A stretch of DNA of 64,000 nucleotides from an uncultured Alphaproteobacteria bacterium (lineage in GTDB: Bacteria > Electryoneota > RPQS01): the NCBI GenBank assembly GCA_964444755.1, contig CAYUIF010000016.1, positions 5,902 to 69,901 of the forward strand, written 5' to 3'. Below the pieces are notes generated by a model, which worked only from the letters and a program-made list of their open reading frames with translations, ran no database searches and had not been told where the DNA came from. Each line of letters opens with the position of its first letter. Position 1 is the stretch's first letter. Both the position numbers and the translations under genes were made by a program. Positions 1-64,000 of this stretch are shown one piece after another.

Positions 1-588
1 GAGGCGGACAATCCCGAAGTGACCTATCAGCCGATGCTTTGCCAGCATTGCGAGAATGCGCCCTGCGAAACGGTCTGTCCGGTCATCGCCACCATGCACA
101 ATGAAGAAGGACTGAATCAGCAGATTTATAACCGCTGCGTAGGCACGCGCTACTGTTCCAATAACTGTCCGTATAAAGTGCGCCGCTTCAATTGGCATGA
201 ATTCTCCCTGACCGCTTATAACGAGCATCCGCTGCAATTGGTTCTGAATCCCGAAGTGACCGTGCGCGAGAAGGGCGTCATGGAAAAGTGCACCTTCTGC
301 GTGCAGCGGATTCGCGAAGGCAAGGATAAAGCCAAGCAGATGGGCCGCCCCGTTCGCGATGACGACATCGTCACCGCCTGTCAGCAAACTTGTCCGACCG
401 ATGCTATCACCTTCGGCAACATTAATAATCCCGAAAGCCACGCGGCGCACGCCATGAAAGACGAACGCAGCTATCGCGTGCTTGACATGCTGGGAGTGAA
501 ACCGTCCATCGCCTACCAAACGAAAATTCGCAATCGTCCGCCGCGCGCGGGAGCGGATCACCATGACGGGGAGGGACATCACGCATGA
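1..588 (+). CDS. actB: Alternative complex III subunit ActB, C-terminal 4Fe-4S ferredoxin domain (5' partial, continues upstream of window)
   Basis: Frame-1 ORF is open from nt 1. Four Cys clusters ([43 protein letters not shown]) typical of the PsrB/NrfC-like FeS domain. Followed by NrfD-like actC with ATGA start/stop overlap. Confidence 0.75.
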
Positions 589-1985
589 CCGTTCGCGCTG
601 ATGCATTGCCCGCCGATACGAAAGCCATCTTTCCGCCCGACAACGCGCTAAGTGACGATTTGCGCCTGCACGATATCACGAAGGAAGTTATCGCTCCCAT
701 GGAGCGGTTTCCTTCGACGGGATGGTGGATTGCCTTTCTGACCGCCACCGGATTGCTGGGTGTCGGCATCATTACGATCTATTTGCTCTTGGTCAAAGGG
801 CAGGGCATTTTCGGCTTGCAGATTCCGGTGGGCTGGGCCTTTGATATCACCAACTTCGTATTCTGGGTGGGAATCGGCCACGCGGGAACGCTGATCTCGG
901 CGATTCTGTTTCTGCTGCGGCAGAAGTGGAGAACCGCCGTCAACCGCAGCGCCGAAGCCATGACCATCTTTGCGGTGATGACCGCCGGGATCTTTCCGCT
1001 CTTGCACACCGGACGGCAATGGCTGGCGTTTTTCCTGTTCCCGTATCCCAATCATCGGCTGTTGTGGGTGAACTTCCGCTCGCCGCTGTTGTGGGACGTG
1101 TTCGCGGTCTCCACCTATTTGACGATTTCGCTGCTGTTCTGGTACACGGGACTGGTTCCCGATTTCGCCACCATTCGTGACCGCGCCAAATCGCTGTTCC
1201 GCAAAAAGCTCTTCAATATTCTCTCGCTGGGCTGGACGGGTTCGATGCGGAATTGGAACCACTACGAAAAGGCCTATCTATTGTTCGCCGGAAGTGCCAC
1301 AGCTTTAGTGCTGTCGGTGCATACCGTCGTTTCGTACGACTTTGCCTCCTCGATAATTCCCGGCTGGCATACCACACTGTTCCCGCCGTACTTCGTGGCC
1401 GGGGCGATTTTTTCCGGATTTGCGATGGTGGTGACCTTGCTGGTGATCGTGCGCAAGCTGTTCCATATGGAGCATTTGATCACCATGCGCCACCTCGAAC
1501 TCATGAACAAGATCATTCTGGTCACGGGTTTGATGGTGGGCTTTTCCTATTGTACCGAATTCTTCGTGGCCTGGTACAGCGAGAATCCGTTCGAGCAATA
1601 CGTGTTTCTGAACCGCGCGTTCGGACCGTTCGCGTGGGCGTTCTGGATCATGTTCATTTGCAACGCCGTCGTGCCGCAAGTTTTTTTCTTTAAGAAGGCG
1701 CGAACCTCGCTGCCGATCATGTTCGTGGTGTCGCTGCTGGTCAATGTCGGCATGTGGTTCGAACGCTTCAATATCATCGTTACCTCGCTGCACCGCGACT
1801 TCCTGCCGTCCAGTTGGGATACGTTCATTCCCACGATTTTCGATTTCGGCTGGACTATCGGCGCGTTCGGCTTGTTCTTTACGCTGTTCCTGCTGTTCGT
1901 CCGCTTCTTCCCGATTATCGCCATGGCGGAAATGAAGGGCACCTTGCCCAATCCGGTGGGGAAAGGAGGGGCGCATCATGGCTAA
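585..1985 (+). CDS. actC: Alternative complex III subunit ActC (NrfD/PsrC-like polytopic membrane quinol-binding subunit)
   Basis: 466 aa, multiple TM helices, NrfD-family signature. Lies between FeS subunit and DUF3341 gene in canonical ACIII order. Confidence 0.8.
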
Positions 1986-2502
1986 GTTTGTACCGCGCGA
2001 CGCCGTGCTCGGTTTCTTCAGCGATCCCGATGCCATTTTGCACGCGGCGGATCATGCCCGGCAAAAAGGCTGGCGGGGATTGGATGCCATCACGCCCTAT
2101 CCCGTGCACGGCATGGAACACGCGCTGGGTTTGAAAAATTCCTGGGTGCCGTGGGTAACGCTCATTGCGGGATTCTCCGGAGGCATTTTAGGATTCATTT
2201 TCCAAGTGTGGACCTCGGCGGTGGATTGGCCGATCAATATCGGCGGCAAACCGTTCGTATCGTGGCCTGCGTTCGTGCCGGTGATGTTCGAATGCGCGAT
2301 TCTCATCGGCGGCATTGCGACGTTCATCGCGTTGTGGATGGCCTGCAAACTGCCGAATTCCCGGCCGAAGATTCACGACGAGCGCCTCACCGATAACCGG
2401 TTTGCATTGGTGGTGCCGCTAATGGATGGCGCGGCGGAACAAGAGATAACGGAATTTTTGAAGGGAGCGGGAGCGGATGAAGTACGCCGCGTGGATCTGT
2501 AG
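1978..2502 (+). CDS. actD: Alternative complex III subunit ActD (DUF3341 membrane protein)
   Basis: 174 aa, two TM helices, DUF3341-like sequence. Overlaps actC by 8 nt. Confidence 0.7.
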
Positions 2503-3103
2503 TCTGCTCATGGCGGCAACGCTGCTCGGCGGCTGCAAGACCAAGTCGCAGCCGTTGGTGGAATATATGCCCGATATGTATCACCAAATCTCCGTGCGCG
2601 CACAGGAATACGATCCCACCGCGCCGGGTGGCGTGGGTATGCGACAGCCCGTGGCCGGAACCGTGGCGCGCGGCTACGAGCCGTATCCGTATACTTTTGC
2701 CGATTCCCTTTTGGCCGATCAGATGGTCAATCCGCTCTTGCCGACGCAGGACGTTTTGGAGACCGGGCGGAAGTACTTCGATACCTACTGCATTGTCTGC
2801 CACGGTGCGCGGGGCGACGGTCACGGCTATATTATTCCCAAGTTCACTCAGCCGCCGTCGCTCTACAGCGAGAAATTACTCAACTGGACGGATGGGCGAA
2901 TCTATCATACGATCACCCTCGGTCAAGGTCTCATGAACAGTTACGCCACACAGTTGCTGCCCGAACAGCGCTGGGCGGTCGTGCATTATGTGCGAGCCTT
3001 GCAGCGCGCGGCTTATCCCACCGCTGACGATTTGCAGGCGGCGAAGGATAGCACTTTTACCATGGAAAGCGATTTGCCGGATACGGCCAAGAAGGCACAA
3101 TAA
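2477..3103 (+). CDS. actE: Alternative complex III subunit ActE (monoheme cytochrome c lipoprotein)
   Basis: Lipoprotein signal (LLGGC), single CIVCH heme motif, position in operon. Confidence 0.75.
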   Translation: MKYAAWICSLLMAATLLGGCKTKSQPLVEYMPDMYHQISVRAQEYDPTAPGGVGMRQPVAGTVARGYEPYPYTFADSLLADQMVNPLLPTQDVLETGRKYFDTYCIVCHGARGDGHGYIIPKFTQPPSLYSEKLLNWTDGRIYHTITLGQGLMNSYATQLLPEQRWAVVHYVRALQRAAYPTADDLQAAKDSTFTMESDLPDTAKKAQ

Positions 3104-3112
3104 CGAATTCCT

Positions 3113-4303
3113 ATGCATCATCCAGCCATCACTCAGATCGATAATCCGGGACCGGTTGCCCTCGCGGCGCGCTGGAAAACGGTTTTCATTGCCGCCACCG
3201 GCATCGGCGTACTTGCCTTCGTGTTGGGCGTGGTGACTGATCCGGCGCGGGCCTGGCATAACTATCTGATTGACTATTTCATGTTTTTATGCTTCGGGCT
3301 GTTCGGTTTGTTCTTTACCGCAGTTCATCATGCGGTCAATGCCAAGTGGTGGATCGTCGCTCGCCGTGTGGCCGAGGGCTTCACCGCTTATCTGCCGCTG
3401 GCGCTGATTCTGTTTATCGGAATCATCGCCGGTGCGCGCGATGTCTATCCGTGGGCATCGGGACTGATCACGGGCGCTCCCGGCAAGTTCACGTGGCTGT
3501 CGCTGCCGTGGTTTGCCGTTCGTTATGTCGTGATTTTGGCGATTTGGATTTTGCTGGCACGCAAACTTCTATCATTATCGTTGAAGCAGGATCAAACCGG
3601 CGATCCGTGGCTATCACGGAAAATGATCAATTGGTCCATCATCACGCTGCCGATCTTCGCCGGAACCTTCTCGCTGGCTTGTTTCGATATGCTCATGAGC
3701 CTCCAGCCGAAGTGGTATTCCACGTTGTTTGCGGTATACGGTTTCGCGGGGTTATTCCAAAGCGGTGTAGCGCTGCTGATTATCGTGTTCGTGCTGCTGA
3801 AGCGGCAGGGCGCGCTGGCGCAGGTGGCCACGCCGTCTCACGTCAAGGACTTGGGAACGTTGCTGTTTGCCTTCACGATCTTTATGACCTATATCGGCTT
3901 TTCCCAATACATGCTGATTTGGTACGCGAATATCCCCGAAGAAACGATTTTCTACATCCACCGTCAGGAAAACGGCTGGGAATATCTGTTTATCGCGCTG
4001 CCGATTCTGAAATTCGCCATTCCGTTTTTAGGCTTATTGTCCCAGGCTTTCAAAAAGAGCGAAAACTGGCTGGTCACGATTTGCGTGGTGGTGATTCTTG
4101 GTCAGTTCGTGGATATCTACTGGCTGGTCATGCCGTCGCTCAGCGACGTGATTATTCCCATCGGCTGGATGGAAGTGGGAGTGTTCCTCATGTTCGCGGG
4201 AATCTTTGCGCTATCGGTATCGCGATTCTATTCCCGGCATTCGGTGCTGGCGGTCAATGATCCGCGCATCTTGGAGAGTGTTAACTGGAGGTTCTGGGAA
4301 TAA
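3113..4303 (+). CDS. actF: Alternative complex III subunit ActF (second NrfD-like membrane subunit)
   Basis: 396 aa polytopic membrane protein, paralogous to ActC. RBS-less tight spacing within operon. Confidence 0.75.
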   Translation: MHHPAITQIDNPGPVALAARWKTVFIAATGIGVLAFVLGVVTDPARAWHNYLIDYFMFLCFGLFGLFFTAVHHAVNAKWWIVARRVAEGFTAYLPLALILFIGIIAGARDVYPWASGLITGAPGKFTWLSLPWFAVRYVVILAIWILLARKLLSLSLKQDQTGDPWLSRKMINWSIITLPIFAGTFSLACFDMLMSLQPKWYSTLFAVYGFAGLFQSGVALLIIVFVLLKRQGALAQVATPSHVKDLGTLLFAFTIFMTYIGFSQYMLIWYANIPEETIFYIHRQENGWEYLFIALPILKFAIPFLGLLSQAFKKSENWLVTICVVVILGQFVDIYWLVMPSLSDVIIPIGWMEVGVFLMFAGIFALSVSRFYSRHSVLAVNDPRILESVNWRFWE

Positions 4304-5205
4304 TGCCGACTCCGTCCCGCTCCAAGCTGCCGGTTATTCTGCCGTGGCTGTTGTGTGTCGCCGTGGCGGTGGTGTGGCTGTATCGTGAAAATCATCTGGC
4401 CACACAGATCAAAACGCTGCAAGTTCAAGTAACGGCCGCTTCTGCTAATCAAGCTCCCGATTTGCGTGCGCTGGCGCAGGATGCCAGTCTGGCGGCGCGC
4501 GGGAAGGAATTGTATACGGCCAACTGCGCCACTTGTCACGGTACGAGCGGTCAAGGGGACGGACCGGCTTCGGCCACCATCAATCCCAAACCGCGCAAGT
4601 ATAAAACCGAGCCGTTTAAATTCGGTGACGACATCGCTTCGATTTATAATACGCTGATCAAGGGTTCTCCCGGTACGTCGATGCCGTCGTTTGCGCTGCT
4701 GCCGCCGCAAGACTTAATGGCCTTGGCGCATTACGTACGGACCTTTGTTCCCAATCCCACTCCCACGACTGAAGAAATCCTGGCGAAATTGCCCGCTTCC
4801 GCTTCGGCCGGCGGAGGATTATTGCCGGTGGCAGATACCGGACCGCGTATTCCCATTAAGCTCGCGATGGAGCGTTTGGCACAACCGGCTCCTGCACAAC
4901 CTGCCGCCGCGGCGATAAATTCGGAATTGCCCGGTGCAGAGCTGTACTTGAACCGCTGCGCGATGTGCCATGGTCATAAGGGAGAGGGTTTGCCGCAACG
5001 TGCAATTGATGTTTATCCCTATCGCTATCAAACCACGCTCAGCTTAGCCGCCTCGCAAGCAGGCTGGAAGCACAACCGCAACCGCTTCAAAGAGATCGTT
5101 GTTCGTGGGCTGCCGGGCCATTCTATGCCGGGCAACGGAACTCTCACCGAACGGCAAGTGGATGACCTCTTTCAGTTTGTTTCTGCCTTAACTGCAATAC
5201 AGTAG
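4303..5205 (+). CDS. Membrane-anchored diheme c-type cytochrome (ACIII-associated electron acceptor)
   Basis: N-terminal TM anchor, two CxxCH motifs (CATCHG, CAMCHGHKG). ATG overlaps actF stop. Confidence 0.7.
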   Translation: MPTPSRSKLPVILPWLLCVAVAVVWLYRENHLATQIKTLQVQVTAASANQAPDLRALAQDASLAARGKELYTANCATCHGTSGQGDGPASATINPKPRKYKTEPFKFGDDIASIYNTLIKGSPGTSMPSFALLPPQDLMALAHYVRTFVPNPTPTTEEILAKLPASASAGGGLLPVADTGPRIPIKLAMERLAQPAPAQPAAAAINSELPGAELYLNRCAMCHGHKGEGLPQRAIDVYPYRYQTTLSLAASQAGWKHNRNRFKEIVVRGLPGHSMPGNGTLTERQVDDLFQFVSALTAIQ

Positions 5206-5212
5206 ATTGATT

Positions 5213-5244
5213 GGGGAGGTTGAAACCCTCCCCTTCTCTTTGTC
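5213..5244 (+). terminator. Rho-independent terminator after ACIII/cytochrome c operon
   Basis: GGGGAGG-tgaaac-CCTCCCC hairpin followed by ttctctttgtc. Confidence 0.6.
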
Positions 5245-5288
5245 GTATAATAGGAGTAATTAGATCTAATTATTGGAAAGGATTGCCC

Positions 5289-6077
5289 ATGAGGACGAGA
5301 TTAATTTCACTGGCAGCCCTGTGCGTTTTCATCATGAGCGCATCGGTATGGGCACTTGGTTACGGCGATGCAGCGCCGGACTTCACCCTGACCGATACCG
5401 ACGGACAGAGTCATACTCTGTCGGACTATCGCGATCAGGTCGTCTACCTGAATTTTTTCGGATGGTCGTGACCGGTCTGCCGGTCCCAGGGTGGGACCAT
5501 CGAATCGGAAATCCATCAGGTCTTTCAGGACCAAGCGTTTCAGATTTTCGGAATTGATCAATGGGACGGCGGGGTAGTCGGCTGTGAGAATTTCCGCGCT
5601 TTTACGGGAGTGACCTATCCGCTGCTGACGCTCGGCAGTAGCGTCGCGCAAGCGTACGGCGTAGACCGGCAATCGCTGGTCATTGACGGCGCAGGCATTA
5701 TTCGCTGGATCGGCGCGACCCACAGCTTGCCGATTGCGCAGATTCAGGATACGATCGAAACCTATTTAGCACGGTTATCCAATGATGATCTACCGCACGA
5801 TGCATTGCCTGGTGATTTCGGAATCAGTGCCGTTTATCCCAATCCGTTCAATGCTACCGTGCGGATCGAGATGGTTTTGCCGAATCTGAATCGCAACGCC
5901 CGGCTCGAAGTATTCGATGTTTCGGGAAGACAGGTTGCTGAATTTCCGATTAGCTCCAATTCCGCGGAAAGGCAAACCATTCTCTGGTCACCGCAGGGAA
6001 TTGCTTCGGGAAGATATTTTCTGTCACTGATCCATGATGATGGTCAGCAAACCGTTCCCTTAATCTTTCTGAAGTAG
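5289..6077 (+). CDS. Predicted selenoprotein: secreted thioredoxin-fold redoxin (AhpC/TSA-TlpA-like) with UxxC active site (TGA 5469..5471 read as Sec) and T9SS type-A C-terminal sorting domain
   Basis: ORFs 5211..5471 and 5610..6077 are in the same frame, separated only by TGA. Translation across it gives YLNFFGWS-U-PVC, i.e. the TGA sits at the first Cys of the WCxxC motif. Signal peptide MRTRLISLAALCVFIMSASVWA after RBS ggaaagg. Redoxin core (LVIDGAGIIRW). C-terminus has YPNPFNATVRIE...LIFLK CTD. SECIS-like hairpin lies 10 nt downstream of the TGA. Confidence 0.6.
5482..5498 (+). promoter_or_regulatory. Bacterial SECIS-like hairpin (GGUCCCA-GGG-UGGGACC) within coding sequence
   Basis: Perfect 6-7 bp stem with G-rich apical loop, starting 11 nt after the UGA A residue. 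This matches the spacing used by SelB-dependent bacterial SECIS elements. Confidence 0.5.
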
Positions 6078-6304
6078 CAAATTTTTTCTTTAATTTTAAC
6101 AGGAGGTTCTGCAAATGCAGGATTTCCTGTTTTTCTTTATTATTTTTAACTTGTTGAATATTATGCAGCACTAATTATTAGGATAAAGCGGTATTTTGTT
6201 GAAAAGGCTTGACATTTGCAATACATGAGGTTAGATTTAAGTATTCCATCTTTAGATCAACTTCTTAGGTAAAAGGGGTGGTCCGCCACCCCAGAGGAGG
6301 CACT

Positions 6305-8086
6305 ATGAAGACTGTGGGTCGTGCATCAGCGAGCGCTCTGGCGGTCGCATTTTTATTGGTCGTTAGTACGAACGCTTTTTCGCAGCCGCTGTTCGAAGAT
6401 GTTGCGCAGGATTTAGGGATTATGGATGTCATCGCCAATGCCTGCGATGTCTATTGGTATGATTACGATAATGATCAGGATCTGGATTTAATCGTGGCCC
6501 ATCGCTATGGATCTACGACCTATCTGTACCGCAACGATGGCGCACAATTCACGCGGTTGGATCACATCGGTTTGCCGGAGAACTGGGATGGCGGTATTGG
6601 TGGGGCGATGGATTTTGATCACGATGGTGATCTCGATCTGTACACCCGCTGCTATCACTCACCCAGCACGCTCTTGGTTTACCAAAATGGGGTGTTCACC
6701 GATTATACTTCGGAACTGGGTTTACCGTATGAAGCCGGAACCCGCGGCTGCCGCTGGGTGGACTTCGATCGCGACGGTTGGATGGACTTGCTGTGGGGTA
6801 GCGACTACACCGGTTTTCACCTGTATCGGAATTACAACGGCATTGCCTTTACGGATATTACCTCGGTCAGCCAATTGCCGAGTCTGAGCAGTTTTTCCGA
6901 GATTTGTGAGGCCGATGCCGACTTGGACGGCGATATTGATTTGTTCATGACCCGCACGAATGGCGACGATCATTTCTTCGTGAATCAGGGCAACGGCGTA
7001 TTTGTGGATTATACCGCGCCGGCGGGCTTGAATGCTGCCTGCGGGAAAATCGACTGCCGCTGGGTGGATATAGACCACGACAAATATCCCGACATTCTTA
7101 CGCAAGCCGTGGATCGTCATACGATCTGGCACAACAACGGCGATAATACCTTCACCGAGATGACCGTTCACGGAACCGAAACCGACTTCTCGGTAGCCGC
7201 ACCCTATGGTGCGACCTACACGATCGCTGATTTCGATATGGACGGGGATTATGATTTCTACGCGGTCCGTCCGGGCGGTTGTGGATCTGCGCCGGCATTG
7301 AATCAATTGTTCATTCAGGACAGCATCAATGGAACGGATGTTTGGTTCCACGACGCGGCTCCTGATTTCGGAATGAATATCCTGTCCAATGGATCGTCCT
7401 CGACTGCGGATATTGATGGAGACGGGGATTTGGATCTTACCGTATCAAATTCCAGTGGGCAAGTATTTGTGTTCCGCAACAACACAGTCAGTTCGAACTT
7501 CCTGCAAGTTCGCGTGCTGGGACCGAACGGCGAGCAGGATCGCTGGCATACCCGCATTGATTTGTGTCCTCACGGGTCACCAACCGTGCTCCGGTCATCC
7601 GAATTGAACAACTCCAATGTGGATCGCAACGGCTTTAATAACTATTTTGTGACCGATGCAAATTCCCACTACGATCTGCGGATTTATTTTGCCTGCGGCA
7701 CGGTGATGACGCCGGAAGAGTATCCGTATTTGGCGGACATCGTTCCGTCGGAAATCAATCACAAACTTACGGTCTATATGGGTAGTCCAACAGCGACTCC
7801 CGACCTGCCGAATCCCACAGTTGGTGAATTCCGTTTAAATGCGGCTTATCCGAATCCGTTCAATGCGATGACCACGATTTCCTATTCCGTGCCCAAGAGT
7901 GGACCGGCGCGGCTGGCGGTTTACAATATCGCCGGGCAGTTGGTGCGCGATTTGGTGAACGGAACGGTTACCGCCGGTAGTCACAATGTGTCTTACAATG
8001 CCGAAACGCAAACCTCCGGTATCTACTTCGTTCGCTTGGAAGCCGGCGAACAAATGGCTACGCAGAAAATCGTGCTGCTTAAGTAG
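6305..8086 (+). CDS. FG-GAP/VCBS repeat (CRTAC1/ASPIC-UnbV-like) secreted protein with T9SS C-terminal domain
   Basis: Signal peptide, repeated DxDxDGDxDL calcium-binding loops (DFDHDGDLDL, DFDRDGWMDL, DLDGDIDL). C-terminal YPNPFNAMTTISY...KIVLLK. RBS agaggagg. Confidence 0.7.
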   Translation: MKTVGRASASALAVAFLLVVSTNAFSQPLFEDVAQDLGIMDVIANACDVYWYDYDNDQDLDLIVAHRYGSTTYLYRNDGAQFTRLDHIGLPENWDGGIGGAMDFDHDGDLDLYTRCYHSPSTLLVYQNGVFTDYTSELGLPYEAGTRGCRWVDFDRDGWMDLLWGSDYTGFHLYRNYNGIAFTDITSVSQLPSLSSFSEICEADADLDGDIDLFMTRTNGDDHFFVNQGNGVFVDYTAPAGLNAACGKIDCRWVDIDHDKYPDILTQAVDRHTIWHNNGDNTFTEMTVHGTETDFSVAAPYGATYTIADFDMDGDYDFYAVRPGGCGSAPALNQLFIQDSINGTDVWFHDAAPDFGMNILSNGSSSTADIDGDGDLDLTVSNSSGQVFVFRNNTVSSNFLQVRVLGPNGEQDRWHTRIDLCPHGSPTVLRSSELNNSNVDRNGFNNYFVTDANSHYDLRIYFACGTVMTPEEYPYLADIVPSEINHKLTVYMGSPTATPDLPNPTVGEFRLNAAYPNPFNAMTTISYSVPKSGPARLAVYNIAGQLVRDLVNGTVTAGSHNVSYNAETQTSGIYFVRLEAGEQMATQKIVLLK

Positions 8087-8107
8087 CTGCGGCAATATCG
8101 AAAAATG

Positions 8108-8141
8108 AAAGCGGGTCCGAAGTTCGGACCCGCTTTTTTAT
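8108..8141. terminator. Bidirectional Rho-independent terminator between convergent genes
   Basis: GCGGGTCCGaagtTCGGACCCGC hairpin flanked by A-tract upstream and TTTTTTA downstream. Confidence 0.7.
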
Positions 8142-8158
8142 TCGGATGATTTAAACTT

Positions 8159-8839
8159 TCAATGACAACAGGTGTGCCCGGTGGTGGCCGCCATGATGCC
8201 CACGATCCCCCGCCAGATCAGTACAATCGCCGTTAAACCTAATACGACTTCTCCGGCAATCGTTCCGAACCGGTTCCACTTTTGCGGGAGAATCCGCATC
8301 ACCGCACCCACCCCGATCAACGCGGGCGATGTGCCGATACCGAAGGCTTGCATGAGTGCCATTCCCGCCAGCGGTTCCGCCGCCGCCGCACTGCGTGCCA
8401 CCATCGCATAAAGCAGGCCGCACGGCAATAGCGCCGCGCCGATGCCTAAAAAGAGCGGAGCCCGGTTTCCGGTTTTCATGGAGAACTTGGCCAAGGCGGT
8501 GGAAATCTTGCTCAACCCTGATCCGGCGGTTTTCAGCCGCAACAGAATGATTGCCGCCAGCATCAGGATCCCGCCGCCGATGGAAACGTAAGCCGTGGCC
8601 CGTTCCAGTACGCCCGTGGCCACAAACGCCGCTCCGACTGCCCCCGCCAATAGCCCCAACACCGAGTAGCTGCCCAGCTTGCCGATGGCAAACAGCCACG
8701 GCCCCCACGCCGTGGAACGCGCCAAGCTTGAACGGCAGCCCAATGTGACCAGTGGGCCGCACATGCCGATGCAGTGCAGCGAACCGAACAATCCGGCGAT
8801 AAACGCGCCGCCCATCGCCGCTGCGAATTCGGGTGTCAT
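8159..8839 (-). CDS. DsbD_2/TauE-SafE-like membrane protein associated with cbb3 oxidase assembly
   Basis: 226 aa polytopic membrane protein with HCIGMCGP motif. Terminal gene of the cco biogenesis operon. Confidence 0.55.
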   Translation of the reverse strand: MTPEFAAAMGGAFIAGLFGSLHCIGMCGPLVTLGCRSSLARSTAWGPWLFAIGKLGSYSVLGLLAGAVGAAFVATGVLERATAYVSIGGGILMLAAIILLRLKTAGSGLSKISTALAKFSMKTGNRAPLFLGIGAALLPCGLLYAMVARSAAAAEPLAGMALMQAFGIGTSPALIGVGAVMRILPQKWNRFGTIAGEVVLGLTAIVLIWRGIVGIMAATTGHTCCH

Positions 8840-8842
8840 AAT

Positions 8843-9334
8843 TTAGTCCACGAAGAAACTGATGCGTTTTGAATAAGCTTGTCGGTCGCGCTTCAGATCC
8901 ACTTGCGCCTGCCATGCGCCGCGTTCCAGCGCGTGCGGCAAATAGATCAGATAGCGTCCGGTGCCCACATATTGAATGGGCAGCGGCGCCCGATCCAGCG
9001 TTTTATCCGAAGGACGATAAAAGCCGACCTGTCCCGCCAGCGAATCGCAGGGCGTGCCGGAAGCTTCCTTAACCGTTAACTCGGCCAACGGCATATCGGC
9101 TTGCTCCAGCGGCAGCGACCGAATCGTCACGGTCCACCCGGTGGCTTGACTGGCCGCGTCGCGCTCGGTAATCTCCTTGAGATTGTAGCCTTCCGCATAA
9201 TAGTTTTCGCTGACCAATTGCGGACGATTCCGGAACGCCACCGTTACAAACGCGATATTGATGGCAATGAAGACCACCATCGCCGCCGTCAATCCCACCG
9301 GCCAAATCGTGTCCTTGCTGAACAATCTTTTCAT
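8843..9334 (-). CDS. ccoH: cbb3 oxidase assembly protein CcoH/FixH
   Basis: 163 aa, N-terminal TM helix, FixH-like sequence, position after ccoG. Confidence 0.7.
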   Translation of the reverse strand: MKRLFSKDTIWPVGLTAAMVVFIAINIAFVTVAFRNRPQLVSENYYAEGYNLKEITERDAASQATGWTVTIRSLPLEQADMPLAELTVKEASGTPCDSLAGQVGFYRPSDKTLDRAPLPIQYVGTGRYLIYLPHALERGAWQAQVDLKRDRQAYSKRISFFVD

Positions 9335-9349
9335 CGTTGCTCTCGATTT

Positions 9350-10792
9350 CTACTTCACCGCTCGCGCCGGTCCCAAAAAAATCGTCGGCGCGCGGCTTAA
9401 CAACGTATCGCCCGTCATCAGTCGAAAAGTGATCGGCGTTTCTGACCCGGCTACTTGCTCACGCGGCAGCAGCACGAAGACTTCGGTACTCAAGCGCTGC
9501 CCCGCAGCAATCGTAAACGGGTCACCGGGAACGATCGTCTGCAATCCCGCCGGACCATCGGCTTCCACATGTACGTTCAACGGTCGAACGTCAGTGTTCG
9601 TGATATGCACGGTAAATAGGTTTCGCACCTTGCCGTCATCTTGTACCATAAACGGAATTCCCGCCGAGCGGGTAATGGTCAGCCCGACCGCTTCACGGCT
9701 CAACAGGCGGCTGCTGAACACCCCCAGCACGACGATCATGACCAGCGAATACAACACCACGCGGCGGCGGATGATTTTTTGCGGTCGGCCCGCCAGTCCT
9801 GCCAGCGAATCGTAGCGAATCAGACCGCGCGGCCGTTCAATGCGATCCATCACCGCATCGCACGCGTCAATACACGCCGTGCAGCTCACGCATTCAAGCT
9901 GCAAGCCGTTGCGAATGTCAATGCCGGTGGGGCAGACCTGCACGCAGCGCTTGCAGTCAATACAGTCCCCGCGATTATCCCACGAGTGATCGGGCCGTAA
10001 CGGACTGCGCGGCTCACCGCGTTGCGGATCGTAGCCTACGATCAGCGAATGATCGTCCAGCATCACCGATTGAAAGCGCGCATAGGGACAAAGAAACGTG
10101 CAGAATTGCTCGCGGAACCATGCGAAGTTCCACAAGGTTATTCCCGTCACCACCAGCGTTGTCACCATCGCCGCCGGATGCGATGCGCCGCCGCTGCGCA
10201 GCATCTCCAGCACGCCCTGCGGCGAAATGAAATAGGCTACGAAGCTCAGCGATAACAATGCCGAGACGATAAAAAACGCCGCAATCTTGACGGTCTTCTT
10301 GCTCCAGTAGGCGCCATCACGCGGTCCGCTATCCAGTTTGCGGCGTTTCAGGGGCGAACCTTCGATCCACCGCTCGATCCGTCGAAACACGCCTTCCAGA
10401 TATACGGTTTGCGGACATGCCCACCCGCACCACAGCCGTCCCAGCAGCGCCGAGAACAGAAACATCGCCACGGCCGCCAGCAATAGGAATAATGCCAGCA
10501 GATATAAATCGGTGGCTACGAAGGTCGTTCCGAAAATGCTGAACCGCCGGGCCGGTAAGTCGAAGCGCAAGAACGGTTCGCTGCCGATTTTCAGCCACGG
10601 GGCAACGATATAAAACACGATCAACACCGAATAGACGATATTGCGCGCTTGCGCAAACCGTCCGGCGGCAATATCCGCATACACCCACTTCCGCCGTCCG
10701 CCTTCACCCAAGGTTGTATTGCGGGAGGGCGGAGCGGACACCGGCAGTATGTTCAATTCGGTTGCCGAAGCCGTGTCCTGTTGCTCGTTCAT
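9350..10792 (-). CDS. ccoG: cbb3 oxidase assembly ferredoxin CcoG/FixG
   Basis: 480 aa with TM helices and two 4Fe-4S motifs (CIDCKRCVQVCP, CVSCTACIDAC). Confidence 0.85.
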   Translation of the reverse strand: MNEQQDTASATELNILPVSAPPSRNTTLGEGGRRKWVYADIAAGRFAQARNIVYSVLIVFYIVAPWLKIGSEPFLRFDLPARRFSIFGTTFVATDLYLLALFLLLAAVAMFLFSALLGRLWCGWACPQTVYLEGVFRRIERWIEGSPLKRRKLDSGPRDGAYWSKKTVKIAAFFIVSALLSLSFVAYFISPQGVLEMLRSGGASHPAAMVTTLVVTGITLWNFAWFREQFCTFLCPYARFQSVMLDDHSLIVGYDPQRGEPRSPLRPDHSWDNRGDCIDCKRCVQVCPTGIDIRNGLQLECVSCTACIDACDAVMDRIERPRGLIRYDSLAGLAGRPQKIIRRRVVLYSLVMIVVLGVFSSRLLSREAVGLTITRSAGIPFMVQDDGKVRNLFTVHITNTDVRPLNVHVEADGPAGLQTIVPGDPFTIAAGQRLSTEVFVLLPREQVAGSETPITFRLMTGDTLLSRAPTIFLGPARAVK

Positions 10793-11430
10793 TGATCGGC
10801 TGTCGCGGCGGCGGTGGAATCAGCGGCAGTTTCTGATGCTGCCGGTTGGCGATACGCGGCCATGTCGTATTTTTCGCCTTCTGCTTTTTTACCGGCTACG
10901 CCTTCGGGCAGCGGCTCTTCCCACATCGTCATGACATACGCGGTTAGACTCTTGATCTTGCGTTCGCCGAGAATCGGACCCCATGTGGGCATGCCCTTGG
11001 CGGCGACGCCGTTGGTGATTACGGCCGCGATATTGGCTTCGGCCGGGCCGTGAATCCAGAACGCATCGTGCAGATTCGGGCCGATGCCGCCTTCGCCGTA
11101 CGTGCCGTGACAAGACACGCAAAACGTCTTGAAATATTTCTGTCCGGCGGCAATCGGATTTTTGTCCAATTCGCCGGAGGCTTCCAATTCCAGTTCACGC
11201 TGTTCCTGAATCCGCGCCGCGTAGGCGATGGACTGATTCAACTCGTTGTGCGGCAGGAAGTCGAAAATATGCACCACCGGAACGTACACTATGGCGAACA
11301 GAATCGCCAGATACAGCATCCCCAGCCACCATTTAGGAAGCGGATTGTCTTCCTCGCGGATGCCGTCGTAATCATGATCGAGCATGGAAAACTCGACCGG
11401 GTCGTTGTCGTGTTTCTGAGTTTCGGTCAT
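10789..11430 (-). CDS. ccoP: cbb3-type cytochrome c oxidase subunit CcoP (monoheme variant)
   Basis: N-terminal PKWWLGMLY membrane anchor motif characteristic of CcoP, single CVSCH heme site. Confidence 0.7.
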   Translation of the reverse strand: MTETQKHDNDPVEFSMLDHDYDGIREEDNPLPKWWLGMLYLAILFAIVYVPVVHIFDFLPHNELNQSIAYAARIQEQRELELEASGELDKNPIAAGQKYFKTFCVSCHGTYGEGGIGPNLHDAFWIHGPAEANIAAVITNGVAAKGMPTWGPILGERKIKSLTAYVMTMWEEPLPEGVAGKKAEGEKYDMAAYRQPAASETAADSTAAATADQ

Positions 11431-11612
11431 GAATGGGTTCCGTTGAGTTCGCGATGGTCATCGTCCAGCGGCAAGCGGCTCTCGCGTTCGAAGCGATCCC
11501 GCCGCCCGCGATACGTCCAGATAACGATCCCGACAAAAACGCTAAAGCAGAGCACCAAGCCGACAATTGCCCACAAGCTTGCGCCAAGATAAGTGATAGC
11601 GTCGTGGATCAT
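11427..11612 (-). CDS. ccoQ: CcoQ-like small membrane subunit of cbb3 oxidase
   Basis: 61 aa, single TM helix, sandwiched between ccoNO and ccoP with 4-nt overlaps. Confidence 0.5.
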   Translation of the reverse strand: MIHDAITYLGASLWAIVGLVLCFSVFVGIVIWTYRGRRDRFERESRLPLDDDHRELNGTHS

Positions 11613-13765
11613 GGTTTGCCCGCCAGATAGTTCGGCTGCGGCGTTCGGCCTAAATGCTGCAAGTAGGCAATGATGGCAACGATTTCCTTGTCCGCCGTGT
11701 CGGGAAAGCCTTCCTGCTCGAGCTGTGCGGCGATTTGCGAGGCCTGCGCTTCCAAGTTGTCGCGAGCCGCGGCGATATCCCCATCCGTATAAGGCACGTT
11801 CATCGTGCGCAGTACCCGCATCTTCTTTTCGATATCGGAGTAGTCAAGCTGGTCCGTGAGCAGCCACGGATAGGGCGGCATAATCGAACCCGGCGAGGTC
11901 GAACGCGGATTCTGGAAATGCAGATAATGCCATTGCGGCGGATATTTCGGTCCGACGCGCGCCAAATCCGGTCCGATCCGCCGCGATCCCCACAGGAACG
12001 GATGATCGTATTCGAACTCGCCGGGCTTGGAATAATCGCCGTAGCGCAGCACTTCATCGCGCATCGGCCGGATCATCTGCGAATGACAGTTGTTGCAGCC
12101 TTCGCGGATATAGAGATCGCGGCCTTCCAGTTCCAGCGGCGACATCGGCGCGGCGGCGGAGGCATACATCGGCACATAACTCTTGGGCATCAGCAGCGGA
12201 CCGATTTCAACCACGCCGCCCACTCCCACCGCCATCAGCGCGAGCAAACTGAACGCCAACGGTTGACCCGTCAGCAAGTGATGCCACGGGGTGCGTGCAG
12301 TGGCCGGTTCGGGCTTCAGCGCGGCCAACGACGGCGCTTGCGCCTGCTCGTCTTCCAGATTTTTCGCCCCAGCCATGGTCTTGAACAGGTTGTAGCCCAT
12401 CAGGATCATGCCCGTTAAATAAAGCAGACCGCCCAGCAATCGCGTATGATAGAAGGGCAGAATCTTTTGCGTCGTTTCCACAAAATTCGGATAGAGCAGC
12501 AAGCCGTCCGGATCAAACGCGCGCCACATCAGTCCCTGCATGATTCCCGCGATCCAGATGGGAATGATGTAAAGCAGAATCCCCACCGTAGCGATCCAGA
12601 AATGCAGGTTCGCCATATTCCGCGAATAGAGGTCTTTCCGCCACAGGCGCGGCGCCATGTAGTAGAGAACCCCAAACACCATGAATCCGACCCAGCCCAA
12701 CGCGCCGGCATGCACGTGGGCTACAGTGTAGTCCGTATAATGGGTCAGCGAGTTCACGGCTTTGATGGACATCATCGGACCTTCGAAGGTGGACATCCCG
12801 TAGAAGGTCACCGACACCGCAAGAAACTTCAGAATCGGATCTTCCCGCAGGCGATGCCATGCGCCGCGCAAGGTCAGCAAGCCGTTGAGCATTCCGCCCC
12901 ATGACGGAGCCAGCAGGATCAGACTGAACACCATCCCCAGCGTTTGCGCCCAATCCGGCAGCGCGGTGTAATGCAGATGATGCGGTCCCGCCCAAATATA
13001 GACAAAGATCAATGCCCAGAAGTGAATCACCGATAGCCGGTAGCTGTACACCGGACGCTCCGCCGCTTTCGGCAGGTAGTAATACATCATGCCCAGGATC
13101 GGTGTGGTCAGCACAAAGCCCACCGCATTGTGCCCGTACCACCACTGGGTCATGGCATCCTGCACGCCGGCAAACACCGAATAGCTCTTCCAGAATGTCA
13201 CCGGAATCGCCAGCGAGTTCACGATGTGCAGCAGCGCGATCGTGACAATGGTGCCGATATAGAACCACAACGCCACGTATAGATGCCGCTCCCGCCGCCG
13301 GATGATCGTCATGAAGAAGTTGATTCCGAACACCACCCACACCAGCGTAATCATCACGTCCAGCGGCCACTCCAACTCTGCATACTCTTTGCTGGTCGTG
13401 AGACCCGATAGCAGCGTGATCGCCGCCAGCACGATGATGAGCTGCCAGCCCCAGAAGTGTATTTTAGAAAGCAGATCGGAGAACATCCGCGCTTTCAGCA
13501 GCCGCTGCGAGGAATAATACACCGCCGCGAAGATCGCATTGCAGGTGAAGGCGAAGATCACCGCGTTGGTATGCAGCGGCCGCAAGCGGCCGAAAGTCAG
13601 CCACGAAAGACCGCCGTTGACCTGCCAAAAGGCCAGTTCGGCGGCCACAATCACACCCACCAGCATGCCGACCACGCCCCAGATCAGGGTCGCTTGGACA
13701 AACCGGCGCACGATCTGATCGTCGTAGGCGAACGTCTCGAGCGCCGTTGGGTTGTTGGATGCCAT
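11609..13765 (-). CDS. ccoNO: Fused cbb3-type cytochrome c oxidase subunits I and II (CcoNO)
   Basis: 718 aa. N-terminal 12-TM heme-copper oxidase subunit I. C-terminal monoheme CcoO domain (CNNCHSQMIRP...GPDLARVG). This fusion is characteristic of the FCB group. Confidence 0.9.
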   Translation of the reverse strand: MASNNPTALETFAYDDQIVRRFVQATLIWGVVGMLVGVIVAAELAFWQVNGGLSWLTFGRLRPLHTNAVIFAFTCNAIFAAVYYSSQRLLKARMFSDLLSKIHFWGWQLIIVLAAITLLSGLTTSKEYAELEWPLDVMITLVWVVFGINFFMTIIRRRERHLYVALWFYIGTIVTIALLHIVNSLAIPVTFWKSYSVFAGVQDAMTQWWYGHNAVGFVLTTPILGMMYYYLPKAAERPVYSYRLSVIHFWALIFVYIWAGPHHLHYTALPDWAQTLGMVFSLILLAPSWGGMLNGLLTLRGAWHRLREDPILKFLAVSVTFYGMSTFEGPMMSIKAVNSLTHYTDYTVAHVHAGALGWVGFMVFGVLYYMAPRLWRKDLYSRNMANLHFWIATVGILLYIIPIWIAGIMQGLMWRAFDPDGLLLYPNFVETTQKILPFYHTRLLGGLLYLTGMILMGYNLFKTMAGAKNLEDEQAQAPSLAALKPEPATARTPWHHLLTGQPLAFSLLALMAVGVGGVVEIGPLLMPKSYVPMYASAAAPMSPLELEGRDLYIREGCNNCHSQMIRPMRDEVLRYGDYSKPGEFEYDHPFLWGSRRIGPDLARVGPKYPPQWHYLHFQNPRSTSPGSIMPPYPWLLTDQLDYSDIEKKMRVLRTMNVPYTDGDIAAARDNLEAQASQIAAQLEQEGFPDTADKEIVAIIAYLQHLGRTPQPNYLAGKP

Positions 13766-13767
13766 GC

Positions 13768-13974
13768 TCAGTCCTTGTCTATTTGCTTATTCGCTTTTTG
13801 CTCGGGTGAAGAAGCATCGCCGTTGGATTTCGGCGGTTGATCGTCCAATAAAATCCGGCGGGCGGGCGTATCCAGATCGTCGAATTGCCCGTGCCGCACC
13901 GCCCACAGATAAAACAGCACGAACGCCAGTACCAGCAATAGTGCCAGCGGCAATAATAGATAGATGATGTTCAT
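13768..13974 (-). CDS. ccoS: cbb3 oxidase maturation protein CcoS/FixS
   Basis: 68 aa, single TM helix. Lies between ccoI and ccoNO. Confidence 0.6.
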   Translation of the reverse strand: MNIIYLLLPLALLLVLAFVLFYLWAVRHGQFDDLDTPARRILLDDQPPKSNGDASSPEQKANKQIDKD

Positions 13975-13975
13975 C

Positions 13976-16429
13976 TTAAGCTCGCGATGCGATCAATAAT
14001 ACCGTCAGTGACGAAGCGGGCATCAGAATCGCCGCGACCAGCGGTCCGACCTGACCCGTCATTGCCAGCGTGGCGCCAATCAAATTGTATAAAAGCGCAA
14101 TGACTAAATTGATATGTATGACTTTCATGGCGCGCTTCGCCAACCGAAAACTTTCGGCAATCGCCGCCGGACCGCGCTGCAAGGAAACAAAAATATCGGC
14201 GGCATCCCGCGCCACTTCCGCCGATCCCGCCGCCGAGATTCCCACCGTGGCGCGGCTCAACGCGGCGGCATCGTTCACGCCGTCTCCCACCATCGCCACG
14301 CGCTTATCGTGCGCCAGCAATTCCTCTACGTGCGCCAGCTTGTCTTCCGGCATGACCCGCCCGCGATAATCGGCGATGCTCAGTTGCGCTGCGATTTTTT
14401 CTACCGAGTGCGGATTATCGCCGGATAGTATCTCCAGCGGCAGATTCATCGTTCGCAATTCATTAATCGCCCGGCTCGAACTGCCCCGCAAGCGGTCGCC
14501 GAGGCTGAACACCGCTACGACATGGCCGTCGCGCGCCACCCAGACCATCGTATAGCCGGACTCGGCATCTTGCGCGGCTTTACTTGCAATCGCGGGTGAA
14601 ATGGAAGTCACGCGGTCGGCGACATAACCTTCGGAACCGATGATATAGCTGTGTCCTTCAATCCGGCCTTCAATGCCTGCCCCCGGAATCACGCGGCATT
14701 CCTCGATTTCTACATCCGCAGTATTCACATCCTCGAAGGCTCCGGCGATGATATGCCCGGAATATTTTTCGAGCGCGGCTACCGCTTGCAATATCTCGTT
14801 CTTGTTTTGGCCTTGCGAAGATTCCGAGAAGTAACCGTGAACGATGGTCAGCTTGCCTTCGGTCAGCGTGCCGGTTTTATCGAGAATCACGTGATTCACC
14901 GACGCAAGCCTTTCGATGCCGTCTTGCCCGCGCACGAATATCCCCCGCCGGGCGGCCCGTCCCATCGCCACCGCTAATGCAACAGGCGTGGCCAGGCCTA
15001 ATGCGCACGGACAAGCCACCACCATCAGCGCGGTGGCATTCCACAAGGCGCGGGACGGATCAATAAACAGCCAAATGATGATCGTGGCCACGGCCAGTGT
15101 CAGCACCGCCCCCACGAAATAGCCCGCAATGCGATCCATCACTCCCACAATCGGGGCGCGCCGGGCCGATGCGTTGCGCATCATCTCGGCTAACCGCGAG
15201 AGCCGCGTGGTTTCGCCTACGGCAATGGCGGTTAATTCCAACGGCGAACGTTCCACGCTGGATCCCGAATACACTGTATCGCCAGTAACCCTTCGCACCG
15301 CGCCGGGTTCACCCGTCAAGTGGGTTTCGGCGACCCAGCCTTCCGCATTCTCCAGCACGCCGTCCACCGGAATCGTTTCACCGGGTAGCACGCGTAGCCG
15401 GTCGCCCGCTTGAATTTCGGTCAACAGCACTTCCCGCGTTTGCCCGTCTTCGATCCGCCGCACCGTACGCGGGGTAATCGCCAGCAGATTTTCTCCGGCT
15501 TCCGCCGCCCAGCGTCCCGCGCGTTGCAAAACCAACCGTCCCGACAGCAGCAGGAAGATCAGCATGGATACGCTATCGTAATACACGTGTCCATGATTAC
15601 TCAGCGTAGCCGAAAGGCTAATGGCAAAGGCGACTAAAATCCCCAGACTGATGGGCAAGTCCATATGCAGTACGCCGCGCCGCAATCCGCTCCATGCCCC
15701 GCGATAATACGGATAGGCCGAATAAAGCACCGCCGGCAGCGCCAGTCCCAGACTCACCCAGCGAAACAGTGTTGAGTACCCTTCTTCGATGCCGGTGACA
15801 TCGCCTGCGTATTGCGACACCGCCAGCAGCATGATGTTGCCTGCACTGGCGGCGGCAATTCCCAGCCGCGCCAGCAGCGATCGCGTTTCGCGGCGACGCG
15901 CGGCGGACTCGCTTTGCTCGAGAATCGGATGCGGCGTGTAGCCGATATGATCCAACGCCCGCGCCAGCGCGCTCAGCTTGACTTCGGCGGGATTAAAGAC
16001 GATCTCCACCACCGATTTGCCGATATCAAGATGGGCAAAATTAACGCGCTCACGCTCCAGCAGCACTTTCTCCACCAGCCAACTGCACGCGATGCAGTGC
16101 ACGCCGTCCAGATAGAACCGCACCAGATACCCCCCCGCGCGCGGCTCGCCCAAACGCTTCAAGTACTCGGGATCATCCAAGTATTCATATGTTTTGCCGC
16201 TCACCTTAGCGGGAGACTTTTCGTCTCCGCCGTAGGCATCGCGCAAGCGATAGTATTCCTCCAAATTGCACTCATGCAGAATCTGATACACCGCTTCGCA
16301 GCCCGCGCAGCAGAATTGCTGTTCCGCGTTCTTGGCAATGCGCGACGACGGAACCGGCAGCCCGCAATGGGTACAGAGCACCTCGGTGCGGGATTGCGCA
16401 TTCGTGGTGGATTTGGAAGGAACGGTCAC
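13976..16429 (-). CDS. ccoI: Copper-translocating P1B-type ATPase CcoI/FixI
   Basis: 817 aa, N-terminal Cys-rich metal-binding region, CPC transmembrane motif, DKTGTLT phosphorylation site, GDGVNDAAAL hinge. Confidence 0.9.
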   Translation of the reverse strand: MTVPSKSTTNAQSRTEVLCTHCGLPVPSSRIAKNAEQQFCCAGCEAVYQILHECNLEEYYRLRDAYGGDEKSPAKVSGKTYEYLDDPEYLKRLGEPRAGGYLVRFYLDGVHCIACSWLVEKVLLERERVNFAHLDIGKSVVEIVFNPAEVKLSALARALDHIGYTPHPILEQSESAARRRETRSLLARLGIAAASAGNIMLLAVSQYAGDVTGIEEGYSTLFRWVSLGLALPAVLYSAYPYYRGAWSGLRRGVLHMDLPISLGILVAFAISLSATLSNHGHVYYDSVSMLIFLLLSGRLVLQRAGRWAAEAGENLLAITPRTVRRIEDGQTREVLLTEIQAGDRLRVLPGETIPVDGVLENAEGWVAETHLTGEPGAVRRVTGDTVYSGSSVERSPLELTAIAVGETTRLSRLAEMMRNASARRAPIVGVMDRIAGYFVGAVLTLAVATIIIWLFIDPSRALWNATALMVVACPCALGLATPVALAVAMGRAARRGIFVRGQDGIERLASVNHVILDKTGTLTEGKLTIVHGYFSESSQGQNKNEILQAVAALEKYSGHIIAGAFEDVNTADVEIEECRVIPGAGIEGRIEGHSYIIGSEGYVADRVTSISPAIASKAAQDAESGYTMVWVARDGHVVAVFSLGDRLRGSSSRAINELRTMNLPLEILSGDNPHSVEKIAAQLSIADYRGRVMPEDKLAHVEELLAHDKRVAMVGDGVNDAAALSRATVGISAAGSAEVARDAADIFVSLQRGPAAIAESFRLAKRAMKVIHINLVIALLYNLIGATLAMTGQVGPLVAAILMPASSLTVLLIASRA

Positions 16430-16513
16430 GGCTTGGCGAAATTACCGATGTGAATTCCCGAACATATGAAAACATACGACAACCGGCGCTCGCTGAGTAC
16501 CGGTTACGATATT

Positions 16514-17407
16514 TCAGGATTTATTATATGCGGCGGCGAAAATCTTGGCGAAGTCTTCGAGGGACGTCAGCATCGTGTTCTCCGCCGTTTTGGGCTGCGT
16601 GTGATGGAGCCTTCCTTCGTTGGACGCGCGGCTGAGTTCGGCATAGGCTTCCGCCACCGGTCGCGGCAGTCCCATCATGGTCATTCCGTTGATTGCGTCT
16701 TCGTAAGAAAACTGCACATAGGGCAAATCGGGTTTGCCGATGGTCGTGCCCAGAACTTTGGTCACTTCCGTCATGGTCACTTCGCCGTTGGGACCGTAGA
16801 TGTCCGCGTGGGATTTTCCGCTGAAGTCCAGCGCCGACAACCGCCGCGCGGCATATAAACCGATATCGCGGGTAGCAATCATCGGCATTTTAGCATCGGG
16901 CTGCGTCGAATTCCCGATCATATTCATCATCTTGATCATCCCGATCATGCCGAACATGTTTTCCATGAAATAGCCGGGCCGCAGCGCGAGCACATTCACG
17001 CCGTCTAATCCGTTCAAGTGCTGTTCCAGATCATGCAGGCCGTTCACCGGGCCGACGCCTTCCGCTTGCTCGGCGCCGACGCTGCTCAGCGCAACGACAT
17101 ATTTCACGTTATTGGCTTTAATCGCGTTGATATAATTCTTGGCTACGCGATTCTGATAGCCGCGAAAATCAGCCGCTGCCGCCATATTGGGCGGAATCAT
17201 CGCATACACCGCCGTCGCTCCGGCAAACGCCTTCGTCATCGCGGATTCATCTTCCAATGAACCGATGAACACTTCCGCGCCCTTGTCCGCCAGCGGCTGC
17301 AGTTTCTCAACGGAGCGGCCCACGACTCGCACTTTTTTGCCTTCATTCAGCAAGGCATGGCTGGTCACTGTTCCGGTATGACCGGTTGCACCTGTGATTA
17401 CATACAT
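16514..17407 (-). CDS. NmrA-like NAD(P)H-binding atypical SDR protein
   Basis: ITGATGHTG Rossmann motif. Start reassigned to internal ATG (MYVITG) preceded by GGGGAG RBS. Longer ORF start lacks RBS. Confidence 0.65.
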   Translation of the reverse strand: MYVITGATGHTGTVTSHALLNEGKKVRVVGRSVEKLQPLADKGAEVFIGSLEDESAMTKAFAGATAVYAMIPPNMAAAADFRGYQNRVAKNYINAIKANNVKYVVALSSVGAEQAEGVGPVNGLHDLEQHLNGLDGVNVLALRPGYFMENMFGMIGMIKMMNMIGNSTQPDAKMPMIATRDIGLYAARRLSALDFSGKSHADIYGPNGEVTMTEVTKVLGTTIGKPDLPYVQFSYEDAINGMTMMGLPRPVAEAYAELSRASNEGRLHHTQPKTAENTMLTSLEDFAKIFAAAYNKS

Positions 17408-17453
17408 CGCATTACTCCCCATGCTTTTTCCGCAGTGCTTCACACATGATTTA

Positions 17454-18101
17454 TCATCCCAGTCCAAATTCCTGCCGGATCGTCTCGAATTCCGTCTCGA
17501 TCCGCGCGCGTAAAAAGTCCAACTCAATCGTAAATCCTTCGGCGGCCAGTGAGGTCACGAAATCGGAATGCGTGCGGCCGTTGCGGTAATCGGGCATGCG
17601 CGGCGGCGGTGTCAAATATCGCTCCATCGTTTCCGTACCCGCCCGCAGGTTAATCACCGCATGATAAAACACCAGATCGCGATTGCGATAAATCGCCGTG
17701 CCCGCGATCTTGCGTCCGTGCCGCGCGATATCCGACGTGCCGACGTGTTCCAAATCGCTCACTCCTAATTGCGTCAGCGCGCGGATCACCGCCGCATTGC
17801 AGCTCTTGAAATATTCCGATGAATTCCGCTGCCGTTGATGCGCCAACGCGAGCGACACCACCGCCATCTCCGGCGATAGAATCACCGCACAGCCGCCCGT
17901 GCCCCGTCGCACTACGGGAATGTTGTCTTCCCGAATCGTTTCCGCGCGCAATTCCAGCGCGGGGTCGGAACCCTTGCCGATCACCACCATCGTTTGCGGC
18001 GGTACGAACACCAAGCAGCCGCTGCCCAATTCGCCGCTGGCGAGCTGCGCGTCGGGCAAGTCATAGGGCAGAAACGGAATGGAATCGGCGATTGCGGTCA
18101 T
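17454..18101 (-). CDS. Lipoate-protein ligase/octanoyltransferase family protein (BPL/LPL catalytic domain)
   Basis: 215 aa with biotin/lipoate protein ligase-like core. Immediately downstream of lpd/E2 in same operon. Confidence 0.55.
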   Translation of the reverse strand: MTAIADSIPFLPYDLPDAQLASGELGSGCLVFVPPQTMVVIGKGSDPALELRAETIREDNIPVVRRGTGGCAVILSPEMAVVSLALAHQRQRNSSEYFKSCNAAVIRALTQLGVSDLEHVGTSDIARHGRKIAGTAIYRNRDLVFYHAVINLRAGTETMERYLTPPPRMPDYRNGRTHSDFVTSLAAEGFTIELDFLRARIETEFETIRQEFGLG

Positions 18102-18103
18102 CG

Positions 18104-19453
18104 TCAGATATGCAGCGGCTTGCCGGAAGCTTTAAAGCCCGCTTCCAAGAACGTTTCGCTGACCGTCGGATGCGCGTGCACCACCCGCGTCAGATCGTCC
18201 AGCGTCCCTTCCGTGCGCATGCACATCGAGGCTTCGGAAATTAAATCTGTCGCGCGCGCCGCCACCACGTGCACGCCCAGCACCTCGCCGTATTTCTGAT
18301 CGGCCAGAATCTTCACGAAGCCTTCCGGCGCACCTTCCACCAGCGCCTTGCTGTTCACGCTCATCGGGAACTCGCCGCTGATGTACGCGATCCCCTGTTC
18401 CTTGAGCTGCTCTTCCGTATAACCCACCGAGCCGATTTCGGGATCGAGATAGAGCGTGATCGGCATGCGCAAGTAATCCACCGGCTCTTTCAGTCCCGTC
18501 AGATGATTCACCGCGCACATTCCCTGTGCCGATGCTACGTGCGCGAAAATGCGCCCGGTCACATCGCCGATCGCGTACACCGACGGAATACTGGTTTGCA
18601 TGAATTCGTTGACGTGAATGAATCCGTTGTCCAGATCCAGCGGCACGTCGTCCAGAGGCGGCAGCACGGCGGTACGACGTTCGCAGTTGATCACCATGTC
18701 GGCTTCGATGGCTTGATCGCCCACCTGCACGGAATTCCCCTTCGCGCCCGTAAACGTCTTGCCGGTGAGGACGGTAATGCCTTGCTCTTTGAATTTGTCG
18801 GCAATGAACTTGCTCAGCGAATCGTCCAGCCAGCCCATGAGTTTACTTTCCGAAGCCACGATCGTGACCGTTTTGCCGATCAGCCGCAGCATGCTCGCCA
18901 TTTCGCAGGCTATCGTATCGCCGCCCGCCACGATGATTTTATCGGGCAGTGTCTCACGGGTATAAAAGTCGTCAATTTCCACCACCAGCTTTTCCGGCAG
19001 CGCCGCCAGCGCGCGGCGATTGGGTCGCGATCCGGTGGCGATGATCGACTTCCCAGCCTGATACACTTCGTCGCCGACCCGCACTTGCGTGCCGCCGATG
19101 AGCGTCGCTTCGCCGGTGATCACGTCCACCTTATTTTTCTTCATGAGAAATTCCACACCCTTGACCAGCTTGGTCACGATGCGGTCTTTCTCGGTCACGG
19201 ATTTCTTCCAGTTGAAGTGCAGCGCATCGCTGTCAATCCCGTCCACACCGAACACCGCGGCATTGCGGATGCGGTCGTAGAAGCGCGCACTTTCCATGAG
19301 CCGCCGCGCCGGAACGCAGCCCCAGTTCAGGCACATGCCGCCCATGCGGTGCTTTTCCACGAGGGCGGTTTTCTTGCCTAACTGCGCGGCGCGAATCGCC
19401 GCCACGTAGCCGCCCGGTCCGCCGCCGATAATAATCACGTCATAAGATTTCAT
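18104..19453 (-). CDS. lpdA: Dihydrolipoyl dehydrogenase (E3)
   Basis: IIGGGPGGYVAA FAD motif, redox-active GGMCLNWGCVP disulfide, 449 aa. Confidence 0.9.
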   Translation of the reverse strand: MKSYDVIIIGGGPGGYVAAIRAAQLGKKTALVEKHRMGGMCLNWGCVPARRLMESARFYDRIRNAAVFGVDGIDSDALHFNWKKSVTEKDRIVTKLVKGVEFLMKKNKVDVITGEATLIGGTQVRVGDEVYQAGKSIIATGSRPNRRALAALPEKLVVEIDDFYTRETLPDKIIVAGGDTIACEMASMLRLIGKTVTIVASESKLMGWLDDSLSKFIADKFKEQGITVLTGKTFTGAKGNSVQVGDQAIEADMVINCERRTAVLPPLDDVPLDLDNGFIHVNEFMQTSIPSVYAIGDVTGRIFAHVASAQGMCAVNHLTGLKEPVDYLRMPITLYLDPEIGSVGYTEEQLKEQGIAYISGEFPMSVNSKALVEGAPEGFVKILADQKYGEVLGVHVVAARATDLISEASMCMRTEGTLDDLTRVVHAHPTVSETFLEAGFKASGKPLHI

Positions 19454-19463
19454 ATTAGGTTCC

Positions 19464-20789
19464 TCACTGCAGCAGCATGTTTACGGGATCGGACAATAGC
19501 GCCATTACGTCCAGTAAAAACCGCGCGACGTCGCCGCCGTCCACGATCCGATGATCCGCACTCAGCGATAGCGGCAGCACCTGGCCGGGAACGATTTGCC
19601 CGTTCTTTACCACCGGTTTTTCCATGATCCGCCCGATGCCCAGGATCGCAACTTCGGGATAATTGATAATCGGCACGCCGTAGGTTCCGGCAATCGAGCC
19701 GTAGTTCGTAATGCTGAATGTGCCGTCGCGGATTTCGCTCAGTTCCAACTTGCGCTCGCGTGCTCGCGCGGCATAATCGCTGATGATCCATGCCAGTTCG
19801 GCAATGCTGCGGCGATCCGCGTCTTTGATCACCGGCACGATCAACCCCTCCGGCGTATCCACCGCGATCCCCACGTTATAATAATTGTGATAGATCACGC
19901 GGTTGTGTTCGAGATCGAGGCGGCAGTTGAGCTTGCGGTTTTTCTTCAGCGATAACGCCACCGCCCGCACGATGAACGGCAGATACGAGAGATTCAGTCC
20001 GCGCTCCGCCATCGCCGCCTTTTGTTCGCGGCGCAGTTCCACCAGCTTTGAGATTTCCACCTCTTCATGCGCGGTCAGATGCGGCGCGGTGAACTTGGCT
20101 TGCGTCATGCGCGCCACGATGGTCTTGCGAATCTGCGAGAGTTCCTGGTATTCCACGCGTTCGCCGGACGAAGCGGGGAGGGGCGAGGGAATCGGTGCCG
20201 CCAGTACCGTGGAAGGTGTTAACGACGGTGCCGCCTTGCGCTGCGCCGCCTGCTGCACGTCTTCCTTCATCACCCGCCCGCCGGGACCCGTGCCTTTAAT
20301 CGTGCGAATGTCAATCCCCAGTTCCTTCGCCATACGCCGCGCCACCGGTGACGCCAATACGCGCCCGCCGTTGGTCGAAGCCACCCTCGGCGCGCTGTCT
20401 TCCATGCCTTCGCCGGTTGCGGGCAGGAACGCATCATCGTGCGCGACTTCGATCTGCCCGACTACGCCGTAGCCCTTTTCTTCCACCGGTTCCACGTGCG
20501 GCCGGGACGGCGCGGGTTTGCCCTGCGCCAGTTCGATCTCGTCGCCCTTGCCTTCCACTTCCAGTTCGGCCACCACGTCGCCGACATTGATCACCTGCCC
20601 GACCTTGCCGAACAGATTCTTCACCACGCCGCTGCGCGGCGACGGAATATCGGCCACCACTTTATCGGTCTCGACCTTCATCAGCGAATCGCCTTCCTTC
20701 ACGGTCTGGCCGCGCTTGACGTACCATTCCAGAATCTTGCCTTCGTGAATGCCTTCGCCGATATCGGGAAACTTGAAAACGAATACCAT
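19464..20789 (-). CDS. 2-oxoacid dehydrogenase E2 dihydrolipoamide acyltransferase
   Basis: Start reassigned to MVFVFKFPDIGEG (AGGAGAG RBS). Lipoyl domain (ETDKVVADIPSP). C-terminal catalytic domain with DHRIVDG motif. Confidence 0.85.
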   Translation of the reverse strand: MVFVFKFPDIGEGIHEGKILEWYVKRGQTVKEGDSLMKVETDKVVADIPSPRSGVVKNLFGKVGQVINVGDVVAELEVEGKGDEIELAQGKPAPSRPHVEPVEEKGYGVVGQIEVAHDDAFLPATGEGMEDSAPRVASTNGGRVLASPVARRMAKELGIDIRTIKGTGPGGRVMKEDVQQAAQRKAAPSLTPSTVLAAPIPSPLPASSGERVEYQELSQIRKTIVARMTQAKFTAPHLTAHEEVEISKLVELRREQKAAMAERGLNLSYLPFIVRAVALSLKKNRKLNCRLDLEHNRVIYHNYYNVGIAVDTPEGLIVPVIKDADRRSIAELAWIISDYAARARERKLELSEIRDGTFSITNYGSIAGTYGVPIINYPEVAILGIGRIMEKPVVKNGQIVPGQVLPLSLSADHRIVDGGDVARFLLDVMALLSDPVNMLLQ

Positions 20790-20799
20790 CGGTCCTCTC

Positions 20800-21777
20800 C
20801 TATGCCTCGAGGGCCTGCTTAATTGCGTAATACACCCGCTCCGGCGGGAAGAAATACAAGTCTTCACTCTTCGGCAGCGGCGGAATCGTGTCGTTGCCGG
20901 TGAGCCGTGCGGGGGGCGCTTCCAAGTGGTAGAACGCCTGCTCGCCCACGCGCGCGATAATCTCCGCCGCCACACCGAAACTCTGCGGCGCTTCGTGCAC
21001 CACCAGCAGCCGTCCGGTTTTCTTCACCGATTCCACAATCGCGGGCGTGTCCAACGGATAGATCGTCCGCAAGTCAATCAGCTCCGCCGAGATGCCGTCC
21101 TTCTTGGCTTCGGCAATGGCTTGCTGACAGGTGCGCACGACTGCGCCATAGGCGACGACCGTAATATCCGTGCCCTCTTGCAGCACGCGCGCCTTGCCAA
21201 TGGGAATGCGATACAATCCCTCCGGCACTTCCTGCTTGATGGCGCGATAAATCCGCTTCGGTTCGAGGAACAAGACCGGATCGTTGTCTTCGATCGCGCT
21301 GATCAGAAGCCCTTTAGCATCGTAGGGCGTGGACGGCATCACCACCTTCAAACCGGGAATGTGACCGTACACCGCTTCGAGACTGTCACTGTGCAATTCC
21401 AGCGCGCGCACGCCGCCACCGTTGGGAAAGCGCACCACCATCGGCATCGGCCGTTGGCCGCGCGTGCGATAGCGATAACGCGCCACGTGCGATACCAGTT
21501 GATTGAACGCCGGGTGCATGAAGCCGTCGAACTGGATTTCAATAACGGGCCGCAGTCCGGCAATCGCCATTCCCACCGCCGTGCCCATGATCGAAGATTC
21601 GGCCAAGGGCGAATCGAATACGCGCTGCGCGCCGTATTTTTTTTGCAGTCCGTCGGTGGCGCGAAACACGCCGCCTTCCACGCCCACGTCTTCGCCGAAG
21701 CACAACACTTTTTCGTCGTCGGCCAGTTTATTGTCGAGCGCCGAATTGACGGCTTGCACAAGGGTCATTACCGCCAT
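20800..21777 (-). CDS. 2-oxoacid dehydrogenase E1 component beta subunit
   Basis: 325 aa transketolase-like pyrimidine-binding and C-terminal domains. Confidence 0.9.
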   Translation of the reverse strand: MAVMTLVQAVNSALDNKLADDEKVLCFGEDVGVEGGVFRATDGLQKKYGAQRVFDSPLAESSIMGTAVGMAIAGLRPVIEIQFDGFMHPAFNQLVSHVARYRYRTRGQRPMPMVVRFPNGGGVRALELHSDSLEAVYGHIPGLKVVMPSTPYDAKGLLISAIEDNDPVLFLEPKRIYRAIKQEVPEGLYRIPIGKARVLQEGTDITVVAYGAVVRTCQQAIAEAKKDGISAELIDLRTIYPLDTPAIVESVKKTGRLLVVHEAPQSFGVAAEIIARVGEQAFYHLEAPPARLTGNDTIPPLPKSEDLYFFPPERVYYAIKQALEA

Positions 21778-22935
21778 TTACCGGCCCTCCTTCCACTTCA
21801 GAAAACTCTTCAGCGCGTCGCCTTGCTGCACGAGTTCCGGCACCGGCTGTTCGTAAACGTGAGACATGATTTCATCGGGGGAGTTGACCGGCCATTTCTC
21901 GGCTTCGGCAAAGGCGGCGTCGGCTTGCGCTTGTGCCTCAGTCCGCACTTGCTCTTCCAGCTTATCATTCCACAAGCCTTTGGATTCGAGATATTTTTTG
22001 ATACGCAATAGCGGATCCCGCGTCTTCCACAATTCTTCTTCGGCGGATGGGCGATATTTGGAAGGATCGTCGGAGGTCGTGTGTGCGCCCATGCGGTAGG
22101 TTTCGCCTTCGATGAGCACCGGCCCGTTCCCCCCCCGTGCGTAGTCTACCGCTTCCTTCGTGGCGCGATAAACCGCCAGCAGATCGTTACCGTCCACTTG
22201 AATGCCGGGCATGCCGTAGGCGATGGCTTTTTGGGCGATAGTCTTCGATTTGGTTTGCTCGGCACGGGGATGGGAGATCGCGTATTGATTGTTGTTGCAG
22301 AAGAACACTACCGGGCACTGGAAGACCGCCGCCCAGTTCAAGGCTTCATGGAAATCGCCTTCCGAAGTACCGCCGTCGCCGAAATAGGTAATGACCACAT
22401 CTTTTTTATTCTGATAATTCAGCGCGTGGGCGATTCCGGCGGCGTGCAGCAATTGCGAAGAAATCGGCACCGAGGTCGGCAGCACGTTCACGCCGGGGGG
22501 ATAGACATTCCCGTATTCATTGCCGCCGAAGTAGATATACACCCGTTCCAGCGGCACGCCGCGCACCAGCCATGCTCCCAGTTCGCGATAGGCGGGCGCC
22601 ATCCAGTCGTTTTTCTCTAATGCAATCGCGCTGCCCACCGCGCAGGCTTCCTGTCCCATGCTGGGCGGCAGCGTATACAAGCGGCCTTGCCGTTGCAGCG
22701 AGACCGCTTTCTGATCGGCCAGCCGCGCCAGAATCATCATGCGATAGGCATGCACCAGTTGCTCGTCGGAGAGCTTGGGCATCCAATCGGCGCCGACGAT
22801 CTGGCCGTGTTCGTTTAAAATTTCCAGCCGCTTCCCGGCCAGCGGATCAAACGCCGCAAACAGCGCGTTATCCGGGGCGGATTTCGCAGCTTTTTTAGTC
22901 GGGGAAGCCGTCTTTTGTCCAGCCGGAAGGCTCAT
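21778..22935 (-). CDS. 2-oxoacid dehydrogenase E1 component alpha subunit (TPP-dependent)
   Basis: TPP-binding GDGGTSEGDFHEALNWA motif, 385 aa. Substrate (pyruvate, acetoin or branched-chain) is undetermined. Confidence 0.9.
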   Translation of the reverse strand: MSLPAGQKTASPTKKAAKSAPDNALFAAFDPLAGKRLEILNEHGQIVGADWMPKLSDEQLVHAYRMMILARLADQKAVSLQRQGRLYTLPPSMGQEACAVGSAIALEKNDWMAPAYRELGAWLVRGVPLERVYIYFGGNEYGNVYPPGVNVLPTSVPISSQLLHAAGIAHALNYQNKKDVVITYFGDGGTSEGDFHEALNWAAVFQCPVVFFCNNNQYAISHPRAEQTKSKTIAQKAIAYGMPGIQVDGNDLLAVYRATKEAVDYARGGNGPVLIEGETYRMGAHTTSDDPSKYRPSAEEELWKTRDPLLRIKKYLESKGLWNDKLEEQVRTEAQAQADAAFAEAEKWPVNSPDEIMSHVYEQPVPELVQQGDALKSFLKWKEGR

Positions 22936-22999
22936 AGATCATTCCTTCAGTTGCTTGGTTCCGGGGAAAGCTTGAACGTCATCGTAGCAAGTGTTTCAG

Positions 23000-23235
23000 T
23001 TCGCGTGTCATCCTGAGCGAAGCGAAGGATCCCTTACGAGGGTCGGGATTCTTCAGCCTGTTTCCACAGGCTTCAGAATGACACTGATCGCCGTGGCGGG
23101 TCTGTGACCCGACCGGCGAAATTCGGGTCTCCCTCCGCTTCAGCGGGGACACGAAAGGGGGGGAGCGTCCTCGCTCCGCCGGAATCCTTTCGCCGTTGTC
23201 GGTTTCCTGACCGGCAATGGCAGCCAAAACACCCG
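23000..23235. repeat. Mosaic intergenic hairpin-repeat cluster (locus 1)
   Basis: Contains module gtcatcctgagcgaagcgaaggatc and gccgtggcgggtctgtgacccg...gggtctccctccgcttcagcggggacacgaaagggggg units. These recur with ~85-90% identity at 24135, 38410, 40081 and 49440. Confidence 0.75.
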
Positions 23236-23496
23236 CTCCCTATAATACGCCCAAACAGGGAGGATTCTCCAGAATATAACAACGAAATATAAGGATTTGA
23301 CCGATTTTGGGAAAGCTGAATTGTGGATTTTCAGAGGAAAATTTTAGTCGGGGGCAAGATTTCACAGTGATAACACAAATAATATCAGGATTCTTGAAAA
23401 AATCCCCAGAATCAGTGTGAATAATGCTATCGAATGCCTCTCCGAATGCCTCTCTAAGTCATTCTAATCTTTAATGATCAGAAAGTTCAGAATGGC

Positions 23497-24012
23497 TTAT
23501 TCGAGGGTTTCCGCCGCTTCCACATAGAGATTGTAAGTACGACGGTCAAAGCACACAAACACGACTTTTTCGAACGATTCATGGGATTGCAGGAATTCGC
23601 GGGCTTCGCGCAGGGCGATACGGCAGGCCAGTTCCACGGGAAAACCGTAGGCTCCCGTGCTGATGGAGGGGAAGGCGATGGAATGCAGAGAGTATTCAAT
23701 GGCGAGACGGAAGCTGTTGCGGTAGCATTCGGCCAACAATGCGGTTTCGCCGCCATGTCCGCCGTGCCAGATCGGACCGACGGTGTGGATCACGAACTTG
23801 GCAGGCAGCTTGTATCCGGCGGTGATTTTCGCTTGACCGGTGGCGCAGCCGTTTAGCGTGCGGCATTCGTCCAGCAATTCGGGACCGGCCACGCGGTGGA
23901 TCGCGCCGTCCACGCCGCCGCCGCCCAGCAAGCTGTTATTCGCGGCATTTACGATGGCATCTACGGCTTGTTTGGTAATATCGCCTTGGATAATCGTGAT
24001 CCGTGAATCCAT
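23497..24012 (-). CDS. Macro domain protein (O-acetyl-ADP-ribose deacetylase, YmdB-like)
   Basis: [30 protein letters not shown] macro-domain signature. Start reassigned to [13 protein letters not shown] with AAGGAG RBS. Confidence 0.8.
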
Positions 24013-24134
24013 GACTCCTTGTCCGTATTTGATGAGGGTTTCTCCTCCCAAAATAAAATATGAGATCAGAGAGTCAAGTCAACGGTAACGATGAGCGAGA
24101 AACGATGAGCGAAGACAGAGAACCATGCGTTTGA

Positions 24135-24535
24135 TCGCCGCGGCAGGCTCGCAGCCTGCCCGGCTTGCCGCGCACTGCCGCTTGTCATCCTGAACGAAGT
24201 GAAGGATCTCTCTTTCGTCGCCGTGGCGGGTGTGTCACCCGCCCGGCGGAAGGCGGGTCTCCCCCTGCTTTAGCGGGGGGACGGAAGGGGGGAGATAGTC
24301 GCCGAGCAGGATCCCCAGACCCTGCCGGAATCTTGTAGCGCCCAGCTTGCTGGGCTTTTTCACCGAGCGGGGTTTGTCTCCCCCTACTTCAGTGGGGGGA
24401 CAGAAGGGGGGCACATTTCGGCGGGCGGTAGGGGCGGATTGAACGCAGTGGAACCCGCCCGTTCTTGTAGGGGCACCGCGGGCTGTGCCCTTTAGTTACG
24501 TCCGGGTTGCGCTGCGCTTAACCACGGCTCGGCGG
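24135..24535. repeat. Mosaic intergenic hairpin-repeat cluster (locus 2)
   Basis: Series of 25-40 nt palindromic modules (ggcaggctcgcagcctgcc; gtcatcctgaacgaagtgaaggatc; ggcgggtgtgtcacccgcc; gtaggggcggattgaacgcagtggaacccgccc; gtaggggcaccgcgggctgtgccc; ccgggttgcgctgcgcttaaccacggctcggcg) shared with other loci. Confidence 0.8.
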
Positions 24536-24541
24536 AGATTG

Positions 24542-25453
24542 CTATTCGCGGTCCTTGATTTTCTCCAGCAACATATGGCGTATTCGCTGATATTCCTGTG
24601 TGTCATTCAGAGAGTCTCCATATGCCGGAATGGTCTGCACCTTCCCGTACAGTCTGTAACTGGAATCCAATAACTGAATGGCCCGTTCATATTGCCCCAA
24701 CCCATTTGCACCACGCCTCGCGTAGTTAATAACATTGAATGAGATATATCCATGCGCTATAAGCGAATCAGCCAGCTCAAGCGTACGCAAATTGTCTGCG
24801 GATTGCGCTGCTTCCCACAAATAGGACTCGCGGGCTTGTTGTCGGTCCTCCTCGGAACATGGAGCGATCACCGAGATAACCATCGGACGAGGTTCATTGC
24901 CCTTGAGCGAGTTATATCCCGACATTGCAGGGGCGCTGTTGAGGTCTCCCCATTCCGTTCCGCGCCAATGAGCCCAAAAGCACAACCGCTGTCCGGCTAC
25001 TGCCTCGGGCAATGTATACGTAAATCGAATTTGCGGGTTTCGATCCGCTCCACGCGGTTCCTGACCGGTTTTACGCCAACGGTTTTCTCGGGCGCCCTGC
25101 ACCCAGGTATGATAAATCTGCAAATGGAGGAGATCAGGAAGCGCAGGATCCATGAGACAAGTCTCTGACAATGAATCCCAATGACCAATCTCAATTTCCA
25201 GTCCTTGCGGCCATGAAAAGTACTCTCCGCGATAGACGAATTCTTCCGGATTTCTCTTCTTTCGACGTACCTCAAGCACTAATTCTGCCATCGCACCAGT
25301 TACGTAGGTTGGAACATAGTGGTGATCACCCAGTGCGTACTCGGTTTCTCCGCAGTAGAAAATGAGACCTCCTGCTTCCATATGAAAATTCACATCGGCA
25401 GCGCTGGCCCATCCGACGAAGCAGAATACACAGATCCATAAAATAGTTCGCAT
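24542..25453 (-). CDS. Hypothetical secreted protein (signal peptide), lower GC than surroundings
   Basis: 303 aa ORF with N-terminal hydrophobic signal (MRTILWICVFCFVGWASA). No recognisable domain. GC ~50% versus ~60% genome background. Confidence 0.45.
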   Translation of the reverse strand: MRTILWICVFCFVGWASAADVNFHMEAGGLIFYCGETEYALGDHHYVPTYVTGAMAELVLEVRRKKRNPEEFVYRGEYFSWPQGLEIEIGHWDSLSETCLMDPALPDLLHLQIYHTWVQGARENRWRKTGQEPRGADRNPQIRFTYTLPEAVAGQRLCFWAHWRGTEWGDLNSAPAMSGYNSLKGNEPRPMVISVIAPCSEEDRQQARESYLWEAAQSADNLRTLELADSLIAHGYISFNVINYARRGANGLGQYERAIQLLDSSYRLYGKVQTIPAYGDSLNDTQEYQRIRHMLLEKIKDRE

Positions 25454-25479
25454 GAGAATATCCTATAATTGGTTTTTTC

Positions 25480-25585
25480 GTAGGGGCAACGCGACCGTGT
25501 CATATTATTCCGGCCGGGTTGTGCTGGGCTTAACCGCGGCTCGGCAGGGTGGTAGGGGCGGGTCTAAGACCCGCCCGATCGGCCC
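25480..25585. repeat. Mosaic intergenic hairpin-repeat cluster (locus 3, short)
   Basis: gtaggggcaacgcgaccgtg..ccggccgggttgtgctgggcttaaccgcggctcggcagg..gtaggggcgggtctaagacccgcccg. Contains the ccgggttgcgc..cttaacc.cggctcggc module seen at 24455, 40340 (inverted) and 49700. Confidence 0.7.
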
Positions 25586-25595
25586 AAAAAACCTC

Positions 25596-25624
25596 TTGAC
25601 ATTTTGTTCAAATTGTTGTATATT
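25596..25624 (+). promoter_or_regulatory. Canonical sigma70-type promoter (TTGACA-17-TATATT) with no obvious downstream CDS
   Basis: TTGACA at 25596..25601, 17-nt spacer, TATATT at 25619..25624. Downstream 25630..25990 is AT-rich (~38% GC) and lacks a convincing ORF. Confidence 0.45.
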
Positions 25625-25974
25625 ACACACAAATCACGGTCGCCTCAGCACTTACTGTTATCAACAACTCAAGTAATTGTTATTATGCATTCAATGAGTT
25701 ATCCACACATGAGAACCCCATCCAAACCACTCATCATGTTGAGTCCTTTGACGAGTATTTACGGCTTCTCGAATTTCCGAACATCGCTTTTGGCCAACAG
25801 TATCCCGAATCCTAATTTTTCGGAATTTGGGACGGATGGTGCCGCCCAGTTCGTATCACCGGGTGCTTGTGTAGAGCATTCGTCAAATCGTTTGGAGGTT
25901 AGACATTCTAAGAATATAAGAAGAAAAAGAAAGAAGAAATATTATTCGAATAATTTCTTCTATCCCTCGTTTTT

Positions 25975-26012
25975 CGAAGAAAAAAACGGGGCACAGCAAA
26001 CTGCGCCCCGCT
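25975..26012 (-). terminator. Rho-independent terminator of S8 protease gene
   Basis: On minus strand: CGGGGCGCagtttgctGTGCCCCG hairpin followed by TTTTTTT. Confidence 0.7.
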
Positions 26013-26035
26013 CAACTGGCAATGATAAGAAATCG

Positions 26036-29000
26036 CTACTTCACCAGCAGCATCTTTTGCGTAGCCGTGTACCGGGGCGAGACCATGCGGCACAAGTAGA
26101 GTCCCGAAGCCACGCTCCGTCCCGCGTCGTCGGTGCTGTTCCAGAGGAACTGATACCGTCCGGCGGTCATCGTTCCGGAATGCAGCGTGCGCACGAGCCG
26201 CCCCGTAACATCGAACACTTCCAATCGAATATCGGCGGTCTCCGGCACATCGAACCGGATCGCCGTTGTCGGGTTGAACGGATTGGGCTGATTGGGATAC
26301 AGCGCGAATTTATCCGGCAGATTGGACTGACGATCCGTCACCGGCAAATCAATCACCACCGTCAGCGGATCGGAGAAATCCGAATGCCCGAAGCGGTAAA
26401 GCGCGCTCACCGTGTATTCCAGTTCCGTGCTGTCGGGCTGCGGTTCATCCACGAAAAACGTATCGGTGATCATGTCCGCGATGAGAACGCCGTCACGAAA
26501 CACCGCATAGCGAATCGGCTGCGGCGGCGCGAAACTGGCCACCGATTCCGGACGATACCACCGCAGCGTGACCGCGCCTTCATACTGCGACGCGCTGAGA
26601 TCGTGGGGCGGATCGAGCCGCCACGCATGAATATCGAAATCGAGCAGATCGTGTTCCGCCAACGGCATCTGATCGGCCCGCCACATTTCGTAGCCGTCCA
26701 GCACCAGCACTGCACTGACCAGGCCCGCCGCCACCGAATCGTCTACGAAGGTCATGCCTTCCGAGGGAATTACCCGCCCGCCCGCATAGAGAATCGCTTC
26801 ATCGAGATCCGGCGGCATCGGATGCGCATAACACACGGCGGTCAGCAAGCCCACTCCCGTCGGCTGTCCGGTGGTAAAGCGGATCGCGGAACCGCTCGTA
26901 ATCGGCCACGCCGTTTCGGCCAGACTGTCCGAATACAATAACTCGATTCCGGTGGTTTGATTCGGCGACTCGATGCCCATCGTGCAGCGCGATGTGTACG
27001 GCAAATCACCGTAGATGAACAGAATATCGCAATCACCGGTGGCGGTGGGATAGAAGGCCGGATCGAGCAATTGCACTTGCCAGTTCAGCAGCATGCCGCT
27101 GGGAGCAATCAACCGCTGATTGATGAATTCCAGAATCCACCGTCCGTGCTCGCGATCAAACCAGGTGAACTGCTCGGCGCCCAATCCGGTGCGCATGTTG
27201 CCCCAGAACGGCGCAATGATTCCCGAGGGTTCGAACGACGATGGAATGGGCCGGTACTGCGACGCCCCCTCCAGATGGATTCCCGGCAGCATCCAGCCAT
27301 TGGCATTCACCGTCAGCGTATCATCTGCCGCGCCGTAGAACGAAATCGGGAACGGCGTGCGCAGGAATATGGCGGAGTCGGGATGGGGGAACTCAAACGG
27401 TTCACCCGATCCGCCCCAGAGCGGATCAATCTCCGTCCACGTCACGGACCGCGGATCACCGTCATAGCGGTCATAAGCGCGGTAGCCGTAGGCATCCGGC
27501 CCCGTCGGCTCCGCCATCGCCGTATAGAGAATGATCTCCGCCAACGTGGTATCGCCGCTCTGAACCGTGAGCAACGTATCGTCCGTCAAGATCAGCGGCG
27601 GAATCAGATCGGCGGCGTATTGAATCGTCACGGCATATTGCGTCGCGGGAATCGCTTGGACAAATCGCCCGTTGGCGTCCGTCGTCAGCGTATCCAGCGG
27701 CGTGTCTTCAAAGACCACTTTCGCTCCCGGCAAGATCATCCCGCTGTTGAACCGCACCGTGCCCTTGACCACGCCTTGCGGCGCCACGGCCAGCATCGCG
27801 TTCAGCGTAACCGTATCGCTTTCCTCGATCTCGATATCGGGCACAAGATCCGTTTCGTAACCGAACTTGCTGAAGCGGACCGAATACAAACCCTCCTGCA
27901 CGAAGATCGAATAGGCGCCGGATGAATCGGTCGTGCCGGCATAATCTCCCGGAGTCAGCGTAACGTTTGCCCCCGCCAACGGTGAACCGCCGGTTTGGGT
28001 GACAACGCCTTCCAGCCGTCCGGCATTCATCACCATCATCACCGCGTCATAGGCATTCAGAAAACCGAAGCCGTACGAGTTGTCTTCACCCACCGGCAGA
28101 TAGCCGCTGTCAATCGCCGTGGTCATCAACGCTTCCTTGATGGTTTGCGGATCGCAATCCGGGCACGCCTGCCGCATGAGCGCGACCACTCCCGACACGT
28201 GCGGCCCGGCCATGGAGGTTCCGCTCCAGTCGGTTTGTTCGTATCCGCCGCCCGGTACGGACGAGTACACATCCACGCCCGGCGCGCAGATTTCCGGCTT
28301 GATCGCGGTTGGATCCGGCTCGCAGCCTGAAGGTCCGCGCGACGAAAAGCTGGCCAGATTGTAGGGCGGAGTCTGGTCATTGGTGGCGTCCACCGCTCCT
28401 ACCGCAAAAATCTGCCACGCATTCAACTCAAACGTCGCCGGCGACCTCAGCCCCTGCGATCCTTCATTCCCCGCCGACCAGATAATCACCGGACCGGCCG
28501 CTTCGCAATTGGTAATTACCGTGTTCCAGTTGTTGTAGCAGGGCGTGCCCACATGCCATTCCGTTACCCCCCAGGAATTCTGAATCACATCGGGAACGTC
28601 GTCCATCGTATTTTCGTTGCCGTCCGGATCAATCAACCATTGGAAGGCGGTAAAAATATCCTGAATAAAGGGATTGCCCACACCCTGATCGATGGGATTG
28701 GTGGCAATCCACTGGGCATCGGGCGCCGCGCCGACGGTAATCGTGTCGCCATTGACGCGAATCTCCCGCCCGCACATCGTGCCCATGGTATGCGTGCCGT
28801 GATCATTATTGTCCGACGGGAACGTTGAACTGCCGATCAGATCCAGCCAACATTCACTGGCGGGCGCGGTCGTTCCGCGCCACCGCCCGGCTAAGGCCGG
28901 ATGAGTGCCGGAAACCCCGGTATCCACACCGGCAATGAGCACGCCTTCACCCGTAATTCCCAATTCCTCGTTTACCCGCGTCGCTCCGGTTGCGCGTTGG

Positions 29001-29503
29001 CCGGGAGTCCTGGTGTGAGTATCCAGCGTATAGTTGGATTCTCGTCCTTCCGAGTCATAAGGCACCGGTTCGATCAGCTCCGCCTTAAAATTCGGACCGA
29101 TGGATTCCACCGCCGGATTTTCGGCCAACTCAATAACTGCCTTGGCGTTACCGTAGACGACCACCAGATTTTCAATCCAGTAGGCCGTATGACCTTCGAT
29201 AAATCCTTGTTTTTCAAGATCGTTAATTTGTGCGATAACCGGCCCCTGAGTCTCGGCAGCATTGGCGCGCAGGGCTTGAACCACTTGGCGGTGTCGCTCC
29301 GCCAGCGATGCTCGCTGAAGATGGAGTATTTGATCTAAAGCACGGATATCACGCGGATTGTGGAGTTTAATGATCGCGCTAAAGCGGGCGGTGTCAGCCG
29401 CTTGATTAAGCTGCACCAAAAACGCGGGATCGAATTCCGCACCGATGGCGGCAATCGTTGTGATTAGGCAAGCCAAAATGGCGGTTCGGACGCTGGATTT
29501 CAA
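26036..29503 (-). CDS. Subtilisin-like S8 serine protease with large C-terminal beta-sandwich extension and T9SS C-terminal sorting domain
   Basis: Catalytic triad motifs AGVDTGV / HGTHTMGTM / GTSMAGPHVSG. C-terminal YPNQPNPFNPTTAIRF...QKMLLVK. Likely TTG start at 29503 (GAGGAG RBS) giving signal peptide MKSSVRTAILACLITTIAAIGA. The ATG 27 nt upstream (29530) is the ORF-track start. Confidence 0.85.
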   Translation of the reverse strand: MKSSVRTAILACLITTIAAIGAEFDPAFLVQLNQAADTARFSAIIKLHNPRDIRALDQILHLQRASLAERHRQVVQALRANAAETQGPVIAQINDLEKQGFIEGHTAYWIENLVVVYGNAKAVIELAENPAVESIGPNFKAELIEPVPYDSEGRESNYTLDTHTRTPGQRATGATRVNEELGITGEGVLIAGVDTGVSGTHPALAGRWRGTTAPASECWLDLIGSSTFPSDNNDHGTHTMGTMCGREIRVNGDTITVGAAPDAQWIATNPIDQGVGNPFIQDIFTAFQWLIDPDGNENTMDDVPDVIQNSWGVTEWHVGTPCYNNWNTVITNCEAAGPVIIWSAGNEGSQGLRSPATFELNAWQIFAVGAVDATNDQTPPYNLASFSSRGPSGCEPDPTAIKPEICAPGVDVYSSVPGGGYEQTDWSGTSMAGPHVSGVVALMRQACPDCDPQTIKEALMTTAIDSGYLPVGEDNSYGFGFLNAYDAVMMVMNAGRLEGVVTQTGGSPLAGANVTLTPGDYAGTTDSSGAYSIFVQEGLYSVRFSKFGYETDLVPDIEIEESDTVTLNAMLAVAPQGVVKGTVRFNSGMILPGAKVVFEDTPLDTLTTDANGRFVQAIPATQYAVTIQYAADLIPPLILTDDTLLTVQSGDTTLAEIILYTAMAEPTGPDAYGYRAYDRYDGDPRSVTWTEIDPLWGGSGEPFEFPHPDSAIFLRTPFPISFYGAADDTLTVNANGWMLPGIHLEGASQYRPIPSSFEPSGIIAPFWGNMRTGLGAEQFTWFDREHGRWILEFINQRLIAPSGMLLNWQVQLLDPAFYPTATGDCDILFIYGDLPYTSRCTMGIESPNQTTGIELLYSDSLAETAWPITSGSAIRFTTGQPTGVGLLTAVCYAHPMPPDLDEAILYAGGRVIPSEGMTFVDDSVAAGLVSAVLVLDGYEMWRADQMPLAEHDLLDFDIHAWRLDPPHDLSASQYEGAVTLRWYRPESVASFAPPQPIRYAVFRDGVLIADMITDTFFVDEPQPDSTELEYTVSALYRFGHSDFSDPLTVVIDLPVTDRQSNLPDKFALYPNQPNPFNPTTAIRFDVPETADIRLEVFDVTGRLVRTLHSGTMTAGRYQFLWNSTDDAGRSVASGLYLCRMVSPRYTATQKMLLVK

Positions 29504-29936
29504 AGCAGGCTCCTCAGTACAAATGACCACTGATACACGGTTTCAATGGAATCAACAAAGCCAAGATATCCATTTCCACTCCAAGTCACAAGCCAAATCC
29601 CGGATTCCATCAAAACGGCATGGGTTCGTATTATTAATACTCCTTGATACCGATGGACTCTGAAACATACAATAATCGTTGGATTTTCCCGTTTTCAGAG
29701 GGGAGGCAGGGCTTCAGGAACCGGAAAATCGGCGAGGGTCAGTGGGGTAAGAAATCCTGAATTAAAGGTTTAACATTTCTTCGAGTGGCTTGACTTTTTT
29801 TATTTGTTAAGGAAAGCCCTTGCGGCACCGTAATATGCTTAGTATATTTATTGTCACTAATACGTTAAATCGAACAATTCGACTGTGTGAAAACGTAACT
29901 GCTCAAATCATTGTTTTGACAGGAGAGGAGAACGGA

Positions 29937-38637: not shown

Positions 38638-40077
38638 ATGCCCGAAACCTTCCCGCTGTTTATTCCCGGCGCCGCCACGCGCGGCCAGCCCCTCGATGTC
38701 TTCGCACCGTGGGATGGAGCCCATCTCGCCGCCTGCGAAACGGCCGATGGCGCCGCGGTGGAGCAGGCGCTGACCACCGCGCACGCGCTCTACCTTAAGC
38801 GCGAGCAGTGGCTGCCGCTGCCCAAGCGGCTCGCAATCCTTGAACGGCTGATGGAACTCCTGACCGCGCAGCTCGATCATTTGGCGCGGGAAGCCGCGCG
38901 CGAAGGCGGCAAGCCGTTTATAGATTCCAAGGTGGAAGCGATCCGCGCAGTGGATAGCGTGCGCATCTGCATTGAGACCATGCGCACCCAAGCGGGACGC
39001 GTCGTGCCCATGAATGTCAATCCCGCCTCGGCGGGACGGCTGGCGTTTACGCAGCTCGAACCCATCGGCCCGGTCGTCGCGTTCAGCGCGTTCAATCATC
39101 CGCTGAATCTGATCGCGCATCAGGTTGCCCCCGCCATCGCGGCCGGTTGTCCGGTCTTGGTCAAGCCGGCTGAAGCCACCCCGCTCTCGGGTTTGCGTTT
39201 CATCAAGCTGCTCTACGAAGCGGGACTGCCCGAGGAATGGTGTCAGGGCGTGATTTGCGAGAATTTCGAGGTCGCCCATCAATTGCTGACCGATCCTCGC
39301 GTGGCGTTCTTTACGTTCATCGGTAGTGCGCGAGTGGGGTGGATGCTGCGTTCGAAACTCGCCCCCGGCACGCGGTTCGCTCTTGAACACGGCGGAATCG
39401 CCCCCGTGATCGTGGCCGCCGATGCCGATATCGTGGATGCGCTGCCGCTGGTTGCCAAGGGCGGGTTCTATCATGCGGGACAAGTCTGCGTGTCCGTGCA
39501 GCGAGTCTTCGTGCATGAATCCGTTGCGCGTCGCTTCGCTGACCGGTTAGTGGAGCGCGCTCGCACGCTGAAGATCGGCGATCCCACACTGCCCGATACC
39601 GAAATCGGCCCGCTGATTCGCACGGAAGAAGTCAAGCGCGTCCACGAATGGGTGATGGAAGCCAAGCAGAGCGGGGCGGATGTGATGTGCGGCGGCCAGC
39701 CGCTCTCCGAACGGGCTTATCAATGTACGGTACTCTTTAATCCGGCCGATGATGCCCGCGTCAGTCGCGAGGAAGTGTTCGGCCCGGTGGTGTGCATTTA
39801 TCCTTATCGCGATCTGGATGATGCCATCGCCCGCGCCAATCGCACGCCCTTCGCGTTTCAGGCGGCGGTTTTCACGCGGGATCTCGCCACGGCATTGCGC
39901 TGCTATCGCCGGTTGGCCGCATCGGCGGTGATGGTCAACGATCACACCGCGTTTCGCGTAGACTGGATGCCCTTTGCCGGTTTGCAGCATTCCGGCTTCG
40001 GCATCGGCGGCATCCCCTTCACCATCCGCGATATGCAAAGCGAAAAGTTAATGGTGCTGCGCTCGAAGGAATTATAA
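38638..40077 (+). CDS. NAD(P)-dependent aldehyde dehydrogenase family protein
   Basis: 479 aa. Conserved EHGG (Glu) and GQVC (catalytic Cys) motifs, Rossmann-type cofactor domain. Confidence 0.85.
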   Translation: MPETFPLFIPGAATRGQPLDVFAPWDGAHLAACETADGAAVEQALTTAHALYLKREQWLPLPKRLAILERLMELLTAQLDHLAREAAREGGKPFIDSKVEAIRAVDSVRICIETMRTQAGRVVPMNVNPASAGRLAFTQLEPIGPVVAFSAFNHPLNLIAHQVAPAIAAGCPVLVKPAEATPLSGLRFIKLLYEAGLPEEWCQGVICENFEVAHQLLTDPRVAFFTFIGSARVGWMLRSKLAPGTRFALEHGGIAPVIVAADADIVDALPLVAKGGFYHAGQVCVSVQRVFVHESVARRFADRLVERARTLKIGDPTLPDTEIGPLIRTEEVKRVHEWVMEAKQSGADVMCGGQPLSERAYQCTVLFNPADDARVSREEVFGPVVCIYPYRDLDDAIARANRTPFAFQAAVFTRDLATALRCYRRLAASAVMVNDHTAFRVDWMPFAGLQHSGFGIGGIPFTIRDMQSEKLMVLRSKEL

Positions 40078-40080
40078 TCT

Positions 40081-40430
40081 CGTAGGGGCGCACCCGTGTG
40101 TGCGCCCGTTCTTGTAGGGCCATAATTCATTATGGCCGTATTCTGGTAGGGGCGGGTTGAACACCGTGGAACCCGCCCGTATATTTCCGCCTGCTTCAGC
40201 GGGGGGACGGAAGGGCGGTCGTAGGGGCACAGCGTGCTGTGCCCATCTTCGCCGAGGCAGATCCCTGATCTGCCCGGAATCTGCCGCACGATCGCGCCGA
40301 GGCACCCGTCCTCGGGTGCCCGGAACATACACAATCTCGCCGAGCCGTGGTTAAGCGCAGCGCAACCCGGCCGGAATGTTTTACGAGCGTGTCATTCTGG
40401 ACACCGCGTCAGCGGGCGTCCAGAATCCCA
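40081..40430. repeat. Mosaic intergenic hairpin-repeat cluster (locus 5)
   Basis: Consecutive gtaggggc-palindrome units: gtaggggcgcacccgtgtgtgcgccc; gtagggccataattcattatggcc; gtaggggcgggttgaacaccgtggaacccgccc; gtaggggcacagcgtgctgtgccc. Followed by cgccgag-hairpin-cccggaat units and an inverted copy of the ccgggttgcgctgcgcttaaccacggctcggcg module. Confidence 0.85.
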
Positions 40431-40541
40431 AACATAACAAGCGAATCTTCACTCGTTCATCTCTTATCACTCTCCGCCTCTGCCATCTTGGCAACCGCCG
40501 AATTATCAATGTCTGAAAAAAAGCGAATGCACTTGATTATT

Positions 40542-40555
40542 TGAACAAATGTTCA
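40542..40555. promoter_or_regulatory. Perfect palindrome TGAACAAATGTTCA (GAAC-N4-GTTC, Cheo/LexA-box-like operator candidate) upstream of patatin gene
   Basis: 14-nt perfect inverted repeat 115 nt upstream of ATG 40671, in an AT-rich putative promoter region. Confidence 0.35.
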
Positions 40556-40670
40556 TATATTGAAGTTAAAATTTTCTTCCTTTTCAACTTTGCAGAATTT
40601 CAGTATTTTCTTAGGATTCCAGAGTTCGTTTGGTCAAAAACATTTCCGCTATTCATACTCTAAGGTCAAC

Positions 40671-41774
40671 ATGAAACCACAACTCTTATTTGCCGGGCAA
40701 GGTGGCGGCTCGTGGGGCTGTTTTCAGGCGGGTGCGCTGCACGAATATTTCGCCGCTTCGCTAACTCCCGCCTACGATGGCGGCTTCGGAGTTTCCGTCG
40801 GCGCGCTTACCGTTTCGCAGCTCATGTCGGCTGATCAGAGCGTCATTCCCGACCGCGCCCGCCAACAGCAGAATGTTAATGTACTGCGCGAGTTTTGGCT
40901 CGAGCGCATTACCGGCGATGCTTCCATCTATCGTTCGTGGCCGAAGAAAAAAGGCCGAACGTTATTGCTCAGCGCGGCGCTCTCGCTCATTAAAATCGGT
41001 GAAGGTTCAGGGGTATCCAAGCGCGATTTGCAAGCCATTGCGGTGGCCGTCTCCGAAAACAAACCATCTGCCTACGATAATGCGCCGTTGATCAAGCTGG
41101 TGGGCGAAGCGCTCGCTGGCAAGCAGTGGCACCCATCCGTTAAAGTGGGACTGGTCAACATGCGCACGGGTCGCTATGAAGAGCGCACGTTGGCCAATAA
41201 TCCCGAATGGCTCGACGATCTCATCGCCTCCACCGTGATTCCGCTGGCCTTTCCGCCCGTGCGCGATCAATTCGACGGTGGCGTCACTGACGTCACGCCG
41301 CTGAAGGGGGTGTTCGCGCGTTTTCGCGAACTCCGCCGCGCATCGCCCGATAGCCTTCAGGAACTGCATGTCTATCGCTGCAGTCCATTCCCCCGCTATG
41401 AGGATACGAAGCACAGCTACACCAACTTGCCCGCCGTGTTGTTCCGTTTGATCGAGATCATGGTGGATAATACCGACCGCGAAGACTACACCGCCGCTCG
41501 ATTCCGCAACGAAATCTCAATGGTCACGAACCAAGCCCGCGAAGCGGGCAATGATGACGTCAAGCGGAAGATGGATTTGTGGCGGGAAAAATACGGCGAG
41601 ATTGCGATCTATGTGATCAGTCCCACCGATGAGGATATCAAGCAGCTTCCGGTCAACTCCCGCAGTTTCGATCCAGCCAAACTGAAATCCAGTTTTCTGT
41701 GCGGTCGCACTGCCATGCAAAAATTCCTCGCCGATAAAGAAAAATTCCGCTTGGAAAATCTGCTGCCGTTATAA
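40671..41774 (+). CDS. Patatin-like phospholipase family protein
   Basis: Start at MKPQLLFAGQGGGSWG (oxyanion GGGxxG), GVSVGAL nucleophile elbow (GxSxG), DGG catalytic Asp motif (FDGGVTD). Confidence 0.75.
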   Translation: MKPQLLFAGQGGGSWGCFQAGALHEYFAASLTPAYDGGFGVSVGALTVSQLMSADQSVIPDRARQQQNVNVLREFWLERITGDASIYRSWPKKKGRTLLLSAALSLIKIGEGSGVSKRDLQAIAVAVSENKPSAYDNAPLIKLVGEALAGKQWHPSVKVGLVNMRTGRYEERTLANNPEWLDDLIASTVIPLAFPPVRDQFDGGVTDVTPLKGVFARFRELRRASPDSLQELHVYRCSPFPRYEDTKHSYTNLPAVLFRLIEIMVDNTDREDYTAARFRNEISMVTNQAREAGNDDVKRKMDLWREKYGEIAIYVISPTDEDIKQLPVNSRSFDPAKLKSSFLCGRTAMQKFLADKEKFRLENLLPL

Positions 41775-41808
41775 AAAACGCGGGCGGGTCTCAGACCCGC
41801 CCGCGTTC
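41774..41808. terminator. Bidirectional Rho-independent terminator
   Basis: AAAAAA-GCGGGCGGGTCtcaGACCCGCCCGC-gtt between convergent patatin and C25-like genes. Confidence 0.7.
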
Positions 41809-41826
41809 ATCGCTTATCGTTCATCG

Positions 41827-43305
41827 CTACTTCAGCAGCATCATCTTCTGCACCTGCCGCACCTTGCCCGCCTGCAAGACAGCAAAGTACATTCCCGAAC
41901 TGAATCGCGCGGCATCCCACTGCACGTGGAATTCTCCGGCCGGACGTACGCCATCTATCAGCACCGCCGCTTCGCGGCCCGTCACATCGAAGACTCGCAG
42001 CGAAACGTGCATGGTTCGATCCAACTCGAACCGAATCTGCGTGCTCGCATTGAACGGATTAGGATAATTCCCCTTCAAGCGCAACTCCGCCGGATACGCC
42101 GTATGCAATTCTTCAATCGCGGACGGGCGGGCGGGCAAGACCAAGCCGGGATCGCCCAGCAGCATGCAGGAGAGCGATGTTTGCCGCGTGGGGCTAAAGG
42201 CATCAGATCCCCACGGATATGTACGAATAAACTCTCGCTGTCCGAATAACCATAAATCACCGAGGGTATACGTCGAATCGGCAAAGGCAATCGAGAACAT
42301 CGCTCGGCGGAAAGTAATCCCGGTAAATGCCCATGAGATATTCGTATTAGCAAAGTACCCGATGGCGCCGCCGTTCGGATTATACAGCAAAGCTAATGCG
42401 ATTCCGCCCATATCCAAGCGCGGCGCGGAAGCCATATCGTAACAGGTATGCAACTGAATCGTATAGCGTGGATTATTGGTCAAATCCGAAAAGAAGCCGG
42501 AATCCGCAAGACTTGAACCGGACCATACCCCAGCGCCGCCATGCCCCGAATAAACGGATATAAAACTGCCGCTGTTATAGTTGGCGTGAATTTCGTCCTG
42601 GTCTCCATGCCACGGATTTCCCGCCGGCAAACCCAAATAATCTCGTTCGATTAAATACGTTGACGGCACCAACTCCGCCAGTGGCTCTGAAAAATCGTTC
42701 CCGAAGTGAAACATCGTATCGTCATAATCGGCGATCAAGTGAATGCGCCGTTGCCAGTCGCCCTCGGTAGACGATTCGTACTGCTGACATTTCTGATAAT
42801 AATTTGGTAGTGCGGTTTCCCATGTCGGACTCCACGGTAATCGTCCAATACTAAGTATCAGGGACGGCGGAAGCGCCGTCGAGTCCGGATGCCACGCATA
42901 GAACACATCCGAAAAATAACTGTAAACGATCCATTGATCACTGACATACTGCGAGTCCACTTCGATATGACTCGGCACGACATCATGAAACCCGATAATG
43001 AACACGTCGCGCAACTGCGGCAATGCCCAGTGCTCCCGCGCATAATGAAAAAACTCCTTCAGTACCGTATCCGAAGGAGTTCCGTTTCCGAATTCGTTCC
43101 AAATGTCATCCGTGGCCACCACCATCGCGGTACGGCCATGGCTCTGCCGCCAAGCGGCCAAATCGCTAATCCACGGCGTGCTCGCGATCAGCGAGTCGGT
43201 GGTGACGATCAGATAATCGGCGGAGTTGGCCGGATCGTGCAGATCCGCATAAACTCCCGCCGCCGACAGCAGAATGGCCGTCAGCAGAAAAAGGCTGGTT
43301 CGCAT
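41827..43305 (-). CDS. Gingipain-like (peptidase C25 family) cysteine peptidase candidate with T9SS C-terminal sorting domain
   Basis: Signal peptide, SGHGG (candidate catalytic His) and HTCYDMA (candidate Cys) motifs in C25-like arrangement. C-terminal YPNPFNASTQIRF...QKMMLLK. Confidence 0.5.
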   Translation of the reverse strand: MRTSLFLLTAILLSAAGVYADLHDPANSADYLIVTTDSLIASTPWISDLAAWRQSHGRTAMVVATDDIWNEFGNGTPSDTVLKEFFHYAREHWALPQLRDVFIIGFHDVVPSHIEVDSQYVSDQWIVYSYFSDVFYAWHPDSTALPPSLILSIGRLPWSPTWETALPNYYQKCQQYESSTEGDWQRRIHLIADYDDTMFHFGNDFSEPLAELVPSTYLIERDYLGLPAGNPWHGDQDEIHANYNSGSFISVYSGHGGAGVWSGSSLADSGFFSDLTNNPRYTIQLHTCYDMASAPRLDMGGIALALLYNPNGGAIGYFANTNISWAFTGITFRRAMFSIAFADSTYTLGDLWLFGQREFIRTYPWGSDAFSPTRQTSLSCMLLGDPGLVLPARPSAIEELHTAYPAELRLKGNYPNPFNASTQIRFELDRTMHVSLRVFDVTGREAAVLIDGVRPAGEFHVQWDAARFSSGMYFAVLQAGKVRQVQKMMLLK

Positions 43306-43541
43306 AGGTTCCTCAAGGTTTGAAATCGTTCAAAACAGATATAGACCGATTCAAGCTTCAGGCAGCCTATCAAGTCTGTCGGGTTGCCTCCCAATCGTTG
43401 AATCTATCCGCCGCAAACGAAAAACCGTTAGCGAAACCTACAGCGATACCTCCGATTTTCTTAAACTAAATATACAACCGAATCCCTGCCTTGTCAAGTT
43501 ATTCCATAAAATCAAATTATTTAGGACAAGACAGTCCAGTC

Positions 43542-43913
43542 TCATTGCACGATCATCGTTCCCACGGTCTTTTCCGCCCCAATCACCATCGGAAACGTCC
43601 CCCGCTGGGTCGGATTGATCTTGATAATTGTCGCATTCAAAGCCGGTAATAGCTCATAGATTTCCAGTTCCTGAATTTCGAATAATTCCTCGCGCGGTTC
43701 GGAATCGTAGCGCGCAATGACCAATTGAACCGGTTGATTTACCTGAAGAACTACTTCCTTGGGAGTCAGTTCTCCGCCGGACAACCGCAAATCAAAGCGA
43801 TTTGATGCACCGGTCTGATCAGAATCCTTTCGTTTCTTTCGAAAAAACAGAAAGATCAACAGACCCATCACGGCTACCACTTCGATTAGCAATATCCATG
43901 GATTTTCAATCAT
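43542..43913 (-). CDS. Membrane-anchored cupredoxin-like domain protein lacking copper ligands
   Basis: N-terminal TM helix plus Lys/Arg stop-transfer. C-terminal beta-sandwich pattern resembling Cupredoxin_1/EfeO-N domains but with no His/Cys/Met ligand set. Confidence 0.35.
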   Translation of the reverse strand: MIENPWILLIEVVAVMGLLIFLFFRKKRKDSDQTGASNRFDLRLSGGELTPKEVVLQVNQPVQLVIARYDSEPREELFEIQELEIYELLPALNATIIKINPTQRGTFPMVIGAEKTVGTMIVQ

Positions 43914-44165
43914 TTACGCCCTCGTGCATGAGCGACCCATTCGCCATCGAAAAGCAATCCTTTACTGTACAATATGTCATATTTGGTCAGTTTGCATCGC
44001 AATATCACCGATATTCATTGACTCGAATGAAAAAATTCATTACCTTTACACAAACGGGAACTTTTGTCACCCGTGTGGGTAAGAAAGAATGCAGCCAGTG
44101 AGAAATGGTACAAAATGCTCGCAAGGGCGAGCGGGGAATTAATTCAGCGAAAGGATGATGAAACA

Positions 44166-44426
44166 ATGGTGATTCTCAACATCCAACAGGCTGCGAAGTT
44201 CTTGGGAAAGACTCCAGCCGCTCTTCGGAACGGCTATAAGCGGTGGGGCGTGCCTCATTTTCGGCTTGGCGGTCAGATCAAGTTCACGCAAGAAGCCTTA
44301 CAGGAATGGGTCGAGAAAAGCATGGTCGAAACGGAAATGACCGAATCGGCCAAGCCGAAGCCGGTCTCCCCGACCGACGGTCGTCGCGGCAAGCGAGTCC
44401 AGACCAAGGCAACTTCGCGGCCTTAG
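44166..44426 (+). CDS. Excisionase-family helix-turn-helix DNA-binding protein (HTH_17-like)
   Basis: Start at MVILNIQQAAKFLG. Motif AAKFLGKTPAALRNGYKRWGVPHFRLGGQIKFTQEAL typical of Xis/AlpA-like HTH. Basic C-terminal tail. Confidence 0.5.
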   Translation: MVILNIQQAAKFLGKTPAALRNGYKRWGVPHFRLGGQIKFTQEALQEWVEKSMVETEMTESAKPKPVSPTDGRRGKRVQTKATSRP

Positions 44427-44459
44427 CAGGAATACGATAAAACGATTCCGGCGCAAGTT

Positions 44460-44504
44460 AAAACGGGTGTTCCGTCCCTGCGGAGCACCCGCTTCGTTTT
44501 CATT
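44460..44504. terminator. Bidirectional Rho-independent terminator
   Basis: CGGGTGTTCCGtccctgCGGAGCACCCG followed by cttcgttttcatt. A-tract upstream serves the minus-strand cupin gene. Confidence 0.6.
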
Positions 44505-44516
44505 GACTGTCCGAAT

Positions 44517-44879
44517 CTAAGTGAGGACGGTTTCATCCTCCGCTCGCCAGGCCGGATCCACGATGCACAGGAAAACCAGCTCGCCCGGTCCGACCGCGAG
44601 AATCCGCTGCCGCGCCTGCGGCGGAATATAGACGGCATCGCCCGCCTGCACATCGCGCTGTTCGCCGTTGATCTCAACGCGACCCGTTCCGCTCAGGATA
44701 TAGTAGACTTCACTGGTGGATAGGATATGCAAATCCGACCACTGTCCGACCGGCAGCCGCGCATGGGCCAGACTGTAGCGATGAGCCACCGGATCCTTGT
44801 CGGGATTCAGGAGTTCGCGCAGAATCGTGTGATCCCCGGCGATGAATTCCCGACAGTCTTTCAAGGACTTAATCAGCAT
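44517..44879 (-). CDS. Cupin domain protein
   Basis: Start at MLIKSLKDCREF avoiding overlap with VOC gene. Cupin motifs (HARLPVGQWSDLHI...GDAVYIPPQARQRI). Confidence 0.6.
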   Translation of the reverse strand: MLIKSLKDCREFIAGDHTILRELLNPDKDPVAHRYSLAHARLPVGQWSDLHILSTSEVYYILSGTGRVEINGEQRDVQAGDAVYIPPQARQRILAVGPGELVFLCIVDPAWRAEDETVLT

Positions 44880-44889
44880 GTGCCGGCGA

Positions 44890-45243
44890 TCAGGATTTGG
44901 TCCAAATCCCGATGGAGTAGCCGTCCGGACTTTGCACGATAGCATAATGGCCGAAACCTTCGGGAAGCTCGGTTTTAAGCCGCATCACGCGACCGCCTAA
45001 CCGCTCCGCCTTCGCCAGAGTAATCTCGATATCCTCCACTTCCACGTAGTTGTGGAAGCCGCTGATTTCGGGCATCTCGCGAATCTTGCTCAGCCCGCCG
45101 ATATACTCGTCTTCGGCGGTGCTGATGAGCAGATAATCATCACCGAACAGCTTGCTGAGTTTCCAGTTGAATAAGGGTGCATAGAAGGTTACGGCTTTTT
45201 CCATATCCGTAACCGGAATTTCGACATGGGCGAAGGTGAACAT
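44890..45243 (-). CDS. VOC family protein (glyoxalase/bleomycin resistance/dioxygenase fold)
   Basis: 117 aa. HVEIPVTDMEKAVTFY...GGRVM...GFGHYAIVQSPDG pattern. Confidence 0.7.
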   Translation of the reverse strand: MFTFAHVEIPVTDMEKAVTFYAPLFNWKLSKLFGDDYLLISTAEDEYIGGLSKIREMPEISGFHNYVEVEDIEITLAKAERLGGRVMRLKTELPEGFGHYAIVQSPDGYSIGIWTKS

Positions 45244-45442
45244 TGAACGGCTCCCGTGCGATGGATTCGCTTGGTGTAATTACTTATAATTGATATGATA
45301 AGGGCAGGTCCCCACCCCTTGTGCTTTACGGTAGTGGTTTTAGGGCACAATGTCAAGCCAAGTGAAGGCTGCCGATGAATCGGGAACCCCCGACCTATAG
45401 TTAACGTATGCAAGAGGACATTTCCCATCAGGATGGAGCATC

Positions 45443-46075
45443 ATGATTAGACTGAAATCGCAACTTCGTAAGCTGTGGTTGCCGTCAGCCGCCGTATTAT
45501 TAGCATTGGCTGCAATCGGTGCGGGCGATCCGCAGGCGGCGGGATTGGTGGTCGGTTCGCCGATGCCGCCGTTTTCCCTGAAGAATATTGACGGTTCGAT
45601 GGTGGCTGCGGACGGCTTTACAGGCAAACAGGCGGTGGTGGTGATCTTTTCGTGCAATCACTGTCCGTTCGTGCAAGCCTATGAAAGCCGGATGATCGCG
45701 CTGGCCAACGAGTACCAGCCCAAGGGTGTTCAGTTTGTGCTGATCAATCCCAATGATCCGAAGAAAGTGCCGGAAGACAGCTACGAGAAAATGCAGGCGC
45801 GGGCGGCGGAAAAAGCCTATCCGTTCCCGTACCTGTTGGACGATACGCAGAAAATCGCCAAGACCTACGGAGCGGCGCGCACGCCCGAAGTGTTCGTATT
45901 CGGACCCGACCGCAAGCTGGTGTACTGGGGACGGATTGACGATAGCTCCGAAGCAGCGCAGGTGAAAAAGCACGATTTGAAGAATGCGCTGGAGATGGTG
46001 CTGGCGGGAACTCCCGGTAAGATTGACGAGCCGATCACCAAAGCCTTCGGCTGTACGATCAAGTGGAAAGAGTAA
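45443..46075 (+). CDS. Secreted thioredoxin-fold thiol-disulfide oxidoreductase (CxxC)
   Basis: Signal peptide, FSCNHCPFV CxxC motif, TPEVFVF thioredoxin cis-Pro loop region. Confidence 0.75.
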   Translation: MIRLKSQLRKLWLPSAAVLLALAAIGAGDPQAAGLVVGSPMPPFSLKNIDGSMVAADGFTGKQAVVVIFSCNHCPFVQAYESRMIALANEYQPKGVQFVLINPNDPKKVPEDSYEKMQARAAEKAYPFPYLLDDTQKIAKTYGAARTPEVFVFGPDRKLVYWGRIDDSSEAAQVKKHDLKNALEMVLAGTPGKIDEPITKAFGCTIKWKE

Positions 46076-46089
46076 TCCCATTGTGAAGA

Positions 46090-46155
46090 ACGGCCACAAT
46101 GGATTGTGGCCCTACAAGATAAGGGCGGCTTGAAAAAGCCGCCCTGTTTCATATC
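46090..46155. terminator. Paired terminator hairpins between convergent genes
   Basis: GGCCACAATggaTTGTGGCC and GGGCGGCTTgaaaaAAGCCGCCC with short T-tracts. Confidence 0.45.
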
Positions 46156-46181
46156 CGTTAATATTTTTCCCTGCTTGGAAT

Positions 46182-47468
46182 CTACTTCATCAACACAATC
46201 TTCCGTGTCGCCCGAAACTCTCCGCTTTCCATCCGCACGAAATACACTCCGCTCGGCAGATCGCGCGCGTCAAACGTAAGCTTATAGTCTCCCGCGCCGC
46301 GCTTCTTATCCTCAAGAGTCTGAATCCATCTACCGTTCACATCATATACCGCCACATTTACTCTACCCGCTTCGATTAGTGTAAACGAAATTGTGGTAGT
46401 TGGGTTGAACGGATTGGGATAGACCGACAGCGAATACGATGTCGGAGTCGCTATCGGATCAACGACCGCCGCCGAGACGATCCGATCACGGTGCTCGGAG
46501 CGATGACCGCTCATGTCTACGTCGGCAAGGAAATACCAGTAGGTTTGACCGGGGTTAACATCAGTGTCGGTGTATTCATAGCGCTGCATGGTGGCCGAGT
46601 TACCCTGTGACGGTAATATTATGATCCGTGCGAATTCCCCGTTCTCCTGTTCCCCGCGCAGAATCTCGAAATGGTCGTTGTCGGTTTCGGAAGCCGTAGC
46701 GAAGGAAAGACGAATATCGTTTTCAGCGGGAACTGCAGTGAAGGATAAGAGCTCGACAGGAAGTGGAACATCGGAACAAATCCATTGAGGATTGCTGATT
46801 AGAGTACCGTGATTTCCATTGGGCGAAGCGTCATGGAGAATGTCACCATCTCCTTCGTCGAAGTGGTAAAGTACCTCTGTATACGAATCACTCTCAAAAG
46901 GAATTCGTGGCGGCAGGAAATCAGCCGCATATCTCGCAATGGATGACACTCTAAACTCATCAAGGCAACCTTCCCAAAAATGAGGACTTCCACTGACAAT
47001 TCCGCATGCAAGGCGGTGAGATCCTGGATCTGCCGCCCAGCTTATTACTCCATTGGTCGTCTCTGACGAAGCCAAATCGCCATCAACGAAAAGTCGAATA
47101 CTGGACCCTTCCATACATACCGCGACGTGATGCCACGTATTTAGAGTAATAGTTGGCCATCCTGCTCCGTAGTAGCCACCAGAATAGGCGTACCTAAAAG
47201 ATACACACCCGTTGCTCGCATTGAAATTTGCTTCTTGCCAATAGGCAGTCTTCCCCCACATATTGCAACCATATTCTTGTGTCGGATCCCACATTTTCAT
47301 AAAGCACTCAATTGTAAATGAGGACGTGGTCCCGCCGTCGAAGAACGGTGAGGAAACAGCAACGTAGTCGTCTGCACCATCAAATTGTAGCGCATAGCCA
47401 CCTGGGCATTGAGCGAAAGCACAAGCCGCAACAGCGGCCAGCCAAAACAAACCGAGCAATTTCTTCAT
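46182..47468 (-). CDS. LamG/concanavalin A-like lectin domain protein with T9SS C-terminal sorting domain
   Basis: Signal peptide, laminin-G-like jelly-roll region (LQFDGADDYVAVSSP... WHHVAVCMEGSSIRLFVDG). C-terminal YPNPFNPTTTISF...RKIVLMK. Confidence 0.7.
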   Translation of the reverse strand: MKKLLGLFWLAAVAACAFAQCPGGYALQFDGADDYVAVSSPFFDGGTTSSFTIECFMKMWDPTQEYGCNMWGKTAYWQEANFNASNGCVSFRYAYSGGYYGAGWPTITLNTWHHVAVCMEGSSIRLFVDGDLASSETTNGVISWAADPGSHRLACGIVSGSPHFWEGCLDEFRVSSIARYAADFLPPRIPFESDSYTEVLYHFDEGDGDILHDASPNGNHGTLISNPQWICSDVPLPVELLSFTAVPAENDIRLSFATASETDNDHFEILRGEQENGEFARIIILPSQGNSATMQRYEYTDTDVNPGQTYWYFLADVDMSGHRSEHRDRIVSAAVVDPIATPTSYSLSVYPNPFNPTTTISFTLIEAGRVNVAVYDVNGRWIQTLEDKKRGAGDYKLTFDARDLPSGVYFVRMESGEFRATRKIVLMK

Positions 47469-47584
47469 TGTAACTCCTTTAGAGTTAAATGTCGATTGAA
47501 CGTGAATTATATGTAATATATTGGGGGGGGGTAAAAAGCAAGTTTATATTCGAAAAATGTACAAATTCACAATATGGACCCACT

Positions 47585-47612
47585 TGACTTTTTATGGGCA
47601 TATGCTTATATT
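47585..47612 (+). promoter_or_regulatory. Candidate sigma70 promoter (TTGACT-16-TATATT)
   Basis: In AT-rich divergent intergenic region upstream of DUF134 gene. Confidence 0.4.
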
Positions 47613-47636
47613 ATGTATGTCAAATTATTAGATCTA

Positions 47637-48149
47637 ATGCCAAGACCACAATGCCATCGGCGGATTCAGGGGCAGCCCGGATGCCGCCGCTTCAAACCCG
47701 ATTCACCGTCTAACCAGCCGGTACTGGAAGTCGGGCTGACCTTGGATGAGTTCGAAGCCATCCGGCTGGCGGACTTGGAAGGGAAAGCCCACCAATCCGG
47801 CGGCGAAGAGATGGATGTGTCGCGGCAGACCTTCGGCCGCATTTTGGAAACCGCGCGCCGGAAGGTGGCTGAGGCATTAGTGGAAGGCAAAGCGATTCGT
47901 ATCGAAGGAGGAAATATCACCATGAACGATCAACGTACATTCGTCTGCAGCCATTGCCAGCATCGCTGGCAAGTTCCGTGCGGAACGCCGCGTCCGAATC
48001 AGTGTCCGGAATGTCAGAGTACCAACGTTCACCGCGCTCCTGAAGAGCGCGGCCATGAAGTCTGCCGCGGTCGCGGAATGGGGAGAATGGGGCAAGGCGG
48101 CGGCGGCGGCGGACGCGGGCGGGGTTGTCAGCGCGGACATAATCGCTGA
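47637..48149 (+). CDS. DUF134 (UPF0251) DNA-binding-like protein fused to C-terminal zinc-ribbon and Gly/Arg-rich tail
   Basis: Start at MPRPQCHRR. DUF134 core (GLTLDEFEAIRLADLEG...MDVSRQTFGRILETARRKVAEALVEGKAIRIEGG). CSHC...CPEC zinc-ribbon. RGRGMGRMGQGGGGGGRGRG tail. Confidence 0.55.
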   Translation: MPRPQCHRRIQGQPGCRRFKPDSPSNQPVLEVGLTLDEFEAIRLADLEGKAHQSGGEEMDVSRQTFGRILETARRKVAEALVEGKAIRIEGGNITMNDQRTFVCSHCQHRWQVPCGTPRPNQCPECQSTNVHRAPEERGHEVCRGRGMGRMGQGGGGGGRGRGCQRGHNR

Positions 48150-48300
48150 TATCTATTCCATCCCGATTGGTCTGCGACAGTATACGGCAGCGAACAGGCT
48201 GCCGTATGCTTTTTTAAAAGACAGGGGGATTCAGTTTCTTGACTCCATGGGCAATCTTTCGCTATATTGCGCTATTCGTTCCACAAAACCCAATCCGATC

Positions 48301-49350
48301 ATGCGCGTGCCGCTGGCTCTACTGCTCTCCTTGTCGCTTGTATTTTCAGCCTTTGCCAATCCCAACAACTTAGGTCAGTCCGGCGCTCCCGGACTGCAAG
48401 CCTGTGCCGCTTCCTGCCATGGCTCGGGAGCGGGGTCGGTAACCGTGACAGGCTTTCCCAGCATTTATATGCCCTATGATACCTATCTGCTCACGGTGCA
48501 GAAACTGAGCGGATTCAGTATTAAAAATTTTCATTCATCCATTCGTATCGGGTGGGGCACGCGGATGGCAGGCACGTTAGCGCCCGGCTTTAATACCGCA
48601 CTTTATAGTGTGCCTTCGGAAAGCAGCGGCGTGCATTTGGCGACGCTGGATCACGATTCCGCGACCTTCTACTGGACGGCTCCGGGACCGGTAGGACCGG
48701 TCAGCTTATATTTGGCGGCGCATCAGGGACCGCGCAACGAGGGACCGAACACAACGATTGTCCTGATTTCGAATATGGCTTATCCCGATACGGCACGGAA
48801 TCCGCGCCCGCAGAACGGTTCACAGGATGTGCTTACCACTGCCAATTTGTATTGGTCACCGGGGGTGGGATCAGAAACCCACGACGTGTATTTCGGAACC
48901 GATCCCAATCCGCCGTTCATCGGCAATCAAACCGATTCGATTTTCGATCCGCCCGGCGAGATGGAGTATGCCACAACGTATTATTGGAAAGTGGACGAGC
49001 GCAACAACGCGGGAATGGCGCCCGGTCCGGTGTGGAGTTTCTTCACGCATATTTTGGCGGCGGATGATTGGCCCGCCGGAGTGCCGCGCGAATTGGCATT
49101 AGGTCCGGCGTATCCTAATCCGTTCAATGCTACGCTTTCCATTCCGTTTGCGCTGCCCAAAGCGGCGGAAGTGCGGCTGGAATTGTTCGATATTACGGGA
49201 CGGCAGCGAGCGGTACTGGCCGAGGGAATGTATACCGCCGGAACGCATCGCGTGCAGTGGAATGCGGAAGCGGTGGGCAGCGGTGTGTATTTGGTGCGGC
49301 TAATTGCGGGAGATCGCAGCGTGACCACGAAGGTCGTAGCGATGAAGTAG
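48301..49350 (+). CDS. Secreted hypothetical protein with CxxxCH motif, Ig/Fn3-like middle domain and T9SS C-terminal sorting domain
   Basis: Start at MRVPLALLLSLSLVFSAFA (signal peptide). QACAASCHGSG motif. DVYFGTDPNPP...YYWKVDE...GPVWSFFT beta-sandwich signature. C-terminal YPNPFNATLSIPF...KVVAMK. Confidence 0.6.
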   Translation: MRVPLALLLSLSLVFSAFANPNNLGQSGAPGLQACAASCHGSGAGSVTVTGFPSIYMPYDTYLLTVQKLSGFSIKNFHSSIRIGWGTRMAGTLAPGFNTALYSVPSESSGVHLATLDHDSATFYWTAPGPVGPVSLYLAAHQGPRNEGPNTTIVLISNMAYPDTARNPRPQNGSQDVLTTANLYWSPGVGSETHDVYFGTDPNPPFIGNQTDSIFDPPGEMEYATTYYWKVDERNNAGMAPGPVWSFFTHILAADDWPAGVPRELALGPAYPNPFNATLSIPFALPKAAEVRLELFDITGRQRAVLAEGMYTAGTHRVQWNAEAVGSGVYLVRLIAGDRSVTTKVVAMK

Positions 49351-49407
49351 CGAGATGTTTTCGCGCGGGGTAAGGACACCCCGCGCGGCGATCAGTGTTG
49401 ATATACG

Positions 49408-49436
49408 AAAGGCGCACCGTGGTGCGCCTTTTTGTT
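49408..49436 (+). terminator. Rho-independent terminator
   Basis: GGCGCACCgtGGTGCGCC followed by TTTTTGTT. Preceded by a second GC hairpin CGCGCGGGGtaaggacaCCCCGCGCG. Confidence 0.65.
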
Positions 49437-49439
49437 GGC

Positions 49440-49905
49440 TGAAGACGGGCGCGATAAATCGGCCCCTACGAGTTGTTGCGGTTCCGGCCGGGTCTGGGGA
49501 CCCTGCTCGGCGGAATGCCGGTTTCCCCCCGTTCACAGGGGGACGAAAGGGGGTGATCAATGTTCAATCCCTTCCGGGCAGATCAGGGATCTGCCTCGGC
49601 GAAGAGAAAGGGCACAGCACGCTGTGCCCCTACGAACGATCCATCGTGGTTATCCCGGCGATAATACCGCACTGCCGTGCGCGGCTACGGTCCGTCGCAT
49701 TCCGGCCGGGTTGCGCTTCGCTTAACCACGGCTCGGCGGGATCACTTACGTTCCGGGCACCCGCGGACGGGTGCCTCGGCGAGTGTTTTGCGTGAAGATT
49801 CCGGCGGAGCGAGGACGCTCCGCTCGGCGAAGAGAACGGGCACGGCACGCTGTGCCCCTACAGAACAAAACGGGCGGGTACGCTTGCGCTTTACCCGCCC
49901 CTACA
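49440..49905. repeat. Mosaic intergenic hairpin-repeat cluster (locus 6, largest)
   Basis: Internal direct duplication ggcgaagagaa[a/c]gggcac[a/g]gcacgctgtgcccctac (49588 and 49828). Three ccggg-hairpin-ctcggcgag units with different stems. cggcggaatgccggtttccccccgttcacagggggacgaaaggggg and ccgggttgcgcttcgcttaaccacggctcggcg modules shared with loci 1, 2, 3 and 5. Confidence 0.85.
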
Positions 49906-49920
49906 ATGTGTTACTCAAAT

Positions 49921-52587
49921 CTAACCGCTGATCCAGTAGGTGGCTTTAATCAGGAAGATGTTGTCGGGTTTGGTGCTGAATAAGTGATCCCAGGATCGAT
50001 TCAAATCAAATTCACCGCGAGATTCATCGTAGGATTGATTGTGAGTCCATACCAGATAGAGCGCGCTGCCAGGACGATATTCCCAACGCAGGATGATGTT
50101 GCCGCGCAGGGAATGATAATCGTAATCGGGATTACTGAACGAGAACGACTCCGCCGGACCGCTGCCGTCGGGATCAATCGTGTATTCATCGGCGGAAGGA
50201 TCATACTGAACATCGGCGGCGGGATAGGTGTAGAAGTCGAAACTCTTCGGTTTCGACAGCTCACGGAAATCGGAATAATCTCCCGAAGAAAAAAGCGGCT
50301 GGGCATAGGCTTGCACGCTGAGCTTAGGGGTCAACGTGTAATTGACGCGTAGCGAAGCACTCAACTCGGTTTGCTTGATGGCGGCAAACACATAGCGGTT
50401 GCCGTACGTGCGCGTCGCCAGCGAATCTTTAAAGCGGTCCACCCACTGCACGAACAATTGGGTAAGATATAATTCCGGGCCCACGGAGAAACTGAGATTG
50501 CTGGCGGGTTTCCACTCCACGCTGGTCCATAGGGAGTGGGTCCAATGATCCGCCGCCGTGATAAACCGGCTGGAACCGACACCGCCTACAACCGGCCGGC
50601 GATTGTCGGAATAGAGACTGAAACTGGTTTCCCATCCGGGACGATTTAACGTTAAAGGACCGCCGCGCGTGCGCGTGTTGTTCACGGACCAGGGAAGCGC
50701 ATCCGCACTCAGATTCAACGACCAATAGTTGGGGAATTGCAGATACGTGCCCAGCCACGATCCTAAGGCTGTATTGTTGCCGCCGAAATCGAAATTCGTC
50801 CAGTGCATGAACGAGACATCGGCATACTGCGTCCAGCGGGTCGGCTTGGTCCATTTATATCCGAGGCCGATATGCGTGTTGATGAGATCGGCGCGGGACA
50901 TGTAGCCCAGATCGTTGCTATCGAACTCCGGACTGATAACTCCCACCGCATGATTCATCATCCAATTACCCTTTTCCTTGCTCAACATCAGCCGCCCCGC
51001 CCAGCCGGTGAGCGACGTCGCGTTGCTGTCCACGTGAACGTGCGACGCATCGGGGCGTTGGAAATAATGGCGGCTGGACCGCTGCACACTGGTGATGCGC
51101 TCGGTGGTTCCCTGCAGGTGACTTAAGCCCAACCAGCCAGTAAGACAGTAGACGCGCTTTTCATCGAGAAACGACCATCCGTCCATACCGCCGACGAACG
51201 CCTCACGATTGATATCGTCCTTCAGCCGCTCCTCTTTGAAGAAGCGGTGAGTGCCGGTGAAAATTCCACCTACGCCGCGAAATCCGTCCTGAATATCTTT
51301 CTGTCCGCGGGTGACGGTGTAGTAGGTCAACGGTTCGACTTCCGCTTCGCTGCGCTCACCTTCATATTCGATATCGGCGGTTTCGCGCATGGTGACGGCA
51401 TGCAGGCTGCCGACGTTCCAGTTCTTGCCCAGTTTCGCGGTGAACTTTCCGGCGCCAATAATGTGCACGCCTTCCGGCACGTCGGCATAGTCGTTGTCGG
51501 GCACGCTTTGCGGAGCGCGACCGATGCGGCGGCTGTAGAAAAACTTGGGTGCGGGCCAGTTGGAGGACCAATAGCTGGTCGCACCGCCGTAGCCGAAATC
51601 GAAAATGGACAATCCTTCCACGAAGAAGGGACGCTTTTCGCTGAAATAGGTTTCCACATCGGACAGATTAACCACTGCCGGATCCACCTCGACCTGTCCG
51701 AAATCAGGATTGACGGTCGCATTTAAAATAACGTTGGGACCCAAGCCGATCTTGAAGTCCGCACCTCCGGTAGCGAGAAACTCAGTCTCGTGGTTGAACG
51801 GATCGGCATCGTCCACCGCTTGCAGCTTGGTCTTGCCGCGAACGTAGGGCAGCACTTCGAAATAGCGCGGTTGTTTGATGCCCGCCAGACCCTCCAAATG
51901 CCAAAAACGAGAGACGAAGCCGCTCTCGTTTTTTGGAACGCAAGACAACAAATCCACTTCATTGCGGCGGCCGATCCACCGCTTGAAGTTGATACCCCAG
52001 ATCATCGAATCGCGATTGACGAAGCGAAACTGGGAAAACGGAATGCGAAACTCGGCACACCAGCCGCTGTCGCACAACGCGGATGCGCCTTCCCACACGC
52101 CGTCCCACGAGGCATCCGCCCACGTATCGTTATAGCGAACGCCGTCCAAACAGGTCCCCGCCGCATTGACTCCGAAATAGTAGCCGCTGCGATGATCGTG
52201 ATAGGGATCCAGATAAATGGCGATGAAATCCGTTTCGATGTCGTTATCGCGCCGCACCAACCGCACGTCAATGGAATCGGGAGCGGTGTCGAACATGCGC
52301 GTTCCCACATACAGCGCATGGTCATCGTAGAGGATGATGACTTCGGTTCGCTGGGTGGGAGCAGCCAATTCGTCGGGATCACGCTGCGTGAACCGCGATT
52401 CGACAATTCCGGATTCCCAAGCCGGATCGTCCAGTCGTCCGTTGATTTCCGGAGGAGTGCCGATGCGAACGGCGAAGACCTTCAGCGAATCGTGTCCGGC
52501 GGGTAAACCGTTAGCTAAGCCGAACGAACAGGCAATCAGATTAAAAACCAGCACGTAAAACCCTAAACCGGCGGCACGGCGGCTCAT
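49921..52587 (-). CDS. DUF5916/CBM9-like domain outer-membrane-associated protein
   Basis: Start reassigned to MSRRAAGLGFYVLV (signal). N-terminal CBM9-like module (INGRLDDPAWESG...FTQRDP). Long C-terminal region with alternating beta-strand pattern ending in aromatic residue. Confidence 0.6.
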   Translation of the reverse strand: MSRRAAGLGFYVLVFNLIACSFGLANGLPAGHDSLKVFAVRIGTPPEINGRLDDPAWESGIVESRFTQRDPDELAAPTQRTEVIILYDDHALYVGTRMFDTAPDSIDVRLVRRDNDIETDFIAIYLDPYHDHRSGYYFGVNAAGTCLDGVRYNDTWADASWDGVWEGASALCDSGWCAEFRIPFSQFRFVNRDSMIWGINFKRWIGRRNEVDLLSCVPKNESGFVSRFWHLEGLAGIKQPRYFEVLPYVRGKTKLQAVDDADPFNHETEFLATGGADFKIGLGPNVILNATVNPDFGQVEVDPAVVNLSDVETYFSEKRPFFVEGLSIFDFGYGGATSYWSSNWPAPKFFYSRRIGRAPQSVPDNDYADVPEGVHIIGAGKFTAKLGKNWNVGSLHAVTMRETADIEYEGERSEAEVEPLTYYTVTRGQKDIQDGFRGVGGIFTGTHRFFKEERLKDDINREAFVGGMDGWSFLDEKRVYCLTGWLGLSHLQGTTERITSVQRSSRHYFQRPDASHVHVDSNATSLTGWAGRLMLSKEKGNWMMNHAVGVISPEFDSNDLGYMSRADLINTHIGLGYKWTKPTRWTQYADVSFMHWTNFDFGGNNTALGSWLGTYLQFPNYWSLNLSADALPWSVNNTRTRGGPLTLNRPGWETSFSLYSDNRRPVVGGVGSSRFITAADHWTHSLWTSVEWKPASNLSFSVGPELYLTQLFVQWVDRFKDSLATRTYGNRYVFAAIKQTELSASLRVNYTLTPKLSVQAYAQPLFSSGDYSDFRELSKPKSFDFYTYPAADVQYDPSADEYTIDPDGSGPAESFSFSNPDYDYHSLRGNIILRWEYRPGSALYLVWTHNQSYDESRGEFDLNRSWDHLFSTKPDNIFLIKATYWISG

Positions 52588-52683
52588 GTACTCCTCCAGA
52601 TTCAATAATAACTGGAAGTTCAAGGAAGTGCGCAACGCCACTTCCCTGATTACATGACCGGATTTCGGGAGATATGTTTCAGA

Positions 52684-54198
52684 TTACGGCAAGGTCAATA
52701 CGATATCGATTCGGCGATTTTGGGCACGGCCCTGGGCGGTATCGTTGGTGGCGATGGGTTTCGATTCTCCATAGCCCGCCACCTGAATACGGTCTTCCGC
52801 CATCCCCAATTGCGATTGCAGGTAATCGGCTACCGATTGCGCACGCTCCTCAGAAAGTTCTTGATTGATGTCTTCGCCGCCCTGATTGTCGGTATGTCCC
52901 TCGACCGTAATCGCGGCACCGGGAAAGAGGTTAATGGCTTCGGACGCGGTATTGATAAGCTTGCGCTGGTTGCGGTCCAGTTTGCTTTGTCCGACGCCGA
53001 ATTTCAGACCGTAAAGCCGGATAATCACGTGACCTTCGGGATCGGACAACACCGTGGCGACGCCCGGCTCGAACAACTCCTGCGCGTGTTTGATCTTTTC
53101 CTGCGCAGCGGCTTTCTTTTCGAGTTCTTCCCGGGCGGCGGTGCGCTGGCTTTCCACGACGCCGATGCGTTTTTCCAGTTCGGCGATGCGATCCTGCGCA
53201 TCTACGAGTTTATTCGTCGCCTCGCCGAGCGAGGATTCCAACGATTGGCGAGTGCGGGCGAAGTTTTCCTGCAATTCCCGTTCGGCGGCTGTGATGGAAT
53301 CGGTTTGCTGGCGGATCAGCGTGACTATCTGCGACCCAGCCGCCCAACCGCCGCGCGTAAAATTAAGTTTACCGCCCAATGAATCGGCCAGACCGGCCAG
53401 CAAATCATCATAGACCAGCATGGCTGCTTCCCAGCCGTCTTTGCGGCTCTGGACTTTTTCGATCTGGTCAATCATGGCGAGGGCATGACGGGCATGGCCC
53501 CCGGCGGTCTGCGCTTCAAGCTGCGCAGTTTCCAGATCATCCTCCGCCAGCGCGGACTCCGCCCGCCCGGCTGCTTGTTCGGCCCGCAGGAGCAGTGTCG
53601 GCGTGAGCTTGTCGCCTTTGCGTTTTTGGGCTTCGTCTATCAGTCCGCGGGTTTCGCCCAAGACCTGACTGCGCAGGGCGTCACGCCGGGCCACTTTGTA
53701 GAGCGCGGCGGCATCGTTTTCGTCCTTGCGGGCTACGTCCGGCTTATCGCGTTCGATGTTGGTGATAATTGTCGAGAACCGTTGTTCGGCTTTCTTCCAC
53801 GAATCGCCGGATAGCGTATCCGCGCCGGTGGAGAGGGCAGCCGCGCGCGCTTCCAGCAATAGCGGAACGTTCAGCTCCACCGAGCGCGCGGTTTCCTCGG
53901 CGGCAAGCAAGAGCTGCATGGCTTCGCGCAATTTGGCGGCGGTTTGATCCTCCGGCTTGCCGCGCAGCGAATAGCTTTTGGCATCATCGTAAGCCTTTTG
54001 GGCTTTGCCGAAATTAGTAGGAGCCAGAATGTCCACCTGATCCAACCGCGCCGCATTGAGTGCGCGTTCGGCACGGAGCATCAGTTCGCGGCTGCCGACG
54101 TTGGCATCGTCGACTGCGGTTTGCGCGAAACCGACAGCAATCCAGAGCAGAGCGGTCAATAAGCCGCACAATACCTTATGAAAAAGCACGGGTTTCAT
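52684..54198 (-). CDS. OmpA family protein with long N-terminal coiled-coil region
   Basis: Start at MKPVLFHKVLCGLLTALLW (AAGGAAA RBS). C-terminal OmpA-like peptidoglycan-binding domain (TVEGHTDNQGGEDINQELSEERAQSVADYL...RRIDIVL). Confidence 0.75.
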   Translation of the reverse strand: MKPVLFHKVLCGLLTALLWIAVGFAQTAVDDANVGSRELMLRAERALNAARLDQVDILAPTNFGKAQKAYDDAKSYSLRGKPEDQTAAKLREAMQLLLAAEETARSVELNVPLLLEARAAALSTGADTLSGDSWKKAEQRFSTIITNIERDKPDVARKDENDAAALYKVARRDALRSQVLGETRGLIDEAQKRKGDKLTPTLLLRAEQAAGRAESALAEDDLETAQLEAQTAGGHARHALAMIDQIEKVQSRKDGWEAAMLVYDDLLAGLADSLGGKLNFTRGGWAAGSQIVTLIRQQTDSITAAERELQENFARTRQSLESSLGEATNKLVDAQDRIAELEKRIGVVESQRTAAREELEKKAAAQEKIKHAQELFEPGVATVLSDPEGHVIIRLYGLKFGVGQSKLDRNQRKLINTASEAINLFPGAAITVEGHTDNQGGEDINQELSEERAQSVADYLQSQLGMAEDRIQVAGYGESKPIATNDTAQGRAQNRRIDIVLTLP

Positions 54199-54316
54199 AA
54201 GCCGAGTTTCCTTTCGTTGGCACGATTGGGTCAATATGCAATTTATAATGATCACAATCAAGCCAAACAAAAACCCGGCGGAAACCGGGTTATGTGATAT
54301 TGTGTGACAGAGCGGA

Positions 54317-55342
54317 TTATTTATTCTGCAATTTGAACATCACGGGAATAGCGATCCAGACTCCCACCGGCTGGCCCGCATTTTGAGCAGGTGTGAACTG
54401 TACTTCCCTGATAGCGTTCACGGCCGCCGAATCCAGATCCGCGCGAACGCTCTTGGCGACTTTTAGTCTTTTTACATGGCCTTCTTTGTCGATATATGCT
54501 TGAACAATCACTTGCCCCACAATGGAATCGCGGCGGGCGGTTTCAGGATATATAACTCTCGTTGTAATGGCTTGCATTCCACCGATGGGTGACGGAGGAA
54601 CATCCATGGGAATAAACACGTCGTCCTCCGCTTCATCCGGCTGCGGCGGAGGTTCGACGGGCAGCCTTATCGCGCGTTCTCCGAAAAGTTCGTCCATCCA
54701 GCGCTGATCACCCGGTTTGAAGCCGGCTGGAGCGGATTGACCGCGCGGCGTGTTTTTCTGGCGCAGAAAATCGGCGAGTTGATCGGGCGTGACTTGGGGA
54801 GTCATTTCCAATTCGTCCATGGAAATGGAAATCAGATGGCCGCGATTATGCTCCTTATCGAACAACAAACCGATGGATGCCGATTTGCCGTTGGGAACTT
54901 CTACGGTATGATCGCGCACTTGTCCGGTACGTTTGTCCGAGATGCGAAACAGATATTGGGCGGTGTGGTTCGAGTAGGAAACCAGCAATAGTTCGATGTG
55001 CGAGACGGAATCATCGTAGGCATAGATTGTTTGCGGTGCGATCAATGATCCGGGACGGTCCAACAGGTATTCCGAAGCGTTGGCGGCCATGAAATTGAAG
55101 GCTTGGAAATTATAAACGGCTGACAACTTATCGTAGTAGTATTCGGCAAGGGTTACGTCGCGCACGATTTCATCCACGCCCAGCGTGCCCGCAAAAATCG
55201 GCAGATTCAGCGCCGTGCCGTTGCCCTGAATCATGAAATGCGCCGCTTCGGAGACAATGAGCGTTTGGGATGGCGGTTTGCCGCCGCAGGAAAAAAGTAA
55301 TAATCCGCCGATGAGGATCGGAAAAGAAAGAAATCGTTTCAT
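54317..55342 (-). CDS. Lipoprotein with C-terminal TonB-like (energy transducer TonB C-terminal) domain
   Basis: Lipobox LLLFSCGG. C-terminal PIGGMQAITTRVIYPETARRDSIVGQVIVQAYIDKEGHV...FKLQNK TonB_C pattern. Translationally coupled to anti-sigma gene. Confidence 0.6.
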   Translation of the reverse strand: MKRFLSFPILIGGLLLFSCGGKPPSQTLIVSEAAHFMIQGNGTALNLPIFAGTLGVDEIVRDVTLAEYYYDKLSAVYNFQAFNFMAANASEYLLDRPGSLIAPQTIYAYDDSVSHIELLLVSYSNHTAQYLFRISDKRTGQVRDHTVEVPNGKSASIGLLFDKEHNRGHLISISMDELEMTPQVTPDQLADFLRQKNTPRGQSAPAGFKPGDQRWMDELFGERAIRLPVEPPPQPDEAEDDVFIPMDVPPSPIGGMQAITTRVIYPETARRDSIVGQVIVQAYIDKEGHVKRLKVAKSVRADLDSAAVNAIREVQFTPAQNAGQPVGVWIAIPVMFKLQNK

Positions 55343-55656
55343 GGCGCAACACTCCGAGGTGTGGACGTCTCAACCGGTTCCAACCAAATGCACACGTGAT
55401 CGTCAAGAATAATCGTGGATTCGACAAATTGCGCGTCGCACAGTTGCAACGGCTGTTCGCGATGGCTGCGTAGGATCAATACTCCGGCGGCAACCGCCAA
55501 AATCGTGGCGAAGCCGACAACCGCCGTGCGGCGATAGTGCGGCGCAGGGCGATGCCGGCGGACTTCCGCCATCACCGACCGCTCAATGTCATGGCGCAAG
55601 GATGACGGCGGATCGAGCTGCCGCTGCCGCTCTAAGAATTGCTCACGTTTATTCAT
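55339..55656 (-). CDS. Membrane-anchored anti-sigma factor candidate
   Basis: 105 aa, single TM helix, overlaps ECF sigma stop by 8 nt and downstream gene start by 4 nt. Confidence 0.45.
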   Translation of the reverse strand: MNKREQFLERQRQLDPPSSLRHDIERSVMAEVRRHRPAPHYRRTAVVGFATILAVAAGVLILRSHREQPLQLCDAQFVESTIILDDHVCIWLEPVETSTPRSVAP

Positions 55657-56236
55657 AGCCGATTCCGTAGTATTTCAATTGTTCGCGCAGCTTGCGCTTG
55701 GCGCGCGCCAAATGCACGCGCACAGTGGAATCCGTACAGCCCAGAATCTCCGCCGCGTCGTGGGACGAGTAGCTTTCGATTTCCACTAATACGAAAGCCG
55801 CTTTTTGTTTGGCGGACAACCGGTCAATCTGCCGCCAAATGATCGCCTCATCGTTGCCGTTGTCTATGCGTGTTGCGTCTTCCGTCGTCTCATCAAGGAC
55901 AGTCTCCCGCAGCAAGCGGCGACGATGACGGCGATGCGCCGAGCGACAGTTATTCAGATGAATCCGCAGCAGCCACGGTCGAAACGGCCGCGCCGGATGA
56001 TAACGGCGCAAATTCCGGTAGCAGGCGATGAACGTTGTTTGCGTAATATCTTTCGCTTCGTCCCAATCGTGTACGAAGTGATAGGCGATTTTGAGCAAGT
56101 CATCGCCGAACTCGCGGATAATCTCCCGAAAGTCCTCCGAATTCCCGGCCAGAATGCTGCGGATTATTTCTTCCAATGGCCTGCAGACGGCTGAATGTGC
56201 GGCATCATTGAGACGAACAAACGCGGGGCGAATCAA
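55649..56236 (-). CDS. RNA polymerase ECF-type sigma-70 factor
   Basis: Sigma70 region 2 (DITQTTFIACYRNLRRYHP) and region 4 HTH (DAAEILGCTDSTVRVHLARAKRKLRE). Confidence 0.85.
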   Translation of the reverse strand: MIRPAFVRLNDAAHSAVCRPLEEIIRSILAGNSEDFREIIREFGDDLLKIAYHFVHDWDEAKDITQTTFIACYRNLRRYHPARPFRPWLLRIHLNNCRSAHRRHRRRLLRETVLDETTEDATRIDNGNDEAIIWRQIDRLSAKQKAAFVLVEIESYSSHDAAEILGCTDSTVRVHLARAKRKLREQLKYYGIGYE

Positions 56237-56278
56237 GGATTCGCCGCCGCGAAAACGAACGGTGGAGTCGGACTGCTT

Positions 56279-56677
56279 TTACTTTTTCTTTTTATCGTCC
56301 AGCTTGAATTTGACGGGAACGGTTACCATCGTCTCCACGGGCTTGTTGTCTTTCTGGGCGGGAACCCAAACGGTTGACCGCAGAGCATCAAGCGCGGCTT
56401 TATCGAGATCTTTGTGCACGCCTTGCTGGATTTCAGCCTTGGTCACCGTGCCGTTCGCACCAATCGTGAGATTGACCAACACCGTCCCTTGAATGTTGTC
56501 TTTCTTGGCCGATTCGGGATATTTGATACTACTGAGCAGTGCGGCCATTCCCCCGACGGGTTCCGGCGGCTTATCAAATGTAATCGGCGTGTCGGCGGCA
56601 GGGGTTTCACCACCGATGGAGATGATCGGCAGCAGAATGAGCATCAACATGGCGGGAAATAACGCGAGTAACCTCAT
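56279..56677 (-). CDS. Small TonB family protein (TM anchor plus TonB C-terminal domain)
   Basis: 132 aa. N-terminal TM helix. PVGGMAALLSSIKYPESAKKDNIQGTVLVNLTIGANGTV TonB_C signature. Lys-rich C-terminus. Confidence 0.6.
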   Translation of the reverse strand: MRLLALFPAMLMLILLPIISIGGETPAADTPITFDKPPEPVGGMAALLSSIKYPESAKKDNIQGTVLVNLTIGANGTVTKAEIQQGVHKDLDKAALDALRSTVWVPAQKDNKPVETMVTVPVKFKLDDKKKK

Positions 56678-56823
56678 GGCGGACTCCAGTTCAGTGAATT
56701 ACGGTTTTCACTCATACTACGCTGGAAGTCCGCGGATTGCTTACAATTCCCGCTGATTACAGCACGGGGTCAGGCGTGCTCCTGACCCCGTTGGTTTTCA
56801 AATCCGCATTGCCGGTTTCCAAT

Positions 56824-64000: not shown

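What the first reader, a model, noticed from the sequence alone, without database searches (positions are those of the whole stretch)
5289..6077. Predicted selenocysteine (UxxC) redoxin exported by the type IX secretion system
Two annotated ORFs (5211..5471 and 5610..6077) are in the same frame and separated only by TGA at 5469..5471. Reading through gives NFFGWS-U-PVC, which aligns the TGA precisely with the first Cys of the thioredoxin-fold WCxxC active site. Ten nt downstream lies a perfect hairpin GGUCCCA-GGG-UGGGACC (5482..5498) with a G-rich apical loop at the spacing used by bacterial SECIS elements. The gene has its own RBS and signal peptide, sits between two terminators, and ends with a canonical T9SS type-A CTD. 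This predicts a selenoprotein anchored or released at the cell surface. Thiol-oxidoreductase selenoproteins are known, but I am not aware of one described as a T9SS cargo, and an extracellular Sec-redoxin would be biologically unusual given how reactive and costly Sec is.
Basis: partly seen in the sequence, partly recalled or inferred. Interest (0 to 1): 0.88.

Follow-up and report, generated by a model that had tools for sequence, protein, structure and literature searches.

The report
Selenocysteine redoxin with type IX secretion tail
One gene, wrongly split in two by annotation, most likely encodes a selenium-containing thiol-redox enzyme that carries the tag used by Bacteroidetes-like bacteria to send proteins to the cell surface, and it represents a widespread, unannotated family of such proteins.

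Summary
ATG 5289 to TAG 6077 is one reading frame with a single in-frame TGA at 5469-5471. The read-through protein (262 aa) has a signal peptide, an AhpC-TSA/redoxin domain and a T9SS type-A C-terminal domain.

The TGA sits on the first Cys of CxxC in homologs. An exhaustive search found a large family of redoxin+CTD proteins. About 60 of the top 150 are full-length CxxC forms and about 40 are "truncated". All 10 truncated lineages I could read as DNA have TGA at that same column, and one has UxxU.

Each has a hairpin with a G-first triloop 17-25 nt downstream. The stem sequences differ but stay paired. Cys forms lack the hairpin. Downstream codons are under purifying selection (dN/dS 0.17-0.26). 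TGA is a normal stop for 10 of 42 window genes.

So this is most likely a genuine selenoprotein. UxxC "Prx-like" redoxin selenoproteins are already known, and a thioredoxin-motif T9SS cargo (HBP35) is known. The combination appears undescribed.

selA/B/D and tRNA-Sec could not be checked in this genome. Caldithrix abyssi, of the phylum to which the near-identical MAG is assigned, is a listed Sec user.

The parts
5213..5233 (+). Terminator-like hairpin plus T-rich tail that ends the upstream cytochrome c gene (4303-5205)
   Evidence: Pattern scan, (7 pairs, 6 GC). The sequence is seen.
5275..5282 (+). Shine-Dalgarno-like GGAAAGGA, 6 nt upstream of the ATG
   Evidence: Read from the sequence. 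Not tested statistically.
5289..6077 (+). Complete selenoprotein CDS: 262 codons plus TAG, with one in-frame TGA. It is annotated and ORF-called as two pieces, 5211..5471 and 5610..6077.
   Evidence: Purifying selection is seen on both sides of the TGA.
5289..5354 (+). Predicted Sec-type signal peptide (MRTRLISLAALCVFIMSASVWA, probable cleavage after VWA)
   Evidence: Read from the translation. Homologs have equivalent N-terminal hydrophobic leaders. No signal-peptide predictor was available.
5364..5711 (+). AhpC-TSA / redoxin (TlpA/ResA-like, 'Prx-like') thioredoxin-fold domain, residues 26-141
   Evidence: Pfam PF00578 E 1.3e-16 and PF08534 E 6.9e-11. The closest PDB sequences are 2LS5, 3KCM and ResA. 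A homolog model matches the same folds.
5469..5471 (+). UGA codon 61, predicted selenocysteine, at the first position of the U-P-V-C redox motif
   Evidence: It aligns with the first Cys of CxxC in Cys homologs. TGA is at the same column in 10 of 10 diverged lineages.
5478..5480 (+). TGC codon 64, the resolving Cys of the UxxC motif
   Evidence: It is an invariant column in alignment A3.
5472..5508 (+). Predicted bacterial SECIS element. The upper stem is 5482-5488/5492-5498, the apical loop is GGG at 5489-5491 (17 nt after the UGA), and lower pairs are 5472-5476/5504-5508 and 5478-5479/5501-5502.
   Evidence: MFE -18.4 kcal/mol. Register and G-first triloop are conserved with compensatory stem changes in orthologs. 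Covariation count: 80% paired against 61% shuffled, 0/500 shuffles reach it. The hairpin is absent in Cys forms.
5832..6074 (+). T9SS type-A C-terminal sorting domain (residues 182-262; YPNPFN, GRYF and LIFLK motifs)
   Evidence: TIGR04183 38.3 bits (cutoff 23) and PF18962 31.9 bits (cutoff 27). A homolog model shows a separate beta-sandwich after a disordered linker.
6098..6141 (+). Terminator-like hairpin plus T-run downstream of the stop codon
   Evidence: 15 pairs, 6 GC, tail TTTCTTTATT.

Best explanation
5289-6077 is one gene for a selenocysteine-containing thiol-disulfide oxidoreductase. Its fold is Prx-like/TlpA-ResA-like and its active site is U61-P-V-C64.

**How it works (proposed steps)**
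1. The in-frame UGA is recoded by a SECIS hairpin immediately downstream (5472-5508). The hairpin would recruit SelB carrying Sec-tRNA(Sec).
2. The protein is exported across the inner membrane through its signal peptide.
3. It folds in the periplasm.
4. Its type-A C-terminal domain then hands it to the type IX secretion system for transfer to the cell surface or the medium. The CTD is normally removed there, and the cargo is either lipid-anchored or released.
5. Chemically, the selenolate attacks a substrate disulfide (or another oxidised sulfur species) and is resolved as a selenenylsulfide with C64.

**What is shown**
- The single reading frame.
- The U/C correspondence.
- The conserved TGA and covarying hairpin in 10 lineages.
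- Purifying selection past the TGA.
- The domain memberships.

**What is inferred**
- Actual Sec insertion.
- T9SS export.
- The substrate and the reductant.

In this clade the gene sits between respiratory-complex operons. A TlpA-like role in maturing or protecting extracytoplasmic respiratory proteins is therefore my preferred function, but only weakly.
For: **One frame, one TGA**
- Shown: - The same TGA is found in an independent assembly of a ~99% identical strain.

**Sec/Cys pairing**
- The TGA aligns with the first Cys of CxxC in TlpA-like homologs and in full-length family members such as P0016, FFGWSCASC.

**Family-wide pattern**
- An exhaustive HMMER search with the post-TGA part finds about 60 full-length CxxC+CTD proteins and about 40 N-terminally "truncated" ones.
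- All 10 truncated lineages read as DNA have TGA (never TAA or TAG) at that column and no other internal stop. L096 has U-W-R-U.
- One further relative was translated with W at that column by a code-4-style gene call.

**Hairpin**
- A G-first triloop 17-25 nt after the UGA with at least 6 of 7 stacked pairs is found in 9 of 10 Sec forms, against 2.9% background.
- Stems differ completely between lineages yet stay paired, for example GGUCCCA/UGGGACC against UGCUCCU/AGGAGCA.
- 9 pairs carry double-sided changes, 0/500 shuffles reach the observed values, and slid controls give 29-43% paired against 80%.
- Six Cys-form genes score only 1-4 of 7.

**Translation continues past the TGA**
- dN/dS downstream of the TGA is 0.17 (L085) and 0.26 (L090).

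**No code reassignment**
- TGA terminates 10 of 42 window genes.

**Sorting domain and T9SS use**
- The CTD scores above curated cutoffs.
- At least 7 other CTD proteins are encoded in the window, so the organism clearly uses this sorting signal.

**Sec trait in the phylum**
- Caldithrix abyssi is listed among Sec-utilizing organisms with 4 selenoproteins (PMC5029168 Table S2).
- It also has a SelD-NifS fusion (PMC3916229).

**Precedents**
- UxxC/UxxU Prx-like selenoproteins (PMC13188914, PMC1088965).
- HBP35, a thioredoxin-motif T9SS cargo (PMC2907840, PMC3120885).
Against: - No selA, selB, selD or tRNA-Sec lies in the 64-kb window. The rest of the genome could not be reached, so the machinery is unverified for this organism.
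- Taken alone, the window's hairpin is not statistically remarkable.
- Rfam has no matching SECIS model.
- My covariance model did not generalise to the held-out lineages with a shifted register.
- The hairpin criterion was defined after seeing the data.
- No T9SS core component is encoded in the window.
- A surface-exposed reductase has no obvious electron donor.
- The respiratory synteny holds only in the closest clade (window, L001, L085, L090). Other lineages have unrelated neighbours.
- There is no experimental evidence of any kind.
Confidence: 0.72

Rival explanations
1. It is a genuine selenoprotein, but its working compartment is the periplasm. It would act as a TlpA/ResA/CcmG-type reductant for cytochrome c or copper-centre maturation of the neighbouring ACIII, caa3 and cbb3 complexes, receiving electrons from a CcdA/DsbD-type membrane protein. 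The CTD would then serve only for later disposal, turnover or outer-membrane tethering.
For: - In the window, L001, L085 and L090 the gene lies between respiratory operons. Upstream are ACIII ActB-F plus a dihaem cytochrome c, or CtaA/CtaB/Cox11/COX3. Downstream is FixNOQP-GH plus a DsbD_2 membrane protein two genes away.
- The closest solved relatives are ResA, DsbE/CcmG-type proteins and Etrx2.
- An extracellular reductase would lack a reductant.
Against: - The synteny is not kept in L083, L086, L091 or L097.
- The CTD is retained across roughly 100 family representatives at 50% identity, in both Cys and Sec forms. That argues the CTD is functional rather than incidental.
- The NCBIfam ResA and TlpA models score far below their cutoffs (49.5 against 170; 20 against 230).
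- DsbD_2-type genes may be ordinary members of cbb3 clusters. This point rests on my own knowledge and was not tested.
Confidence: 0.2
2. The UGA is read through with a standard amino acid (Cys, Trp or Gly) by a Sec-independent mechanism stimulated by the hairpin. The product is then a normal CxxC-like redoxin and not a selenoprotein.
For: - The Sec machinery was not demonstrated for this genome.
- One public gene call translated the homologous TGA as W. That is a gene-caller choice, not evidence.
Against: - TGA is an ordinary stop for 10 of 42 genes in the window.
- The position is exactly the redox-active Cys, where Sec/Cys pairs are the hallmark of selenoproteins.
- The hairpin has the bacterial SECIS features: it lies immediately downstream and has a small apical loop containing G (PMC1088965).
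- The phylum's type species is a Sec user.
- No conserved hairpin-driven Cys or Trp read-through of this kind is known in bacteria (my own knowledge).
Confidence: 0.04
3. It is a pseudogene or assembly error, or two independent genes as annotated: a 60-86 aa N-terminal fragment plus a 155-aa CTD-only protein starting at GTG 5610.
For: Public annotation (NCBI MFZ5433272.1 and others) and ORF callers split it this way.
Against: - The TGA is identical in a second assembly.
- The TGA is at the same column in 10 lineages down to ~30% identity, each with an otherwise open ~260-codon frame.
- Purifying selection covers the stretch between the TGA and the annotated GTG.
- The "second gene" would start in the middle of a thioredoxin fold.
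Confidence: 0.03

Closest known systems
Prx-like thiol:disulfide oxidoreductase selenoproteins (the 'Prx-like protein' of Zhang, Fomenko and Gladyshev 2005, PMC1088965). Related catalogued families are 'thiol-disulfide isomerase-like (cd02966) UxxC' and 'Redoxin family PF08534 UxxC' (review PMC13188914).
   Same: - The best Pfam hit is the same, PF00578 AhpC-TSA.
- It has a thioredoxin-like UxxC motif in place of the Prx TxxC/TxxU. A UxxU variant also occurs (L096).
- It has abundant Cys homologs.
- A SECIS hairpin lies directly after the UGA.
   Different: - The published descriptions I could read mention no secretion signal, periplasm or T9SS.
- This family has a signal peptide and a C-terminal T9SS type-A sorting domain.
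- I could not obtain the reference sequences (for example WP_010940744.1, HEU0032618.1), so I could not test whether the redox domains are orthologous or whether some catalogued members already carry an unnoticed CTD.
Porphyromonas gingivalis HBP35 (PMC2907840, PMC3120885)
   Same: It has a thioredoxin-like motif plus the conserved C-terminal domain. Secretion and surface glycosylation by the Por secretion system/T9SS were shown experimentally, and thioredoxin activity was reported.
   Different: HBP35 is a Cys protein that also binds haemin. No sequence comparison with the present family was possible here, so homology of the redox domains is untested. No selenium is involved.
Extracytoplasmic TlpA/ResA/CcmG (DsbE)-type thiol-disulfide reductases, and the pneumococcal surface thioredoxins Etrx1/2
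   Same: - They share the fold. The closest solved structures are 2LS5, 3KCM, ResA 1ST9/1SU9, DsbE 3GL3 and Etrx2 4HQZ/2YP6.
- The CxxC lies at the same position.
- They are located outside the cytoplasm.
- In this clade there is a respiratory-gene neighbourhood.
   Different: - The NCBIfam ResA, TlpA and MauD equivalog cutoffs are far from met.
- The usual cis-Pro position carries D-R/Y-D-R, with a Prx-like Arg (alignments).
- Those proteins are membrane- or lipid-anchored by their N-terminus rather than sorted by a CTD.
- The nucleophile here is Sec rather than Cys.
E. coli fdhF/fdnG-type bacterial SECIS recoding
   Same: An in-frame UGA is followed immediately by a coding-region hairpin with a small apical loop containing G. 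The distance from the UGA to the loop is 17-25 nt, within the 16-37 nt range I recall for the bSECISearch model (my own knowledge).
   Different: The loop here is a triloop G(G/U)N built on a conserved Gly codon. SelB binding is not tested, and no Rfam model covers it.

Membership tests
Bacterial selenoprotein (SelB/SECIS-dependent UGA recoding) | In-frame UGA at a position occupied by Cys in homologs (Sec/Cys pair), with conserved flanks | tested here: met
   TGA is at the identical column in 10 of 10 lineages.
Bacterial selenoprotein (SelB/SECIS-dependent UGA recoding) | Stem-loop immediately downstream of the UGA with a small apical loop containing G, conserved as a structure | tested here: met
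   9/10 against 2.9% background; covariation, 0/500 shuffles; absent in Cys forms. Caveats: the criterion was post hoc, and the CM did not generalise.
Bacterial selenoprotein (SelB/SECIS-dependent UGA recoding) | Reading frame downstream of the UGA kept open and under purifying selection | tested here: met
   There is one internal stop only in each ~260-codon gene. dN/dS is 0.17-0.26 downstream.
Bacterial selenoprotein (SelB/SECIS-dependent UGA recoding) | selA, selB, selD and tRNA-Sec present in the same genome | not testable with these tools
   - None is in the window.
- The source genome is not in the searchable indexes.
- The SelD route gave no Calditrichota label.
- Phylum-level support only: Caldithrix abyssi is listed as a Sec user.
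Bacterial selenoprotein (SelB/SECIS-dependent UGA recoding) | Selenium physically incorporated (75Se labelling or mass spectrometry) | not testable with these tools
   Experimental.
T9SS type-A CTD cargo | C-terminal ~70-80 aa sorting domain matching TIGR04183 / PF18962 above curated cutoffs | tested here: met
   TIGR04183 38.3 against 23 bits and PF18962 31.9 against 27 bits, located at the extreme C-terminus.
T9SS type-A CTD cargo | N-terminal Sec-type signal peptide | tested here: inconclusive
   A typical n-h-c region (MRTR / LISLAALCVFIMSA / SVWA) is read and is shared by homologs. No predictor was available.
T9SS type-A CTD cargo | CTD folds as a separate beta-sandwich after a linker | tested here: met
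   Tested on a homolog only. The AF2 model of Cys-form P0307 (pLDDT 87.8) shows strands 187-268 after a disordered linker at 174-184.
T9SS type-A CTD cargo | Host encodes the T9SS machinery (SprA/Sov, PorK-N, PorU, PorV) | not tested
   No core component is in the window. The only indirect evidence is at least 7 other CTD-bearing proteins in 64 kb.
AhpC-TSA / redoxin thioredoxin-fold oxidoreductase ('Prx-like' UxxC type) | Pfam PF00578/PF08534 above gathering score, with a C/UxxC motif at the start of helix 1 | tested here: met
   61.1 against 26 bits and 42.6 against 26.6 bits. In the homolog model the motif sits at the start of helix 64-81.
ResA / TlpA / CcmG equivalogs | Score above the NCBIfam equivalog or subfamily cutoff | tested here: not met
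   ResA NF002854 49.5 against 170, TlpA NF047696 20.2 against 230, MauD 12.4 against 188.6. It works like these proteins but is not a member.
Peroxiredoxin proper | PxxxTxxC(U) peroxidatic motif | tested here: not met
   The motif is GWS-U-PVC. In the alignment the Prx Cp column matches the second Cys, and the Prx Thr/Ser column matches U. The BCP and Tpx equivalogs are far below cutoff.
NCBIfam redoxin_TUGYCR (seleno)protein | Score above the cutoff of 100 bits | tested here: not met
   20 bits.

The most novel reading that the evidence does not exclude
This gene may represent a widespread, so far unannotated family of selenoproteins exported by the type IX secretion system. It is found in Calditrichota and in unclassified MAGs. 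About 40 of roughly 100 family representatives at 50% identity look like Sec forms.

That would make them, to my knowledge, the first bacterial selenoproteins predicted to act at or beyond the outer membrane. There the selenol's resistance to irreversible oxidation would explain the repeated use of Sec instead of Cys.

The coexisting Cys and Sec forms have identical architecture. They would be a natural experiment on why cells pay for selenocysteine.
Probability: 0.5. Interest if true: 0.72.

Novelty: new variant of a known kind. Interest (0 to 1): 0.6.

Why it matters
**For annotation.** NCBI and other pipelines split these genes into a tiny "AhpC-TSA" stub and a "T9SS type A sorting domain-containing protein". 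A whole family of redox enzymes is therefore invisible in FCB-group genomes.

**For selenium biology.** The catalogued prokaryotic selenoproteins I could read about are discussed without regard to secretion. A selenoenzyme carrying an outer-membrane sorting signal puts selenium chemistry at the cell surface. It also offers matched Sec and Cys forms in which to test the advantage of Sec in an oxidising, reductant-poor compartment.

**For T9SS biology.** It adds a new class of cargo, extracytoplasmic redox enzymes, beyond HBP35. It also raises the question of what reduces them outside the cell.

Tried and rejected
1. **Metagenome scan with the full protein.** All 80 loci were pulled in by the CTD motif AVYPNPFN. 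Only one, L023, had a redoxin domain, and it was a Cys form without a CTD. The scan was useless for orthologs.

2. **Word-indexed homolog search with the full protein.** It returned only 9 hits. The exhaustive HMMER search was needed.

3. **Looking up the window's own genome.** Three proteins were not on record. The genome-contig scan did not return the source genome.

4. **Sec machinery.**
   - Using that fragment as a query gave 5,961 SelD homologs but no Calditrichota label or accession.

5. **Covariance model R1 of UGA plus SECIS.** It re-found only its six training sequences. It missed the lineages whose loop is shifted by 2 nt, so it was not usable as an independent detector. It did show that there is no second such element in the window.

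6. **Rfam at gathering and permissive thresholds.** There was no SECIS family match, only noise hits to miRNA hairpins.

7. **MAFFT on loop-centred 25-mers.** It misaligned them. I used an ungapped in-register subset instead.

8. **Scan of the window for other TGA-bridged ORF pairs.** No other credible selenoprotein candidate was found.

9. **Structure prediction of the window protein itself.** A Cys-form homolog was modelled instead.

10. **Peroxiredoxin and ResA/TlpA equivalog memberships.** Both were considered and rejected on motif and score.
Full report
**1. The observation**

The sequence is as described.
- The ORF listing gives 5211..5471 and 5610..6077 in the same frame.
- Translating 5289-6077 gives a 262-residue product with a single internal stop, TGA 5469-5471, in the context NFFGWS*PVCRSQGGT.
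- Ten nucleotides later lies the perfect 7-bp hairpin GGUCCCA-GGG-UGGGACC (5482-5498). It extends to a 37-nt structure (5472-5508) of -18.4 kcal/mol.
- Terminator-like hairpins lie at 5213-5233 and 6098-6131.
- A GGAAAGGA motif sits 6 nt before the ATG.

With C in place of the stop, the domain searches give:

| Model | Score / E-value | Cutoff |
|---|---|---|
| Pfam AhpC-TSA | E 1.3e-16, 61 bits | 26 bits |
| Pfam Redoxin | E 6.9e-11 | – |
| Pfam Por_Secre_tail | 31.9 bits | 27 bits |
| NCBIfam TIGR04183 (T9SS type A sorting domain) | 38.3 bits | 23 bits |

**2. Is it chance or error?**

Within the window alone the hairpin is only mildly unusual.
- The z-score is -0.24 for a 71-nt fold.
- The 42-nt MFE is in the top 2.2% of windows.
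- A stem of at least 7 bp under permissive SECIS-like rules follows 11% of all TGA triplets.

The decisive evidence comes from other genomes. A second assembly of a ~99% identical strain has the identical TGA and hairpin. It is the Calditrichota MAG GCA_049322395.1, contig JBMORJ010000124.1, together with the Logan assembly of SRR32167788. It differs at about a dozen other positions over 900 nt. This excludes an assembly error.

**3. A family, not a singleton**

An exhaustive HMMER search with the post-TGA part (window:5472-6074) found 111 representatives at E<=1e-10. Among the best 150:
- About 60 are 245-285-aa proteins with a signal peptide, a redoxin domain with CxxC and, mostly, a CTD. 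Examples are FIGYGCPFC, FFGWSCASC, FFGFQCAPC and LFGNQCPFC.
- About 40 are 150-210-aa proteins that begin just after the active site.

In all 10 distinct lineages a short upstream ORF ends in TGA at exactly the first-Cys column and continues in frame into the "truncated" protein.

| Lineage | Motif around the TGA |
|---|---|
| window / L001 | FFGWS-U-PVC |
| L085 (61% identity) | FFGWS-U-PVC |
| L090 | FFGWS-U-PPC |
| L083 | FFGFG-U-QSC |
| L086 | FLGFS-U-SEC |
| L088 | FLGYS-U-PTC |
| L089 | FFGYN-U-ATC |
| L091 (MAG26, JAHLLH010000002.1) | FFGYS-U-PAC |
| L097 | FFGWD-U-PAC |
| L096 | FIGFG-U-WR-U (two TGAs) |

None uses TAA or TAG, and none has any other internal stop. A relative of P0014 was translated with W at that column by a public gene call.

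**4. The hairpin is a conserved structure**

Every Sec-form gene has a hairpin whose triloop starts with G. The loops are GGG, GGC, GGU, GUC and GUA, and they lie 17-25 nt after the UGA.

The stems differ in sequence and in the amino acids they encode, yet they remain paired in the same register. For example, GGUCCCA/UGGGACC (R-S-Q...G-G-T) corresponds to UGCUCCU/AGGAGCA (M-L-L...G-G-A).

| Test | Result |
|---|---|
| G-first triloop, at least 6 of 7 stacked pairs (criterion chosen post hoc) | 9/10 lineages against 2.9% of 22,092 TGA triplets in 615 kb of held DNA; p about 1e-10 with the close clade collapsed |
| Cells paired, ungapped in-register subset (A6) | 80% against 61% in shuffles |
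| Pairs with double-sided changes | 9, against 4.2 in shuffles; 0/500 shuffles reach the observed values |
| Slid-partner controls | 29-43% paired |
| Six Cys-form genes, equivalent position | 1-4 of 7 |

These features match the published description of bacterial SECIS elements. [quoted passage not shown]

A covariance model built from six sequences did not generalise to the lineages with a 2-nt register shift. Rfam has no matching model.

**5. The downstream part is translated, and the code is standard**

- dN/dS downstream of the TGA is 0.17 against L085 and 0.26 against L090. That is as constrained as the upstream part.
- TGA is the stop codon of 10 of 42 window genes. The recoding is therefore local and not a genome-wide reassignment.

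**6. Sec machinery**

- The window has no tRNA and no sel gene. This rests on the Pfam and NCBIfam survey of about 50 ORFs and on tblastn with SelD.
- The source genome could not be reached.
- An indirect SelD search was uninformative.
- At phylum level, Caldithrix abyssi DSM 13497 is listed among "all Sec-utilizing organisms" with 4 known selenoproteins (PMC5029168, Table S2). It also carries a SelD-NifS fusion (PMC3916229).
- NCBI assigns the near-identical MAG to Calditrichota and another family member to Caldithrix sp..

**7. What the protein is**

The closest solved sequences and folds are:
- a Bacteroides putative disulfide isomerase (2LS5);
- a Geobacter thioredoxin-family protein (3KCM);
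- B. subtilis ResA;
- Chlorobium DsbE;
- the pneumococcal surface thioredoxin Etrx2.

An AlphaFold model of a Cys-form homolog (P0307, pLDDT 87.8) shows three parts: a thioredoxin-fold domain, a disordered linker (174-184) and a separate beta-sandwich CTD.

The protein is not a ResA or TlpA equivalog, because the scores are far below cutoff. It is not a peroxiredoxin proper either, because it has U-x-x-C where Prx has T-x-x-C. It fits the catalogued "Prx-like" selenoprotein kind: PF00578, UxxC or UxxU (PMC13188914; PMC1088965).

**8. Context**

- In the window, L001, L085 and L090 the gene is flanked upstream by respiratory genes. These are ACIII plus a dihaem cytochrome c, or CtaA/CtaB/Cox11/COX3.
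- Downstream lie an FG-GAP/CTD protein, a DsbD_2 membrane protein and the cbb3 oxidase cluster.
- This hints at a TlpA-like role in maturing respiratory complexes.
- The synteny is not kept in other lineages. L083 has amylase and CTD proteins. L086 has PBP and RsgA. L091 has a MoxR-DUF58/VWA Bat-like operon. L097 has another redoxin plus DUF6029.
- At least 7 other proteins in the window carry the same CTD. The organism therefore makes heavy use of this sorting signal.

**9. Mechanism (shown against inferred)**

*Shown*
- One frame.
- The Sec/Cys pair.
- The conserved UGA plus covarying hairpin.
- Selection past the UGA.
- The domain memberships.

*Inferred*
- SelB-dependent Sec insertion at codon 61.
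- Sec-translocon export and cleavage after VWA.
- Folding in the periplasm.
- CTD-dependent passage through the T9SS, with CTD removal and surface attachment or release.
- Selenolate attack on a substrate disulfide, with formation of a Se-S bond to C64.
- The reductant is unknown.

**10. Novelty**

- UxxC thioredoxin-fold selenoproteins are well catalogued.
- A thioredoxin-motif T9SS cargo, HBP35, is characterised (PMC2907840, PMC3120885).
- I found no paper linking selenoproteins to the T9SS. One search gave only an irrelevant hit, and another gave none. The 2026 selenoproteome review contains no "secret", "T9SS" or "periplasm".
- Some catalogued "Prx-like" or "Redoxin family" selenoproteins may already be members whose CTD went unnoticed. 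I could not check this.
- I therefore rate it a new variant of a known kind, of moderate to good interest. It is robustly supported as a selenoprotein gene, while its export and function are still inferential.

Noticed in passing
L096 (JGI 3300010430, Ga0118733_101573407) 187-1014: A family member has two in-frame TGAs 9 nt apart (FIGFG-U-W-R-U). It is a UxxU variant with a single hairpin 16 or 25 nt downstream of the two codons.
   Followed up: partly
window 5435-5451: A terminator-like hairpin plus T-run lies inside the gene, 18 nt before the TGA (TCAGGTCGTCTACCTGA ATTTTTTCGG). It is probably a by-product of the N-F-F-G codons, but it sits just where a paused ribosome would wait for SelB.
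   Followed up: no
window 6278-8086, 29820-33146, 41827-43305(-), 46182-47468(-), 48055-49350, 56824-59244(-); also 26036-29530(-): The density of T9SS type-A CTD proteins is unusually high: at least 7 in 64 kb. They include a C25 peptidase, an FG-GAP protein and a laminin-G protein. An S8 subtilase with an FlgD_ig-type C-terminus is also present.
   Followed up: partly
window 19-5205 and 8151-16429(-): An alternative complex III operon (ActB-F plus a dihaem cytochrome c) and a cbb3 oxidase cluster (FixNO-Q-P-G-H, DsbD_2, P-type ATPase FixI) flank the selenoprotein gene. The arrangement is conserved in L001, L085 and L090.
   Followed up: partly
L091 (MAG26, JAHLLH010000002.1) 8338-11734: In this lineage the Sec-redoxin-CTD gene sits between a MoxR AAA ATPase and a DUF58/VWA gene. 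This is the layout of a Bat (Bacteroides aerotolerance)-like operon.
   Followed up: no
window 33641-34351(-) and 34364-35032(-): Two tandem nitroreductase-family genes lie 13 nt apart.
   Followed up: no
window 45443-46075: A second AhpC-TSA/redoxin paralog has an ordinary Cys motif (SCNHCP), no CTD and no hairpin after the Cys codon.
   Followed up: partly
P0160 (Logan relative of P0014): A public gene call translated the homologous TGA as Trp (FFFGYS-W-PSC). This shows how code-4-style calling can hide selenoproteins.
   Followed up: no
SelD homologs (e.g. P0161-P0280); L058 14-622: Most SelD hits are 315-326 aa, shorter than the 347 aa of E. coli SelD. They may be N-terminally truncated at their own Sec codon.
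   Followed up: no
family alignments A1, A3: The family lacks the usual thioredoxin cis-Pro. In its place it has D-R / Y-D-R before the V-I-D strand, resembling the catalytic Arg of peroxiredoxins.
   Followed up: no

Follow-up and report, generated by a model that had tools for sequence, protein, structure and literature searches.

Intergenic arrays of hairpin repeats in an uncultured Calditrichota bacterium: a probable mosaic of REP-type elements

Six intergenic loci in a 64,000-nt stretch of chromosome (the window), assigned to an uncultured Calditrichota bacterium, are filled with short palindromes, and three single genes have such clusters on both sides. Are these genes mobile cassettes, or are the repeats themselves the elements of interest? 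We conclude that the clusters are an ordinary though unusually rich bacterial case, because two of at least seven families fit repeat superfamilies known from other bacteria, and we reject the view of them as a set of mobile gene cassettes. Each of the six loci is probably a mosaic array of REP-type repeats, small non-coding elements that form hairpins, and resembles E. coli BIMEs and Neisseria NIMEs.

An earlier note had described the six loci as sharing one vocabulary of modules, and sequence reading, a repeat search and a regex census agree with it. All the modules that it listed were recovered, each in more than one copy: gtcatyctga..gaagratc five times, plus once at 33156 with its tag altered; tctctttcgtcgc twice and ggcgggtgtgtcacccgcc three times; the gggtctccc..gggggac unit five times; the 33-nt ccgggttgcgct..ggctcggcg unit four times, one of them inverted; GTAGGG(G/C)C with its palindrome 13 times; and cgccgag-stem-ccggaa in seven intact short copies and a truncated one. 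Counts of GTAGGGGC (11 observed, 0.99 expected; 0/100 shuffles reach 11) and TTCCGG-N17/18-CTCGGC (7 observed, 0.05 expected) lie far above expectation. The modules are 25-45 nt long across the six loci, neither CRISPR nor coding, and under structure-level constraint. Each gives a hairpin, and the DNA fold z-scores are -2.6 to -5.5 for most; weak values (+0.2 to -1.8) come from three class A copies (two short ones and that at 38417), from one of class D and from the long one of class C. They recur in the close relative L001, at another locus, and in the more distant Calditrichota contigs L003 and L232. Four smaller sites had been overlooked (33156-33191, 34334-34360, 46091-46115 and 49362-49387).

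We sorted the modules into classes A to I, and at least seven hairpin families share identical intergenic landing sites. Array 1 (22995-23235), which separates the stop of the macro gene from the start of the E1-alpha gene, reads A+ A- E D C(truncated) I. Array 2 (24135-24541) abuts the stop of a gene for 303 aa and comprises a hairpin, A+, a linker, E, D, C-, a GTAG-like hairpin, D, B+, B+ and C-long+, while array 3 (25480-25585) has a degenerate B+, C-long+ and B+. Array 4 (38410-38565) consists of A+, a linker, F, E and a conserved hairpin. Array 5 (40078-40432) begins 4 nt past the ALDH stop and runs B+ B+ B+ D B+ C- C- C-long- A+. Array 6 (49355-49905), between convergent genes, holds F, a canonical terminator and then B- C+ D C+ B- H C-long+ C+ C+ B- B-.

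Constant flanks around variable stems had been read as selection on structure, and folding together with covariation in class C supports that reading. Class C has the structure TTCCGG, a 7-bp stem, an NGGR loop and C(T)CGGCG with a bulged T; its outer four pairs are invariant and all seven inner pairs show double compensatory changes. Pairing holds in 97.9% of cells, and class C scores 0.709 for covariation where shuffles score 0.205 (0/500 reach the observed value). Short copies lie at 24300-24330, 40250-40279 and 40295-40325 (all -) and at 49482-49512, 49572-49601, 49751-49781 and 49799-49829 (all +), and a truncated one (23162-23186, -) is fused to class D. Long variants lie at 24496-24535 (+, inner CCGGGTTGCGCTGCGCTTAACCACGG), 25508-25547 (+), 40338-40377 (-) and 49700-49739 (+). 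The 31 nt at 40295-40325 are identical in L232, where the ALDH is only 72% identical. Among the sequences fetched, class C was found only in Calditrichota relatives, with 13 copies in 152 kb of Calditrichota sequence and 0 in 2.83 Mb of other sequence.

We regard classes C to I as lineage-specific hairpins, with no known tag and no known partner. Class D, a C-run/G-run hairpin followed by a second G-run, occurs at 23125-23162, 24255-24293, 24374-24412, 40181-40218 and 49517-49553 (all +). Class E (GCCGTGGCGGGT.TGT.ACCCG.CCGGC) lies at 23088-23118, 24218-24248 (DNA fold -17.4 kcal/mol, z -5.4) and 38503-38531, again all on the plus strand. The class F palindrome (CGCGCGGGG..CCCCGCGCG) is found at 38463-38488 and, with a related copy in L001, at 49362-49387. 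A class G hairpin (GGCGGCACG..CGTGCCCCGC; 34334-34360, +) sits between two nitroreductase genes. Class H (..GCACTGCCGTGCGCGGCTAC..; 49656-49690, +), a non-hairpin linker, is present also in L001, and the class I hairpin at 23192-23222 (+) has a second copy within an insertion specific to the sister strain L002.

Class B fits the GTAG-tagged REP superfamily. An unpaired GTAG stands immediately 5' of a 7-9 bp stem in 13/13 copies, which carry at least seven distinct stem sequences, each self-complementary; this architecture agrees with the definition of GTAG REPs (Di Nocera 2013, PMC3733652). Plus-strand copies occupy 24428-24461 (stem GGGCGGATT/AACCCGCCC), 24467-24491, 25480-25505 (degenerate), 25552-25577 (perfect 9-bp stem), 40082-40108 (stem GGGCGCAC; identical copy in L001), 40114-40138 (AT-rich stem GGCCATAA), 40146-40179 and 40221-40245 (stem GGGCACAG). 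Those on the minus strand are at 49446-49469, 49609-49633, 49837-49861 and 49871-49904 and, isolated, at 46091-46115, beside a canonical terminator and adjoining a gene that is non-homologous in L002.

Class A fits the superfamily of CGTC/TGTC-tagged REPs. Its form is TGTC-AT...AT-C, with the TGTC tag in 5/5 copies and a stem that starts with AT and ends with AT, then C. The SRM-like copy at 23007-23031 (+) forms the one head-to-head dimer, with a copy (23046-23082, -) whose inner stem-loop is longer. The inner mini-hairpin is AC-GAA-GT at 24184-24208 (+) and GC-GAA-GC at 23007, a compensatory change; the copy at 38417-38452 (+) has a 7-bp inner stem; and in a variant at 40391-40428 (+) the tandem G.A pairs have become Watson-Crick and the outer stem spans 9 bp (DNA fold -13.1 kcal/mol, z -5.5). 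The class A-like element with the changed tag ATCAT (33156-33191, +) lies 10 nt past a gene stop and is kept in L002. The 25-nt class A pattern, degenerate at seven positions, is present in phage contigs as well as in at least 15 phyla. In a sample of 223 class A copies from 120 genome contigs, the base preceding GTC is T or C in 91%, and dimers are head-to-head in 49 cases, tail-to-tail in 7 and head-to-tail in 3, in line with descriptions of CGTC REPs. Class-A-type sequences lie within 60 nt of small GIY-YIG genes at eight loci (CPR bacteria, Bacteroidota, Chloroflexota, Cyanobacteria and Desulfobacterota), as do canonical CGTC hairpins at five proteobacterial loci. Near-identical class A sequences occur in many phyla, which favours horizontal spread and is a poor fit to vertically inherited, domesticated REP systems.

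Comparison with L002, whose genes are ~95-96% identical to those of the window, showed that whole modules have come, gone, been exchanged or been duplicated in tandem at four of the sites. Between the nitroreductase genes, ~150 nt of modules (C-long, C, I) are present in L002 only; upstream of ALDH, an A-F-E block is present in the window only and L002 has an unrelated 9-bp hairpin instead. Array 5 is conserved in L002, with one extra class A copy there, while array 6 is rearranged, a four-module block being tandemly duplicated instead. Whole modules thus differ between strains that are ~96% identical, and the arrays therefore turn over quickly. Relatives with a 72-73% identical ALDH use the same module vocabulary with other inner stems.

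The earlier note had suggested that the repeats mark hot spots or mobilizable cassettes. The module changes at four sites speak for hot spots; cassettes found no support, in a comparison with relatives that covered ALDH among the three genes. It is very unlikely that the arrays bound mobilizable single-gene cassettes, integron-like or otherwise, with the macro, 303-aa and ALDH genes moving by recombination at the hairpins. As had been noticed, three genes do have arrays on either side (P ~0.01; 0.009-0.015 under random placement of six clusters), the 303-aa gene (24542-25453) has an atypical GC3 (0.51 against ~0.62-0.74 in its neighbours), and so has a gene beside a class B copy (46182-47468; 0.50) that is replaced by a non-homologous one in L002. 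However, the ALDH neighbourhood is kept in three more distant relatives whose ALDH has no adjoining arrays, so that ALDH is not a cassette: where it is 72-73% identical, a nitroreductase gene is still found a few genes upstream, and L003 also keeps the adjacent 1013-aa gene. Likewise, L002 is missing the upstream array and still has ALDH, the base composition of ALDH and macro is typical of the window, the flanked genes lie on both strands, and no integrase or recombinase was found in the window. The arrays are also heterogeneous multi-module stretches, unlike single recombination sites. The 303-aa gene may be a recent acquisition at an array site.

Most arrays sit downstream of gene stops and their hairpins are stable when folded, many REPs have been argued to be transcribed (Di Nocera 2013, PMC3733652), and the tandem G.A pairs and GAA loop of class A are RNA-stable motifs. 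The hairpins might then be kept mainly for work in RNA, where they could terminate transcription, stabilise mRNA 3' ends, modulate translation or act as small RNAs; their repetition would reflect convergent or copied regulatory elements. We consider this unlikely, as the modules have no U-tracts and canonical hairpin-plus-T-run terminators adjoin them (8108, 33241, 41777, 46122, 49408), one and the same class takes both orientations to transcription (the class B copies of array 5 are sense, those of arrays 2 and 3 antisense), array presence differs between 96% identical strains, and the modules match no Rfam family. Moreover, the characterised partner of class-A-like hairpins works on single-stranded DNA, not RNA (PMC11893778). 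In Neisseria, SsnA is proposed to cut incoming single-stranded DNA carrying NTS repeats, with published transformation assays (Chenal 2025, PMC11893778), and the arrays could similarly be host-selected recombination barriers or modulators around particular genes, as proposed for NTS-gene-NTS. Beyond those assays, the non-random bracketing of genes accords with such a role, and the five class A copies at four sites bracket exactly two genes, macro and ALDH. It too seems quite unlikely, given that the A-ALDH-A arrangement is missing from L002, the window and ~88 kb of relatives' sequence yielded no ssn gene, and modules other than class A are the majority in the arrays. Chance similarity, low-complexity GC-rich sequence or an assembly artefact has next to no probability: high array G+C (0.57-0.67) is all that suggests it, and it is refuted by shuffle controls far below the observed counts, by the same modules in independent NCBI, JGI and Logan assemblies, and by class C covariation.

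We therefore return to mosaic arrays of REP-type elements and propose a model where each element is a non-autonomous passenger, served by an enzyme that would be encoded elsewhere in the genome. For class A this might be one of the small GIY-YIG Ssn nucleases, which bind and cut the Ssn-related motifs that flank them, in single-stranded form (Chenal 2025, PMC11893778). For class B it could be a RAYT tyrosine (HUH) transposase, a type that works on hairpins in single-stranded DNA and is believed to mobilise such elements in other bacteria, and the constant foot and variable inner stem of classes C to I are the design expected where a protein reads foot and tags. Arrays would lengthen or shorten as single modules insert or drop out, as local stretches duplicate in tandem and as copies recombine, and the genes between them would be ordinary residents rather than cassettes. 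The array anatomy, the folding, the covariation, the turnover between strains, the occurrence of classes A and B beyond the lineage and the class A copies beside Ssn homologues in other genomes are observations; that the enzymes are present in this genome and move these copies we infer. We found no integrase or GIY-YIG gene in the window, and no RAYT, Ssn or other nuclease or transposase gene either there or in ~88 kb of relatives' sequence; for RAYTs the test is weak.

Class C resembles the subterminal hairpins of IS200/IS605 (TnpA, Y1 HUH) in its constant foot, extrahelical T and conserved flanks, features of the kind that TnpA of IS608 reads on single-stranded DNA. The likeness is a mechanistic analogy only: class C has no linked Y1 transposase, nor does any gene lie between a left-end and a right-end copy. 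RAYT-associated GTAG REPs, E. coli BIMEs and Pseudomonas REP clusters were reportedly treated by Nunvar in 2010 and by Bertels and Rainey in 2011. Class B shares with GTAG REPs the unpaired GTAG, a GC-rich 7-9 bp stem, a short loop and sub-families separated by compensatory stem changes and, as in E. coli BIMEs and Pseudomonas REP clusters, it is intergenic and arrayed, with several families per genome. In contrast to these systems, no RAYT was found in the window by a weak test, Calditrichota is not among the reported phyla, many phage contigs carry close counterparts of the GTAGGGGCGGGTT type, and at least seven unrelated families of hairpins are intermingled in the arrays, whereas BIMEs alternate REPs joined by fixed linkers. 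Class B copies are also mostly in head-to-tail tandem, not head-to-head or tail-to-tail, an arrangement rare among GTAG REPs (Di Nocera 2013, PMC3733652). The GTAG-23 REPs of Thermomicrobium roseum (Di Nocera 2013) differ from those here in stems and phylum.

Class A is like the Ssn-related motifs (NTS/dRS3) and CGTC REPs in its (C/T)GTC tag, its AT/AT stem and the C right after the palindrome, and like them it mostly forms head-to-head dimers and clusters around genes (Chenal 2025, PMC11893778; Di Nocera 2013, PMC3733652). Its stem differs from Ssn-related motifs in having tandem G.A pairs and a variable inner mini-hairpin, and the published degenerate sequence used to search for SRMs misses the copies. 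No ssn gene was found in the window, but in other phyla the class A sequence type flanks ssn homologues, in agreement with PMC11893778. In Neisseria NIMEs, dRS3 copies flank longer RS units, whereas here class A is a minority among other hairpins.

The six intergenic arrays of hairpin modules (arrays 1 to 6, at 22995-23235, 24135-24541, 25480-25585, 38410-38565, 40078-40432 and 49355-49905) are REP-type mosaic arrays, as in BIMEs and NIMEs. That they are built of shared short GC-rich hairpin units lying on either strand, as an earlier note had read them, is upheld by direct reading of the sequence, a repeat search and a regular-expression census. Their summed length is about 1.8 kb and their GC content 0.57-0.67, compared to 0.558 for the window. 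Smaller sites, absent from the earlier note, lie at 33156, 34334, 46091 and 49362. No consistent rule was found relating module orientation to transcription.

The modules were sorted into classes A to I, where class H is a non-hairpin linker. Class A, TGTC-AT(Y)CTGA-[inner mini-hairpin]-GAAG(R)AT-C, has five copies in the window and one further, tag-changed copy at 33156. Class B, GTAG-GG(G/C)C-palindrome, has 13, and class C, TTCCGG-[7-bp stem, NGGR loop]-C(T)CGGCG, occurs as seven intact short copies, one truncated copy and four copies of a long variant. Class D, in which a C-run/G-run hairpin precedes a second G-run, is present five times, class E three times and class F twice, with one or two copies apiece for classes G, H and I. 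Both GTAGGGGC (11 occurrences in the window, 0.99 expected) and the class C frame (seven, 0.05 expected) far exceed expectation. When folded, a check proposed at the outset, the classes form single-stranded hairpins with DNA z-scores mostly from -2.6 to -5.5; scores were poor for short GCGAAGC-type class A copies, and for one class D copy and a long class C copy (z -0.8 to -1.8). The DNA energy model may under-credit the tandem G.A pairs of class A. The GCGAAGC heptamer, core of the short class A copies and found at 23016-23026, forms an exceptionally stable DNA mini-hairpin, and the copy at 24184 retains that mini-hairpin via a compensatory change (ACGAAGT).

The modules are hairpins with protein-readable constant feet, and class C illustrates this through its covariation, scored over 13 distinct, readily aligned copies from the window, a sister-strain contig (L002), a metagenome contig (L001) and the contig of a more distant relative (L003). 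Its four outer pairs, formed by CCGG with C-T-CGG around a bulged T, are invariant, while all seven inner pairs have changed on both sides with 97.9% of cells still paired. The covariation score is 0.709 vs 0.205 for shuffled alignments, none of 500 reaching it, and falls to 0.08-0.13 when the partners are slid. Mismatches were few in the comparison of G.T with A.C asymmetry, which was meant to split RNA-level from DNA-level selection. Classes A and B are of like design: the unpaired tag and the foot stay constant and the top varies. The description of these modules as constant flanks around different stems is therefore correct. TnpA of IS200/IS605 elements reads subterminal hairpins, and class C, with its bulged T and invariant foot, resembles them by analogy only.

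Between closely related strains, modules come and go as whole units. The window ALDH protein (gene 38638-40077) has no identical record by exact look-up and is 97% identical to that of the Calditrichota MAG GCA_049322395.1, whose contig L002 is collinear with the window over 30.5-50 kb at approximately 95-96% nucleotide identity in genes. Whole modules differ between the two at four of these sites. Between two nitroreductase genes, approximately 150 nt (C-long, C, I) are found in L002 only, the window having just a class G hairpin there. The A-linker-F-E block 5' of ALDH exists in the window only, L002 having an unrelated 9-bp hairpin at that spot. One additional class A copy follows array 5 in L002, the array itself being otherwise kept at about gene-level identity, and in array 6, which is rearranged, L002 carries a tandem duplication of a four-module block. 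One pair of modules appears in reversed order at different sites, and so single modules, not blocks alone, are the units of change. Common to both strains is a hairpin just 5' of the ALDH promoter region (38539-38560 in the window, about 8070-8095 in L002) whose upper stem and loop differ, GCGGCAGT..ACTGCCGC vs GCGGCAGCC..GGTTGCCGC, the latter with a G.T pair; this hairpin may be functional instead of a repeat.

Three genes, macro, a 303-aa gene (24542-25453) and ALDH, are bracketed by the six clusters, which had been suggested to mark insertion or recombination hot spots or mobilizable cassettes. The probability of such bracketing under random placement is approximately 0.009-0.015, which means that the sites cluster spatially. 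The cassette reading fails for ALDH, the sole flanked gene tested in relatives, where the neighbourhood is kept without adjoining arrays. In the relatives' contigs L003 and L004 (ALDH 73% identical), a 1013-aa gene adjoins ALDH across module-free gaps of 118 nt and 84 nt, and in L230 and L232 (70% and 72% identical), a nitroreductase gene lies a few genes from ALDH, which no array adjoins. The GC3 of ALDH (0.73) and macro (0.67) is typical; that of the 303-aa gene (0.51) and of the gene at 46182-47468 (0.50) is atypical beside neighbours at approximately 0.62-0.74. The latter gene sits in a stretch (46157-47573) without a nucleotide match in L002, which encodes a 480-aa secreted protein there. 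Some array sites may be landing places for foreign genes. Both genes of atypical GC3 adjoin repeat modules. The flanked ALDH is resident, and the arrays leave the view of gene mobility in this region unchanged. An integron cassette array, which would have an IntI integrase close by, co-oriented cassettes and a single attC with R''/R' cores for each gene, was rejected as well, there being no recombinase, flanked genes on both strands and an ALDH neighbourhood kept in relatives; the long class C unit, considered as attC (GCTTAAC / GTTGCGC), is too short, has no integrase and occurs in mixed orientations.

Could the modules instead act as RNA? Such a role is disfavoured by their mixed orientation, by the lack of U-tracts alongside separate canonical terminators, and by their presence/absence variation between strains. 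As intrinsic terminators in particular they lack T-runs, and hairpin-plus-T-run terminators are present separately, e.g. at 49408-49436. No module matched Rfam, either at gathering or at E<=1, and no tRNA gene or Rfam family was found in the window. A hammerhead-like class A (CUGA..GAAG) was considered and set aside, as the core does not fit and Rfam gave no match. The arrays are not CRISPR, as had been judged from the start: CRISPR has identical, regularly spaced repeats with unique spacers between them, whereas the repeat search shows irregular spacing here and modules that run directly into one another.

Two classes belong to superfamilies that elsewhere flank single-strand-specific nucleases or transposases. 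In CGTC-tagged REPs the tag is often TGTC, the stem opens with AT and closes with AT followed by C, the tail is short, and dimers are mostly head-to-head (Di Nocera 2013, PMC3733652; Chenal 2025, PMC11893778). Class A fits this description. All five window copies read TGTC-AT...AT-C, forming one head-to-head dimer plus singletons; among the matches listed in genome contigs, 91% of 223 copies have T or C ahead of GTC, and dimers are head-to-head in 49 cases, tail-to-tail in 7 and head-to-tail in 3. A 25-nt class A pattern with seven degenerate positions, GTCATYCTGARCGNAGYGAAGRATC, matched at least 120 GTDB genome contigs (L233-L352) and at least 120 IMG/VR contigs (L110-L229). The genome contigs, chromosome-level MAGs and an isolate among them, span at least 15 phyla, including CPR bacteria, Chloroflexota, Acidobacteriota, Nitrospirota, Bacteroidota, Bacillota, Planctomycetota, Verrucomicrobiota and Omnitrophota. 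Near-identity across phyla suggests that class A has spread horizontally.

The sole recurrent family among ORFs beside class A is a GIY-YIG protein of approximately 93 aa (PF01541; nearest solved structures UPF0213). Four such genes occur in the 120 listed contigs, each within 62 nt of class A. Four homologues picked by protein sequence alone all have an inverted class A copy within 25 nt downstream, and three of the four have upstream copies. Nine further homologue loci, from PLSDB isolate records, gave class-A-type hairpins at Planktothrix and Spirosoma, canonical CGTC hairpins at five proteobacterial loci, a GTCGC-tagged variant at Novosphingobium and, at Photobacterium, a hairpin only 200 nt downstream. 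A hairpin of such type thus lies within about 60 nt at 16 of the 17 homologue loci examined, and class-A-type hairpins flank single-domain GIY-YIG genes at eight loci of phyla other than Calditrichota. A reciprocal search for these genes, termed Ssn, in viral contigs returned one partial match only. At one proteobacterial locus, on plasmid AZO_p3 of Azospirillum lipoferum 4B (L369, 255212-256078), an ssn-type GIY-YIG gene separates sufB from sufC, is bordered on either side by CGTC hairpin dimers in head-to-head orientation and looks like an operon insertion. Many homologues (P0121-P0240) are on contigs of at most about 1.5 kb, as expected if the unit breaks assemblies, and at least 14 called homologues run into the downstream hairpin, giving artefactual tails such as DSSLRSE, APSLRSG and ILRFAQDD.

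The link between GIY-YIG genes and hairpins is already known. The Ssn family (cd10448) comprises site-specific single-strand DNA nucleases that bind the NTS hairpin repeat, an oriented form of dRS3, or Ssn-related motifs (SRMs) and cut a few nucleotides upstream; the evidence for binding and cutting of one strand, single-stranded, comes from the Neisseria and Wolbachia enzymes only (Chenal 2025, PMC11893778). The NTS-ssnA-NTS layout is IS-like, and NTS-gene-NTS DNA transforms Neisseria less well (Chenal 2025, PMC11893778). The published SRM search sequence, HGTCWYN(0-2)YYVSBRHN(0-5)WNVSBRGN(0-2)RNCYNB (Chenal 2025, PMC11893778), recovers hairpins at four of five proteobacterial controls (L364, L366, L367, L369, L370). 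It has no match in the window or at the class-A-type ssn loci scanned (L234, L259, L354, L357, L358, L359, L362, L363), which come from CPR bacteria, Bacteroidota, Chloroflexota, Cyanobacteria and Desulfobacterota. This makes class A an SRM subtype that the published search pattern does not cover, and surveys of the Ssn system undercount this very widespread subtype.

Class B corresponds to the second superfamily. GTAG-tagged REPs are 20-40 bp stem-loops with a 6-13 bp stem and GTAG or a close variant beside it at one end; sub-families differ by complementary stem changes, several families coexist, copies are numerous across the genome, and the elements are associated with RAYT transposases, REPs flanking the RAYT gene as a REPtron (Di Nocera 2013, PMC3733652). 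All 13 class B copies carry an unpaired GTAG directly beside the stem, measure 24-35 nt and have perfect 7-9 bp stems of at least seven distinct sequences. In its tag, stem length, compensatory sub-families, clustering and coexisting families, class B fits the definition of a GTAG-tagged REP. It differs in arrangement: published dimers are mostly head-to-head or tail-to-tail, head-to-tail being rare (Di Nocera 2013, PMC3733652), whereas class B is tandem, the copies at 40082-40245 all on the plus strand and the pair at 49837-49904 both on the minus strand. Beyond its 13 copies in the 64-kb window, class B has more in L001, L002, L003 and L230, and GTAGGGGCGGGTT..AACCCGCCC of class B type occurs in 105 IMG/VR contigs, where class A and B copies usually sit in short gaps between phage genes. 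In phage-like IMG/VR contigs L025, L055 and L015, a GTAG-tagged REP-like hairpin (GTAGGGGCGGGTTT.AAACCCGCCC) occurs in nearly every intergenic gap, and L015 interleaves two such families as dimers. We found no description of phage genomes being populated by REP-type elements.

Classes A and B are not lineage-specific. True class C hairpins number 13 in 152 kb of Calditrichota sequence vs none in 2.83 Mb of other fetched DNA, and classes D to G are near-absent in sequence outside Calditrichota. L001 carries a 600-nt array of window-type modules in the gap separating two convergent genes, with another array upstream; L003 has class A, B and C copies; and in L232 copies of classes A, C and D are numerous and have other inner stems, but a 31-nt class C copy identical to the window's is present as well. 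A reverse-transcriptase gene (RVT_1, 415 aa; L232 13845-15955) lies approximately 700 nt from a cluster of classes D and A. The long class C pattern matched nothing in the genome collection and only L001 in the metagenome collection, so the source lineage is barely represented in either. Unrelated to the hairpin modules are DNA repeats in coding sequence (..AATCCGTTCAA..), which the repeat search placed in the window at 5810-5854, 7822-7866, 26265-26303, 42035-42087, 46396-46425, 49086-49130, 51792-51814 and 57038-57060, mostly at or near C-terminal sorting domains (Por_Secre_tail) of type IX secretion substrates.

In gene content the window is ordinary chromosome: it encodes alternative complex III, cbb3 oxidase and a 2-oxoacid dehydrogenase complex, along with many substrates of type IX secretion and chemotaxis and sigma/TonB functions. 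It holds no transposase, integrase, Y1 transposase (by Pfam) or GIY-YIG gene, and the Calditrichota fragments hold no GIY-YIG gene either. A tblastn search of every fetched locus for RAYT/IS200, with YafM and IS200 queries, found no match, a weak test. We propose a model in which class A would be served by an Ssn-type nuclease, class B by a RAYT and classes C to I by further enzymes, all encoded in this genome outside the window. Their targets would be hairpins that are extruded when DNA is single-stranded, either in the course of replication or once it has been taken up. Arrays would accumulate where insertions are tolerated, in the few long intergenic gaps, and copies would then recombine and duplicate locally. 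It is tempting to go further, to a reading that we consider doubtful, in which the arrays are shared landing pads of several independent pairs of hairpin and single-strand DNA nuclease. Class A would then be a pan-bacterial, phage-carried SRM subtype whose ssn-hairpin units, given a 25-nt pattern matching across at least 15 phyla, are often transferred between phyla. Class C has its invariant CCGG/C(T)CGG foot, bulged T and freely covarying inner stems, and classes D to G would each be the substrate of a putative Calditrichota enzyme.

These results extend REP-type mosaic arrays to Calditrichota, a phylum almost unstudied genetically, and place two superfamilies mostly known from Proteobacteria at intergenic sites shared with private hairpin families. 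Three aspects are of moderate interest: the phylum is new, one private hairpin family covaries in textbook fashion, and a very widespread SRM subtype is missed by the current pattern. Class C cleanly combines a protein-readable hairpin foot with an inner stem that is free to vary; should its enzyme be found, it could provide a new site-specific tool for single-strand DNA, such as the Ssn work seeks. On a practical level, the arrays yield spurious ORFs and break assemblies; chimeric array translations, used as a protein query for spurious ORFs in other arrays, gave no significant match.

Among known systems, the arrays differ from the BIMEs of E. coli, where REPs regularly alternate in orientation and a few fixed linker motifs separate them, in being mostly tandem and irregularly spaced mixtures of at least seven hairpin families. 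Neisseria NIMEs consist of 50-150 bp units each flanked by dRS3 inverted repeats, whereas here neighbouring modules adjoin directly, and class A, the dRS3-like component, accounts for only 5 of approximately 45 modules.
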